From Leucoraja erinacea (Eukaryota): 64,000 nt of DNA. Positions 1-64,000 of this stretch are shown here, piece by piece. Below the pieces are notes generated by a model, which worked only from the letters and a program-made list of their open reading frames with translations, was not told the origin of the DNA and ran no database searches. The stretch's first letter is position 1. Every line of letters starts with the position of its first letter. The stretch lies in contig NC_073387.1 of the NCBI RefSeq assembly GCF_028641065.1, positions 31,496,001 to 31,560,000 on the forward strand, in the 5' to 3' direction. The translations under genes and the position numbers were made by a program.

Positions 1-670
1 CCTTCTTAACCAACCTTCCATGAGGAACCTTGTCAAAGGTCTTACTAAAGTCCATATAGACACCATCCACATAGACAACATCCACTGCTTTACCCTCGTC
101 AATTTCCCTAGTAACCTCTTCAAAAAATTCAAGAAGATTAGTCAAACATGACCTTCCAGGCACAAATCCATGTTGACTGTTCCTAATCAGACCCTGTTTA
201 TCCAGATGCTTATATATATATTATCTCTAAGTATCTTTTCCATTAATTTGCCCACCACTGAAGTCAAACTAACAGGTCTATAATTGCTAGGTTTATTCTT
301 AGAACCCTTTTTAAACAATGGAACAACATGCGCAGTACGCCAATCCTCAGGGACTATTCCCGTTTCTAATGACATTTGAAATATTTCTGTCATAGCCCCG
401 GCTATTTCTACACTAACTTCCCTCAATGTCCTAGGGAATATCCTGTCAGGACCTGGAAACTTATCCACTTTTATATTTTTCAAAAGTGTCAGTATTTCTT
501 TTACTTTGAACTTCATAGTATCCATAGCTACTCTACTCGTTTCCCTTACCTCACATAATTCAATATCCTTCTCCTTGGTGAATACTGAAGAAAAAAAATT
601 GTGCAATATCTCCCCCATCTCTTTTGGCTCTGCAGATAGCTGCCCACTCTGTCTCTCCAATGGACCAATT
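1..670 (-). mobile_element. CR1 LINE fragment (ORF2 RT region), 5'-truncated, runs off the window start
   Basis: ORF 187..660 has KFPGPDRI...VPEDWRTAHVVPLFKKG...NYRPVSLTSVVGKLME, typical CR1 RT; very similar to the copy at 32300-32950. Confidence 0.95.
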
Positions 671-1030
671 TCAATGCAGAAGAAAGACTTTGAAATGTGT
701 GTTCATATGTTTTAGATTTTGTTGTGTTTTTAAGCAAACTGTGATCTATTGCATCATGACAAATATTTCAAAAGTAATTAAACAAATATAGAGTAATTCA
801 GCAGGGAATAATGCTCTTTAGCATTACTGTTCCATGCCCTATCTAAGCAAATCCCATTTACCCATGTTTGGCCCATATCCCTCCAAAACTTTCCTATCCA
901 TGTATCTATCTGAATGTTTTCTAAATGTTGTTATTGTACCTTCCTCAATTACTTCCACTGGAAGCTTGTACCGACCACACTTTGTGCGATAAAGTTGTCC
1001 TGGATTCCTATTAAACCTTTACCTCTCATC

Positions 1031-2072
1031 TAGCAATGTTACAACATTTTGAGATTTAAAAAATCAAATCTTTAATTTATCCCATCAGACAAAGCATAAA
1101 AAGAAGTTTAATTTGACACCTAATTCACTTTCATATCTTCAGTATTAAAAAAGTTATGGCCATTTCCATACTCGGAAATTGGCATCTTGTTCCCTTTTGC
1201 TTTTTCATTGACTTAACACAAAAGCTGTGATCGAGAACATTTAAAAGCCCATAACTTTCTTAAGAGGACTGAAATAAATTTTCAGTTATTATGGATTGAA
1301 GCATTCTGAAACAAATATGAAACAATCTTACTTAGATGACTTGAAATTAAAGCATATAATTAGTTAGTTGCCTAATTGTAGCTAATTACAAAATTCAATT
1401 ACTAGATCTAAATATCTATCCATTTCTTAAGAATAGATTAACATTTTAAATAGCCTAAGTGTTCAAATAACATTCACACAAGAATTCAGAACATAACATA
1501 ATTTTTAAATCTCATTGTCACGGGTTTATAGTCCAAATGGATGGAATGTAATGTTTAATACCTGTAAATTAATGGCCATTTAAATCACCTTGCCTGTGGG
1601 ATTTTCTGGAACGGGACCATTTGGAACGTTGAGGCTGCAGTGATTTAGTCCCCCATATCGGCAGCAAATACACCGCCGGTACTTCGGGGAAAAAAAATCA
1701 CCGTTTCCACAACTTAAAATGTGAATTAAATGCATCTGAAGAAACACTATTATACATAAAAATAAACAACTTTATTTTACCTGTCCCCTACATAAAATCC
1801 GGCCCCGTTGTCGGCATTGACGGCTTCAGAAGCTCATTTTAAAATCACTCCAGCGATTAACTTGTCGGGCAAATTTTTATTTTAAAACATACAGAACGGC
1901 CGTAGGAACGATTCTTTAGCAACATCTTGCACTCCAACAAAATATAATCCAGGACCAGGTCAGAAAAAAAAACGCATTTTAACCCCGCCCCACCCTCAAA
2001 CGCGCCAAAATCGCGCACACAGCCAGTGGTAGAATTGCAACGCCGCTGAAGGTAAGTATTGTAACATACCTA
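1031..2072. mobile_element. Non-autonomous DNA transposon with imperfect 14-bp TIRs and a 7-bp TSD
   Basis: Left end TAGCAATGTTACAA; right end TTGTAACATACCTA (reverse complement TAGGTATGTTACAA); TCTCATC at 1024-1030 and 2073-2079; the host CR1 resumes across it. Confidence 0.8.
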
Positions 2073-3577
2073 TCTCATCTTAATCTGAGGGGCAACTTTT
2101 AAACCTTTCAACCAATGCCCTCTGATTCTTGACTCCCCAACACTGGAAAAAAGACTGTGCATTCGCCCTATCTATTTCCCTCATTATTTTATACACTATC
2201 TCTCCGTTCTGCTGCGATCTAAGTCTAAGCCTTCCCTTAAGTCCTGGCAGCACTCCTGTGCATCCTTTGTAGGTTAATGACATATTTCCTATATCAGGTT
2301 AACCCAAATTAATCATTGTAATATATTCATGCATATTCATGTATATGCTAATGATCCAGCCAGCCTGCGTGTAAGTTGTTATTCATTCTGCTGTCCGGAA
2401 TATAACAATAATAATACTCCAAGTGCGGTCTCACCAACCACTTACTAACTATAACATAACGTCACAACCGTTGCACTCATTTCCCTAAATGATGAAGGCC
2501 AACATGCCAAAAGTCTTCTTCGCTACTATGTACCCTGAAAATGGATCTTGTGCTCCAAGAACAATCTGCTCTAAAATAGTTCCCAGGCCCCTACCATTCA
2601 CTGAGAAGGTCCAGCCTGCTTTGCCTTTCCATATGCAGTACCTTCCACATCTGCATTAAATCCCATTTACCATCCCTCAGCCGACTTGCCCAGCTGATCC
2701 CTATATAGTACTTGAAAACCATCTTCACTGTCTATTATACCATTTTAGTGTCGTCCCGAAGTTTACTAATCATGTCTTGTACATTCTCATCCAAATCATT
2801 GATATAGGTGGCAAGCGACAATGGGTCCAGCACCAATCCCTGAGATACACCACTAATTATAAGCCTCCAATCTGAGAAACAACCTACCACCACCACCTTC
2901 CTACCATGAAGCCAATTCTATATCCAGTTTGCCAGCTCTCCGTGATCCTATGTAAACTAACCTTCCAGTGCATCCAAAAATGTGGAACCTTTCCAAAGGT
3001 CCCGCTGAAGTCCATGAAAAGTATGTCTATGGTCCAAACCTCATCAACCTTCTTAGCTACTTCTTCACAAAACTCAATCAATTTCATGGAACATGACCTC
3101 CCACATACAAAGCCATTGAATATCCCTAATCAACACCTGTCTATCTAGATGTACGTATATTTAAACCCTCAGAATCATCTCCAGTAACTTTCCTACCAAA
3201 GATGTTAGATTGACTGTTCCCAGATTTTTCTTAGCAGCACAACATTAACAATCTCCAATTTTCATCCAGTACCTCACCTGTGCCCAATGGTGATTCGTAT
3301 ATCGCAGCCAGGATTGCTCCAAATTCTTCTTTAGCTCCCCACCGTGTCCCTGGAAATATCAGATGCAGCCAAGGAGATTTATCACCTCCTTGACTGTAAT
3401 ATGGACTGTCCTCAACACATCTCCATTATCTTTCCCAGGTTCACTGGTCTTCATATCTTTCTCTGTGGTTAAAGCAGAAGAAAAATATTCATTGAGGACC
3501 TTTCCCATCTCTTGCAGCTCTACTTTGGATTCTGACATCACCTAATCTCTCTATAATTACCCTCTTTCATATAACTT

Positions 3578-4038
3578 ATATACTATTAAAAGTTTCATCT
3601 TGTATGTGTGTGTGTGTCTGTATGTGTGTGTTTTTCTACCTTCGTCAAAACGCTACATGGTAGCGCTTAAATCTTTATATAGTCTGACTCATATTTTTCC
3701 CCTCCACACAGTTATCAGGTTCACTTAAGATTTCATCCTATGATTCAAGTTTTAAAAAAAGGCACAAAAAACAGTTATCACACACAGCCTTTTTCCAGGA
3801 CTTTCAAATGATGATGTCACAATGCCACTCACAGTGCACCAATCACAATGGGCTCTCAAGCTGCCCTTTTTTCCAGGAGCTTCCAGTAATGATAATCACT
3901 ATGGGCTCTCAAGATGCTGACTGCCACACCCCCTGCCCCCTCCCACTCCCCCCCACGTTATTCACACCCCTGCCACCACCTCACCCCACCAGGGTATTCA
4001 CACCCCCCCCCCCCCCCCCCCCCCCCCCCCGGGTTAGT
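3578..4038 (+). mobile_element. Helitron-like non-autonomous insert with (TG)n, an internal repeat and poly-C
   Basis: 5' end TATACTATTAAAAGTTTCATCTTG resembles the 5' end of the insert at about 55750; no TSD seen; interrupts CR1. Confidence 0.45.
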
Positions 4039-5662
4039 CATGATTAAAGTTAAAACACCGTTTAAAACACCAGCTTCCAGTGACGTCACAATGCCCCCCT
4101 CCCCCACCAACCTTTGTTGTTGCTGATCCCAAAAGGGGTTTATCCACTAATACTTCAGTCACTTGCTCTGCCCAATTCCCAAAAAAGGTTAAGCTTTGCA
4201 CTCTTCCTTGTAGGGCCCTCCACACATTGTCTGAACACACTTTGCGCTCCATCCAAGCCTTATGTCCGTCCGAATCATTTATGGGAAAATTAAAGTTCCC
4301 TTCTATGGGAACCCTATTTGTCTCACAGTGGCAATCTCATGGCATATTTTTTTGTTGAATTCCCAATGACTATAGTATTATTCCAACAAGAAGATCATTC
4401 TCTTTTTATTTCCCAGCTCCACTCATATGGCCTCCCTGGATGATCCTTCAGTAATGTCATCTCTGACTACTGCCAATCATCCTCCTTAATCAATAAAGCA
4501 ACTCATCCTCCTCTTTTACCCCCTCCTCTATCTCACCAGCAGCACCTGCACTTTAAACATTAAGCTACCAGTCTTGACCCTCCATTAGCCAGGTTTCTGC
4601 AATGGCCATGACATCCCAAATGTGCACACTTATCCATCCACCTTACCTGTCAGACCTCCATTGAAATAAATGGAATTTAATTCAGCAGTCTTTCTCGCTC
4701 CCATCTATGCTCCTACTTATCCTGCCTATTGACTTTTCTGTAATTGTTTTCTTTACTGACTTCTAGTCTCCCACATCATTTGCTTTTGTATTAGATTCCA
4801 TCTCCCGGCCATTCTGATTGAAACCCTCATGAGTAGCACGAGCAAACCTGCCTGGCAGGATAATGGTCCCTTTCCAGTTCAGGTATAACCCATCCCTCTT
4901 GTACAGATCACAACTGCCCCAGATGAGATCCATCGGCTCAAACGTCTGAATCCCTGCCCCTTGAAACAATTGTCTTCCTCTTCTTACACTCACTTGGCAC
5001 TTGGAGTAATCCGGAGTTCTCTATCCTTGAGAAAACCTCATCCCTGTTCCCACATAATGCATTTGTGCCAATGTGATCAATTACCTTTGGCTGCTCACCT
5101 TTCCCCTGAAGAATATTCTGCATTCTGAACACTGGTGCCAGGGAGACACCACACCACCCTGGAATCTCATTTGCTGCCACAGAATCTCCTGTCTCTCCCC
5201 TAACTAATGAGTCTCCTATCACTGTGGCTCTGAGTGTCCTCACACTTCCCCGCTGTGCCTCTGAGCCTGGCCTAGTGCCACAGACTTGACTGCTGCTGTT
5301 GCTCTCCTCTGAAAGGTTATTCTCCCCAACAGTATCCAACAGGGTGGAATGTTTTGGAGGGGATTCTTGCATTCTGGTCACAGGAGATTCCTGTACTCTC
5401 TGTACTTCCTTTCTTGATAGTCACCCATCCACTTTCTCCTTGCACCTTAGGTGTGGTCACCTCACTATAACCCCTATCTATGACACACTCATTCTCCCGG
5501 ACGATCCTGTGATTGCCCAGTCACAGCTCCAGTCCCCTTTCATGGTCAGTCAGGAGCTGCAGTTAGATGCACTTCCTACTGATAAAGTTTTAGGTGAAAA
5601 TGTTCATGTTGTTGCATGCAAAATGTTTTAAGTGTTTTACAATATTTTTTCTTCTATTTTAC

Positions 5663-6302
5663 GTGGCACAGTGGTCCAATTGGTAGAGCTAATGCCTCAC
5701 AGTGTAGTGACCTGGGTTTGATCCTGATCTCGGGTATTGTCTGTGCAGAGTTTGCATGTTCTCCTTGTGACCACAAGGATTTCCTCCGGGTGCTCCAGTT
5801 TCCTCCCACATCCAGAAGATGTGCGGGTTTGTAGGTTAATTGGCTTCTGTAAGTTGTACCTAGCGTGTGGATAAATGTTGGCCCTAGCGTATGGGTGAAC
5901 GTTGGTCGCTGTGGATTTGGTTGGCCGAAGGACCTGTTTCCACATTGTATCTCTAAACTAAGCCTGACCTTCAGACATTTCCCTATATTTGGCCTCTGTT
6001 AATTACCCCTAATGTGTAGGGAGTGGATGAGAAAGTGGGATAACATAGAACTAGTGTGTGAACAAGTGATCGATGGTTGGTGTGTACTGAGTAGACTGAC
6101 AGTCCTGTTTCTATGCTGTGTCACTGAATGAAACAACAAAACCAATAGGCCTCTGAAAATTGCCTCTAGTGTGTAGGGAGTGAATGTGAAAATAAGATAA
6201 CAGAATTAGTTTGAATGGGTGATCAATGTTCGGTGTGGAATCGCTGGGCCAAAGAACATGTTTCCATGCTGTATCTCTGACCTGAACTGAACTGAACTGA
6301 AG
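5663..6302 (+). mobile_element. tRNA-derived SINE (HE1/V-SINE-like) followed by two extra copies of the SINE 3' portion
   Basis: A/B-box-like head (TGGTCCAATTGG...GGTTTGATCC), core GTTTGCATGTTCTCC, CR1-like tail GGCCGAAGGACCTGTTTCC; tail repeated at about 5990-6130 and 6148-6300 ending (CTGAA)n. Confidence 0.8.
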
Positions 6303-6343
6303 TTAAATTATTTTTGAATGTTATATATTTTCTTTTCTTTAGT

Positions 6344-7090
6344 CTAGTGACGGCCTGGAGAGACTGCTGACCAGAGGGAATAGACCCCACCAGGGCTGGC
6401 ATGGGCCAGCACCTCATGCCAGCAGGATCCATCACTAATCAGCATTTTGGATCCACCCTCGACTATGAATAAGAGAACTAGCATAGCAATTGACAGAGCA
6501 GCAGCCCCGGCAGAACATAAGCTACGAAGCTGCATCTGTGGCTGGGAAAAGATAACATCAGAGAAGGGTCTCAAGATCCACCAGGGCAGGGAAAAGTGCC
6601 TGGGAGAGCTTGGTGTGGGGCCTCGCATTGACCATTACCTTCTAAGAGGTAGGCCAAATCAGTCGAGTGAAGCCCAGTGGCAGGTTAATCACCACAGTCC
6701 ACATGGTATCAGCACCCCAGGCGAAGCTTAACCAAGTACTGTCCACCAACGGACACGAGCCCAGAGCCCAACCAGCCACAGTCAGCGGTAGTGAGAAAGA
6801 TGGAAAGGAAAAAGCAGACTGGAGCAGTCACTGGCTGTGGTTGAAGAGAAAAGATGCTGTCAGGGCTGCCACGTGACCATCTAGAGGCTAACCATAAGAC
6901 ACACACCCAGGGCTGATCACCCTGCGGTGGGCCTGCCTTGACTGAGGGTGTCTTGTGATAAAAGGCCGAAACACCCAGTGATGTTGAGGTTCACAACTGA
7001 AGATGTGTCTGATTGGTGGCAAATTATCTAGTGGTCACCCCCAAGAATACCGGTGTCAGTTGTGGTGAAGAACCTTAGGGATTGTAACAT
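6344..7090 (+). mobile_element. Internally deleted HERO/R2-group non-LTR element
   Basis: N-terminal zinc-finger CICGWEKITSEKGLKIHQGREKC joined to C-terminal SSHWLWLKRKD, then a 3' UTR-like GGGTGT...GAAACACCC; no RT between them. Confidence 0.6.
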
Positions 7091-7550
7091 CCAGTCCTAC
7101 TAATCAATTTGGTCTATGTCGTTTGATATTTTCTGAATTCAATATAATTTATAATTATACTACTAGCTATGCCAGAGGCATAGTTTACATATCTGTTAAA
7201 GATTTGTTTAGTAGTTCCGTGGGCAAGCATTGTTCTGCTCCCACCAATTCCCCACTTCCTGGGAGGGCAATCGTGATGCAGGGTCTTGCCAATGAGGAGG
7301 TGGCCAGCTTCTTCCTGTGAGTTCCTTTTGACAGATACCTACAAGGGAATTTTGAATTTTATATCAAGAGCATATGTGAGGCAAAACAACTTGTTTCTCC
7401 TTGCCAAATCTAGGCAATTGTGATTCTGAAGCCAGTCCTCTGAGCAAATATGAAAGTCTAAAGAATGTGACATCTATCATTGTTAAATGGTAAAATGGAC
7501 ATTATGTATTGGCTGCCTATTCAGTGTTTTGTTTCCAGTTGGTCCAATTA

Positions 7551-8556
7551 CAGTGCCCTCCATAATGTTTGGGACAAAGACACAACTTTTATTTATTTGC
7601 CTCTGAAATCCACAATTTGAGATTTGCAATAGAAAAAAATATCACAAAGTTAAAGTGAACATTGTCAGATTTTATTTAAGGCCATTTTAATACATTTTGG
7701 TTTCACCATGTAGAAATTACAGCTCTGTTTATATAGTCCCCCCCCATTTCAGGGCACCATAATGTTTGGAACCCATGGCTTCACAGGTGTTTGTAGTAGC
7801 TCAGGTGTGTTTAATTGCCTCCTTAATGCAGGTATAAGAGAGCTCTCAGCACCATTGGAAATGTTTATTGCTGTTTATCAACATGAGGACCAAAGTTGAG
7901 CCAATCAAAGTCAAAGAAGCCATTATGAGACTGAGAAACAAGAATAAAACTGTTAGAGACATCAGCCAAACTGGCTTATCAAAATCAACTGTTTGGAACA
8001 TCATTAAGAAGAGAGCACTGGTGAGCTTACTAATCATAAAGGGACTGGTAGGCCAAAGAAGACATCCACAGCGGAATTATCTCTATAATAAAGAAAAATC
8101 CCCAAACACCTGTCCAACAGATCAGAAACACTGTTCAGGAGTCAGGTGTGGATTTGTCAATGACCACTGTCCACAGAAGGCTTTATGAACAGAAATACAG
8201 AGGCTACACTGCAAGATGCAAACCACTGATTAGCCACAAAAATAGGATGGCCAGGTTAATGTTTGCAATAAGTACTTAAAAGAGCAACTACAGTTCTGGA
8301 AAAAGATCTCGTGGACAGATGAGATGAAGATTAACATATCAGAGTGATGGCAAGAGCAAAGTATGGAGGTGAGAAGGAACTGCCCAAGATCCAAAGCATT
8401 CCACGTCATCTGTGAAACACAGTGGTGGGGGTGTTATGGCCTGGGCATGTCTGGCTGCTGAAGGTACTGGCTCACATATCTTTAATGATGATACAACTAC
8501 TGATGGTAGTAGCATAATGAATTCTGAAGTGTATAGACACATCCTATCTGCTATTG
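7551..8556 (+). mobile_element. Tc1/mariner transposon, left TIR plus decayed transposase, 3'-truncated
   Basis: TA|CAGTGCCCTCCATAATGTTTGG start with inner direct repeat at about 7757; MRTKVEPIKVKEAIMRLR HTH; WTDE and VKHSGGGVMAWAC motifs in DNA at about 8310-8450. Confidence 0.9.
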
Positions 8557-8559
8557 AGA

Positions 8560-9932
8560 TATGGATGTCCATATAGTCCCCGAGGATTGGCGTACTGCGC
8601 ATGTTGTTCCATTGTTTAAAAGGGGTTCTAAGAGTAAACCTAGCAATTATAGGCCTGTTAGTTTGACCTCAGTGGTGGGCAAATTAATGGAAAAGATACT
8701 TAGAGATAATATATATATAAGCATCTGGATAAACAGGGTCTGATTAGGAACAGTCAGCATGGATTTATGCCTGGAAGGTCATGTTTGACTAATCTTCTTG
8801 AATTTTTTGAAGCGATTACTAGGGAAATTGACGAGGGTAAAGCAGTGGATGTTGTCTATATGGACTTTAGTAAGGCCTTTGACACGGTTCCTCATGGAAG
8901 GTTGGTTAAGAAGGTTCAACTGTTGGGTATAAATGCACGATAGCAAAATGGATTCAACAGTGGCTGAATGGGAGAAGCCAGAGGGTAATGGTGGATGGTT
9001 GTTTGTCGGGTTGGAGGCAGGTGACTAGTGGGGTGCCTCAGGGATTGGTGTTGGGTCCTTTGTTGTTTGTTATGTACATCAATGATCTGGATGAAGGTGT
9101 GGTAAATTGGATTAGTAAATATGCAGATGATACCAAGATTGTGGATAATGCAAGTGTTGTGGATAATGAAGAGGATTTTTAAAGTCTACAGAGTGATGCT
9201 GAGTTTAATGCTGAATAAATACAGTTGAGTTCATAGTTCCTTGAAGGTGGAATCTCATATAGATAGGGTGGTAAAGAAAGCTTTTGGTATGCTAGCCTTT
9301 ATAAATCAGAGCATTGAGTATAGAAGCTGGGATGTAATGTTAAAATTGTACAAGGCATTGGTGAGACCAAATCTGGAGTATGGTGTACAATGTTGGTCAC
9401 CCAATTATAGGAAGGATGTCAACAAAATATAGAGAGTACAGAGGAGATTTCCTTGAATGCTGCCTGGGTTTCAACAACTAAGTTACAGAGAAAGGTTGAA
9501 TAAGTTAGGTCTTTATTCTCTGGAGCAGAGAAGGTTAAGGGGGGACTTGATAGAGGTCTTTAAAATGTTGAGAGGGATAGACAGTTGATGTGGATCAGCT
9601 TTTCCCTTTGAGAATAGGGAAGATTCAAACAAGAGGACATGACTTCAGAATTAAGGGACAGAAGTTTAGGGGTAACATGAGGGGGAACTTCTTTACTCGG
9701 AGAGTGGTAGCGGTGTGGAATGAGCTTCCAGTGGAAGTGGTGGAGGCTGGTTCGTTGGTATCATTTAAAAATAAATTGGATAGGCATATGGATGAGAAGG
9801 GAATGGAGGGTTATGGTACGAGTGCAGGCAGGTGGGACTAAGGGGAAAAAAAGTTGTTCGGCACGGACTTGTAGGGCCGAGATGGACTGTTTCCGTGCTG
9901 TAATTGTTATATGGTTATATGGTTATATGGTT
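8560..9932 (+). mobile_element. CR1 LINE, 5'-truncated, with intact 3' tail
   Basis: RT motifs GVPQG and KYADDTK; 3' tail (TTATATGG)n at about 9907-9932. Confidence 0.95.
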
Positions 9933-10351
9933 AATTAAATGTAACATCTCCAAGTTTGCAGATGGTGCAAAGATGGGTGGCAGTGTGAACTGTGAGGAAG
10001 ATGCTATGAGGCTGCACGGCGACTTAGATAGGTTGGGGGAGTGGGCAGATGCATGGAAAATGCAGTATAATGTGGATAAATGTGAGGTTAACCACTTTGG
10101 TGGCAAGAACAAGATGGCAGATTATTATCTGAATGGTGTCAGATTCGGAAAAGGGGTGGTGCAACTGGGTGTCTTTGTACATCAGTCATTGAAAGTAAGC
10201 ATGCAGGTTGAGCAGGCAGTGAAGAAAGCAAATGGCATGTTGGCCTTCGTAGCGAGAGGATTTGAGCAAGGAGGTCCTACTGCAGTTTTACAGGAACTGA
10301 CATAAGATGAAAGAATGGAGCGACTGGACTTAGATCGACTGGAATTTAGAA

Positions 10352-10838
10352 AGATACAGATACAGATACAAATATACAAGGAATATATTAGCCAAGGATG
10401 TAAGAACATACAAGAAATTTGATTTGCTATATGGTCATACCAAAAAAGCATGAAGACATACAACTACATAAAAATTAAGCTCCTGCGATTTATCTTCTTC
10501 CCCCTTTTTCTCCTGCGGTTGGAGCTCCTGAAGTTGCTCCCTGACAAAGGGATCGCAAGCTCCACGATGTTAAGTCTGCAGGCTTCCGAGGTTGGAGCTC
10601 CTAAAAGTCGATCCTCAGCAAAGGGACCGCCAGCTCCATGATGTTAGGCCGCAGTGCGGACGGAGATACAATATGGAAAAAGTTTTCCTCCGTCGAGGAA
10701 AGAGATTAAAAAAAAGTTTCCCCCCCCCCCCCACATAATACAAAACTAAAGATACATGAAAAAATACATTTATCAACAAACTAAAAACAACAAAATAAGG
10801 AAAGGACAAGACAGACTGTTAGCGAGGCTGCCATTGTA
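10352..10838 (-). repeat. Unclassified retroposon 3' fragment with microsatellite tail, related to 21710-22466
   Basis: Reverse complement begins GGCAGCCTCGCTAACAGTCTGTCT as at about 21713; tail (GATACA)n at 10352-10369. Confidence 0.6.
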
Positions 10839-10881
10839 TGAAAAATGAGAGGGGATCTTATACAATCATATAAAACTCTTA

Positions 10882-11199
10882 AGGGGCTGTCGCACTGTAT
10901 GAGCTAATTCAAGAGTTCTCCCGAGTTACCCCTGATTCGAACTCGGAGAATTACGGTAATAACCGCTCATAGGTACTCGGGGCTCTCGTGGACATTTTTC
11001 AACATGTTGAAAATCTTCACGAGTCTTCACGAGCTTACCACGTTTCCCAAGTACCTGCCGTTAGCATTACGAGCCACTAAGAGCCGTCCTGAGCTCCGAC
11101 GTACCCGTTACGTACATTCTACGTGCTTGCCACGAGTTTGATTTTTTTTTTTGCACTCGGGAGAGCTCTTGAATTAGCTCGTGCAATGGGACAGCCCTT
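10882..11199. mobile_element. PIF/Harbinger-like MITE
   Basis: Long TIR AGGGGCTGTCGCACTGTATGAGCTAATTCAAGAG / CTCTTGAATTAGCTCGTGCAATGGGACAGCCCTT; TTA at 10879-81 and 11200-02. Confidence 0.8.
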
Positions 11200-12274
11200 T
11201 TAAATGCAGGGAAAATGTTCCCAATGTTGGTGAAGACCAGAACCAGGGGTCACAGTTTCACAATAAGAGATACGCAATTGAGGACTAAGATGAAGAAAAT
11301 CATTTTTACCTGGAGAGTTGTGAATCTGTGGAACTCTCTGCCACAGAAGGCAGTGGAGGCCAATTCACTAGATGTTTTCAAGAGAGTGTTAGATATAGCT
11401 CTTTGGGCTAATGGAATCAAGGAATATGGGGAGAAAGCTGGAACGGTTATTGATTTTGAACGATCAGCCATGATCATATTGAATGGCGATGCTGGCTCGA
11501 AGGGCCGAATGGCCTACTCCTGGACCTAAAGTATTTTCTATGTCACTATAATTTCACTGCGCGTTTGCACTTCGTGCATGTGACAATAAGCATTGAACCA
11601 TTAACAATATAGCCCAAAATTGTGACAAAATATCTCTGGTTCACTGGTCTAGATTTCTCCATTCACAATCATGCTGTGTTTTTGAACAATACCTTCGATA
11701 TTAGGAGTTGAATATGGAAACCAAGCACTGATCTGAACTACATGAATGTATTCATAGAACCAATACTTAGAAATATTAATAAAATACTAATAACAGAGGT
11801 AATGGCCCCGCAGTCCCCGAAGAGGTTTTTCTTCAAACCTCCCACCCCAAAGAAAAGAAAATGATGAGTAATGGATTGAGCATGTATAGAAATCAAGTTG
11901 AAACTTCAAATGGTAAAATTTGATGCCAGCTAAGTACTTGTTTACTTTTAATTAGAGGAATCAGTGTGATTGAAAAGTTCCTGATTACAGTGTTTAGTGT
12001 GCCAAATGACTCTTCTGTCTGCCTCACAAGCACCCAAGAAGCTCTGAGGTAAAACATAACAAATGTACACAGTTAATACAAAATACAAGCACTGTGGGTG
12101 GCCTGCAGGCGTAGAGTTAAAGATGAACTACACCTCTGGTGAGTTTCTTTCCTAACAACTCCTTCCAACACATGATGATTGCAGGCTATGTGTCCTGCCT
12201 CCACTGGCATCCTAGGTTCAAAATGAACAGAGGCAATAAAAATCAGAGAATAAATTAGATCAATTCCCTCATTT

Positions 12275-12450
12275 AGACACAGACATAGAGCATTGAAAAG
12301 TAGATGCAGGAGTTTGGCCATTTGGCCCTTCGAGCCAGCACCGCCATTCAATATGATCATGGCTGATCATCCAAAATCATTACCCCAATCCTGCTTTTCC
12401 CTCATTGATTCCATTAGCCCTAAGAGCTAAATCTAACTCTCTCTTGAAAC
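12275..12450 (-). mobile_element. CR1 3' tail fragment
   Basis: GGCCCTTCGAGCCAGCACCGCCATTCAATATGATCATGGCTGATC, the reverse of the CR1 3' UTR. Confidence 0.8.
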
Positions 12451-12680
12451 CATCAACTCCCTTTTCTCATGCTCGCCCATCTACTTTCTTCCTGTACCTT
12501 AGGCATGGCCACCTTACTATAACTTCTATTTATGAAGCTTTCATTCTTCAAGACAATCCTGAGGTCATCCAGTCACAGCTCCAGTTCCCTGAAGTGGTCT
12601 ATAAGGGGTTGCACCTGGACACAATTCCCACAGCTGTAGTCATCAGGGACACCAGCAGTTTTTCTGACTTGCAGGAGTAA

Positions 12681-12912
12681 CCTGTCCCACTTAGGAAACC
12701 TGAACGGAAACCTCTGGAGACTTTGCACCCCACCCAAGGTTTCCGTGCAGTTCCCGGAGGTTGCAGGTGGTTGCCGAAGGTTGCAGGTGGTGGAAGCAGG
12801 TAGGGAGACTGACAAAAACCTCCGGGTACCTTCGGGAACCGCACGGAAACCTTGGGTGGGGCACAAAGTCTCCAGAGGTTTCCGTTCAGGTTTCCTAAGT
12901 GGGACAGGGGCA
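12681..12912. mobile_element. Hairpin MITE (Harbinger-like), copy 1
   Basis: About 75-bp TIRs CCTGTCCCACTTAGGAAACCTGAACGG...; flanked by TAA and TAA. Confidence 0.85.
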
Positions 12913-13313
12913 TAACATTGCACCATTCTACCTGCCTTCACCTCTGCACCAACACCAAGAGGAAAAATAACACATGGACACAAGAAACAGCCCCCCTTTG
13001 CTTTACCTCCTGTCCCCCTCTGCTCAGCCTTTTATGTCTCCTTGCTGAACTCTTGATCCAAAGCCTCAAATTTACCCTCTATGCAGCATTTCACCTCTAC
13101 ACAGCCTCTCTCCTAAACAGCTGCTCCAATATGCTTTGCCTTCTTTTTTTAGGCTGCTCAATTAACCAATTTTGATCACTCAACCAATCCAACGTCAAGC
13201 TTTTGAAAAATCCCGCTGCTGCTCTGAAACTGAAATAGACAGACTCAAACGGAGGGGAAGCACGATGGTGCAGGCTGGTGGTATGGTGGCATAGCAGTTG
13301 AGTTGCTGCCTTA

Positions 13314-13539
13314 TGGCCCTGTCCCACTTAGGAAACCTGAACAGAAACCTCTGGAGACTTTGTGCCCCACCCAAGGTTTCCATGCGGTTCACGGAGGTGC
13401 CCGGAGGTTTTTGTCAATCTCCCTACCTGCTTCCACTACCGGCAACCACCTGCAACCTCCGGGAACCGCACGGAAACCTTGGGTGGGGCGCAAAGTCTCC
13501 AGAGGTTTCCGTTCAGGTTTCCTAAATGGGACAGGGGCA
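13314..13539. mobile_element. Hairpin MITE (Harbinger-like), copy 2, opposite orientation
   Basis: TGGCCCTGTCCCACTTAGG...AAATGGGACAGGGGCA; the interior is the reverse complement of copy 1. Confidence 0.85.
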
Positions 13540-14029
13540 TAACTGATTCTGACTGTGGTTACTGCCTGTACAGAATTTGTACAAGGAAACAGCCTTCTAC
13601 TTCTGGTGCTTGACCTACTGAGAGTTTCAAGCATATTCTCGTTTCATTTCTCTTTCAAAAACCTGATACAATGTATTCCATATTTTAACTGCACTTTGTT
13701 GAAAAAAAAGTCCTAACCTCTTAACACCAACTTTAATTTACTCACTTATGGACCACACCCAAGTAAATGGGGTTATTTTAGATTAGGCACCATGGGTGGC
13801 ATGAATGCATTTAGGTGAAGGGCCTGTTACCGAGCTCTATGAATCACTGATACCATGTCCGTAACACTTCATGAACTTATTAACATTTAAAAACTCTGTA
13901 TTATTATTCCTTTCAGCTTTGCTCACCTAATTGGAGCAATTTTATTATTTCAAGTTTCTTCTCATGACTCTAAATTATCATCACTGCTGTTGACTACATC
14001 ATGTATGAAGTACATGTATACATTTTGAT

Positions 14030-14692
14030 GTACATGAGCATCATTAGGGTCAAGTCCATAGTTCCCTGAATGTAGTGACGGAAGTAGGTAGAGTGCTAAA
14101 GAAAGTGTGTGAAATGCTTGGCTTCAAAGTTTGGGGCATTGAGTATGAGATTCAGAAATTCATACTGCAGTTTTAGAAATCTGCCTTTACTGCATTCAGA
14201 GTATTGTGTGCAGTTCTGGCTGCCCCATTTCAGGAAGAATGTAGAGGAATTGTAGAGGGTGCAGAAAAGGTTTATCATGATGCTGTCTAGATTAGCGAGT
14301 ATTAGCTATGTGGGGTGTTTGGAGAAACTCACTGAAGTTGGAGAAACGTAGATTGTATTCTCTGGAGCATTGGGGGCTGACCTAATCAAAGTTAATAAAA
14401 TAATGAGAGCATGGATAGAGTAGACTGTCAGAATCTTTTTCCCAGAAAAGATTAGCAGGAATAGCTTTAAGGTGATAGGAGGTACATTTAATGAAGATGT
14501 GGTGGGCAAGTTTTGTACACTGAATGGTAGATGCTGGAACATGCTGCCAAGGCTGGTGATGGCAGCAGATACAACAATGGCATATAAGAGGCATTTAGAC
14601 AGGTGCATGGATATGCTGGCAATGAAGCGGTATGGATCCTGTGCAGGAAGAGGAAATTAGCTTAATTTAGCATTATGTTTGGCAGAGACATT
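14030..14692 (+). mobile_element. Degenerate CR1 3' region
   Basis: GAGTATTGTGTGCAGTTCTGG (EYCVQFW), WNMLPRLVM and KRHLDRCMD remnants. Confidence 0.75.
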
Positions 14693-15737
14693 GTGCTTCA
14701 TTTTGAGACCCATGCACTACATTGGTGACCCCGACGCTCCATTAGCGTTATGATGGAGAGAACAGAAAGCCCTACCTCCTCACAGGCTGGCCCGGCCCTG
14801 TCTCTGGACGCGGTCTCCGTAAAACTGCCCAACATCTGGACCAGAAGGTTGCGTGTTCGAATCACGTCGGGGTCACCACGGCTTGTGGTCGGTGTAGGCG
14901 GTAAACGGGCGGCCCTCCAGGAAGTAGCGAAAATGGCGCACTGCCAGGTACAGAGCGAGGAGCTCACGATCGAACGCGCTGTATTTTGTCTGCGCACGGT
15001 TGAGGTGCCGGCTGAAGAAGGCCAGGGGCCGCCAACCTCCATCCGTCAGTTGCTCCAGCACAGCACCAACCGCCGACTCCGAGGCGTCCACCGTGAGAGC
15101 AATCGGGGCATCTTCCCACGGCTTACCACCCGCAAGCTAACGGTCTGGTGGAGAGATTCCACAGGCAGCTGAAGGCAGCACTGAAGGCACGACTCTCCAG
15201 CCCGGTCTGGATGAACGAGTTGCCGTGGGTCATGCTGGGCATCCGGACTACTCCCAAAGAGGACTTGGCCTCATCATCGGTGGAGCTCGTTTACGGGTCG
15301 CCACTCACGGTGCCCGGGGAGTTCGTGCCGTCGGCGCAGGGGCAGCAGGGAACACCCTCATCCATCCTAAAGCGCCTTCGCGAGCAAGTTGGCAGGCTCG
15401 CACTCGTCCCGACGTCCCGCCATGGGACATTTCGCCCACACGTGCCATCAGCCCTCAGGGTCGTGCGCCCGCCGGTGTGTTTCATGCCACTGGTTCTGGG
15501 GGGGGGGGGGGGGGGGGGTCCTCTGGCGGCTCCCAAGGGTCGTGCCATCATAGTGTCGAACCCCTCGTCACAGGAGTGGTTCAGTCCGGAGGCGGCCCTT
15601 AGCCGGAGGCTTTAAAGGCAGGGGTTTGGGTGCCATCTTCCTCTTGTTTGGTCTTCCCTACAACCGGGAGGAACATAATAAAAGGTGCCTCTCAAAACAC
15701 TGGACGTCGTGCTTCATTTTGAGACCCACGCACTACA
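14693..15737 (+). mobile_element. Rearranged, deleted Gypsy LTR element (CsRn1-like, tRNA-Trp PBS)
   Basis: LTR end 14693-14721 repeated at 15709-15737; PBS TGGTGACCCCGACG 14723-14736; gag start AVSVKLPNIW; inverted RNase H (DASESAVGAVLEQ...TDHKP, about 14879-15115); integrase TAYHPQANGLVERFHRQLK; G-run PPT 15498-15518; 3' LTR about 15522-15737 with AATAAA. Confidence 0.9.
14842..14878 (+). pseudogene. DNA copy of the tRNA-Trp 3' half (positions 40-76, including CCA)
   Basis: CAGAAGGTTGCGTGTTCGAATCACGTCGGGGTCACCA matches the vertebrate tRNA-Trp 3' half as recalled; its 3' end is complementary to the PBS at 14723. Confidence 0.9.
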
Positions 15738-16114
15738 TCACTGTAGTTCTGAGCAGCATCTACACATGTCTGTGTGCATCATTTCAGTTCTTGTTTACTG
15801 TAGATTGCCAACTGAGTTGGATCTCAGCTATGTGCTCTCTCCTTTATTCAATGACAGAAAGCAAGTTAATGCAAGAGAAATATTAAGCCTAAAAATGAAA
15901 TGATTAAGTGAAAACCACAGATATTTTTTTTTCTTCCTTCTAATCAAGTTCCTGTTCCAGCAGAACTGACATCAAGAAGTTGTAGTGATGGGAATATTTG
16001 GGAAAATTGTTTGACTGTTGTTGAAAATATAAAGAACTTGATATTGGCTCAAATTCCCATTAAATGCTTCCCGATTATTGTTTCCATCAAAGTCAGTTCT
16101 GCTGCAAGGCTTTT

Positions 16115-16380
16115 TTAGTCTAGTTTAGAGACACAGAGTGGAAACTGGCCCAGTGGCCCACTGAGTCCGTGCCGACCAAAGATCACCCGCACACTAGTTC
16201 TAGTCATACACTCTCGGGACAATTTACAGAAGCCAATTAACCCACAAACCTGCACGTCTTTGCCATGTGGGAGGGAACCGGAGCATCCAGTAAAACTGTT
16301 GTCACAGGCAGCACCCGTAGTCAGGATCAAACCTGGGTCTCTTGCACTGTAAATCAGCAACTCTACTGTTGCACCACTGG
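16115..16380 (-). mobile_element. tRNA-derived SINE (HE1-like)
   Basis: Reverse-complement homologue of 5663-5960, with (TTTAG)-like tail. Confidence 0.8.
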
Positions 16381-17819
16381 GCTAAAATGTTAACACTGTT
16401 TTCTTTCCACAGTTTTTATCTGACCTGCTGAGTAATTCCAGTACTTTTTGATTTTATTACAGATGACCAGCATCAGCAGTTTTTTGTGGCGAGTTTAATG
16501 GGCAGCTGAACATACAATGTAGTCAATATTAGGAAGAATGACTCTCATCAAAATCTCATGGCTTTGTGGTGTAAAACTTTAGAAAATTCTCAGACTGGCC
16601 TTGAGGAAGACTTCAATTATAATTACCAACTGTGACAACATTCAAAGAGTTTAATTACCCTGCATTATAAATCAAATCTTTTCCCCTCACATGTAAAAGG
16701 AGAAAATCAGAGTGAGCGAGGTAACATGATATACATATATTAGTTAATATTAGTACGCACCGAGTGGCAAGGACCCCACTTGCCCAGTCTTATTGTCAAG
16801 GAATATCCTGCTAATGCTATGGGGAAGAAAGTAAAACAAAGGAACAAGTCTAAAAGCCAACACCCTTTTCTGTGGTTTTAAGGTTATTTCATTGGATGCT
16901 GGCCAATGCATCCATCACAGTCTTCTTTGTTTCTCTATTAGGTGACATAATAACAAGGTGCGGCAAAAGTTCCGTATTCCAGAACCAAATTTGAAATCTA
17001 ATGGTTCCTGGGAACAGGGAAGAAAATGGAAAAAATTAAACTAAAATTACAGATTGTTTTCAGCCCCATGCAGGTTTTAAAAATAGGGAGGTATTTGTCC
17101 TCAGACTGGCAGTGACAAATGAATGAACCAGGAGCTGAAAATGAAGGAACTGCAGGAGTTGGAGCTGAAATAAAAAACAGAAAATCCCAGAAACACTCAA
17201 TGCATAATGCAGCATCTGTGGAAAGGGAAAAGGGTCAGAAGGTTGCTCAAAGCGAAACAGAAAATTTTTTTTTCACACAGAGACTACCTGAGCTACTGAA
17301 TGGTTCCTGCATTTCCTGCTTTTATTTCATGCCAGAGTAATCTCTGTGTGCTGTACTCCAGTCAGTCTAAAGAAGAGACGTAACCCAAAACATTATCTGT
17401 CCATGTTCTCCAGTGATTCTGCCTGACCTGCTGAGTTACTCCAGTTCTGTCTCTTTTTCTCTGCACTTTTAATGGTTGGTTTTAATCAACCCAAAATTTG
17501 GAAGTGCGGTTTAATCAAAATAATGTTATTACACTATATCACATATTTAACATTAATGGTCCTTGGGCAATTTAAGTGTGAAATTTCTGGTAGAACTGTG
17601 AAATCTGTGTGTTTTGATGGGAAATTAGGACTGCATGCACCCCTTTTTGGTTGCTGTGAATGGAAATTGTGTCATGTTGGATGAATTATAAAGACATTTT
17701 GTGTACACATTTATTTCCCCAGATGATATACATCACAACCTCCAGGGTTGTACAGTGATGATGAATACAATTCCTGCCATTGAAGAGGGACAAACTCCAG
17801 CCAATGCCCTTACATACAA

Positions 17820-18325
17820 CATTCAGCACAGGAACAGGTGCTTCGGCCTGTAATGCCCATGCCGAAAATTAAATTAATCTCCTCTACTTGTATATGATCC
17901 ATATCACTCCAATCCTTGCATATCCAAATGCCTATCTAAAAATCTCTTAAATGCCACTGTCATATTTGCTTCCATCACCAACTCTGGCAGCGTGATACAG
18001 GCACCCACCACATCTGTGTAAAAACAATTGACCTCAGCAAACTCTTTAAGCATTGTCCCTCTCACCTCAAAGTTATGCCTTTGAGTCTTTGATATCTACA
18101 CCCTTGGAAAAGGGTTCTGACTCTCAAGAAGGGTCTTAAAGGGTCTGAAGATGGGTCTCGACCCGAAACGTCACCCATTCCTTCTATTCCAGAGATGCTG
18201 CCTGTCCCGCTGAGCATTTTGTGTCTCTGTTCTGACTCAATCCTATCTATGCTCCTCATAATTTTATACACTTCTATTTGGTATCCCCTCAAACTCCAAT
18301 GCTCCAGAGAAAACAATTCTCTCCT
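17820..18325 (-). mobile_element. Degenerate CR1 3' fragment
   Basis: FSLEHWSLRGYQIEVYKIMRSIDR (18062..18316). Confidence 0.75.
18124..18228 (+). mobile_element. Penelope-terminus mini-insert with minimal hammerhead core, 10-bp TSD
   Basis: GGGT-CTGAAGA-T-GGGTCTCGACCC-GAAAC-GTC-ACCC at 18141-18176; TSD GTTCTGACTC at 18114-18123 and 18229-18238. Confidence 0.75.
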
Positions 18326-18503
18326 TGCAGCTAATACCTCTATTCACAGGTATAACATGCAAACTCCACACAGACAGCACCTGAGATCAGTACTGAAACC
18401 AAGTCTCTGATACTGTACCACCACAATGTAAGGCCTTTTTGCCATTCCGTAACGTAAACCCAGAAGCTGTGCAAAAACCTACTGGAAATCTTGCTTATGC
18501 AAT

Positions 18504-18604
18504 ATGTAGGAAGGAACTACAGATGCTGGTTTAAACCAAAGAAAGGTACAAAAAGTTGGAGTAACTCAGTGGGTTTGACAGCATTTCTGGAGAAAAGGAA
18601 TGAG
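18504..18604 (-). mobile_element. Penelope-terminus mini-insert (hammerhead part absent)
   Basis: GGAACTACAGATGCTGG...GGAGTAACTCAG; flanked by TGCTTATGCAAT (18492) and TGCTTATGTAAT (18605). Confidence 0.6.
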
Positions 18605-20419
18605 TGCTTATGTAATTTATGTGAAGCAATAATAAATTGCTTGATTTAATAATATTAATCCTTTAAATGAATAGAATTATCCGCATTTTTGTGTGAATGG
18701 CAACAAATGAATATTCTGTATTATATGTTCACACATATTCTGAATGAAGTATATTTGAATTAAAAAATGAATCGGTAGCATCATGGGGAGTAACAACATT
18801 TTAATTCCTTTTTTTTCTGCTCCTAGAAGGCTGATTGGATTTGTTTCATTCTCAAGCCACAGTATGAATGCAAATGATGTTGATGTTGATTTGAAAGATT
18901 GGTGGTAAGCCTTACTGGAAGTGAACTGAATTAACCTTTTCAGGGACACAGATCAGAAAACCAGGATGTCTCAGTATCTGCATGGTGTGGCAATTCAACT
19001 TCCTCAGCTTGAGTTTAGCAACCCTTACATTGGCACAGTACTGAATGGAAGCTGTATTTCAAAGCAAATTCTAATGACAAGAATAAAACACAGCAATAAT
19101 GTAACTCACAGGATCTCAATAGGTCTTCCTATTAAAAGCAACCAACATTATTCATTCAGATGTTAGCATACATGGATGAAAGAAACGTTTTCCAAAATGA
19201 TCAGTGTTAAAAATAGCTTATATTATCAAAGTGGTTTCTTAACTGGAGCATAAAGTACAAACTTTGGAGTTTTGAGTGGCCTTAAAAAGAACAGAAAAGC
19301 TGCTGCAAACAACAACTATTTATCCAAGTTAAAATAAAGCTTCCAAAATGCCTTTAGCATTTGATGGCTTCCTTACTGTTTGGATCCTTTTGGAGTGAGG
19401 AGTCCCCAGCGGAGCTAATTGACTGCTTTTATAAGAAGCTACAGAAATGATCCCTATCTTTACTCCTGTCATGTGTGACTGTGGAGAGCAGACAGACCCA
19501 TTCATTGTTTTCACTTACAAATGAATCAATAAAAACGCACCACTGGGTGTCACTGAAGTGGCTAAATGCAGCCTCTGAGTTTGGAGCTGGTTAATAATAC
19601 AAACTTTGAAGTGAAAATTCTCCTAATGAGTGGACTTGCTGTGGGAAGCGATTAAGTGTCACAAACAAACAAAGCAATTTGATGGAACCTTTGCACTGTT
19701 TCACAGGATGCAATTGTTGATAGACTCCTCAATAGTGACCGGAGTGAATCCTGAGGCCAATTCCTGCCGAGAAGGACAGCACCCTACAGAGTATGGGAAT
19801 ATGACCCATCCTCTATTACTTATCCTAAGTTTAAAATCACTTACATGACCTGATAATCTGTTGATACAGTAAGGCCACATTTATACTTCACTTTGCAAAC
19901 TGAAGTACTTTCCACTCCAGGCAAACCAATGTAACAAAGTCATAAAGTGACTCGCACAGGGAGTTTCCTGTATTCCAAATGATTTCCTGTATCCATCAAT
20001 TTGTTTGGTCCGTGATTGTTTTCAGATTCTGGTTTGTGTCCTGCTGTGTTTTGTGGGGTGTTGCAATAAGCATGATGACATTTTAGGGAAGTTCAAAGAA
20101 TAATGAGGAACTCCATTTAAGCTTCTGTGGTTGCACTTTATAACAAATTATGAAAATTGTTAACACAATTTGCACAGGCATAATACAAACTTAATTTCCA
20201 AAATGGGGTGCTATTCAAGCAGGCAATGCATTTTTTTGTAGTCGAATGAAAGCCCTGAAAGGACCAAAAGGCACCCAGTGGAGGTCAGTAAGGGAGATCA
20301 CCAAGACACTTTATCCACAAACCACCCGTTCATTTCACGCCCTCTTACCAAAGACCAGCAAGCAGAGAGATCATGCTGATTTGCAAGAACTATGGGTTTT
20401 CCCCATGGTCTTGAGTACC

Positions 20420-21240
20420 ATATAGAATCATAGAGTTACACAGCATGGAAATAGGCCCTTTAGCCCAACTTGTCTCTGCCGACCAAGGAATCTACCTGAC
20501 CTAATCCCATTTTCCTAATTTTGTCCCTTATCACTCTACCTTTTCTATTCCAGATGTATTTTTAACATTATAATTGTGCTAGCCTCTCGAGTTTCCTCTG
20601 GTAGCTCATTACATGTACCCACCATCCTATCTGCGAACATGTTGGGCCTCAGGACCCTATTCAATTTTACCCCTCTCATTTTAAACCCACACTCTCTATA
20701 GTTTTAGATTCTCTTAGTCAGCAAAACAAACATTATCCATGCCTCTTTTGATTTGATATACTTTTATAAAGTCACCCCTCAGCCTCCTGTGTTCGAGGGA
20801 AAAAAATAATCAGCATATCCAGCCTCTTCTTATAATTCTAGCCCTCCTAATCCAAATGCATTTTAGCTTAATGGCATCCTTCCTATATCTGAGCAACTAG
20901 AATGGAATCCAAAACTCCAAGTGTGGTCTCAGCAATGAGTTGTATAGTTGTAACATGACGCCTCAACTCCTGTATTTAATGCCCTGGATGATCAATGCAG
21001 GAGTGCCAAATGCCTTCTTCACCTCCTTGACTACCTGTGTTTCCACTTTCAAGGAAATATATCTCTGTTACTTGAGATCTCGCTGTTCTACAACACTCTG
21101 ACAAGACTCTAACATTCTCTGTGTAAGACCTGCCCTGATTTAATTTAGCAAAATGCAACATTTTTTCACGTAGAAATTCCATGTGATATTCATTGACTAG
21201 TTGATCCAGAGCTCATTGTAATATACTGCATCAACAACAG
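20420..21240 (-). mobile_element. Degenerate CR1 3' region
   Basis: Tail AGAATCATAGAG and GGCCCTTTAGCCC; CTCCAAGTGTGGTCT (reverse of RPHLE). Confidence 0.7.
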
Positions 21241-21699
21241 ATTGCAAGCACCATACAACCAATAGAAGTGTTGCATCAGATATGAATTGTGTTCTGTCAA
21301 TGAGCATCTGGTGTGTGATGATCATTGGAAATTCTTGTGGGACAACAATCAAAGATACAACATTTTTGTAGATACAGTTTGTTGTGTCAGCTGCATCTGT
21401 GCTACTATGCTACTCACTGTGCTACACGGAAATAATCGACTAACCTAGTGAGCCCAATCTTCCAAATCTTTCCATGAAAAACATGCCCAAGTGCAGGTCC
21501 AAATACTTCAACACAATCCTTCACTAACAATTCCACAGATTAGATTCCTTTTTATTGAACAGTCTAGCAAAAATAAATGCCAACAAAAAGTAAATATTTC
21601 ATGTCAAAATTATAAATGAATTCATACCATGTTCTTGTGTGACTCCTTAATATCTGACTTTTTGCTGTGTATTTTGTTGTCTTAACATTTACCACCAGG

Positions 21700-22466
21700 G
21701 GTCCGAATGATTGGCAGCCCTGCCAACAGTCTGTCTGTTTTTTTTGTCTTTTTTTAAATTTTTAGCATGTTTTTTAAAAGTTTGTGTAAATGTTCTCCGG
21801 TTTGTTTTTATGTGGGGGAGGGGGAGGGGGTCGGGAGAAACTTTCTTTTGAGTTTCTTACCTTGCTGGAGATACGATTACTTTCTGGATTGTGTTTTCGG
21901 TCGCTCTGCGGCCTTACCATCGATGGAGCTGGAGGCCTCCTCGAACTGACCTTGAGCGCCCCCGCGGGGCGTGGACATAACATCGGAGTCATTCCCTTGC
22001 CTGGGATCACTCCGACCGCAGCCTGCGGACTTACCATCAAGCTCGCATTCTCGGGTTAGGCCTAGTCGGTAGCTCCAACTAGCCCCTACGCGGAGTTCGA
22101 TTGCCTGACCAGCCCTGATGTGGGGTTCGATCACCTGACGCGGGGGAGCTGACATCCCCCCCCGATGCAGGAGCTGATCGCCCCGATGTGGAGGGAATGC
22201 CGCCGGCTACGGGAGTCAAGATCGTCCTGTCAATGGAGGGCTCGAGGCCCCCGACCGCTGGAGAGCAAACATGGGAAGAGATATAACTTTCTTTTAACCT
22301 TCATCACAATGAGGAATGTGGAGGAGTCACTGTGGTGGATGTTTATGTTAAAATATATTTTATGTGTTCTGTTGCTTTTTATTTGTACGTCTGACTTGGC
22401 AATTGAAATTTCACATATTGCAAAACATATTTCGCTAATAAAGTATTATTGTGATTGTGATTGTGA
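21700..22466 (+). repeat. Unclassified GC-rich retroposon 3' region
   Basis: Ends AATAAAGTATTA(TTGTGA)n; homologous to 10352-10838. Confidence 0.6.
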
Positions 22467-22529
22467 CTGATTGTGATTAATGTTCCTCTACAATCATACT
22501 TAACTTCTTGGGTGCAAGGAGCTTCAATC

Positions 22530-22943
22530 CAGATCATCTACAAAATCCTGGTCCTCACCTGCAAAGCCCTCAACCACTTGGCCCCCCCTTATCTCACTGA
22601 CCTCCTCTCCCCCTACCAACCCTCACGGTCCCTCAGATCCGTTTCAGCCGGTCTCCTCTCCATTCTGAAATCCAACCTCTGCACTTTTGGAGACAGAGCC
22701 TTCTCCAGGGCAGCTCCCAGGCTCTGGAACTCCCTCCCACAATTGATCCGAACTTCTGAGTCCCTCACCATCTTCCAGTCCCGCCTCAAGTCCCATCTCT
22801 TCACCTCTGCATACCCTTAGTCCCATGTCCCCCTCCCCTTTGCATCTCTGTCTTACTGCTCTATTTTGTTTTGTTCTTGACTCACCATGTAAAGCGACTT
22901 TGAGTCCTTGAAATATACAAATAAAATGTATTATTATTATTAT
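22530..22943 (+). mobile_element. L2 LINE 3' end
   Basis: YKILVLTCKALNHLAPPYLTDLL...RSLRS...GDRAFSRAAPRLWNSLP; tail GTAAAGCGACTTTGAG...AATAAAATG(TAT)n. Confidence 0.9.
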
Positions 22944-22989
22944 AAGGATGATTTGCTTCCATTCCATGTCTTTGGATTCTGAGCTCACA

Positions 22990-25520
22990 GCTGAGGCAAA
23001 TGCTGAACCTGCAGACGTCACAAAATGAGGCAGGAATTTCTAGATGGGAACTATATACCTGCATATAGGTACACATACATGGGCGGATATGTAGTGGGGA
23101 TGTGTGCTCCATTGCACTCTCAACACTGGGTCCTGTGTGCTCTAAATGCATGCCATTGAGGTTTGGGGAGATGAGCGTCAGATCTGCAAAAGATGTGGCC
23201 TGCCTATTGAGACTGGTTGGATGTTGCATGATGCATTTAGAGCTTCAGTACTGGAGAAATTGGCCCAGGGGAGAGCACCAATACCATATTCTCCCAATGA
23301 ATTTGGAGGAGCTTGTTAAGAAAATATCAATGATAGCTCTCTGGTCCTTTGACGTGCCTGCTGTAGGTAGTCTATATTTCACAATCAGACAGGAGGCTGG
23401 GGGTCTTTCCGGCATGATATACTTTGAGATGTGTTTAGTTTAGTTTAGAGATAAAGAGAGATAAAGCGGAAACAGCCCTTTTGGCCTACTGAGCCTGCGC
23501 CAACCAGTGATCCTCGCATATTAACACCATCCTACACACATTATGGACAATTTACTTGTTTTTAACCACCAGGCCAATTAACCTACAAACCTGTACATCT
23601 TTGGCGTGTGGGAGGAAACCGAAGATCTCGGAGAAAACCCATATGGTCATGGGGAGAACATACAAACTACGTACAGACAGCGCCCATAGTCGGGATTGAA
23701 CTCGGGTCTCTGATGCTGAAAGTGCTGTAAAGCAGCAACTCTACTGCAATGACACCGTGCCGCCGTGTGAGGTTTAAGATCTTAAAAAGGGGTATGAAAG
23801 CGGATGGCAAATTTTATCATCACTGTCTTTCTTCGCTGAGAGGTGGCCCTTGAGTTATGGGGAGTTTTCTAGGATCTTATCATGGATTTTTATTGTCAAA
23901 TGGTGGCTATATACTGTGGGTTTAGATTGGTAGGAAAACCTCTGAGTTGTGAATGTTAGGTGGAAGAGTCATTTTGTCATATGCTTCAAAGAAGGAGTTG
24001 ACATTGATTTGGAGCTTGGTACAAGCATTATCTGCAGCTTGCAGGTCAATGACTGAATTTGGGTGACTGGTTCTGAAGTCAAGGCATCATAGCTTGAATA
24101 GTTTCCCATTTGACCTATAGATTAGCTGTGGCTCCAGTGGAAAGCATGATGGAGTGTTCAGGCATTGAAGCAGCCTTGCTTTACACCATTCGGCAATGGA
24201 ACTGAGTCCATTGACAGTGTCTGCAGGATGGTTGGAATTGAAAGGTGTCAAAGACTGCAGGATTATCTAGATAGACTAATTCAAGTGGATCTGGACTTGA
24301 AACTGCCTGCTACATGGGCACGCCTAGTGTTGACAGCAGTGATGCAGGCTGACTGGTTGACAGACAGCAATGAAAGCACTGCCAAAGAGATTAGCGGAAG
24401 GAGGAACCTTGTCTTCCCGAGATTACAGCAAGATCCTACTTTGTGTAGCCACTGCAGCTCCCTTGGGGTTGTACTGCAACAATCTTTGTAATTTGTTCAT
24501 GGGTAGATTGCCAGACTCATCAGGGAAGCCCCTCTGTACATTTTAATACTCAGCCATGTGAAGGCAATGGTGTGACGTTCTCCTGCTATGTATGCATTGC
24601 TGCTGTCTGTGTTGCAATGGAATCTGCAATAACTGCCATAACATGTGGCAAGGTGTTGGGTCAAGTTGTATCATTTAGGTTCGGTTCACCTTCCATGTTG
24701 GCTCTAGATTCTGTACTGGTATTGGTTTGTTATTGTCACTTGCACCGAGATGTGGTGACAAACTTTATTTTGCTCTCTATCCAGGCAAATCATACCATAC
24801 ATGAGTGCATCAGGAAGTACAAAAGAAAATAAATAAATAAAGTGCAGAATGAGAAAGAGCAGACACAAGAAAAGTTTAAGGGCAGAAAAGAAGTAGAATG
24901 GAAGATTGTGCATTCATTTGAGTGTCTGTTAACAGTGGGGAAGATACTATTCTTGGTATGTATTTTCAAGCTTTTGTAGCTTCAGCCCAATGGGAGAGGG
25001 AAGAAGAGAGAATGACCGGGGTATGAGTGGTCCTTTGCTACTTTCCCAAGGAAGCTTGAAATATATTCGGAGTCGATGGGGGGAGGCTGATTTGCTTGAT
25101 GGACTGGGCTATATTCACAACACTGTAATTTCTCGCAGTCTTGGGCAGAGCAGTTGCCATATCAATCTGTGATGCAATTGGATAGGATGCTTTCTATGGT
25201 GCATCTGTAGAAATATGTTGGAAACATTCTAACTTTCCATAGCCATCTGAGGAAGTTGAGGCATTGGTCGATGACCAGCTCCCTCTGTCAAAGCACCTTG
25301 CCAAGCTGGTGGTAGATTCTTCCATGATTCTTCACAGCCAACCAAAAGAATTCAGCATCAATTTCACTGTTTTATTTATTATGAATTCCGAGCAGCTCTC
25401 TTCAAAATCGTCATCTGCATCCAGTTTCCCAGAACTCATGCACAAACTCATCCTCTGCTTTGTAATTGGTGGAGAGACAGTTGTGCTATTAAGAATGGCA
25501 TCATACTGAGAGAGGACAGC
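22990..25520 (-). mobile_element. Old RTE-like LINE remnant with nested SINE and LINE tail; boundaries approximate
   Basis: Minus-strand GVKQGC at about 24165-24188 and ADNAC (YADD-like) at about 24020-24035. Confidence 0.5.
23434..23766 (-). mobile_element. tRNA-derived SINE (HE1-like), full length
   Basis: (TTTAG)n tail at 23434-23449; reverse complement of the head CACGGCGGCACGGTG...GTAGAGTTGCTG. Confidence 0.85.
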
Positions 25521-26704
25521 AGGTTTTATGCTAGGTTAATATACAAAAACTTCAATGCTTTGGTGAGCTGCTGCTACCAACCCGAGATGCTGAGCAGGGT
25601 CTGTGGTCTAACTGTATGAAACAGGAAAATCTGTGATCTCAGGTGACTTTTAATTGATTTCTAACCAGAAACTTCAAGCACAATGTGTCCTTTAGTGTGA
25701 GGCAACAGATGTAAACTCTTTTGTCTATTAAATATTTTTGGCATAAAATCTAAAAGCAGAAAAAAAAAGAATATACCACCTTCAAAATGTGCTCCACCAA
25801 ACCCACATGGCTCCCATCAAACAACGATAATATTATAAATGTTGCATTACTTTGAGATAGATTTCAATTTAGCCCCAGGCATGCAACTACTGATGTGGAG
25901 CGACTGCCTGCTATAGAAACTGCCTGAAACAATGAAATCAATGGAAGTTAAGATTGGGCGGTTTCTGTAATGGGCAAGCGGTTGAAAATCTATCCTTTTA
26001 TCTCTTTATATTTGCTTATGTCTCATTTACACTCTGATTTAATGCCTTAGAGCAGCTCAATGTATGGCTGATGCTGCAAATTGAATGGAACTTTGCTGTT
26101 CTTCTTTGGAAAAACTCCAGTCATAATTACTTTATTTTCATGCATGTGTAATAGATCTAACCAGAGGTGGGTCCGATTAAAACCAGTACCAATTCGTCAC
26201 AAGTAATTTGATTGTGAAATGGTGATCAGGTTTCATTCATGTGGGCCTGCACAATTTATATGGACATGCTCAAAACTGTGAATGTGTTAAGTTCTAGGAC
26301 TTGGGTTCACATCCAGTCTAGACTGCTGGAGTGAAGACATCTTTTTATATTTTTTGCTTAATTTCATCCAGCTTGAGGAGAAGTTCATATACTATTGTTT
26401 TTTAATTCAGAGCAAAGAACTGGTCTGCCTGTATTTGCTGGTCGATACTTTAACATCACCCTTCTGGAGAATATGTGTTGAATCACCTCTTTCATATTTG
26501 TTTTTTTTCATGTTGACTTTTTTTGTCTAAATTATAAAATTAAAATTGTTCATATTTTTGTGTGTGCACTGTGGCTGAATATGAAATGGAACTGATTTAT
26601 CCATAAATGTCGAGGCTATTATTACAGTGGGTTGATTTTTAGGATATTTCTGTAAGGAATTTTAACATTTACCCATAATATGACAGTATTGTCCCATAAT
26701 ACAA

Positions 26705-29700
26705 TAATAGACAATAGACAATAGGTGCAGCAGTAGGCCATTCGGCCCTTCGAGCCAGCACCGCCAGTCAATGATGGCTGATCATCCCTAATCAGTAACC
26801 CGTTCCTGCCTTCTCCCCATATCCCCATATCCGTTATTTTTAAGAGCCCTATCTAGCTTTCTCTTGAAAGTATCCAGAGAATCGGCCTCCGCTGCCCTCA
26901 TAGGCAGAAAATTCCACAGACTCACAACTCTCTGTGTGAAATAGTGTTTCCTCATCTCCGTTCTAAATGGCTTAAAATGTGGCCCCCGGCTCTGGACTCC
27001 CCCAACATCGGGGACATGTTTCCTGCCTCTAGCGTGTCCAAACCCTTAACAATCTTATATGTTTCAATAAAAACTCCTCTCATCCGTCTAAATTTCAGAG
27101 TGTACAAGCACAGCCGCTCCATTCTCTCAGCATATGACAGTCCCACCATCCCGGGAATTAACCTTGTAAACCTACTCTGCACTCCCTCAATAGCAAAAAT
27201 GTCCTTCCTCATATTAGGGGACCAAAACTGCAAACAATACTCCAGGTGTGGTCTCGCTAGGGCCCTGTACAACTGCAGAAGGACCTCTTTCCTCCTATAT
27301 TCAACTCCTCTTGTTATGAAGGCCAACATGCAATTCACTTTCGTCACTGTCTGCTCTACCTGCACGCTTACTTCATTGATTGATGAACAAGGACCCCAAG
27401 ATCCCGTTGTACCTCCCCTTTTCCTAACTTGACCCCATTTAGATAATATCTTCCTTCCTGTTTTTGCTACCAAAGTGGATAACCTCACATTTATCCACAT
27501 TAAACTGCATCTGCCATGCATCTGCCAACCTGTCCAAGTCACCCTGCATTCTCATAGCATCTTCCTCACACTGCCACCCAGCTTTATGTCATCTGTGAAT
27601 TTACTCACGTTACTTTGAATCCCTTCATCTAAATCATTGACGTATATTGTTAATAGCTGCTGTCCCAGCACCGAGCCTTGTTGTACCTCACCAGTCATTG
27701 CCTGCCATTCTGAAAGGGACCCGTTAATCCCTACTCTTATTTTCCTGTCTGCTAACCAATTTTCCATCTATGTCAGCACTCTACCCCCAATACCATGTGC
27801 CCTAATTTTGCCCACTAATCTCCTATGTGGGACCTTATCAAATGCTTTCTGAAAGTCCAGGCACATTACATCCACTGACTCTCCCTTGTCCATTTTCCTA
27901 GTTACATCCTCAAAAAATTCCAGAAGATTAGTCAAGCATGATTTCCCCTTCGTAAATCCATGCTGACTTGGGCCGATCCTGTTACTGCTATCCAAATGTG
28001 CCGCCATTTCATCTTATATAATTGACTCCAACATCTTCCCCACCACCGATGTCAGGCTAACTGGTTGATAATTCCCTGTTTTCTCTCTCCAGCCTTTCTT
28101 AAAAAGTGCGATAACATTAGCTACCCTCCAATCCACAGCAACTGATCCTGAATCTATAGAACATTTGAAAATGATCACCAATGCATCCATGATTTCTCGA
28201 GCCACTTCCTTAAGTACCCTGGGATGCAGACCATCAGGCCCTGGGAATTTATCAGCCTTCAGTCCATCAGTCCACCAACACCATTTCCTGCCCAATGTGG
28301 ATTACCTTCAGTTCCTCCGTCACCCCAGATCCTCTGGCCACTAGTACATCAGGAAGATTGTTTGCGTCTTCCTGAGTGAAGACGGATCCAAAGTACTTGT
28401 TCAACTCATCTGCCATTTCCTTGTACCCCATAATAAATTCACCTTTTTCAGTCATTAAGGTTCCAACTTTGGTCTTAACTAAATTTTTCCTCTTCACATT
28501 TCTAAAGAAGCTTTTACTATCCTCCTTTACATTCTTGGCTAGCTTACCTTCGTAACGCATCTTTTCTCCCCATATTGCCTTTTCAGTTATCTTCTGTTGC
28601 TCTTTAAACATTGCCCAATTCTCTTGCTTACCGCTCATCTTTGCTACATTGTACATCTTCTCTTTTATTTTTAGACTGTCTCTAACATCCCTTGTCAGCC
28701 AAAGCCGCTCCTTACTCCCCTTGGAATCTTTCTTCTTCTTTGGAATGAACTGACCCTGCTCCTTCTGTATTATTCCCAGAAATACATGCCATTGTTGTTC
28801 CACTGTCATTCCTGCTAGGGTGCCTTTCCAATCAACTTTGGCGAGCTCCACCCTCATGGCTCCATAATCCCCTTTGTTCAACTGTGACACAGACACCTCC
28901 GATGTATCCTTCTCCCTCTCAAATTGCAGATTAAAACTTTCCATATTATGGAATCGTTTTCCATATTCCTAATGGCTCCTTAACATCGTTCCCTTATCAA
29001 ATCCGGTTCATTACACAACAATAAATCCAGAATTGCCTTCTCCCTGGTAGACTCCAATTGCTTTCTCCCCGGTAGGCTCTAAGAATCTATCACGGAGGCA
29101 CTCTACAAACTCCCTTTCTTGGGGTCCAGTACCAACCTGATTTTCCCAGTCTACCTGCATGTTGAAATTTCCCATAACAAGCATAGCATTACCTTTACGA
29201 CATGCCAATTTTAATTCCTAATATAACTTGCACCCTATATCCAGGCTACTGTTTGGGGGTTTGTAGATATGTCCCATTAGGGTCTTTCTACCCTTACAGC
29301 TCCCTAGTTCCATCCATACTGACTCCATATCTCCTGTTTCAATGTCACACCTTGCAAGGGACTGAATTTCGTTCCTCACCAACAGAGCTACCCCACCCCC
29401 TCTGCCCACCTGTCTGTCTTTTCGATAGGAGGTATAGCCTTGTATATTCAGTTACCCGCAGCTGGCCTGCTTGCAGCTATGTCTCTGTAATTCCCACAAC
29501 ATCATACTTGCCAATTTCGAACTGAGCCTCAAGCTCGTCCACTTTATTTCTTATACTTTACGCATTCATATACAACACTTTGTCTTCAGTATTCACCTCC
29601 CCTCTCACACTGCTCGCAATTGGCCCTGACCTTACTCTCATCTCTTCTCGAACTACCTTCCCATTAATTCAGGAGTCTTTTGTAACTTTTCCTGTACTCA

Positions 29701-29780
29701 CTTCCCCTTTAACTCCATCTTTATACTCCCAATTTGTCAATCCCTCCCCCCCACTATTTAGTTGAAACCCACATGTGTAG
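26705..29780 (-). mobile_element. CR1 LINE ORF2 (endonuclease plus RT) with 3' tail, frameshifted
   Basis: GRGGGVALLV, VMGNFN, PGPDGLHPRVLKE, QHGFTKGKSCLTNL, KFTDDIK, RPHLEYCLQFWSP; tail (CAATAGA)n at 26705. Confidence 0.95.
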
Positions 29781-30540
29781 GCCATTCTTGAAGTTGGCAA
29801 CAGAATATAAGGACAACCTCTTGCACTATCATGGACTTGTTTTCTAATTTTGTATCTTTGCACTTTTATTTGTTTACATAGTCTTTCTTCACTGTCTTGT
29901 AGAATTGTGTGTGGAATGTATGCTTTTGTGTGTTCTCTTGGTCTGCATGTGAGTGATTTTCATTGCCACTCTTGGAAATATGCTGCAAAATTGCCAACTA
30001 ATTGTGGAACTCAAACTGTGCAAACAGATAATAGACAAAAAATATATAGCTAATTCCATGAGAATTAAAATTTCAAATTTTAGTCTATGTGTCTCAGTGT
30101 CATGCAATATAATTTGAGAGTGAGTCAGGTCCGCATTGAGAAGCTGAGAAAGTAAGATTTTTGGTCAATAATAGGTCTGAATACAATGGGTTCAGGCATG
30201 AATTTGGAGTTGAGGCCAAGTATAGATCAACCGTTCACATGGTGAATAGTAGACTAAGGTTGATGGGCCTTGTGAACTGCTTCAGCTCCTACTTCTTGAT
30301 GTTCTTGTGAATTATGTGATGATTTCAAGTATTGATGTTGGTGATCTTCTCATGCCTTGTTAGATAGTGGGAATTCTAGTTTTGTTTTTGTCTTATTGAA
30401 GAACCTTTTGCAAAATGCTCAATTACACATTATACAGTAGATATTACACACTACAGTCTGGGTGCACTGTTGATCGAACAAAGTGGTCAAGTGGTCTGCA
30501 TTATCCTGGATCATGTCCGGGATATGGATTATCCTGGATC

Positions 30541-33500
30541 CTGTTGCTCAGAAGGGTAAGGAAAAGAAGAGGAGGGCAATTGTAATAGGGGACTCTATTG
30601 TCAGGGGGTCGGATAGGCGATTCTGTGGACGCAGACAGGAGACCCAGATGGTAATTTGCCTCCCTGGCAACAGGGTCAGGGATGTGTCGGAACGTGTCCA
30701 AGAAATCCTGAAATTGGTACATATAGGGACCAACGACATAGGTAAAAAAAGAGAAGAGGTCCTGAAAGAAGAATTTAGGGAGTTAGATAGAGAGTTAAGG
30801 AGAAGGACTGCAAAGGTAACAATCTCAGGATTACTGCCTGTGCCACGCGACAGTGAGAGTAGGAATGGAGCGAGGTGGAGAATAAATGCGTGGATGAGGG
30901 ACTGGTGCAGTGGGTATGGATTCAAGTTTCTGGATCATTGGGACCTCTTTTGGGGAAGGTGCGACCTGTACAGAAAGGACGGGTTGCACTTGAACTCGAG
31001 GGGGACCAATATCCTGGTGGGGAGATTTGCAAAGGCTACTGGGGAGACTTTAAACTAGTATGGTTGGGGGGAGGGACTCAAATTAAGAAAGCTAGCAGTC
31101 AGTGTGTGAGGCAGGAGGCAGAGAATGGTAGCACTCTGACCCAACATGTAGGGGAGAGAGAAAAAAAAGACAATAAACAGAGAATAAGAGAGGGTGGGTT
31201 TCTTAAATGTGTATATTTTAATGCTAGGAGCATTGTAAGAAAGGTGGATGAACTTAGAGCCTGGATTGACACCTGGAAGTATGATGTTGTGAAACATGGT
31301 TGCAGGAGGGCTGTGATTGAAAACTAAATATTCCAGGATTTCGTTGCTTCAGGTGTGATAGAATTGGAGGGGCAAGAGGTGGAGGTGTTGCATTGCTTAT
31401 CAGGGAAGATATTACAGCAGTGCTTTGGCAGGATAGATTAGAGGACTCACCTAGGGAGGCTATTTGGGTGGAACTGAGAAATGGGAAAGGGGTAGCAACA
31501 CATAGGGGTGTATTATAGACTGCCAAATGGGGAGCGAGAATTGGAAGAGCAAATATGTAAGGAGATTGCAGATATTAGTAGTAAGCACAAATTAGTGATT
31601 GTGGGAGATTTCAATTTTCCACACATAGACTGGGAAACACATTCTGTAAATGGGCTGGATGGGTTGGAGTTTGTAAAATGTGTGCAGGATAGTTTTTTGC
31701 AACAATACATAGAAGTACATACTAGAGAAGGGGCGGTGCTGGACCTCCTGTTAGGAAATGAGACGGGTCAGGTGGCAGAGGTATGCGTTGGGGAACAGTT
31801 CGGGACCAGTGATCACAATACCATTAGTTTCAATATAATTATGGAGAGGGTCGGAACTGGACCTAGGGTTGAGATTTTTGATTGGAGAAAGGCTAACTTC
31901 GAAGAGATGCGAAAGGATTTAAAAGGAGTAAATTGGGACAGTTTGTTTTATGGGAAAGATGTGGAAGAGAAATGGAGGACATTTAAAGGTGACATTTTAA
32001 GAGTACAGAATCTTTATGTCCCTGTTCGGTTGAAAGGAAATAGTAAAAATTGGAAAGAGCCATGGTTTTCAAGGGAAATTGGACACTTGGTTCGGAAAAA
32101 GAGAGAGATCTACAATAATTATAGGCAGCATGGAGTAAATGAGGTGCTTGAGGAGTATAAAGAATGTAAAAAGAATCTTAAGAAATAAATTAGAAAAGCT
32201 AAAAGAAGATATGAGGTTGCTTTGGCAAGTAAGGTGAAAGTAAATCCAAAGGGTTTCTACAGCTATATTAATAGCAAAAGGATAACGAGGGATAAAATTG
32301 GTCCATTAGAGAGTCAGAGTGGACAGCTATCTGCAGAGCCAAACGAGATGGGGGAGATATTGAACAATTTATTTTCTTCGGTATTCACCAAGGAGAAGGA
32401 TATTGAGTTATGTGAGGTAAGGGAAACAAGTAGAGTAACTATGGAAACTTTGAGATTCAAAGAAGAGGAAGTACTGACACTTTTAAGAAATATAAAAGTG
32501 GATAAGTCTCCAGGTCCGGACATGATATTCCCTAGGACATTGCAGGAAGTTATTGTAGAAATAGCACGGGCTATGACAGAAATATTTCAAATGTCATTAG
32601 AAACGGGAATAGTGCCGGAGGATTGGCGTACTGCGCATGTTGTTCCATTGTTTAAAAAGGGGTCCAAGAGTAAACCTAGCAATTATAGACCTGTTAGTTT
32701 GACGTCAGTGGTGGGCAAATTAATGGAAAGGATACTTAGAGACAATATATATAAGCATCTGGATAAACAGGGTTTGATTAGGAACAGTCAACATGGATTT
32801 GTGCCTGGAAGGTCATGTTTGACTAATCTTCTTGATTTTTTTGAAGAGGTTACTCGGGAAATTGATGAGGGTAAAGCAGTGGATGTTGTTTATATGGACT
32901 TCAGTAAGGCCTTTGACAAGGTTCCTCACGGAAGGTTGGTTAAGAAGGTTCAATTGTTGGGTATTAATGGTGGAGTAGCAAGATGGATTCAACAGTGGCT
33001 GAATGGGAGATGCCAGAGAGTAATGGTGGATGGTTGTTTGTCAGGTTGGAGGCCAGAGACTAGTGGGGTGCCACAGGGATCTGTGTTGGATCCACTGTTG
33101 TTTGTCATGTACATCAATGATCTGGATGATGGTGTGGTAAATTGGATTAGTAAGTATGCAGATGATACTAAGATAGGTGGGGTTGTGGATAATGAAGTAG
33201 ATTTTCAAAGCCTACAGAGAGATGTATGCCAGTTGGAAGAGTGGGCTGAAAGATGGCAGATGGAGTTTAATGCTGATAAGTGTGAGGTGCTACATCTTGG
33301 CAGGACAAATCAAAATAGGATGTACATGGTAAATGGTAGGGAATTGAAGAATGCAGGTGAACAGAGGGATCGGGGAATAACTGTGCACAGTTCCCTGAAA
33401 GTGGAATCTCATCTAGATAGGGTGGTAAAGAAAGCTTTTGGTGTGCTGGTCTTTATAAATCAAAGAATTAAGTATAGAAGTTGGGATGTAATGTTAAAAT

Positions 33501-34073
33501 TTTACAAGGCATCGGTGAGGCCGATTCTGGTGTATGGTGTACAATTTTGGTTGCCTAATTATAGGAAGGATGTCAACAAAATAGAGAGAGTACAGAGGAG
33601 ATTTACTAGAATGTTGCCTGGGTTTCAGCAACTAAGTTACAGAGAAAGGTTGAACAAGTTAGGTCTTTATTCTTTAGAGCGCAGAAGGTTAAGGGGGGAC
33701 TTGATAGAGGTATTTAAAATGATGAGAGGGATAGACAGTTGACGTGGATAAGCTTTTCCCACTGAGAGTAGGGAAGATTCAAACAAGGGGACATGACTTA
33801 AGAATTAAGGGACAGAAGTTTAGGGGTAACATGAGGGGGAACTTCTTTACTCAGAGAGTGGTGGCTGTGTGGAATGAGCTTCCAGTGAAGGTGGTGGAGG
33901 CAGGTTCATTTTTATAATTTAAAAATAAATTGGATAGTTATATGGACGGGAAAGGAATGGAGGGTTATGGTCTGAGCGCAGGTATTTGGGACTAGGGGAG
34001 AATACATGTTCGGCACGGACTAGAAGGGTCGAGAGGGCCTGTTTCCATGCTGTAATTGTTATATGGTTATATG
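30541..34073 (+). mobile_element. Young near-full-length CR1 LINE: esterase ORF1 3' part plus ORF2 with few disablements
   Basis: IGDSIVRG/HIGTND/DGLH esterase (30483..31058); endonuclease YFNARSI, VGDFN, SDH; 506-aa RT ORF 32222..33742 with YADD; tail TTATATGGTTATATG. Confidence 0.97.
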
Positions 34074-35173
34074 TCCAGCTGGTTGAATGCTATTAGACCT
34101 AAATTGATCTTGATGAATGGAGAAGATTTTATCACATCATTGACATGTGTCTTGTAAATACTCAGATTTTGTGGAGGCCATGTGGCTAATCACTTGTTCA
34201 GAGGACCATTGATCTGCTCTTTAGATTACAGTTTAATGCAAATCCTTCAGGTTTGTTTATGGTCAATACAATCCCCCAGGGAAATGTTCTGAGGTATTTA
34301 GTGAATATTGAATATAATTAGACTTTCTCTATTTGGAGAAAGCAATTTCTGCCTCTTGGGTGACAAAAAATTGTAATTTACTACTATTCAGCCTAAGCCA
34401 AAATATTGTCCTCATCTGGTTAGATGAAGGCATGGAATGTGTCCTTATTTCAGGGGAAACAAAAAAAAAGAATATTTTATAGCAGTGAACAGTGGGGTGC
34501 CCCAGTTATTTACAATATATATTAACGATTTAGATGAGGGAATTAATGCATCTGACTGCCTGCCTCTGCTCGCGCTTTGACAGGCATTACCCCGTTATGT
34601 CTTCTGTACTTCTTGGCTTCTTAACTCTCACTGCTTTTAATTTGTCATTTAGCGTTTTTAAACTGCTGCTCAGGAAGTGCTGCGCGCTCCGCTGGGCTCC
34701 TTGAAGTTCTAGAACATGGCGGCGGTGGCGGTCAATATCGCCATGCAGACGCGGGTGAGGGTGCCGGGAAGCACGATGGGAGGGTGACCATGGCGGCCAT
34801 TACTCCCTCTGGGAAAGGCCGTCTATGGAGACCTGTGATCCTTCCGTCGATCGCAGGGACACGGGGAATCGTGACGCCTTTTACTTGCTAGTGATCCTGA
34901 TCCCACCTGGCGATCTCTGGCCATCATGGGGAACGACCTCCTCTCCATCACCCCCTCCCAATCATCTGTCACGCGGGTGGGTGGGTAGGCTTCACCTTGC
35001 GGAAGCCATGATCGGCCGGCCCTCGCCGATTTTGACCATCCTCAGATTGCTCCAGGCCTCGCTCGGGTCCACGCCAGCCGCAACCTCGCCTGGTGCCTGG
35101 TGGGGAGGTTGCTGCTCACGACCTGGGTTGGCGCTGCCTCTACCCCCTCCCCCTCCTGTAGATTAGTGGCTCA

Positions 35174-37087
35174 TGTTATGTGTCCTGCTTTTGTAGTTAT
35201 GCCCAGTAGCTTATTAGCGTCGCGGTCTACTGCTCTCTGCAGTCTGAAGTGAACTTAAGTGAGAGCTTGTAGTTGTTTATTCTAAATAAACAGTGTATAA
35301 CCTGACATAGTGTGAGGTTTTTATTATTACAAGGACTCCAAACCAACATGGTGTTAGAAGTGGGATTTGAACCCATGCCTCCAGTTGGAGACCAGCTTCG
35401 ATTTCTCTAAAATCGCATCGACTAGCAACATGCTTCAGTGCACTGACATAGAGCTCAACCGGTTCGCCTTGTTTGTGACACATTGAGAAAAATTTATGTC
35501 GTTCAATGCTCACATTAATTTGTAACTAACATAGTTGTTGGAATTTACGTAGGAGGCACTCAGGATCACGGATGGGCTCTGCTGGAATTTGTTTGTTATT
35601 ATCATCCACACCAGCCGGTGCAGAGTGAAATCTTCTGGCAGCATCAGTGCTAAGTGAGGGAGAATCGAGGCATGAACAGCGGGTGCTGCATTCGGATAAG
35701 CAGCATCAGTGTAGAATCTTCCTCGAACACACGCCATCGCTCTGCAAGATCAGCATCAAACACCAAAATATCTGGCTTTTTGAGAGCAGCAAGATATCCT
35801 TACTCCATCGTAGTGGACGATATCCTCATTGCTGTGAAAATGATCGAGGAACACGGCGCCAATCTGACAAAAGAATTGAAGCATGCCGAGGCCATCCATC
35901 TCAAACTCAACTCCAAAAAATGCAAATTCAGAATGAATGAGGTAAAATACCTAGGCCATATATTTACCAAGGACGGCTTGAAAACTAATCCAGCGGAAAT
36001 CAGTGCCATTAATGAACTCTCAGCACTCACTGAGGTTCCTTGGCATGGCGAACTATCTGAGCAAATTCTTTCCTGATTTCAGTGAAATGTCAGCCCCATT
36101 ATGCCTTCTAACACACAAAGACACTACTTGGACCTGGCATGAACAACAACAGACATCATTTGACACTCTTAAATGGAAAATGTCGGCCACCCCTGCTCTA
36201 GCGTATTTTGATCATAGACTGCCTGTTACACTTACATGTGATGCCTCACAACATGGCCTGGGCACTGCATGCCTTCAGAATGATGGCCATGGCAATAAGC
36301 CTGTCACCTATGCCTCCCGCACCATGTCTGACACAGAACATGATACGCCCAAATCAAAAAGGAATTACTAGCGGTAATTTTTGCCTGCAAAAAGTTCAAC
36401 GATTTCATCTTTGGTTGCACAGTTACAGTTGAAACCGACCACCAACCTCTTATCAGCATTTTCACTAAACCTATTCATAACTCTCCAGTGCGCCTACAAC
36501 GGATGTTACTTCAAAAATGACATCGTCCTCACGTGCACCTCGGACGACCTGCGAGCGAGGATCTACCCTCGCAGGATGACGACTTTATCGTGATGTCCGT
36601 ATCCTTCATCCCTTCATCATGGATGGAGGGCTTAGTTGCCCACACTATCACTGCCAAGACCCTACGGTCCCTAACCTCTGTAATTAAGCGTGGCTGGCCA
36701 GCCAAGCACTACAACGTTCCTTTGCCAGTCTAACCTTTCTTCCCTGTTCGGGACAAATAAGTGCTACAAGACGGGATTGTTTTAAAAGGAACACAAGGCC
36801 GTGGTTCCTGCTTCGTTGCATCACTGGCATTTCGACACTGTCCATGCAGGACACCCAGGCACTGAATCCACTGTTTCACAGGCGAAAAGCATGTTTTACT
36901 GGCCTGGCATGGCCAAATACATCAACGACAATGTGGTAGCTTGTGCTGTGTGCAATAACATGGCACCTCATCAACAAAAGCAACCACTTCCGCCACATCC
37001 TGTACCTGCGCTCCCATGGTCTACAGTGGCAGCTGATTTATTTGAGTGGCACGGCAAGCAGAGCTCATGGATTCGTATTCAGGGTGG
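35174..37087 (+). mobile_element. Rearranged Gypsy (Mag-like) element: 5' LTR, extended tRNA-Leu PBS, inverted gag, partial pol; no 3' LTR
   Basis: TGTT...AACA LTR 35174-35348 with AATAAA; minus-strand gag KKPDILVFDADLAERW...ERHKFFS (about 35396-35793); plus-strand IVVDDIL, FLGMANYL, CDASQHGLG, HAGHPG...YWPGM...C..C. Confidence 0.88.
35349..35395 (-). pseudogene. DNA copy of the tRNA-Leu(CAA-type) 3' half including CCA (47 nt)
   Basis: Reverse complement CTGGTCTCCAACTGGAGGCATGGGTTCAAATCCCACTTCTAACACCA gives anticodon-stem 3' strand, long variable arm, T-arm, acceptor strand and CCA. Confidence 0.88.
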
Positions 37088-37156
37088 TTTGGTGCTGTTT
37101 CCACCTCCGCATCCACTGTTGAGGGGATGGGACCCAACGGGTCCCATTTGGTCTGG
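37088..37156 (+). mobile_element. Helitron-type 3' terminus
   Basis: Hairpin ATGGGACCC-AAC-GGGTCCCAT (37127-37147) followed by CTGG|T (CTRR) at 37153-37157. Confidence 0.6.
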
Positions 37157-37159
37157 TAT

Positions 37160-37460
37160 GATATAACATTCTGAAATGATTGGACAGGCTAGATGCAGGA
37201 CAAATGTTCCCGATGTTGGGGGAGTGAGGATTTTGTTTTCACCGTTGCGAATCTGTGGAATTCTCTGTAACAGGAGGCAATGGAGGCCAATTCACTGGAT
37301 GTTTTCAAGAAAGAGTTAGATTTAGCTCTTTGGCTAAAGAAATCAAGGGGAAAAAGCAGGAAGGGGGTACGGATTTTAGATGATCATATTGACTGGCGGT
37401 GCTGTCTCGAAGGGCCGAATGGCCTACTCCTGCACCTATTTTTCTATGGTATTTTCTATG
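37160..37460 (+). mobile_element. CR1 3' fragment
   Basis: GGACAGGCTAGATGCAGG...GGGCCGAATGGCCTACTCC. Confidence 0.8.
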
Positions 37461-37859
37461 GGTTTTTTTTACTAACAATCTCAACATGTGAGGTTACAGT
37501 GGGAAAAAAAAAAGGTCAGCATAATTTTATGATATTCCCAAAACTTTAAAACATGGAGAATTTCTGATTATATTGTTTACTTCTTTGGTTACATTTTGGC
37601 TGATTTTCCTAGTCTTATAATGTGTTCTGTTTGTAGTGCAGTTATCATTTAATATTTGATACAGGAGGTGATCTGGTGAGTATAATGATCTGCATTTATT
37701 GTCTCTCTCTGTAGGGAAGGGAAGCCATATTGTCTGGTTGTCTTTGACAGGGAGCTGTAAATATTTCCATGTCATTCCAGTAAGTTTGCTAATTCTGAAT
37801 TTGTCCTGGTCTAACATAGAGAAGAGAGGTTGTAAAATAATCCCTAATCTGCATGAGCA

Positions 37860-38043
37860 AAAAACAATCTATGCAGGTAATGGACAGACAATGTTTCAGA
37901 TAGGAACCAGACTGAAGAAGGGTCCTGAACTGAAAAGATTTTCTGTCCATTTCCTCCATAGATGCTGCCCGACCCACTGAGTTCCTCCTGCCTTTGTTTG
38001 TTTTTTTGCTAAAGATTCCTGCATCTATAGTTTCTCATGTCTC
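37860..38043 (+). mobile_element. Penelope-terminus mini-insert with inverted 5' arm
   Basis: CTGAAGAAGGGTCCTGAACTGAAA core; ATGGACAGA / TCTGTCCAT inverted arms. Confidence 0.6.
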
Positions 38044-40615
38044 AATATGTATGATTTCTACCAGATGTTCAATCAGTAAACTGGGGTTGCGATATTGCTA
38101 TTTATATCAATGAATCGTTGGAACATTTATCTGGTAAATCAGTAAATCTAGTAAACATGTGGTGCTCAGGTCAGTATCTAGTGTGAGTTTAACCTACCTG
38201 AGTACATATAGTAACAAACACATTTTCCGTTTAAACTCTGCCTGAATGCTCCGCATATGTGGGAGTTCTTGTTTATGCAATAAAAAATCCTTGAAACAAA
38301 CCACCAGATAAAGCTACTATTGTTTTCCGAAAAGTGTAGGTGGCTGAATGTTTGGAGTTAAAACCCAAAGGAGCCTTAACTTGGCAGACATCTCTGTCAT
38401 TTTAGAAGAGTTTTTTTATAAAAAGAATATGTTGTTTGTGTTCTCTGACTAAAAGCAGCTGATTGGGTTAAATCCTCTAATTATAGTGTGTGCTGAAAAT
38501 GTTAATGTTGGGCAAAATTATGTTTATGTTTTCATTATATGTATAATGGAACTTAACTAGGTTTGAATAGAATACTATTGAATAGAATAGAAAACTATTG
38601 TTTCAGCCACTAAATACAGACAGACAGTAAGGTGCTCCATTTCATTATAATTTCAGCTTCATTCAGACAGTTGCAATTAAGCTTAATACTAAACACTGAG
38701 AATTAACAATTGGCACATGGTAAGCTACTGGATCTCATCACCAGAGCCAATGTGCAGCTGCACTTTGGCTCTCAACTGTATAACAATATTTGCCTTGGAA
38801 TGGCGTGTCTATCTTTTAATTAACCTAACCTATATAAACTTAATGTTATGGTGTAATATAGTATGCTACCCCTAATTGTTGAATGAATATAAACATCATA
38901 TATTTTAACTCAACAGATGTGATTTTTTTAAAGAAAGTTAAAGGGTTATTGGCAAAGGGTTAATTTGCAACTGTAGGGAATTCTCACTTATAACAGCAAA
39001 TTTAATTACATGAAAAATATATAACAGTACATTTCTTTACATGAAAAGGATATATTTCATTTTTACGGAGATAGCTTCTGTTTTCCAATGTTTATGGCAG
39101 ATCAACCTTTCCCCATTTTTTTCCACAAACATACATGCTCACACAGCCCATGCATATTTATAAATATAAAATGAGCCAAATTGTTGCAGGCCTTTGACTG
39201 AATAATTTAATACGCAGCTGTGTCTCCATTCACGGAGGCATACCTGCCTAGGTTTGCTGAGTAGATGTAAATTGCAGCAGCATCGACATCCAAATGATGC
39301 ATCTAAATGATGCACAAGGACCAGCTTCTATAGGCACACGGGGCACTCTTTCTTGGGAAGGAATCATTCCATGCACCATTTGATACCTTAAAATGCTTTA
39401 ATCAAATTTAAATACTAGGCTGACTACTTCTTTCTATTACAATAATTTAAATCTGTTGCTGGAATACTTCTGCACAATTCCACTTGGAAAAACCTGTGGC
39501 ATGCTTCATGCAGCAAGCATGAAAATGATCAGTGTTGGAGTCAAGGGCTGCTGTTATTGCTTGATATCTGCTTAGCTAATTTTCAACTGTTCAATTGCAA
39601 TACATCCTCCTCATATATTCCAGTACATTATTGATATTATTGCTTTTCTTCTAAGTGAGAAAGCAATGAAACTGAATGAAACTATAGAACTGAAGATTCT
39701 AATGTTTTTTTTTCCCAATTTGAATATATTCAAAGAAATTATAAACTTCTTCACAGTTTGTATCTCGACTGAAATATTACATGTCAGAGAATCATAGAAT
39801 GGTTACAACTCAGTAGGAAGCCATTTGAACCATTGCATCTGCTCTTTACCAGAAGAACAAATTACTCCCATTCCCCCTCTTTCTCCCTCTGCCAACTCCT
39901 CCTCCCCATCCCCCCCACCCTGACCCCCTCCAGACCCCCTCCACCTACAATTCCTATTCCACAGGATTAAAAAACCTGTAGAATAAATAGTCACATTTCT
40001 TAGTTGAGAAAGGCTGACCATGATTATTACAAGTTCAAGCATCTGCTTTGTCAAATTCAGCCACATGACTTGGTAATTACATTTGGTCAAATCTTCCCTG
40101 AACACCATACCTCTGATACCAGAAAAGATGAAAACGTGATCAGATTCTCAATCAAAGACAGTATTCTAAAAAAAGGTGTTAAGAAAAAAACCAGAAAGAA
40201 GTGAGGCAGGGAGTTTCAGGACGAGAATTCCAGAGCTTGAGACGTAGGCAATGGAAAATAGAGTGGTCAAAAACAGTACGAAGGAAGCGTTTCAATGGGC
40301 AAGATGTTAAATTGAAGGAGTGATTAATTCTCAAAGGCCTTTAGCATTGCAAAAAAATCTGTAGGGATATGGAGGAGGAGGGATTGGAAAATTAGTTTGA
40401 AAATTTAAATGTGGCCATTCAAGAATTGGTATCAATGGAGGTCAATGAGCATTGACAGTCACAGCAATCCACGTGGCTTTTCCTTATTCTTCATGTAGTA
40501 ACGCAACCGTTAATTCCTACTGACCGAGTAATCATATTGTTCATCAATATAACCATTCAGATATATATTGGATTTCTGGTTGATTTATTTAGTTTTACGT
40601 CTGGCTTGCATATCA

Positions 40616-40793
40616 AATGGAGAAAAAAAACTGCAGATGCTGGTTTATAAAAAAAATACGCAAAGCTCTTGTCACATGGATAGGTGACCTTTTGGATTAC
40701 GACCTCTGTTCTGCCTAAAAAAAAAGCCTATTCATGTCGGCCAGAGATGCTGCCTAACCCAATGAGTCACTCCAACACTTTGTAATTTTTATT
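40616..40793. mobile_element. Degenerate Penelope-terminus hairpin mini-insert, 10-bp TSD
   Basis: TTGCATATCA at 40606-40615 and 40794-40803; CTGCAGATGCTGG and AGAGATGCTGCC motifs on opposite arms. Confidence 0.6.
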
Positions 40794-41102
40794 TTGCATA
40801 TCACATAGTTTGGCTGACCACAAATATATAGCTTGTCATCAGCATTTAAATGCAAATGTATACACATTAATAATTGAAAAGCATAAAAGAATAACAAATG
40901 CACCTAACTTGACAATCTTAGGGGAAACAAAATCGCCATCTCATTTCGAGCTGAGAGCTGCCTCCAAACAAAATAAAAATCGTTCCACTACTGTTTAAAA
41001 TATAGCATAATACATCTTTGTGGAAGATCAACAAAAAATCTGTTTTTGATTCACATGATATTACCTAAAATTAAGAGAAATTTCAAAAAGATTTGTTTCC
41101 TG

Positions 41103-41552
41103 AGCTAAACACAAAGTGCAGGAGTAACTCAGTGAGCCAGACAACATCTATGGAGGGAATGGATAGGCGATGTTACTGACCTAAAATGCACCTATGAATT
41201 TCTTCCACAGATGCTACATGACCCATTGTGACACTCCGCACTTTGTGTTATTCTCAAGATTAAAGCATCTGCAAATTTCTGAGTTTAGTATATTGTCACG
41301 TGTACCACAGTAGAGTGAAAAGCTTTTGTTGTGTGCTAACCAGTCAGTGAAAAGGCAATACGTTTAGAATCGATCCACCCACAGTGTACAGATACACAAT
41401 AAAAGGAATTAAGGGAATAACATGAATAACGATTAGTGCAAGATAACACAAGCAAAGTCCGATCAAAGATAATCTAAGTCTCCAATGAGATAAATAGTAG
41501 TTCAGGACTGCTCTCTACTTGTTGGAAGGATGGTTCTTGTGTCTTCATCAAA
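41103..41552. mobile_element. Penelope-terminus hairpin insert with a nested LINE tail (about 41281-41535), 12-bp TSD
   Basis: ATTTGTTTCCTG at 41091-41102 and 41553-41564; arms AACACAAAGTGC / GCACTTTGTGTT. Confidence 0.6.
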
Positions 41553-42387
41553 ATTTGTTTCCTGTTTTGTTGATATAATTTGTTAGGATTGTTGAATATA
41601 CAGCCATATTTATTACACCATCAAAATTTCTAACTCTTCCTTAAAAGATGCAAAGTTATTACATCCTCTAACTCAATTAGGAATACTTCCTTCATATTTG
41701 TTACTTTGGTGGATAATTCAATGCTTTTGCATTTTCAACATTAAACCACTGCTAGAAGAGACTGTAAGATAATGCTTGATCTAATAGATATTCTATGCTG
41801 GGAACATTTACTTGAATTATTGCATGAAGAACCTTGAGATTTCCTCCTAGATCTCCTATGTACCAGTTTGAATATGTCAGTCTGATAATTTAATGTGAAG
41901 AAATACCCCAAATTTCTAGGGATGAGGGACTGATGTTACAAGGAAAGGCTAGAGAAATGGGATTGATTTCCATCTGATCTGTGACCACATGGGTTTTCTC
42001 CGGTTGTTCCTGTTTTCTCCCACATTCCAAAGACTTGTAGGATTATAGGTTACCCTATCTGTGAAGGAATGACATAGAACTAGTATGAACTGGTGATAAA
42101 TGGTCGGCATGGATTTGGTGGGCCAAAGGGCCTGTTTACATGTTGTAACTTGCGTGCAATCAATCTTACATAACTCTTGCATTATTTTACATAGCTTTTA
42201 TTCCTGACAAGCAATTCATATATTATCATTCTTAGAAGATTATGTGCAGCTGACTGCAAAAGCCTTAATATGTCTATAGTTATGATGTGTTCAGAACAAG
42301 AGACAAAACAAATGAAGGCAATGGTAACTTTCACAGTAATTGGTAGTGTATCTGCCAAACCTAGAAGGCTACAGATACATGTAGCAA

Positions 42388-44200
42388 CAATAGACAATAG
42401 ACAATAGGTGTAGGAGAAGGCCATTCGGCCCTTTGAGCCAGCACCGCCATTCAATGTGATCATGGCTGATCATCCCCAATCAGTATCCCGTTCCTGCCTT
42501 CTCCCCATATCCCCTGACTCCGCTATCTTTAAGAGCCCTATCTAGTACCCTCTTGAAAGTAACCAGAGAACCGGCCTCCACCGCCATCTGAGGCAGAGAA
42601 TTCCACAGACTCACTACTCTCTGTGAGAAAAAGTGATTTCTCGTCTCCGTTCTACTCTGGTTCTGGACTCCCCCAACATCGGGGACATGTTTCCTGCCTC
42701 TAGTGTGCCCAAACCCTTAATAATCTTTTATGTTTCAATAAGATTCCCTCTCATCCTTCTAAACTCCAGAGTATATAAGCCCAGCCGCTACATTCTCTCA
42801 GCATATGACAGTCCCACCATCCCGGGAATTACCCTTGTAAACCTACGCTGCACTCCCTCATTAGCAAGAATGTTCTTCCTCAAATTAGGGGATGAAAACT
42901 GCACACAATACTCCAGGTGTGGTCTCACTAGGACCCTGTACAACTGCAGAAGGACCTCTTTGCTCCTATACTCAACTCCTCTTGTTATAAATGCCAACTT
43001 GCCATTCGCTTTCTTCACTGCCTACTGTACCAGTATGCCTACTTTCATTGACTGATGAATAAGGACCCCCAGATCCCGTTGTACTTCCCCTTTTCCCAAC
43101 TTGACACCATTTAGATAGTAATCTGCCTTCCTGTTTTTGCTACCAAATTGGATAATCTCACATTTATCCACAATAAACTGCATTTGCCATGCATCTGCCC
43201 ACTCACGCAACCTGTCCAAGTCACCCAGCATTCTCATAGCATCCTCCTCACAGTTCACACTGCCACCCAGCTTTGTGTCATCTGCAAATTTGCTAATGTT
43301 ACTTTGAATCCCTTCATCTGAATCATTGATGTATATCGTAAATAGCTGCGGTCCCAGCACCGAGCCTTGCGGTACCCCACTAGCCACTACCTGCCACTCT
43401 GAAAGGAACCCGTTAATCCCTACTCTTTGTTTCCTGTCTGCCATCCAATTTTCTATCCATGTCAGCACTCTACCCGCAATAACATGTGCCCTAATTTTGC
43501 CCATTAATCTCCTATGTGAGACCTTATCAAATGCTTTCTGAAAGTCCAGGTACACTACATCCATTGGCTCTCCCTTGTCCATTTTCCTAATTACATCCTT
43601 AAAAGATTCCAGAAGATTAGTTGAGCATGATTTCCCTTTCGTAAATCCATGCTGACTGGGACCGATCCTGTTATTGTTATCCAAATGTGCCGCTATTTCA
43701 TCTTTTATGACTGACTCCAGCATCTTCCCCACCACCGATGTCAGGCCATCTGGTCTATAATTCCCTGTTTTCTCTCTCCTGCCTTTCTTAAAATGTGGGA
43801 TAACATTAGCTCCCCTCCAATCCACAGGAACTGATTCTGAATCTATAGAATATTGGAAAATGATCACCAATACGTCAACAATTTCTAGAGACACTTCCTT
43901 AAGCACCCTGGGATGCAGACCATCAGGCCCTGGGGATTTATCAGCCTTCAGTCCCATCAGTCTACCCAGCACCATTTCCTGCCTAATGTGGATTTCCTTC
44001 AGTTCCTCCATCACCCCATATCCTCTGGCCACTAGTAACTCAGGAAGATTGTTTGCGTCCTCCTTAGTGAAGACGGATCCAAAGTACCAGTTCAACTCAT
44101 CTGTCATTTCCTTGTTCCCCCATAATAAATTCACCTTTTTCAGTTTTCAAGGGTCCAACTTTGTTCCTAATTAATTTTTTCTTCTTCACATACCGAAATA
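42388..44200 (-). mobile_element. CR1 LINE, 5'-truncated, RT domain
   Basis: 370-aa ORF 43022..44134 with GVPQGSVLGP and FADD; tail (CAATAGA)n; same subfamily as 26705-29780. Confidence 0.95.
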
Positions 44201-45039
44201 AACTTACTTTGACATTCACAGTCTATGAAGATACTGCTTTCTGTGAAAAAACAGAAAATACTGGAAAATCTCAGCAGGTCAGGCAGCATCTGTGGAAAGA
44301 GAAATAGTCAAAATTTCAGGTTTGTGACCCTCTGTCACAACTGGGAACGAATGACACATAAATTAGTTTTGGATAAGAGGGATGCTGATGGAGGAATATG
44401 TAGAACAAAGGAAGTGTCTCTTCCCAAGGCCCTGCTTTGTGAGAGGTCAAGTTAGCTAGTATTCTGCCGAGACGTCCAGCTGTCTGGCCATGCCTTCCAT
44501 GACCCCAACCCCTCAGTCTCCTCTTTTCTCTAACCTGTTGATCCCAGCACAGCAGGCTTTCACTGCTGGTAATGGGTTACAAAAAAATCCATGGCACCTC
44601 CCATCCGACCAGTGTCTGTTTGATAACTTCCAAACTTCCTTCAAAATACAATGGGGACAAGATCCTTTTACGAAATGTTTGCCCAAGGGGAAATGGAGCC
44701 TTTATTGAGATCAGCCAATCTGAGCTTTAAAGACTTCCATAGACTGCATATGAAACTCATCTTATTATAACTGGCAAGTTTCCTATGACCTAGGCAACTG
44801 TGCCGGAGGCATGAAGTCAAAAGGCAAGTTGCTTTTAGTTCAAAAGTCCCTAACTTGCATGTAATTATACCTTTAGGGCTTGTGGTGATTGTTGATTCAC
44901 TTGTGCTAATGACTGCCTGGCTCTGGCAGACAGTTAACTTGCATGCACTCACCTGCTTCTCAGTTAAACCTGGCAGTGGAAGGTTGGAGCCAGGTTTTGA
45001 TTGTTATTTAGTTTGTTCCTGCTTTTGGTACAAGTGGGT

Positions 45040-45530
45040 CATAGAATCATAGTGTCATAGAATGATACAGTGTGGAAAAAGGCACTTTGGCCCAACTTGC
45101 TCACACCGGCCAACATGTCCCAGCTACACTAGTCTCACCTGCCTGCATTGGGTCCATACCCCTCCAAACTTGTCCTATTCATGTACCTGTCATACTGTTT
45201 CTTCAATGTTGGGATAGTCCCAGCCTCAACTTCCTCCTCTGGGGTGGAAGATTGCAACCTTCACGTGGTCCGCCCTGTTTCGACTAATGCAATCAATTCA
45301 ACGTGCACAAACGGAAGATCAAATAGAACAAGTTGTCCAACAACTTTAGGCTGTGCACGCCAAACGAAAGAAGAAGAAGAACTTCCTCCTCTGGCAGCTT
45401 GTTCCATACACCCACCACCCTTTGTGTGAAAAAGTTACCTCTCAGATTCCTATTAAATCTTTTCCCCTTCATCTTGAACCTATGTCCTCTGGTCCTTGAA
45501 TCCCCTGCTCTGGGCAAGAGATTTCTGTCC
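45040..45530 (-). mobile_element. CR1 3' fragment
   Basis: RTRGHRFKMKG...NFFTQRVVGVWNKLP; tail (CATAGA)n-like. Confidence 0.85.
45243..45379 (+). mobile_element. 137-bp retroposed insert with (GAA)n tail and 15-bp TSD
   Basis: AACTTCCTCCTCTGG at 45228-45242 and 45380-45394. Confidence 0.85.
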
Positions 45531-46519
45531 ACAACCATCTCCTTCTGATGTGAAAATTCTTCCCCTGTGTTAACTGGGAGGGGATCTCACGAACCCCATC
45601 ATTTAATGAGGTTGCAATCATCTGTGGCGATCAGTTCAGTTTGGATTGATCTCATCTAGTGTTGCCCTGACCAGATTCCAGTTTTGTGGCTGGTATGTTA
45701 ATCCGGCCATTAGAAATTTCAGTTGAAAACAATTTATGGTGTATTTAGCAGTTAAACTGACATAGAAATCAAAATACCCTTGATCTTATTAGCATGTTGA
45801 TTTGTATCTATGACCTTCATGTAACCAGTTTTTCAAGGGCTTTGTGAAAAGTATTTCTTCATTTGAACATAGCAGAAGAAATTGGCAGATGCATTCCAGG
45901 AAGGAACATGCTTGCCCTGAGGAAATGTTGAAACAATGCAGAATGAGTGCCAATGTGTCTCCCACATCTAATCTAATACACTTTCGACAAAGAATTTACC
46001 ACAGAGATCTGACCCTTAATTTTATCCCAGTGCAGAAATAAGCTGAGCGACACATTTATCTTTGAAGAGAATTTGAGGCATTTTAGAGATCAGATAGATA
46101 CATTGTTCCTTCATACACATGGTGGAGAAAAGTGATTTTGGTTGCCAGCACCAAGGGCCAAACATGGGCAAATGGGACGGGTTATATGAGGACCGTGATT
46201 AGCATGGACGAGTTGGGCCGAAGGGCCTGTTTCTGTGCTGTATGACTATGATTTGAATCAGATGTTAGATTAAGAATCATTAGTTGTAGTGCACCAAAGA
46301 TACTTCATTTTACTACCATCGATGCAACTGATGGGAATTACGATAATGTGTTACGAACGACTGGAAATACTGGAATCGTGAGTAAAAATCAAACTGCTGG
46401 AGGAAATCAGTGAGTCGGACATTCTGGGACAGGACACTTCTTCAGACTAAAGAAGAGACCGGACCCAAAATGTTGACAGTCCATTTCCTTTCACAGCTTA
46501 TACCATTATGGGGCAGTTT

Positions 46520-46626
46520 ATACTCCAGCGGCAAGAACATTGGCCTCCAATTTCCGGTAGCCCTCACTGTCTCCTCCCCTTCTCAGCTCTCCCTCAGCCC
46601 TCTGGCTCCTCCTCTTACTTTCTTCT

Positions 46627-46678
<52 letters not shown>

Positions 46679-46745
46679 ACATTAGTCTGAAGAAGGGTTT
46701 TGGCCCGAAACGTTGCCTATTTTCTTCGATCCATAGATGCTGCTT
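46520..46745 (+). mobile_element. Penelope 3' end/pLTR fragment with hammerhead-like core
   Basis: Homologous to 58670-58900; CTGAAGAAGGGTTTTGGCCCGAAACGTT at about 46688. Confidence 0.8.
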
Positions 46746-46780
46746 ATTTTTGCTGTTGTTACAATAGCATATTGTAACAG

Positions 46781-47152
46781 GCGGGGCCTGACACCACTGC
46801 CCCGCGCGGCTGGAATGGCCGCGGACTCTGCGAGCGCACACCGGGGGCTCTAACACCAAGACCCGGTGTGCGACCTCGCACCACCCGGCGTGGCTTCAAT
46901 GGCCGCGGGACAATCGCCATCGCCAGCCGGGGGCTATGACTTTGACTCTGACATCGGGGGTGGGAGAGTGCAGTGGAGAGATAAGTTTATTTGGCCTTCC
47001 ATCACAGCTATGTGATGGATGTTTATGTTAAATGTAATTATTGTTGTGTCTGGGGTCTATTTGTATGTAATGTATGGCTGCAGAAACGGCATTTCGTTTG
47101 GACCTCCAGGGGTCCAAATGACAATTAAATTGACTCTGACTCTGACTCTGAT
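46781..47152 (+). repeat. Unclassified retroposon 3' fragment, same family as 62160-62864
   Basis: Shared GGCTCTAACACCAAGACCC...GGCTGCAGAAACGGCATTTCG; tail (GACTCT)n; AATAGCAT at 46763-70 and 47155-62. Confidence 0.75.
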
Positions 47153-47384
47153 ATAATAGCATCAGTCAAGCCCAAAATTGAAACCCTTCTACATCCTGCC
47201 ATTTGAAAATATGGACTTGCATTGGCTCATTGGTATTTGAATTTACCATCTGAAACCAAATGTTGAAGGTTTTGCAAGACATTTCTTGTTAGATGCAATT
47301 TCATTGCAAACTTCACTCATCTACTCCTCCACTCCATGGAGACACATTTCAGGGCAGGTGATGGTTTGAGTGACAAGAGCACAG

Positions 47385-47900
47385 TCATAGAGTCACATAG
47401 ACAGCTTGAAAACAGGCATTTTGGCCCAACTCCTCCATGCCAACCAAGATGTCCCATCTAAGCTAGTCCCATTTACCTGTCATAGAGTCATGGAGTATAC
47501 AGTGTGGTACAACATGATCCATCGAAACAAATCCCACCTGTCTGCTCTTGGCACATATCCGTCTACACCCGTCCTATCCATGTACCTGTCTAAGTGATTC
47601 TTAAATGTTGCAATAATAACTCTCACGGTAGTTCCATTTACATTGTTTGGCCCATATCTCTCTAAACCTTTCCTATCTATGTATGAGTTAAAATGTCCTT
47701 AAATGTTGTTATTATACCTGCCTCAACTACTTCTTCTGGCAAATCGTTCCATATACTCTTTACACACTGTGAAAAAGTTACCCCTCAGGTTCCTATTAAA
47801 TGTTTATCCTCTCACCTTAAATCTATGCCCTGAGGCTCTGTGATTCCCCTATCCTGGGAATGATATTCTGTGCATTCATCCTATCTATTCTTCCAGTGAT
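47385..47900 (-). mobile_element. Stacked CR1 3' tail fragments
   Basis: CATAGAGTC tails; AAAAAGTTACCCCTCAGGTTCCTATTAAA. Confidence 0.7.
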
Positions 47901-48360
47901 TTACATATGTTTGACCTATTCAAGTGACTCGAGGGTTAGTGGGTGAGCCTATTGGGACCAGTGATCACAGTTCTATTAGCTTTAACATAGTTATGGATAT
48001 AGACAGGGTTGGTCCACAAGTTAAAATTCTAAATTTTGAGAAAATCACCTGATGTGTCCTATAAGATCGCCTTACACTTCCAGCAGAGAATGGAGTGAAA
48101 GAGGGGATTAGAATAAAGATTCACATTAGGTAAATGTGTGACATTGTAATGATTCCATGTAATTTGCTTCTGAAATTTTATTTCATTAAAATCAATCACG
48201 TTGTGTGATTTTAAGGGGATAGCGAGTGTTTTCTGTATCCCATTCCAATAGATTGTGATCTTTTCCAACCTTTTTAGTCAACATAGACACTGCACTTAAA
48301 TAGAAGGATAGGGAAGGAAAGTTTTATAAGATCCCTGAGAATCAACCAAAACATTCTGGA

Positions 48361-48538
48361 CAGGTAGCATCACTGGAGATAAGGAATAGGTGAGGCTTTG
48401 GGTCAAGACCCTTCATCAGGCTGACCTCGACCTGAAACGTCACCTATTCCTTTTCTACAGAGCGGCTGCCTGACCCATTGAGTTAATCATTTTGCATCTA
48501 TCTTCAGTGTAAACCAGCATCTGCAGTTCCTTCTCAGA
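48361..48538. mobile_element. Penelope-terminus hairpin mini-insert, 14-bp TSD
   Basis: CAAAACATTCTGGA at 48347-48360 and 48539-48552; inverted arms AAGGAATAGGTGA / TCACCTATTCCTT. Confidence 0.8.
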
Positions 48539-48989
48539 CAAAACATTCTGGAATTTAACTTTATTTGACAGCTCAACTTATTTTAATCAGGTTATGAAGT
48601 TCTTTAAAATATCTCACAAACCATTGGGCTATCAAAGGAAATTAAGCCCCGCTACAATTGTTGGCATCACATTCATCCTGAATAATAATGAATAAGAGTT
48701 TTGTTATTTTAAAGCATACATAACCTATTTATGTAGAGTCACATCCAAGGTTCCTGGCTTGATATCAAAGGTTTAGATTCTTTGCATTGTTGATCATTTT
48801 CATGCAGGGTGGATAAGGTAGCATTCTGTTCTGGTGGCCAGGAACTCATTAACTAATGCCATGTTTACAGTAGCAAAAGAAAATTAAATTGTCAGGGATG
48901 AGGTGAGGTGGGCCAGGGAGTAAAATATGACTTGTCGCAAAATTGTTACAAATTTAGATAGCTCTATTCTATGATAGAACTCTACAGAA

Positions 48990-49176
48990 CGTTTTTCCTT
49001 CAATTATTTATTATGTAAAAGAATATGTGTGTTATGAATTGTGTTTATAATTTGTTTGGTTGTTTTGTTGTTTGTCTTTTGCACAAGTCCGCGAGCATTG
49101 CCACTTTCATTTCACTGCACATCGCGTATGTGTATGTGACAAATAAACTTGACTTGACTTGACTTGACTTGACTTG
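48990..49176 (+). repeat. LINE 3' tail fragment (Rex/Babar-like, tentative)
   Basis: TGTATGTGACAAATAAA(CTTGA)5. Confidence 0.55.
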
Positions 49177-50665
49177 ATAAATGTGTTTATTTTCTAAATG
49201 CCAAATTTCTGTCAGTATAGATGGCAGCATGAACCACAAACACATTTATGACAGTGGATTAATGTATTGCAACCATTCTATGTACCACCTAATTTGTGAA
49301 TGATGTGTACCATCATTCTTTGCAGGAATTAAGGTGGAGATTGACAAATTCTTGATTAGAATGGATGTCAAGGGTTATGGGGAGAAGGGAGGAGAATGGG
49401 GTTGAGAGAGAAAGATAAAATCAGCCACGATTGAATGGCGGAATAGACTCAATGGGTCGAATGGTGTAATTCTACTTCTATGACTTCTGAATCTATGAAC
49501 TTATTCTATTAGGTAATAGAAAAGCTGCAATAACATGGAATACATTCTGAATAAACACTGATCAAATTTTCATTGGTTTTTGTGGGTTCAGCATTTTGTT
49601 GGTATAGCATACAAGATTGGTACACCACACAGTTCCAATATCAACACAATGATATTTAGGCCTGTATCAGCTGATAGCAGAAGTATCTAAATTCTGCATG
49701 TAGGAATAAGGGTAACTGTATCAATTGTATTACAAGAGGCAATAGAGTTCTGTTTAACTCTTGTAATTTTGAGTTTTCTGTCAGTCAGATACATAGGTTA
49801 AGAACTGTGTATCATTCTGCTACACGTGATAATCGCAGCCAAGTAAGGGGATGATTGAATCTGCTTGATCTTCGTATAGTGATATCTGATACACGTCAGC
49901 CTGGTATTGGTAAATACAAGGAAGGGTCATTTCTCCAGAATGGTACTACTATTTCTCATTCCACAGATTTTGCCTGACCAACTGTTTTTATTACAAGAAA
50001 CTGTATTCAAACAACAGGGATATCAGATTTCCCAGCTACTATGTCACCTGCTGTGTTCTGTGTCACTTTAGAACAGAATATTTTAGTTTCTTAACAGTCT
50101 AATATGGGGACAACTATGTTCTGTATTGGTCTGGCACAAGTCTATTCATTTCCTTATTAATCTAATATATTAACATTTGAACAGATGAAGTTTAAAAATA
50201 CGAGCAATGTGATTTAAGCATTTTATGGATGACTCAGCGACAGCCTTGATAGGTCCTTAACACTAGAATTATTTTCATGGCATCTCTCAGGAAGCATCGT
50301 ACTTGGGCCACGTACTATGGGGATGCAGTAATTCTTCCAAATGAGACCAAATCACAAATTTATAGATACCTAAATCAAATTACGGATCAGTGGGAGAGCA
50401 AAACCTTAACAGAGTTTCAGTGACTTCAAAATGAAAGCAAAATATGTGAGTTATTTAAGTGGTTGCTGAATATATATGATACCCTCTTACCAAAATTACC
50501 CTTACTATACCTTTGAGAAGTTGAAAAATAATTATTTGTATCATTGAACATTAAAGAATGGGCCTGCACACTGTAAAAAAGGAATGTAAAGACTACCGCA
50601 CCCAACAACAGGATGGTGTGCGGCAAAAAGATGCAAATATAGAACCAGGTAGAGTGTTAGCATTG

Positions 50666-50795
50666 TGATGGAAGGAACTGCTGATACTGAAACCGAAGAT
50701 AGACACAAAATGCTGGAGTAACTCAGCGGGACAGGCAGCATCTCTGGAGAGAAGGAATGGGTGACGTTTCAGGTCGAGACCTTTCTTCAGACTTC
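50666..50795 (-). mobile_element. Penelope-terminus mini-insert with hammerhead-like core, 13-bp TSD (1 mismatch)
   Basis: Reverse complement CTGAAGAAAGGTCTCGACCTGAAACGTCACCC; AGTGTTAGCATTG 50653-65 and AGTGATAGCATTG 50796-808. Confidence 0.75.
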
Positions 50796-52137
50796 AGTGA
50801 TAGCATTGATTGGAGTGAGGGTTGTGAGTTTTGAAAACAATTATATCTGATGCTATTTGATAAAAAATAGAGAGTAACCAATAGTAGTGCTCTGTGCAGG
50901 GCTTGAGGAAGTAATCCAAATGAAGAAGTACAAGAAGATCACTGAGTTAATGGAAAAGTAAATGTAAGAAGTCATGAAGTAGAGCAAACCTAGAACAATT
51001 TTGAAAAGTAATCTCAAAAAGTTATCAACACAGCACTAATAGGATACCATATGTTAGTGATTTGTTTGAGGTTTTATGATGACTGAATATTAAGGAAAGG
51101 TGTTCCAGTGAAAATACTGAAAACCTTGTTGAATGTCTAAGATTAGACCAGAACTATCAAAGTAAAATGCAAATTTAGAAATATAATGCCTATAAGATAA
51201 TAACTGAAGTCTGAGTCAAAAAAAAAAGCAAAGATGAATTGAAAGCTAGAGTGAAGAGATGGCAGAGGACAGGACTGTTGAAAGACATATATCTTGAGGT
51301 GAGTGTGAGAAATATAATTAACAGCAGCAATTGCAGCTTGTGTTTAAATAAGAAACTTTGACATTGAAACATGTCCCATTGCATTTCCCAGTGGCATACT
51401 GAAATGTGAATCTCAGTACAAAGGTGGGTACATCAGTGGGAAATTGTCTAAAGCTTGGCCAAGTAAATTAGTAATAAGGTGTATTTTACAATGGGCTAGG
51501 ATGGTGGAGAGTGGGGGTTAGGGACGTGAGGCCATTCTGGTAATAATAGACAAAGGGATCGGAGATGGCAGTTGGGAGTTGGGGATGAGGAGATGTTGAG
51601 TTGGAGGATTTGATAGCTGGTGGTTTCAGGAGATGGAAGCAGAATAGTCTTGCCCAGGAAATTTTGATGGCATGTAATGTTGAAGGTTATAAATAAATGA
51701 AGGATACAACCATGGAGAGATTTAAATTCAAGACCAAAGAACTTAAATCAGAGGTGCAGGGAGCGAGAATCGTACAATCATAAAATAATTTTGAAGAAAG
51801 CTTGGCCTTTGATGCTTGTTTTGAAGAGCAATTTGGCTAATTCTAATCCCTGCACTTACACATATCTATGAAAATGTAATACTTAACTGATTTATGTTTA
51901 AAGGACATTATTGAATCCAAATCCACCCTCTTATCAGAATGTGCATATCAAGTCTTATGTGTGTTTCAGCATTGATATTGACTTTCAGCTACCAAAAACA
52001 ATGACCTACACATTCCATTGTGCAGCACAACATGCTTGTATTCTAATCAATATCATTTCATTCAAAAAGTGTGATTTGGATTCATTGGGCTCTTAACCAA
52101 GGCTGCAATTTTCTGAAGAAGGGTCTCGACCCGAAAC

Positions 52138-52346
52138 TGTTGAGTAAATCACACATACTCACAGATCTGGTATATCAATATTTATTGAGTAACGTATACA
52201 ACACACTACAGCATGTTACTCCTACTATGCAGGAGTACTGACTGGCAGCACATGTTGGGTTGCGATAATATGAATGGTGTGGTATTAGGCGGAGCTTATA
52301 ATAATAAAGCACTACATTGTTTATTAAGTAAAGTAACCAATCTACA
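52138..52346 (-). repeat. 3' LTR
   Basis: Direct repeat of 59274-59474; about 12 substitutions plus one 8-bp indel by eye. Confidence 0.95.
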
Positions 52347-55300
52347 TCTTTCCTTGTAAGAATAAAAAGTGAAACACATCTACAGTAAAGTGATATATAT
52401 GCATAAGCACATTACTAGGTGCTGACTGATTAATAATGGAACCGAAACACTAATAGCACATACATGGAAATACAGACGGTTCAAACAAAATCCCCGTATC
52501 TAAGGGGCGGCCTACAAACCTGACCCGCATGCGTACGGTACAAATCCGCATCTTCTCCCGTCACCAGTTAGAATGCTGGGGTTCCGTGTGGCGGGAGAAC
52601 TGGTGATCCAGGGGGCAAACACGTGGTGGTGAGGGAGCTGAAGCCAAAACCAATGGTTGGTCTGCAGCTGCAGGTCACGAGGGAAGAGAAAGTGTCAGTA
52701 GATGGGTAGATTGGACTCGTCGCATCAGGATATAATACAGCAAGACATGGTTCCGTCACAGGAAGAAGATGTTGACGGTTGCATCTGTAGATCCCACCAT
52801 CAGCACTCACCAGGTATGAGTGCGGCTCTTTTGTGGGACTGTGGATGCAACCCAAATGGCCATAGCCCTTGTTGGTTTGAAGGCCACTGGAGAGAGGTTT
52901 AAGTGGTTTGCTGGACTTAACAAAAAAAATCGCTTTTGGGTATTGCATTTCAGTTGGAGTTGTTTCTGGCCGGCAAGTGGTGGACGAACCTGTGGCTGCA
53001 GTAGTTGTTGGGAATCAGGCAGTGTAGCACGGGTCTGTCGGGACATCAAGTGTTGGGCAGGAGACCCCAGTATTGGGTCACGGGCGATGTTTCTCAGGTT
53101 GAGCAGGTCCAGGTAGACATCAGATTTAGCAAGGTGTGAGCACTCCATCAATTGCTTGCCGCTCTGGACAGCCCATTCTGCAATTCCATTTGATTGTGGG
53201 AATTCTGGACTGCTGGTGACATGGCGAAAATCCAATTGTTGAGCAAAGTTTTTAAAACACTGGCTAGTGAACTGACTGTCGTTATCTGACAAGAGGCATG
53301 TGGGGGCACCGTGTATGAAGAAATGGAGCGCCAGTTTCTGGATTGCTGCAGCGGATGTTGGGCTTTGGAGCAGGGGCTGCTTCTGTTGGTGTGGCATCAG
53401 GCTGTTGCAGATAGCGCAGGCTTGAACTTTCTCGCGCACAAATTCAGTCATTCCGGGCCAGAAAAACATGCTCTTTGCTCAGACTATGGTAGCTTTCATG
53501 CCGCAGTGACCCCTGTGCATGGCATCAAAATATTTGTCACATAGGGCAGTTATGATGACTGCTTTGTGACCCTTGATTATGACACCGTCCTGCAGCATTT
53601 GTTCGTCACGGACCAGGTAGTATGGGCAAATAGGAAGCAGAGCGCGATATTGTTTATCTGGCCAGCCACGGTGGATGACTGAAGACAGTAACTGTAAAGT
53701 TGTATCCAAGCCGTATGCTCTGCCAGGTCACTTAGGCATTCTGTAGGTACGTACGGCACCATAATTACTGTGAACTGGTCATTTTCAGATGGCTGTTGTT
53801 CGCAGGTTGTTCGTGGGGTTCTTGATAGTTTCAGCCAGATGCATGTCCTTGCCCCTTTTGTAGACTAGGGTGAAATCAAAACTCTGTCACTGTATCAACA
53901 TCCATTGCAGGCGAGCAAGAGCAGCATGAATAAGTTTGTTCAGAATGGTGACCAACGGTTGGTGGTCTGGTTTCAACAACCACGGACTTCCCAACAATAA
54001 AGTCCTTAAATTTTATGCAGGCAGAAACAATGGCTAGTAATTCCTTTTCGATCTGGACGTATCGCTGTTCAGTCTTGGACAAGGTACGGGAGGCGTAAGC
54101 AATAGGTCTGCAGTATCCTTCGACGGAATTCTGTAGGCAAGCAGCTCCAAGTCCATATTAGTAGGCATGACACGTGAGTATCACCGGTATGTTTAAATTG
54201 AAATAAGTGAGGGTAGGGGCACTGGACAATTGTAATTTACGGATTTTGAAAGCCCTCTGGTGTTGTAGATACCTCGACCATGCAGTGTTCTTGTGAGTCA
54301 GTTGTCGCAGGGGGGCAGATCTTTCTCTGACGTTGGGAATTAATTTAGTTAATTAAAGTAGTTAACAATTCCCAGGAATCTCTGCAAACTTGTCACATCG
54401 ATGGGGACTGGCATTTCGTTGATGGCAATGGCTTTGGAGGGGTCAGGTCTGAGGCCGTCACTGGTGAATACATGTCCGACATACTGCACCTCCTTGACTC
54501 AGAATCTGCACTTCAGAGGGTTGAGCTTGAGGTGGATGTCTTTTGCACGGTCCAGCACTTTCTTTAAATTGGCATCGTATTCAGCCATGTCGCGTCCAGC
54601 AACAAGAATGTCGTCGACAATGATGGCACAAGTATACCCCGTAAATAATTGTTCATTGTACTCTGGAATACTTCGCTAGCAGAGTTGATGCCAAAGGGCA
54701 CCCGCAGAAATTTGTAATGGCCAAAGGGGGTGCTGAATGTGTTGAGTTTGGACGAGTCGGGGTCCAGCAGGATCTGGATGCCAAACAAGCTTTTGGCATC
54801 CAGAACAGAAAACACAGAGGCACTGCCTAACTGAGCAGCAACTTCCTCCACCATGCGCATCGGTTAGTGCGGGCATTTGATCGCTGTGTTCAGGTCCCTG
54901 TGGTTGATACAAATTTGGATTTCTTCTTTGTTTTTCTTTGTTGCAATCACCATTGTGGAAACCCAGTCGGATGGGTCCGTAACCACGGCAATGACACGCA
55001 GGGACACCATCCGCTGGAGCTCATTGTGTACTCTGTCACGCATAGCATGTGGAATGTGGTGTGGTGCTCGTACCACATGTAGGACATTTGCATCTGTGAC
55101 GATGTTGTATTTGATGGGTAGCTTATCGTCAAAAGGTTCCTTGTACTGGGAAAGTATCTGCTGGGTGGAGCCCTCAGCAGGGGATATTTGATGGACTGCA
55201 GGTCCAAAAGTTACCAGTCCTAGGTGTTCTGGCATGCGTTAATGCCAAGCAGAGTTGCAACTTTCCCACAGACAATTAAGAAAACTCAGCCTGTGAGCTT

Positions 55301-55678
55301 GTGATGCTAGGTGGCATTTCAGCTGAAAATGGCCGATGTGTTTACAATACGCTCTGCATTTTTGATACGTGTAAATTCGGATAATGACATGACGTTACAT
55401 TTGGCCCAGGTGTCGATCTTAGCAACAGTAATGGTATTGTTGACACAGAGTGAGACTTCAGGGTCGGGGTGCCTGTTAGCGGAATCAACCAGGGAATGTA
55501 TGTCATGACTCTTGTCTTCATGCTCGGGGAGAGTACCTGGAGGAGGTGCTGGTAGCTCTTGGTACTCGATATCAGAATTTTCATATTTTAACAGGTGCAC
55601 ATGCTGCCTTGGGAATGAGCAATTCCCATGGGCATGACAGCATTTAATGAAATGGTTTCGTTTTTGCAAAAATGGCAT

Positions 55679-56500
55679 ATCTATCTATCTATCTATCTCT
55701 ATCTCTATCTATCTATCTCTATCTCTATCTCTATCTATCTATCTCTATCTATCCTATTGCTAAAATTCTCATCTTGACCACTTCCGGTCTGCAATGTTTT
55801 TTAATTTGCACAAAAATGGTAATGTATATCACTATCTTACTCGGTGTTCTCCTCTGCACCAAGCCACCAAGTTTTGTTCCGATCGGTGGAGGATTACAAA
55901 AGTTATGAAGGTTTAAAAATCGTGAGATCAGCAGATTGGTCTTCTCGCCTGTCTGTCACAATGAAGGTAACGCCCCATCCATCACCTGCTGGAGAATAAA
56001 GTCCCAGAGGCGGGGTTGTCCGTGAGCACATCCAGAAGTCGCCTATCCAGAAGCCGCCCGTCCAGAAGCTACCGAGAATAAAGCTGAAGCAGTGGAGTGT
56101 GGGCTGTGTTCCAAGGGTGGGGGCTGTGAACGCTGGGGACTGGAGCAGCTGAGTGAGTGCGGAGCTGGGTCCTGGAGCCTGGAGTGTGGTCGGAGCCTGG
56201 GCCGGGAACCGGTGAGCCCACACACCCCCATTCCACCCCTCCTCCCCCCTACATCCCCCTCCCCACCCCATCTCCCCCAACCCCCCTCTCCACACACCCC
56301 CTCCCCCATGCTCCCCCCCCCCCCTGCGCTCCTCCTACCATTCACACTCCCCCCCTACCACCCACACCCCTCCCCCACATACACCCCTCCCCTACCCCCC
56401 ACAACCCCCTACCCCCACAACCCCCCCTACCCCACCACCCTCCCACTCCCACAACCCCACACACCCCCTCCTCCACACACATCCCCCCCACCCACACCTC
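55679..56500 (+). mobile_element. Helitron-like insert in gag with (CTAT)n/(CTATCT)n head and C-rich interior; 3' end unresolved
   Basis: A|TC start, TCTATC repeats, then CTATTGCTAAAATTCTCATCTTG; no TSD seen. Confidence 0.5.
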
Positions 56501-57351
56501 GTTTCCCAAGGCAAAGCACACCCTCCCCCACACCACGGGGTGCGCCTGACCCCCCCCCCACCACACAATAAACTCCCCAGATTGTCCACCACCCCCCCCC
56601 CCACCGCTGTTTACGGCAGGCCCCGTCTGAAGCCATCAACCCGGTCCGTGGAATGCAGGACATTTCCCCACTGAAGTGTGAGAGTCAGTGAGCCCAGAAT
56701 ACAGAACGCTTCCTCTGGCCATTGCGTTTCAGTAACACGTGAGTAATTAATGGACATACTTTACATTAGGTCCACCCACCAATTGCGCTGGGGAGTTCAC
56801 ACACTGGGACTGCACAAACCCCACGTAGTATAGTATGTTTTCTAAAGGCAAAAGCCACAGTTCACGATCTAGCGGGGTGTCGAGACATTTAAACACTGTT
56901 CAATAAATACTTTGTGATTGTCGAGATGATGTGTGTGACTGGGAGCGCTGTTTACGGTAGGAGGTGTCGGTAGCATCAACACGGTACGAGGAATGCGGTC
57001 CTGGCCCCACTGATTTAGTGTGAGAGTCAGTGAGCTCAGGAATACGACAAGTATGTTCAGCTCTGGCCAGGATTTGTTCAGTATCACGGAGTAATTCATC
57101 ACGTACTTTATCACTGAGGATTCCACCCACCAATCTGTCGCAGATGAGTTCATCACACAGATTTGCAAAACGGCAGCGTGCAGCAATATGTTTTAGAGTG
57201 CTGATATAAGTTTCCACAGGCTCACCTTGTAGCTGGTGTCGAGCAAAAAAATTAGTACGTTCTAGTACTGAGTTAGTGCGAAGGTCGCATAGCTATCTGA
57301 ATTTGTTGAACAGAACATCGGGATCATCAATAGTTTCAGCAGGTACCACAA

Positions 57352-58795
57352 CCTCACAGCGTACTTCCATGGGAAGGAGTCCTCGCCCCCCACTGATGAC
57401 CCCTTTTCTCGTCTCCAACGCACCCCCACCTCGTGGAACCCCCCCTCGTGGACAATTTCCGGCTTTAAAGCTCTTCATCAATAACTGCCGTCGTGACGTC
57501 AACCGCATCAACTTCTCCACTCTCCCGTCTCACTCCAATATCTCCCCCATGAACGTTCTGCCATCGACTCACTCTGCAACAACCCAGATTGGGTTATCAA
57601 ACCCGCCGACAAGGGAGGTGCCGTGGTAGTCTGGCGCACCGATCTCTACAAAGCTGAGGCCACGTGCCAACTCTCGGACACCTCCTCCTACTTACCCCTG
57701 GACCATGACCCCACTGACGAGCACCAGGCCACCATCTCCAGCACCATCTGACCGACTTCATCAACTCCAATGCCCTACCCGACCGAGCCTCCAACCTCAT
57801 CGTTCCCCAGCCCACCACGGCCCGATTTTACCTTCTCCCCAAAATCCACAAACCTGACTGTCCCAGAAGACCCATTGTCTCTGCCTGTTCGTGCCCCACC
57901 GAACTAATTTCCGAATACCTTGACTCCATCTGCTCCACGGATGAGGCGTTCCACATCAGGACATCTGAAATGTCCTCATTATTCAGGGAACGGGGGTTCC
58001 CCTCCTCCACGATAGATGAGCCTCGCACCAGGGTCTCTTCCATACCCCACAACACTGCTCTCTCTCCCCATCTCCCCCACTCGCAACAAGGGCAGTCCCC
58101 CTAGTCCTCACCTTTCACCCCACCAGCCGTCACATACAAAAAGTAATCCTCCGTCAGTTTTGCCACCTCCAATGTGACCCCGACACTCACCACATCTTCC
58201 CATCTCCCCCCATATCTGCCTTCCTCAAAGACCGCTCCCTCTATAACTCCCTTGTCAATTCTTCCCTTCCCTCTCGTCCACCCCCTCCCCGGTCACTTTC
58301 CCTTGCAACCGCAAGAGATGCAACACTTGGCCCTTTACCTCCCCCCTCGACTCCATTCAAGGATCCAAGCAGTCGTTCCAGGTGTGACAGAGGATTACCT
58401 GCATCTCCTCCAACCTCATCTATTGCATCCGCTGCTCTAGATGTCAGCAGATCTATATCGGTGAGACCAAGTGGAGGTTGGGCGATCGGTTCGCCGAACA
58501 CCTCAGCTCGGTCCGCAATAACCAAGCTGACCTCCCGGTGGCTCAGCACTTCAACTCCCCCTCCCACTCTGTTTCCGACCTCTCTGTCCTGGGTCTCCTC
58601 CATGGCCACAGTGGGCAGCACTGGAAATTGGAGGAACAGCACCTCATATTCCGCTTGGGGAGTCTGCATCCTGGGGGCATGAACATCGAATTCTCCCAAT
58701 GTTGTTAGTCCTTGCTATCTCCTCCCCTTCCTCAGTCCCCCTGCTGTCTCCTCCCATCCCCCAGCCTTCGGGCTCCTCCTCCTTTTTCCTTTCTT

Positions 58796-58830
<35 letters not shown>

Positions 58831-58942
58831 ACCCCCGATCAGTCTGAAGAAGGGTTTCGGCCCGAAACGTTGCCTATTTCCTTCGCTCCATAGATGCTGC
58901 TGCATCCGCTGAGTTTCTCCAGCTTTTTTGTGTACCTTCTTA
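57352..58942 (+). mobile_element. Penelope-like element, 5'-truncated, RT core deleted, GIY-YIG endonuclease and pLTR retained
   Basis: KPADKGGAVV and [19 protein letters not shown], then LIYCIRCSRCQQIYIGET...RFAEH (about 58410-58500); TSD ACCACAA at 57345-51 and 58943-49; removal restores gag NQIVVPAETIDD. Confidence 0.92.
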
Positions 58943-59273
58943 ACCACAATCTGATTGTTGTGATCCAGAACTGCAGGAGCAAAGTCGAAGCTCTCTGCTG
59001 GTTTGATAGCCTCTTGGCCAGCGATGTTGAAATGTATAGAGGCACAGTGTTCTGGTGGAATGTTGCGATGAGCAGCACAGATGTAATAGTTGAAATCACG
59101 CTCGAAAGTCCACCAACGTTCAGCTAGGTGAGTCAAAAATCAGAGGATCAGGTTTGCGGAATGAGTTGGCCATAGCAACATGAGAAGGGACAAAATGGGT
59201 GAGATAAAACACTGATAATAAAATAAAAACCGATATACTTAAACGCAGAGTGGGTTGACCATATCTGAGACCA

Positions 59274-59474
59274 TGTTGAGTAAATCACACATACTCACAG
59301 ATCTAGTATAACAATATTTATTGAGTAACGTATACAACACAGTACAGCATGTTACTGCAGCAGTACTGACCGGCAGCACATGTCGGGTTGAGATAATATG
59401 AATGGTGTGATAATAGGCGGAGCTTATAACAATAAAGCACTACATTGGTTAGTAAGTAAAGTAACCAATCTACA
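59274..59474 (-). repeat. 5' LTR
   Basis: Direct repeat of 52138-52346, adjacent to the PBS. Confidence 0.95.
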
Positions 59475-59951
59475 GAAACGTCACCTATTCTTTCTCTCCT
59501 GAGATGCTGCTCATCCCGCTGAGTTACTCCAGCTTTTTGTGTCTATCTGCAATTTTCATCTTTGATCTATACCTCACATGCAGGAAACGATGGATCACTG
59601 TGACATCCAGTGATGTTCAATATATAACTGAATGCCACTCTCTGCAATGTTCAGGCCTGCCATATTTCAGGAGCAAAGGGGGTCGGAAGGGTTTTCATAT
59701 AGAAGCAGGGCATCGTAAGACAAATAAGACAGCTTCTGTTAGACACAAGTTCCTGATCCTCCTGTAAAATTTGCCTGCTTAGTATTCCTCATTTAATGCA
59801 ATGCTCCATACTTTAAAGAAATTCTACCCCTTTTAATAAAGACAGTAGTTCCATCAAATCTCCTCTTGGTGTTCTTTGCTTAAAGAACACCCCCAGCAAG
59901 TACAGATTTCCCATATACACACACACAGATATATCTACATCTATATATATA

Positions 59952-61479
59952 CAGTGCATTCAGAAAGTATTCAGACCCGTTCACTTTTTCCACATTTTGT
60001 TATGTTACAGCCTTATTCTAAAATGGATTCAATTCTTTTTTTTAAAATCATCGATCTACACACAATACCTCATAATAAAAAAGCGAAAACAGGTGTTTAC
60101 ATTTTTTTGCAAAGTTATTAAAAAGAAATAACTGAAATATCACATTTACATTAGTATTCAGACCCTTTACAGTACTTTGTTGAGGCATTTTTCGCAACAA
60201 TTACAGCCTCAAATCTTCTTGGGTATGTTGCTAGAAGCTTGGCACACCTGTATTTGGGTAATTTCTCCCATTCTTCTCTGCAGATCCCCTCAAGCTCTGT
60301 CAGGTTGGATGGAGAGCGTCGATGCACAGCTATTTTCAGGTCCCTCCAGAGATGTTTGATCGGGATCAAGTCCGGGCTCTGGCTGGGCCACTCAGGGACA
60401 TTCACAGACTTGTCACAAAGCCACTCCTGCGTTGTCTTGGCTGCGTGCTTAGGGTCGTTGTCCTGTTGGAAGGTGAACCTCTACCCCTGGAGCAGGTTTT
60501 CATCAGTTCCTGCCACTGAAAAACATCCCCACAGCATGATGTTGCCACCACCATGCTTCACCGTAGGTATGGTATTGGCCAGGTGATGAGCGGTGCCTGG
60601 TTTCCACCAGATGTGATGCTTGGCATTCAGGCCAACGAGTTCAATCTTGATTAGAGCACACCAGAAAATCTTGTTTCTCATGCCTTTTGGCAAACTCCAA
60701 GCGGGATGTCATGCGCCTTTTACTGAGGAGTGGCTTCCGTCTGGCCACTCTACCATCAAGGCCTGATTGGTGGAATGCTGCAGGTATAGTTGTCCTTCTG
60801 GAAGGTCCCCCCATCACCACAGAGGAACTCTGAAGTTCTGTCAGAGTGACCATCGGATTCTTGGTCACCTCCCTGACCAAGGCCCTTCTCCCCCGATTGC
60901 TCAGTTTGGCCGGGTGTCCAGCTCAATAAAGTTCCAAGTTCGTCCTTTTAAGAATGACAGAGGCCACTGTGCTCTTCGGGACTTGCAAAGCTGCAGAAAT
61001 TGTTTTATATCCTTCCCCAGATCTGTGTCTCGACACAATCCTGTCTCAGAGGTCTACGGCCAATTCCTTCATCTTCATGGCTTGGTTAGTGACCTGACAT
61101 GCACTGTTAACTGTGGGACCTTATATAGACAGGTGTGTGCCTTTCCAAATCATGTCCAATCAATTTAATTTACTACTGGTGAACTCCAAACAAGTTGTAG
61201 AAACATCTTAAGGATAATCAATGGAAACAGGATGAACCTAAGCTCAATTTTGAATGTCATAGCAAAGGATCTGTATACTTATGTAAATGTGATATTTCAG
61301 CTATTTCTTTTTAATTAGATTGCAAAAATTCCTAAACACCTGTTTTCGCTTCTTCATTCTGGGATATTGTGTGTAGATTGATGATAAAAAATATATAATT
61401 TAATCTATTTTAAAATAAGGCTGTAACGTAACAAAATGTGGAAAAAGTGAAGGGGTCTGAATACCTTCCTTATGCACTA
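59952..61479 (-). mobile_element. Tc1 transposon with both long TIRs and a decayed transposase
   Basis: TA|CAGTGCATTCAGAAAGTATTCAGACCC and GGGTCTGAATACCTTCCTTATGCACTA|TA; about 210-bp IR/DR-type TIRs; WPSQSPDLIPIKHLW, TVKHGGGNIMLWGCF, VARRKPLL. Confidence 0.95.
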
Positions 61480-62159
61480 TATATATATTTATATCATCCC
61501 ACCAAAAATATATCACATCATGATTTCTTGCATTTTTTATATGAATTTTATCTGCCAAACATCTACCTATTCTTCCATCTTACCCATAGAGGGAGCGTTG
61601 AAAATGCCAATTTTTTACATTTTATGCTTTTTTTTTAATCTCATGCCATATTTCAGGAATTTCCTTTTCTGTCAGAAGTTTAGTAAATGCCTGTTCTTTG
61701 ATAAACTCCAAAGCAGTATTCATTTAACATCTCAGTTTGGATTTATTGTGCCATCAATAATCTCCATCATGGACCCCCTCATCAACCCCACCGCTCCTCT
61801 GACTACTGTAGCTGCTATTGTGGCAGACCTTAAGGTTATCAAGGTTGGAAAGAGAGGATACAACTAAGGGAGGGGCTTGGTTTAGCATTGGTTTAGTGAT
61901 TTTGAAACTACTATCTGGAAAGATGAGGGGTCGGAAGGAAGGTATCCAGCATTTTTAAGGAACACCAGGAATAATTCATATGCAATGCCATTACATTGGT
62001 TTAATAACACAGTCTCCCAGGCATTCACAAATATTCATACCATCATGGGTGAATAAGATGCATTTGCAAACAAGCATGAAAATCATCTACCATATTAATA
62101 CTTTGAAATATGATCACATTGGGCATATGCTCCAGATTAACACAAAGTGCGTTGGATAA

Positions 62160-62864
62160 TCTCTCCCTGCACGGGAGACCCGAACCTTTCTTGTCGGGTC
62201 TCCGTTGTCGTTGGAGCTGCAACGAGGAGCGGCCTCCAACAGGAGAAGACAGGGGACTCTGGTGCCGACGACTCACCGTCACCGTCGCGGAGCTGGCCGA
62301 GTCCAGAGCGGGTGGAGCAGTGGAGGAGCGCTGCTACTGCTGCTGCTGCGGCCCGACCTCCGGAGATTCGAAGGCTGCAACTGCGGGTCTGGCGGACGGC
62401 AGCACCGGGAGCCCGCGGGCCCCTGGAGGGAGACCGCTTTTCAGGGCTCTCGCAACGGCGACTTCTCCCGCCCGAGTTGCGGGGTCGAAGAGCTCCTGGA
62501 GCGAGGCCTGACATCACCGCCCCATGCGGCTTGGAATGGCCGCGAGACTCTGCGAGCACACGTCGGGGGCTCTAACACCAAGACCCAGTGTGCGACCTCG
62601 CATCACCCGGCGTGGCTTTAATGGCCGCGAGGACAATCGCCATCGCCAGCCGGGGGCTTTGACTTTGACTCTGACATCGGGGGGGGGGGGGGGGAGAGTG
62701 CAGTGGAGAGATACGTTTTTTTTGGCCTTCCATCACAGCGATGTGATGGATGTTTATGTAAATTATGTTGTGTCTTGGGTCTATTTGTTTGTAATGTATG
62801 GCTGCAGAAACGGCATTTCGTTTGGACCCAATGACAATTAAATTGAATCTTGATCTTGATCTTG
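62160..62864 (+). repeat. Unclassified GC-rich retroposon 3' region
   Basis: Second half matches 46785-47130; tail (ATCTTG)n. Confidence 0.7.
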
Positions 62865-64000
62865 ATAAGAGCAGTTCCCAACACCACCCTCATTAAAACT
62901 GTGAAATGACAGAGAGAATAATTAAAGGCCTCCACACAGTAATTGTCAAATGTTTTATCTGAGATACTTTCATTGCAGGATGATTTGAAATGATCTTGTT
63001 TACACTGATAAGGTAAGTAGAAAAGGGCATCAGCATTTGAACTGATGCCGAATGAACTTGGCAATTCTGACACTGTATCTGCACATTCCAAACTTGCAGC
63101 CCCCACTCCAGCACTGTCTGAAGCAACAAAGCATTGTCCTATTGAACGTTATCCTTCTCCGCTAAAGTTTGTTCCTGATCTGTTGCATATTTATCAATAT
63201 CATTAACAAATTGAGGCTGAAATTTTAGTTGAAATCAGAAAGGTAGGTGTTAATTGACTGAGACACAAGTCTCATGCCACGCTATTTATTAAAGTAATAT
63301 AAAATACCATTTCCATGATAACGTTGCAGTGTTTCTTTGCTGTACCTAAAACAGATGGCAATTATTAGAAAGTATTTTCATTGATTTTCATTATAACAGT
63401 TTTTTACTCTCTGAGCACTTAATACAAAGTGGTGCTCATAAAAAGAAAGTTTCCATAGCTCTAGGATATCAAACTCATGAACATAAAAGAAAATGAAAAA
63501 CACAATGCTGGGTTACAGAATCCTAATGAATAATTTGACCGACGATTGAGAACTAAGAAATAGATTAAACGTGCTGATAATGTCCAGTCACCAGAAGGGG
63601 ATAATAGAATAATGGCGGTAGGAGGTTGTTTTTTAGATAACTTGGACAAGTAAATACCTAAAATTGGAGTGAAAACAAATATTGGGGCGCTCAAAAGGGA
63701 CAGATGTGGAATATTTTTGGAAACAAATAGAAAATATAGCAAATTCTCACTTAAATGAAAAGATTTTCTTTTAAACAACAATGCTGGCATGGTATAAACT
63801 AAACAAATGGTTTAATATGGAAGTGAGAGTAGCGTGCTACAAGAGGGGTGGTTGCAAATTGAGTAATTATATCATGAAAAATGGTGGGAATCAAAGTGGA
63901 AAAGACACTAATTTTTCTGCCATTCCATCATATTCAAGAAAATTGTAAAAGTAACTTTGTAATCTTTGAAATTTCTTGGGAGCAGGACTGCCCTGGCAGA

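Follow-up and report, generated by a model that had tools for sequence, protein, structure and literature searches.

Gypsy elements of the skate Leucoraja erinacea carry over-long copies of their primer tRNAs, with errors and stops at probable modification sites

In retroviral vectors, Pulsinelli and Temin reportedly found in 1991 that faulty termination of plus-strand strong-stop DNA was followed by ectopic transfer, leaving a large deletion and incorporated cellular sequence in the integrated provirus. In Ty1 and Ty3, the primer-binding site (PBS) is encoded by the element rather than inherited from the tRNA, and the first plus strand, which bears tRNA sequence, is discarded (PMC5371799). 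For HIV-1, the cited portions of PMC13191261 and PMC8599865 describe minor plus-strand strong-stop products of the reverse transcriptase (RT), P3-P5: copying usually ends before m1A58, and a minor product passes this base to end at the modified position 37. Sequencing methods that exploit the same obstacles—DM-tRNA-seq, mim-tRNAseq and zebrafish tRAM-seq—register m1A58, variable-loop m3C and m1G37 as stops and mismatches, with an m1A error spectrum that varies with sequence context (PMC5066629, PMC8062790, PMC11417395). All human Leu isodecoders carry m1A58 and m1G37, with m3C47d on Leu-CAG (PMC5066629); variable-loop m3C is known on Leu-CAG and Ser, and Leu-CAA is unlisted for human and zebrafish in the cited portions of PMC5066629 and PMC11417395, although the modification tables in the supplements to PMC11417395 and PMC8062790 may be relevant here. 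Among open PMC and bioRxiv papers, as judged by titles and the starts of abstracts and with older primary papers outside that scope, we found none on genomic LTR copies recording tRNA modifications.

Here we describe dead Gypsy copies in which RT, in our assessment with high probability, over-copied the mature primer tRNA far beyond the usual 18 nt, probably with errors and stalls at bases that were methylated; a jump to an incorrect template likely followed, ahead of insertion. The starting point was a window of 64,000 nt (the whole stretch of DNA analysed) holding two such copies.

Two composite Gypsy copies in the window

Both elements show the features of Ty3/Gypsy—an LTR of the form TG...CA, a PBS, gag, and pol in the order RT-RNase H-integrase—with gag identified at both sites by where it lies in ordinary copies and by its nucleotide match to them, no Pfam match to gag being found. 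The original prediction was right that both tRNA features are real: tRNA-Trp positions 40-76 and tRNA-Leu(CAA) positions 76-40 are both present, together with the CCA, and antisense gag adjoins each of them. Chance is excluded as the source of over-long tRNA copies, since reversed-pattern controls gave 0 matches. ARAGORN detected no tRNA gene in the window or in 26 Trp loci, and a search of Rfam found nothing relevant. Site 1, the Trp-primed copy, is built as follows.

14687 to 14721, + strand: U5 end (last ~35 nt) of a 5'-truncated Gypsy LTR, which aligns with nt 182-216 of the LTR in the ordinary copies L243/L245; 91% to the 3' LTR
14723 to 14736, + strand: the element's own PBS, with 14 nt of complementarity to tRNA-Trp; the same 14-nt PBS is found in ordinary copy L017/L243
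14737 to 14843, + strand: 5' leader and gag start, 91% to L243, no Pfam match; last 2 nt common to the tRNA copy (microhomology)
14842 to 14878, + strand: tRNA-Trp(CCA) positions 40-76 with CCA, tRNA sense on +, by comparison with host genes L103/L104/L107, which themselves lack the CCA (locus L055, copied length 37, end 40)
14879 to 15121, - strand: inverted RNase H fragment (Pfam PF17917/PF17919), 94-98% to 19 other copies
15116 to 15460, + strand: integrase fragment, sense, with a 6-nt overlap with the inverted block; weak Pfam match to rve_3 (E 0.003)
15458 to 15737, + strand: 3' UTR remnant and 216-nt 3' LTR (LTR 15522-15737, ending in CA), by comparison with ordinary copies; right junction in the X1 and X3 contigs

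Read on the tRNA-complement strand, RNase H (PF17917, E 1.5e-25) lies upstream of the tRNA copy, and antisense gag, PBS and U5 lie downstream. RNase H abuts the tRNA 3' end with zero microhomology at that joint. This end is thus joined to RNase H and not to U5, so the order expected of over-extended strong-stop DNA, an LTR end followed by tRNA complement, is not seen at site 1, and this is the sole tRNA copy among the 180 examined that was seen joined to coding sequence in this way. Mispriming from a cryptic PBS was considered for site 1 and rejected, as ordinary copies have no complementarity to the tRNA end past the RNase H joint. At its left edge, the LTR remnant at 14687 adjoins a tail that we take to be LINE-like, with the boundary uncertain to within a few nt. 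Assembled contigs (four sequencing runs, two organisms) match site 1 at its outer junctions, with X1 and X3 covering both; among the pieces listed, none bridges the tRNA joints. Site 1 would represent a rare product of multiple jumps, with the tRNA 3' end joined to RNase H sequence. Site 2, the Leu-primed copy, belongs to a second Gypsy family.

35157 to 35348, + strand: complete 192-nt LTR (TG...CA) of the Leu-primed family, by nucleotide comparison
35349 to 35395, + strand: 47-nt complement of tRNA-Leu(CAA), from position 76 to 40, lying where the PBS is expected, by comparison with host genes and 11 ordinary loci
35396 to 35791, - strand: inverted gag fragment, 81-87% to ordinary copies, with 2-nt microhomology with the tRNA copy
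35793 to 37089, + strand: sense pol fragment with RT (Pfam RVT_1, E 3e-8), RNase H and the integrase start, interrupted by stops and frameshifts and cut short at its right end

The two sites had been thought to share one architecture, which they do not: at site 2 the tRNA copy occupies the normal PBS position directly after the LTR, whereas at site 1 it sits inside the inverted block next to RNase H. Site 2 can be read as an ordinary member of the over-copied class, probably with an antisense jump. The predicted ambiguity of the Trp joint was borne out, but it is not confined to Trp: the end point at each site is ambiguous by 2 nt of microhomology with gag. Neither window copy has a wrong base at A58 or at the variable-loop C, and neither has two LTRs or a target-site duplication (TSD); no second copy of the 192-nt LTR of site 2 lies within the 64-kb window. 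The presence of two over-long copies in one 64-kb window has a probability of 5e-5 per window, but about 2 such windows are expected genome-wide; the pair can be accounted for without a local hot spot.

Over-long tRNA copies across the genome

Exact search patterns—which favour young copies—for two tRNAs (Leu-CAA and Trp) in this one genome returned 352 over-long copies, 312 Leu and 40 Trp, spread over at least 55 Leu and at least 17 Trp LTR clusters. The suggestion of a systematic pathway thus stood, as did the view that the copies are dead. A single amplified aberrant master copy was rejected as their source: only one junction pair is shared (L141/L142). The base at position 58 also varies within LTR clusters. 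For the Leu tRNA, 849 exact 18-nt PBS matches were found, about a third of which extend into the tRNA. In the set analysed in detail (180 copies, 140 Leu and 40 Trp), the LTR-end CA lies 0-2 nt upstream of the tRNA copy in 134/140 Leu and 38/40 Trp cases, and the copied tRNA lengths range from 18 to 59 nt. All copies start at the CCA end, as selected by the search patterns, and the internal cleavage near the anticodon that marks half-tRNA priming was not found among them.

In ordinary copies of both window families the element encodes its own PBS, 8-14 nt long and distinct from the tRNA sequence, as in the non-inherited PBS of Ty1/Ty3. In the Leu family of site 2, 8-10 tRNA-complementary nt are present at the PBS in 11/11 ordinary loci; in the Trp family, the 14-nt PBS is found in one ordinary locus and in the window. 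From this retention of a short PBS we infer that tRNA-bearing plus-strand strong-stop DNA would normally be a dead end, as in Ty1/Ty3. At two loci, L298 and L301, an apparently tRNA-derived 18-nt PBS precedes a normal leader. For families with a short native PBS, these observations carry a caution, in that PBS annotation selects aberrant copies. The template was a mature, spliced tRNA, because CCA is present in the copies and absent from the host Trp and Leu genes, and because L300, the one informative copy, crosses positions 38/37 without the 30-35-nt intron.

Stops and errors along the copied tRNA

The copies are not faithful at every base. Opposite A58, exact counts over the 312 Leu copies of the whole genome gave the correct T in 174 and another base in 138, and the neighbouring A59, subjected to the same test, was wrong in 5/317 (Fisher p 1.6e-43 versus A58). 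Trp copies showed 26 correct and 14 wrong bases at A58, and the error spectrum was mostly A for Leu and mostly C for Trp. At the variable-loop C of tRNA-Leu, 60/82 copies were wrong (39/53 counting exact flanks), with 0/84 and 1/76 errors at the flanking bases, and the stop hazard immediately before this base was 25/111, against 4/115 and 2/86 beside it. Moreover, 18 of the 20 Leu copies reaching position 38 end at 38 or 37, one copy (L300) passing G37 with a wrong base and continuing for 9 nt more. The Trp copies passing position 37, which is presumably m1G37, all read it correctly (4/4). A second Leu stop bump at V1-V2 (13/63 and 9/72) is unexplained. Taken together, the three fixed positions of error and stopping likely mark the methylated bases m1A58, m3C and m1G37, as judged from the pattern in the copied DNA.

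It could be argued that undetected variants of the tRNA genes, or mutations acquired afterwards, gave rise to the variant bases, and that the fragments are products of recombination involving tRNA genes or pseudogenes. Host tRNA genes do show isodecoder variation at 57 and V5, and the assembly may lack some genes; CpG decay accounts for part of the changes at 57 and 49 and was rejected as the cause at 58 and at the loop C, which is not in a CpG context. Yet none of the 21 relevant genes that were found varies at the bases in question, with A58 in 9/9 Trp genes and both A58 and the loop C in 12/12 Leu-CAA genes with a matching acceptor stem. Three different wrong bases occur at each error site next to a nearly error-free neighbour, the stop pile-ups coincide with the error sites, and the copies carry CCA and lack the intron—so that we give a genic or mutational origin almost no credence.

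Only slightly better placed, and still very improbable, is the explanation in the original prediction: a hypomodified tRNA, or a 3' half starting at position 40, served as primer and forced a switch to antisense gag, perhaps as a form of host restriction. In both window copies the tRNA sequence does stop at 40 and give way to antisense gag, about 60% of all copies are correct at 58, and the wall at 38 could partly reflect run-off from an anticodon-cleaved half. The expected clustering of stops near the anticodon loop was also observed. Its peak, however, is not at position 40, where the hazard is 5/32 for Leu and 3/19 for Trp (0.16 in both), but at 38, where it is 13/20 and 6/12; a lack of enrichment at 40 had been set as a refuting outcome, and just 9/180 copies end there (2 antisense, 4 sense, 3 without coding flank). 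Halves starting at 40 are not indicated either, as copies run to 38, some reach 28-30, and there is no sharp run-off at 40. The errors at 58 and the loop C require modified templates, and with 44% of the Leu and 35% of the Trp copies wrong exactly opposite A58, hypomodified tRNA cannot have been the principal template; some primers may nevertheless have been unmodified there, given that 56% and 65%, respectively, are correct. Inversion proved no rule: among the 180 copies, 11 continue antisense, 84 sense and 85 without coding flank, and antisense gag follows in 2/180, one of them the Trp site of the window. Nor is inversion tied to extended copying, being commoner after stops at 18-21 nt (11 antisense, 10 sense, n=30; Fisher p 1e-4).

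Joints, insertion and relation to known systems

How the stalled ends were rescued is a separate matter. A possible, though rather unlikely, account accepts tRNA over-copying and assigns the rescue to host double-strand-break repair, with microhomology or non-homologous end joining stitching cDNA fragments together in place of template switching by RT. Consistent with this account, 33 of the 40 Trp copies belong to those 85 without coding flank (within 120 nt), site 1 combines a truncated 5' LTR with several joints and no TSD, and antisense joints bear 2-8 nt of microhomology. At the joints, microhomology averages 1.6 nt versus 0.3 (range 0-8 nt), reaches at least 4 nt in 7/47 (p 8e-6, two-sided null), and is longer in antisense (mean 4.8, n=6) than in sense joints (mean 1.25, n=32; p 5e-4). 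Against break repair, 78/140 Leu copies pass directly into element coding sequence, and 12/180 loci combine two LTRs with an exact TSD of 4-6 bp (one of the 12 being a G run), which points to insertion by integrase for these copies; together, the two observations point to joints made in the particle before integrase acted. Two LTRs were found at 28/180 loci in all, and no full second LTR in the other 152, within 1.5-2 kb of flank. Repeated polymerase jumps are further suggested by L083, where tRNA copies lie in tandem, and by L127 and L161/L162, where the sequence goes back to the LTR end.

In the mechanism we favour, over-copying followed by template switching, RT would copy the full-length mature tRNA, bypass A58 (putatively m1A58) with about 40% errors, stall at or misread the variable-loop C of tRNA-Leu (putatively m3C), and mostly end before G37 (putatively m1G37). 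The stalled end would then be rescued by an ectopic jump aided by 0-8 nt of microhomology, usually to sense internal sequence, yielding a deletion, and less often to the opposite strand, yielding an inversion with longer microhomology. Integrase would insert some products, as the 12 copies suggest, and others may be captured at breaks.

On balance, we think it reasonably probable that tRNA modification has left a fossil record in this genome, with hundreds of independent germline Gypsy insertions preserving, at single-base resolution, the sites at which their primer tRNAs were methylated when each copy arose—including a variable-loop m3C on tRNA-Leu(CAA), which the cited portions of the human and zebrafish papers do not list—and that over-read plus-strand DNA is a routine source of internally deleted or inverted elements. 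If so, modification sites could be predicted, mapped and dated from assemblies alone, the candidate m3C on Leu-CAA being the case at hand. The copies would also be evidence, from the germline in vivo, that tRNA modifications act as stops during LTR reverse transcription, where earlier work was mostly in vitro and on HIV-1, and would indicate that over-read strong-stop DNA can reach chromosomes and that it explains a sizeable group of Gypsy copies with deletions.

The vector study of Pulsinelli and Temin reportedly covered a few selected laboratory clones and gave no modification map, whereas a natural population of hundreds is available here. Ty3 copies 12 nt of its tRNA (PMC5371799); the skate elements copied 18 to 59 nt, rescued by ectopic jumps into the genome. 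Half-tRNA priming in copia and Ty5 resembles our case in placing a tRNA boundary near the anticodon, yet those elements prime from an internal cleavage (PMC5371799), while the skate copies start from the 3' CCA end and terminate at a polymerase stop. Compared with tRNA modification sequencing as described in the cited portions of those papers, the enzyme is the element's own RT acting in past germ cells, and the loop signature falls on Leu-CAA rather than on Leu-CAG and Ser. The likeness to HIV-1 P3-P5 is that the skate copies likewise pass 58 and end near 37. The HIV-1 species, however, were made in vitro or in cells and are described as incapable of finishing synthesis or of integrating (PMC13191261, PMC8599865, in the portions cited), whereas hundreds of copies are germline-fixed here, some with LTR pairs and TSDs, and they display misincorporation at 58 and a stop in the variable loop.

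Two tRNA-bearing sites in the window

The window (G000:C11:31496001-31560000, in a genome of 2.19 Gb) carries two over-long copies of the 3' part of a primer tRNA, each within a Gypsy element:

Site 1 (+ strand order): 35 nt of LTR end, a 14-nt PBS, the gag start, tRNA-Trp 40-76 with CCA (14842-14878), an inverted RNase H piece, integrase, a 216-nt 3' LTR
Site 2 (+ strand order): a complete 192-nt LTR, the complement of tRNA-Leu(CAA) from 76 to 40 (35349-35395), inverted gag, sense pol

Reading the sequence at both sites bore out their original description, with the tRNA end point ambiguous at each because 2 nt at the tRNA-gag joint are common to both partners. Both outer joints of site 1 are spanned by contigs from two sequencing runs—the inner joints being absent among the pieces listed. 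The single architecture first proposed for the two sites holds for the pairing of tRNA with antisense gag, but not for the kind of product, a PBS-placed tRNA copy being found only at site 2. The 5' LTR of site 1 (14687) is cut approximately 25 nt past its AATAAA, near the expected R/U5 border, which may be chance. The window also contains long repeats (8573-9528, 26830-28429, 31496-33742 and 42519-44120; 85-97% identical, with ORFs up to 517 aa) that are probably LINE copies, together with inverted repeat clusters at 12681-13542 and 59943-61488.

Census and end points of over-long tRNA copies

A whole-genome search with exact 26-27-nt patterns starting at the CCA complement returned 26 + 14 matches for Trp and 174 + 138 for Leu, while reversed-pattern controls gave none. 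We analyzed all 40 Trp matches and 140 of the 312 Leu matches (taken in contig order, 70 from each class: T, or a different base, opposite A58). An LTR-type CA end lies upstream of the tRNA copy in 134/140 Leu and 38/40 Trp cases, and the copies represent independent events, since their upstream sequences form 55 (Leu) and 17 (Trp) clusters and a junction is common to one pair only. CA followed by the 18-nt Leu PBS has 849 exact matches in the genome; 10 of 40 such sites sampled on contig C1 and missed by the longer patterns proved to be longer, mismatch-bearing copies (two reaching only 23-25 nt), and the 352 copies are therefore a lower bound. At 352 copies per 2.19 Gb, the probability of two in one window is 5e-5, with some 2 such windows expected genome-wide.

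End points were expressed, for each position, as the fraction of the copies reaching it that ended there, with two duplicates and 10 copies attributed to Leu-CAG left out (Leu, n = 129; Trp, n = 39). According to the original prediction, copying stops at position 40; stops there were infrequent (5/32 Leu, 3/19 Trp) in comparison with position 38 (13/20 and 6/12), with 7/27 and 4/16 at position 39. At position 37, where some scored ends will be one-base chance matches, the values were 5/7 and 2/6; two Leu copies go beyond, and four Trp copies end at 34, 30, 29 and 29. The stop wall stands before G37, not before U39. We also observed a second bump at V1-V2, 5' in the variable-arm stem, which comprises 22/129 Leu copies and shows no misincorporation; it could result from structure or from a modification close to position 44.

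Base errors and candidate tRNA modifications

The base opposite A58 is wrong in 138/312 Leu and 14/40 Trp copies, against 5/317 for the adjacent Leu base (p 1.6e-43). Among 70 Leu errors, 52 are A, 11 G and 7 C, whereas C accounts for 10/14 in Trp; m1A error spectra are reported to vary with sequence context (PMC8062790). The base varies inside LTR clusters, and A58 is present in all 9 Trp genes found and in all 12 Leu-CAA genes with a matching acceptor stem, two more Leu-CAA genes having a different stem. Host genes, those for Leu-CAA with introns of 30-35 nt, are clustered as follows:

tRNA-Leu(CAA), Leu(CAG) and Trp gene clusters: G000:C12:6.29-6.33 Mb; C34:18.46-18.53 Mb; C39:1.65-2.45 Mb

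Two loci, L271 and L278, show consecutive wrong bases opposite 58 and 57.

A comparable signal occurs at the Leu variable-loop C, which is constant in the 12 genes with the matching stem: 60/82 copies carry a wrong base there (neighbors, 0/84 and 1/76), and 25/111 stop directly before it. In five tRNA-Leu(CAG) copies (L075, L134, L147, L230 and L242), A replaces G opposite this C—an error at the published m3C47d site, providing a positive control for what is seen in Leu-CAA. Human tRNA-Leu is described as carrying m1A58 and m1G37 on all isodecoders and m3C47d on Leu-CAG (PMC5066629), and loop m3C is reported on zebrafish Leu-CAG and Ser (PMC11417395). At G37, one Leu copy (L300) passes with a wrong base and runs on without intron; L071 may also pass, with just 3 matching bases beyond. 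Judging from the copied sequences, we infer m1A58, m3C and m1G37 as the modifications behind these signals, and m3C is predicted on tRNA-Leu(CAA). Against this reading count the correct base at 58 in the majority of copies, both window copies included, the correct reading of position 37 in the four long Trp copies, and the additional Leu stop bump at V1-V2.

Flank orientation, mechanism and known systems

Flank orientation was scored by tblastn, counting a match to Gypsy proteins no more than 120 nt from the tRNA end. Since the queries derive from the two window families, "absent" covers untranslated, divergent and host sequence. The coding flank was sense in 84/180 copies, antisense in 11/180 and absent in 85/180. 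Antisense gag occurred in 2/180, one being site 1 itself (site 2 lies outside the sample), and 2/9 copies ending at 40 were antisense. Inversion had been tied to over-long copying, yet it is commoner after stops at 18-21 nt (11/30 antisense, 10/30 sense, 9/30 without match; p 1e-4 vs long Leu copies). Inversion is thus a general feature of failed transfer, not of read-through. The rule of position 40 followed by antisense gag is wrong, but the copies behind it form a large and statistically clear population that yields a concrete biochemical prediction. In those 11 short-stop copies, the tRNA is joined straight to antisense gag or pol, and a downstream leader is shared in only 6 of the 30 (from the 40 sampled C1 sites, L267-L306). 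A perfect 18-nt PBS often flags an aberrant copy in these families.

Joint microhomology, assessed in the 47/180 copies with a close donor among the examined loci, averaged 1.6 nt vs 0.3 in shifted controls, reached at least 2 nt in 16/47 (p 0.001 under a stricter two-sided null) and was longer at antisense than at sense joints (4.8 vs 1.25). A complete second LTR lies within reach at 28/180 loci, 12 of them with an exact TSD, which points to integrase-mediated insertion of at least some copies; others may stem from break capture. Site 2 fits the proposed pathway directly: read-through to about position 40 would be followed by an antisense jump into gag and then by another one returning to sense pol. 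Site 1 would require the tRNA 3' end to be joined to RNase H sequence; primer extension may have begun at a broken RNA end, or a plus strand may have switched to a tRNA end, an event that locus L083 suggests can happen (1463-1535; two tRNA-end copies in tandem with different bases opposite A58). Repeated tRNA-end copies were also seen in L127, L161/L162 and L225, either as a return to the LTR end and a second tRNA copy or as two copies 340 nt apart. In L073, L177 and L226 (~1500-2000), an LTR + tRNA module seems to lie within pol in inverted orientation, flanked on either side by antisense pol—possibly autointegration, or strong-stop DNA captured by its own element.

Each of the components has precedents, namely RT signatures of methylation, over-reading in strong-stop DNA, the dead-end products of Ty elements, and deletions from faulty transfer. 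In the open PMC/bioRxiv literature, judged mostly by titles and abstract starts, we found no paper on the genome-wide fossil form of such copies. Ty1/Ty3 elements reportedly do not inherit the PBS, and their plus strand that carries tRNA sequence comes to a dead end (PMC5371799). The short native PBS of both window families fits such non-inheritance: in the site 2 family, complementarity between ordinary copies and the tRNA spans just 8-10 nt (11/11 loci), and in the site 1 family it spans 14 nt. For HIV-1, minor products ending at position 37 are reported (PMC13191261), and minor over-read products are described as non-integrable (PMC8599865); unlike these, the over-read ends were here probably rescued into the genome.

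What the first reader, a model, noticed from the sequence alone, without database searches (positions are those of the whole stretch)
35174..35800. 47-nt over-extended tRNA-Leu PBS followed by inverted gag
Directly after the LTR's ACA the sequence is complementary to tRNA-Leu from CCA through the T-arm and variable arm to C40, far beyond a normal PBS of up to 18 nt. Two of the mismatches are CpG-type decay. It is followed by about 400 bp of gag N-terminus in reverse, then sense pol starting just before the RT catalytic DD. This fits plus-strand strong-stop DNA that read through m1A58 and then made an aberrant strand transfer.
Basis: partly seen in the sequence, partly recalled or inferred. Interest (0 to 1): 0.75.

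Follow-up and report, generated by a model that had tools for sequence, protein, structure and literature searches.

The report
Retrotransposon fossils record tRNA modifications
This broken Gypsy retrotransposon carries 47 bases matching the host's leucine tRNA where intact relatives match only 8-14, and it is one of hundreds of such copies in the genome whose errors pile up at two tRNA positions, so they likely come from reverse transcriptase over-running its tRNA primer and likely preserve a record of that tRNA's chemical modifications in inherited DNA.

Summary
Window 35349-35395 matches the host's tRNA-Leu(CAA) at 44 of 47 bases (all three differences C>T). It follows a 192-bp LTR and precedes 396 bp of inverted gag, then sense pol. 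One correction: intact relatives have an 8-14 nt PBS, not 18.

A pattern for such extensions has 574 matches (control 0). On contig C1, 40 of 79 LTR+18-nt sites extend to 31 nt or more. Of 112 extended copies, 109 have their own junction. Many are two-LTR insertions with internal deletions, seven with exact 5-bp target duplications. Three copies cross the tRNA splice junction, so the template was mature tRNA.

Mismatches concentrate opposite A58 (21 of 40) and a variable-loop C (16 of 26), against a 3% background. This is the pattern expected from m1A58 and a predicted m3C. Likely mechanism: the tRNA-tailed plus-strand strong-stop DNA, a dead end in Ty1/Ty3, primes at an internal site and integrates.

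The error is described in 44 HIV-1 proviruses. I found no report of it at this scale in a germline, or read as a modification record. This locus's junctions are not verified by reads.

The parts
35157..35348 (+). 5' LTR, 192 bp (TG...CA), ~82-93% identical to other copies in the genome
35349..35395 (+). 47-nt complement of mature tRNA-Leu(CAA) from CCA to C40. The first 8-10 nt correspond to the native PBS; 35367 is opposite A58 and 35384 opposite the variable-loop C (both correctly copied in this copy); the last 2 nt are shared with the gag antisense
35396..35791 (-). Inverted gag N-terminus (codons ~2-140), stopping about 75 nt short of the native PBS
35793..37088 (+). Sense pol from 23 nt before the RT catalytic DD (35816-35821) through RNase H into integrase. 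Broken by frameshifts and stops, truncated in integrase, no 3' LTR in the window

Best explanation
This is a decayed, rearranged Gypsy (likely Mag-type) retrotransposon whose 47-nt tRNA tract was likely made when reverse transcriptase, finishing plus-strand strong-stop DNA, copied its attached tRNA-Leu(CAA) primer past A58 and then primed at a wrong internal site. Shown: intact relatives pair with only 8-14 nt of the tRNA; hundreds of copies carry 18-60 nt of tRNA complement, each joined to a different internal position; many are integrated two-LTR elements with deletions. Inferred: as in Ty1/Ty3, the first, tRNA-tailed strong-stop DNA cannot make a normal transfer, because its 3' end does not pair beyond the short PBS. 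Here it is rescued by 0-9 nt of microhomology, either on minus-strand DNA (sense landing, giving a deletion) or on a plus-sense template (antisense landing, then a second jump). The window copy took the second route: tRNA to C40, then 396 nt of gag backwards, then a jump to pol, and presumably on to a 3' LTR that was later lost. Also inferred: the errors opposite A58 and the variable-loop C are RT misincorporations at m1A58 and at an m3C, and the ceiling at 49-50 nt and the two longest copies (59-60 nt) reflect stops before m1G37 and m2,2G26.
For: Host tRNA match 44/47. Native PBS is 8-10 nt in gag-leading family copies and 8-14 nt in 20 of 20 fetched short-PBS copies of sister families, three of which have 1368-1432-codon ORFs. 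574 extended matches vs 0 control; 846 exact LTR+18-nt sites; 40 of 79 on C1 extend to 31 nt or more. 109 of 112 junctions are unique. Of 37 extended copies with 7 kb of sequence, 22 have a near-full 3' LTR, 20 of those 22 are shorter than the native 4.0-4.4 kb, and 7 have exact 5-bp TSDs; LTR pairs are 82-100% identical. Landing: 56 sense, 12 antisense, 12 with first hit >120 nt away, 29 no hit, of 109. Microhomology mean 2.4 nt vs 0.34 control in the 30 mappable copies. Mismatch opposite A58 is 21/40 and opposite the loop C 16/26, vs 18/567 non-CpG background (Fisher p ~1e-17, ~1e-15), and the states vary within one LTR family; in the larger set 54/109 and 47/68. All 16 gene matches have that C, and the 7 non-C loop candidates I fetched are all LTR+CCA retro-copies. 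L118, L246 and L247 cross the splice junction. In metagenome copies, whose tRNA lacks that C, the position is invariant.
Against: The window copy has the correct base at both signature positions, so it shows no signature by itself. Its junctions have little microhomology (2 nt exact at the first, at most 1 nt at the second), and 15 of 30 mappable junctions have 0-1 nt; my greedy end-call also inflates microhomology by a fraction of a base. The peak of ends at 35 nt (19 of 109) is not proof of an m3C stop, because ends at 35 also occur in metagenome copies with no C there. L101/L144, which seemed to pass G37, is explained by 5 nt of microhomology. No modification was measured directly. The three papers I read in passages list m3C47d for Ser and Leu(CAG), not Leu(CAA). 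The window copy has no 3' LTR or TSD.
Confidence: 0.85

Rival explanations
1. The long tract is a heritable family trait: a master element with a 47-nt PBS, or a few such masters, was amplified.
For: A few junctions are shared (L020/L028; L177/L178/L212). Four 18-nt copies share one antisense landing site (L010, L017, L029, L133). Native leaders carry a short second box complementary to the tRNA G49 region.
Against: 109 of 112 junctions are unique, across 54 different U5 ends, and signature bases vary within a family. Full-length copies have short PBSs. The four 18-nt copies have different second jumps. None of 109 extended copies continues into the native leader after the box.
Confidence: 0.03
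2. The tract comes from DNA-level recombination or insertion between an LTR-PBS and a genomic tRNA gene or pseudogene.
For: The host has at least 16 Leu(CAA)-like gene matches, and the tract is nearly identical to them.
Against: Host genes carry an intron and no CCA. Three copies cross the spliced junction and none of the fetched copies continues into the intron. Position-specific errors at A58 and the loop C are not expected from DNA templates.
Confidence: 0.03
3. Read-through happened on under-modified tRNA, and the variation at positions 19 and 36 reflects unassembled isodecoders or later mutation rather than misreading of modified bases.
For: About half the copies have the correct base opposite A58, so some primers may have been unmodified. 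tRNA gene arrays may be collapsed in the assembly. Real isodecoder variation is visible at position 38 and probably 21.
Against: All four bases occur at both sites. Neither site is a CpG, and neighbouring non-CpG sites change at 3%. Young elements with >=97% identical LTRs show the errors. No gene with a different loop base was found among those checked.
Confidence: 0.08
4. This particular locus is a misassembly of repeat fragments.
For: No listed contig bridges its junctions.
Against: The class recurs hundreds of times in this assembly, in short-read contigs of other runs (a 35383-to-35884 joint in X1 and X19; loose ends after 35395 in X8) and in 26 metagenome stretches. Assemblers do not create a mature-tRNA copy with age-appropriate C>T decay.
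Confidence: 0.03

Closest known systems
HIV-1 delayed/aberrant second-strand transfer (PMC12657518; passages read)
   Same: RT copies the primer tRNA beyond the PBS and jumps to a downstream site; inserts of 7-54 nt define deletion junctions; 5 of 44 sequences were changed at position 58.
   Different: Somatic, rare (44 sequences found by database search) and with an 18-nt native PBS. In the passages read, the position-58 change is described as a mutation. Here the copies are inherited, number in the hundreds in one genome, include antisense landings, come from short-PBS elements and show a second signature site.
Ty1/Ty3 dead-end plus-strand strong-stop DNA (review PMC5371799; passages read; the primary 1997 paper was not held)
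   Same: Short PBS; the first strong-stop DNA copies tRNA beyond it and is not used for normal transfer.
   Different: In yeast it stops after 12 nt and is described as a dead end. Here it runs 18-60 nt and ends up integrated.
m1A58 as the plus-strand stop in HIV-1 (PMC8599865; passages read)
   Same: Loss of the stop leads RT to copy more tRNA.
   Different: That paper states such DNA cannot be integrated and proposes a second stop at m5Um54. Here integrated products are common and few end at positions 20-25 (6 of 79).
RT signatures of m1A and m3C in tRNA-seq (PMC4787781, PMC7969016, PMC9072684, PMC11417395; passages read)
   Same: Stops plus misincorporation at Watson-Crick-face methylations; m3C47d/e2 in the variable loop.
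   Different: Those are laboratory RTs on purified RNA, and m3C47d is listed for Ser and Leu(CAG) only. Here the signal is in genomic DNA and implies it on a Leu(CAA).
Mag lineage of Ty3/Gypsy (PMC3286476; passages read)
   Same: tRNA-Leu PBS, LTRs of ~150-300 bp, 5-bp TSD, often one ORF.
   Different: No tree was built here. The passages read describe no extended PBS in Mag elements; one Osvaldo element with inserted whole tRNAs there is a different structure.
Tailless tRNA retropseudogenes (recalled; one search returned only papers citing them, search listing seen)
   Same: Genomic copies of mature tRNA; recalled as able to retain RT traces of modifications (not checked).
   Different: LINE-made 5' tRNA fragments, not LTR-anchored 3' copies.

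Membership tests
Ty3/Gypsy LTR retrotransposon | pol order PR-RT-RH-IN | tested here: met
   RT, RNase H, integrase H2C2 in order in the window; protease-RT-RH-IN in relative L288
Ty3/Gypsy LTR retrotransposon | TG...CA LTRs at both ends with PPT and TSD | tested here: inconclusive
   Only the 5' LTR survives in the window; relatives have both LTRs, a PPT and 5-bp TSDs
Mag lineage | tRNA-Leu/Ser PBS, short LTR, 5-bp TSD, single gag-pol ORF | tested here: met
   against PMC3286476 passages; TSD and ORF are from relatives
Mag lineage | RT phylogeny groups with Mag | not tested
   no tree or named-homolog search was run
Aberrant second-strand-transfer product | tRNA complement beyond the native PBS, directly after U5 | tested here: met
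   47 nt vs 8-10 nt native
Aberrant second-strand-transfer product | template is mature tRNA (CCA, spliced, modified) | tested here: met
   three sister copies cross the splice junction; errors at A58. The window copy stops before the junction
Aberrant second-strand-transfer product | tRNA insert defines a copy-specific junction into internal sequence | tested here: met
   109 of 112 unique; 68 of 109 map to gag/pol within 120 nt
m3C47d/e2-modified tRNA | demethylase-sensitive or chemically mapped m3C at the loop C | not testable with these tools
   only the genomic mismatch pattern is available (47 of 68, mostly C read as T)
Ty1/Ty3-type plus-strand transfer | primer tRNA sequence not inherited in productive copies | tested here: inconclusive
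   full-length copies keep a short PBS that diverges from the tRNA after 8-14 nt, as expected, but no marked-tRNA experiment

The most novel reading that the evidence does not exclude
Short-PBS, tRNA-Leu(CAA)-primed Gypsy families routinely integrate their 'dead-end' tRNA-tailed strong-stop DNA, so roughly a tenth to a third of their PBS-bearing insertions are germline single-molecule reads of the primer tRNA. These give a datable (by LTR divergence) fossil map of m1A58, an m3C in the Leu(CAA) variable loop not listed in the papers read, m1G37 and m2,2G26 in any animal genome carrying these elements, and they are a major source of deleted and inverted non-autonomous copies.
Probability: 0.6. 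Interest if true: 0.8.

Novelty: new variant of a known kind. Interest (0 to 1): 0.68.

Why it matters
Retrovirology treats tRNA read-through products as non-integrating or rare. Here they are a sizeable share of inherited insertions: 15 of 47 LTR-PBS sites in this family group, and about 10 of at least 111 in sister families on part of C1. Each copy is an in-vivo RT pass over a germline tRNA, so the set shows where a natural retrotransposon RT stops and errs, predicts a tRNA modification from genome sequence alone, and can be ordered in time by LTR divergence. It also extends the Ty1/Ty3 short-PBS transfer model to animal Gypsy elements, and warns that PBS calls of 18 nt or longer in these families select for rearranged copies.

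Tried and rejected
ARAGORN and Rfam found no tRNA at the locus, since it is a partial antisense copy. Pfam found no family for the gag pieces. I first took the 18-nt copies L010/L017/L029/L133 as the normal form; they are aberrant landings in antisense integrase through 7 nt of microhomology. I first counted L101/L144 as crossing G37; withdrawn. The idea that the 35-nt end peak reflects landing on the native second box was rejected, 0 of 109. The idea that it proves an m3C stop is not established. Isodecoders as the source of position-36 variation were not found (I fetched 13 of the 73 rows, chosen as gene-like). Extension with other tRNA primers after ACA: 14 matches vs 20 control, 3 of them mutated Leu copies and most of the rest one other repeat; families with a spacer after the LTR would be missed. 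Short-read contigs at 90% likeness were uninformative for this locus's junctions, and the narrower test gave no result. Ten literature searches found no paper on genome-wide extended PBS or fossil modification signatures in LTR retrotransposons; most subscription papers, including older retroviral tRNA-insert reports I recall, are outside the library, and no supplements were read. One search's filter excludes most extended copies, so I combined it for the sister-family share. Tallies are hand counts.

Full report
Observation. The window is G000:C11:31496001-31560000 of a 2.19-Gb genome. A D-arm/anticodon motif search gave 16 tRNA-Leu(CAA)-like gene matches, none intron-less and none with an encoded CCA. 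Bases 35349-35395 match the complement of CCA plus the 3' exon at 44 of 47, to C40, with three C>T changes, two in CpGs. Bases 35396-35791 are gag codons ~2-140 in reverse. Pol starts at 35793, 23 nt before the RT DD, and runs to ~37088 in integrase. There is no other LTR copy in the window. The first junction shares 2 exact nt with the gag antisense (4 of the last 5), and the second shares at most 1.

The normal PBS is short. Gag-leading copies of this family match the tRNA for only 8-10 nt, then run through a ~65-nt leader to the ATG. Twenty fetched short-PBS copies of sister families match for 8-14 nt. Twelve have a 3' LTR, ten of those at 4.0-4.4 kb, and three have ORFs of 1368-1432 codons. 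One such ORF has protease-RT-RNase H-integrase order. The tRNA-Leu PBS, short LTRs, 5-bp TSD and single ORF fit the Mag lineage as described in PMC3286476 (passages); no tree was built. An 18-nt copy is therefore already longer than native. Four such copies in this family land at one antisense integrase site through 7 nt of microhomology, each with a different second jump.

Recurrence. An LTR-anchored pattern extending into the T-arm has 574 matches at up to 2 mismatches, control 0. There are 846 exact ACA+18-nt sites. I examined all 79 on contig C1: 33 end at 18-19 nt, 6 at 20-25, and 40 at 31 or more. In this family group, a hand count of all 47 rows gives 19 short colinear (2 doubtful), 8 at 18-19 nt, 15 extended (one only ~21 nt, two a duplicate pair) and 5 other. 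In TTTACA-ending families on the first 109 Mb of C1 there are at least 86 short sites against 25 of 18 nt or more, 10 of them extended. Of 112 extended copies fetched, 109 have unique junctions, across 54 U5 ends. Of 37 with 7 kb of sequence, 22 have a near-full 3' LTR, 4 a partial hit, 1 an inverted LTR and 10 none. Twenty of the 22 are shorter than native, 7 have exact 5-bp TSDs, and LTR identity is 82-100%. These were therefore integrated, over a long period. Landing sites are spread along gag-pol: 56 sense, 12 antisense, 12 with a first hit more than 120 nt away and 29 unassigned. In the 30 mappable at DNA level, microhomology averages 2.4 nt vs 0.34 in controls, but 15 have 0-1 nt. In L147 the antisense run continues through a native PBS and a whole inverted LTR, and L111 (an 18-nt copy) is similar, so plus-strand DNA can likely serve as the antisense template. 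The same extension occurs in 26 metagenome stretches (about 14 distinct events by eye; 4 stretches show gag-pol similarity) and in contigs of other runs. It was not seen above chance for other tRNA primers in this genome.

Mature tRNA template and modification traces. L118 (59 nt, mismatched opposite G37), L247 (60 nt) and L246 (54 nt) continue across the exon-exon junction. In the C1 set, mismatches are 21 of 40 opposite A58 and 16 of 26 opposite the variable-loop C, against 18 of 567 at non-CpG sites (position 38, an isodecoder site, left out; Fisher p ~1e-17 and ~1e-15). In all 109 copies the bases are T55 A39 C9 G6 at position 19 and G21 A33 C7 T7 at position 36 (68 copies); CpG sites run at 10-18%. 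That larger set was partly selected by a pattern that fixes positions 20-32, so the C1 set is the fair background. All 16 gene matches carry the loop C, and the gene-like exceptions I fetched are retro-copies. In the metagenome copies the homologous base is invariant. Ends peak at 35 (19 of 109) and are spread over 41-51, with a ceiling just before G37; the two longest copies end just before G26. Stops and misincorporation at m1A and m3C are established (PMC4787781, PMC7969016, PMC9072684; passages). m3C47d is listed for Ser and Leu(CAG) only there and in zebrafish (PMC11417395), so m3C on this Leu(CAA) is a prediction (my odds about 0.7; m1A58 about 0.9; the G37 and G26 assignments rest on recalled modification positions, with PMC9072684 mentioning m1G37 in Leu(CAA)). 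The window copy itself has the correct base at both sites.

Mechanism. In Ty1/Ty3 the first plus-strand strong-stop DNA copies tRNA beyond the short PBS and is a dead end, while productive transfer uses a later, tRNA-free product (review PMC5371799). I infer the same route for full-length copies here, and that the tRNA-tailed product (stopped at A58 or read on to later blocks) is often rescued by priming at an internal site. For the window: tRNA to C40, a jump to a plus-sense template at gag codon ~140, 396 nt copied backwards, a jump to minus-strand DNA in RT, integration, and later loss of the 3' part. The order and the lost 3' LTR are inferred.

Prior art and verdict. The same error is described in 44 defective HIV-1 proviruses with 7-54 nt tRNA-Lys3 inserts, 5 of them changed at position 58 (PMC12657518), while PMC8599865 states such DNA cannot integrate. 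Ten searches found no genome-scale or modification-record account for LTR retrotransposons, within an open-access library and without supplements. The locus is a dead copy, but it is an entry to a real, quantifiable genome-wide phenomenon: a new variant of a known kind, interest 0.68. Open points: this locus is not read-verified, no modification was measured, and the counts rest on the first-listed contigs rather than a full census.

Noticed in passing
L288-L307 (native leaders, ~10-20 nt after the PBS); also L228-L241: Most native leaders carry a short box complementary to the tRNA around G49 and the variable-arm 3' strand. It could be a second primer-docking site like Ty1 boxes or the HIV primer activation signal (names recalled), or a relic of an old read-through.
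   Followed up: partly
L010, L017, L029, L133: Recurrent hotspot: 18-nt strong-stop ends land on one antisense integrase site through 7 nt of microhomology, each with a different second jump.
   Followed up: partly
L147 and L111: Head-to-head elements in which the antisense copy runs through a native PBS and a whole inverted LTR; both also have inverted element sequence left of a truncated first LTR.
   Followed up: partly
L146 (=L056), just after the tRNA tract: A 49-nt antisense tRNA copy is followed directly by a sense-orientation copy of the tRNA 3' end with CCA, a fold-back or inter-molecular copy.
   Followed up: no
L266 and L250: Tandem LTR-end plus tRNA-tract units, suggesting repeated rounds of mis-priming.
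   Followed up: no
L034-L040 (G000:C12, ~6.29-6.33 Mb): A tandem cluster of tRNA-Leu(CAA) genes with A in place of G57 in the T-loop; may explain part of the variation at copy position 21.
   Followed up: no
window 34540-35156: GC-rich stretch left of the LTR, covered by contigs in all four runs laid from 34900 on but not matched in my loci; an unidentified repeat.
   Followed up: no
window 26700-28510 and 42385-44205: Two ~1.8-kb copies (84-96% identical blocks) of a LINE-like repeat; related fragments flank the element at ~33500-34060 and from ~37100.
   Followed up: no
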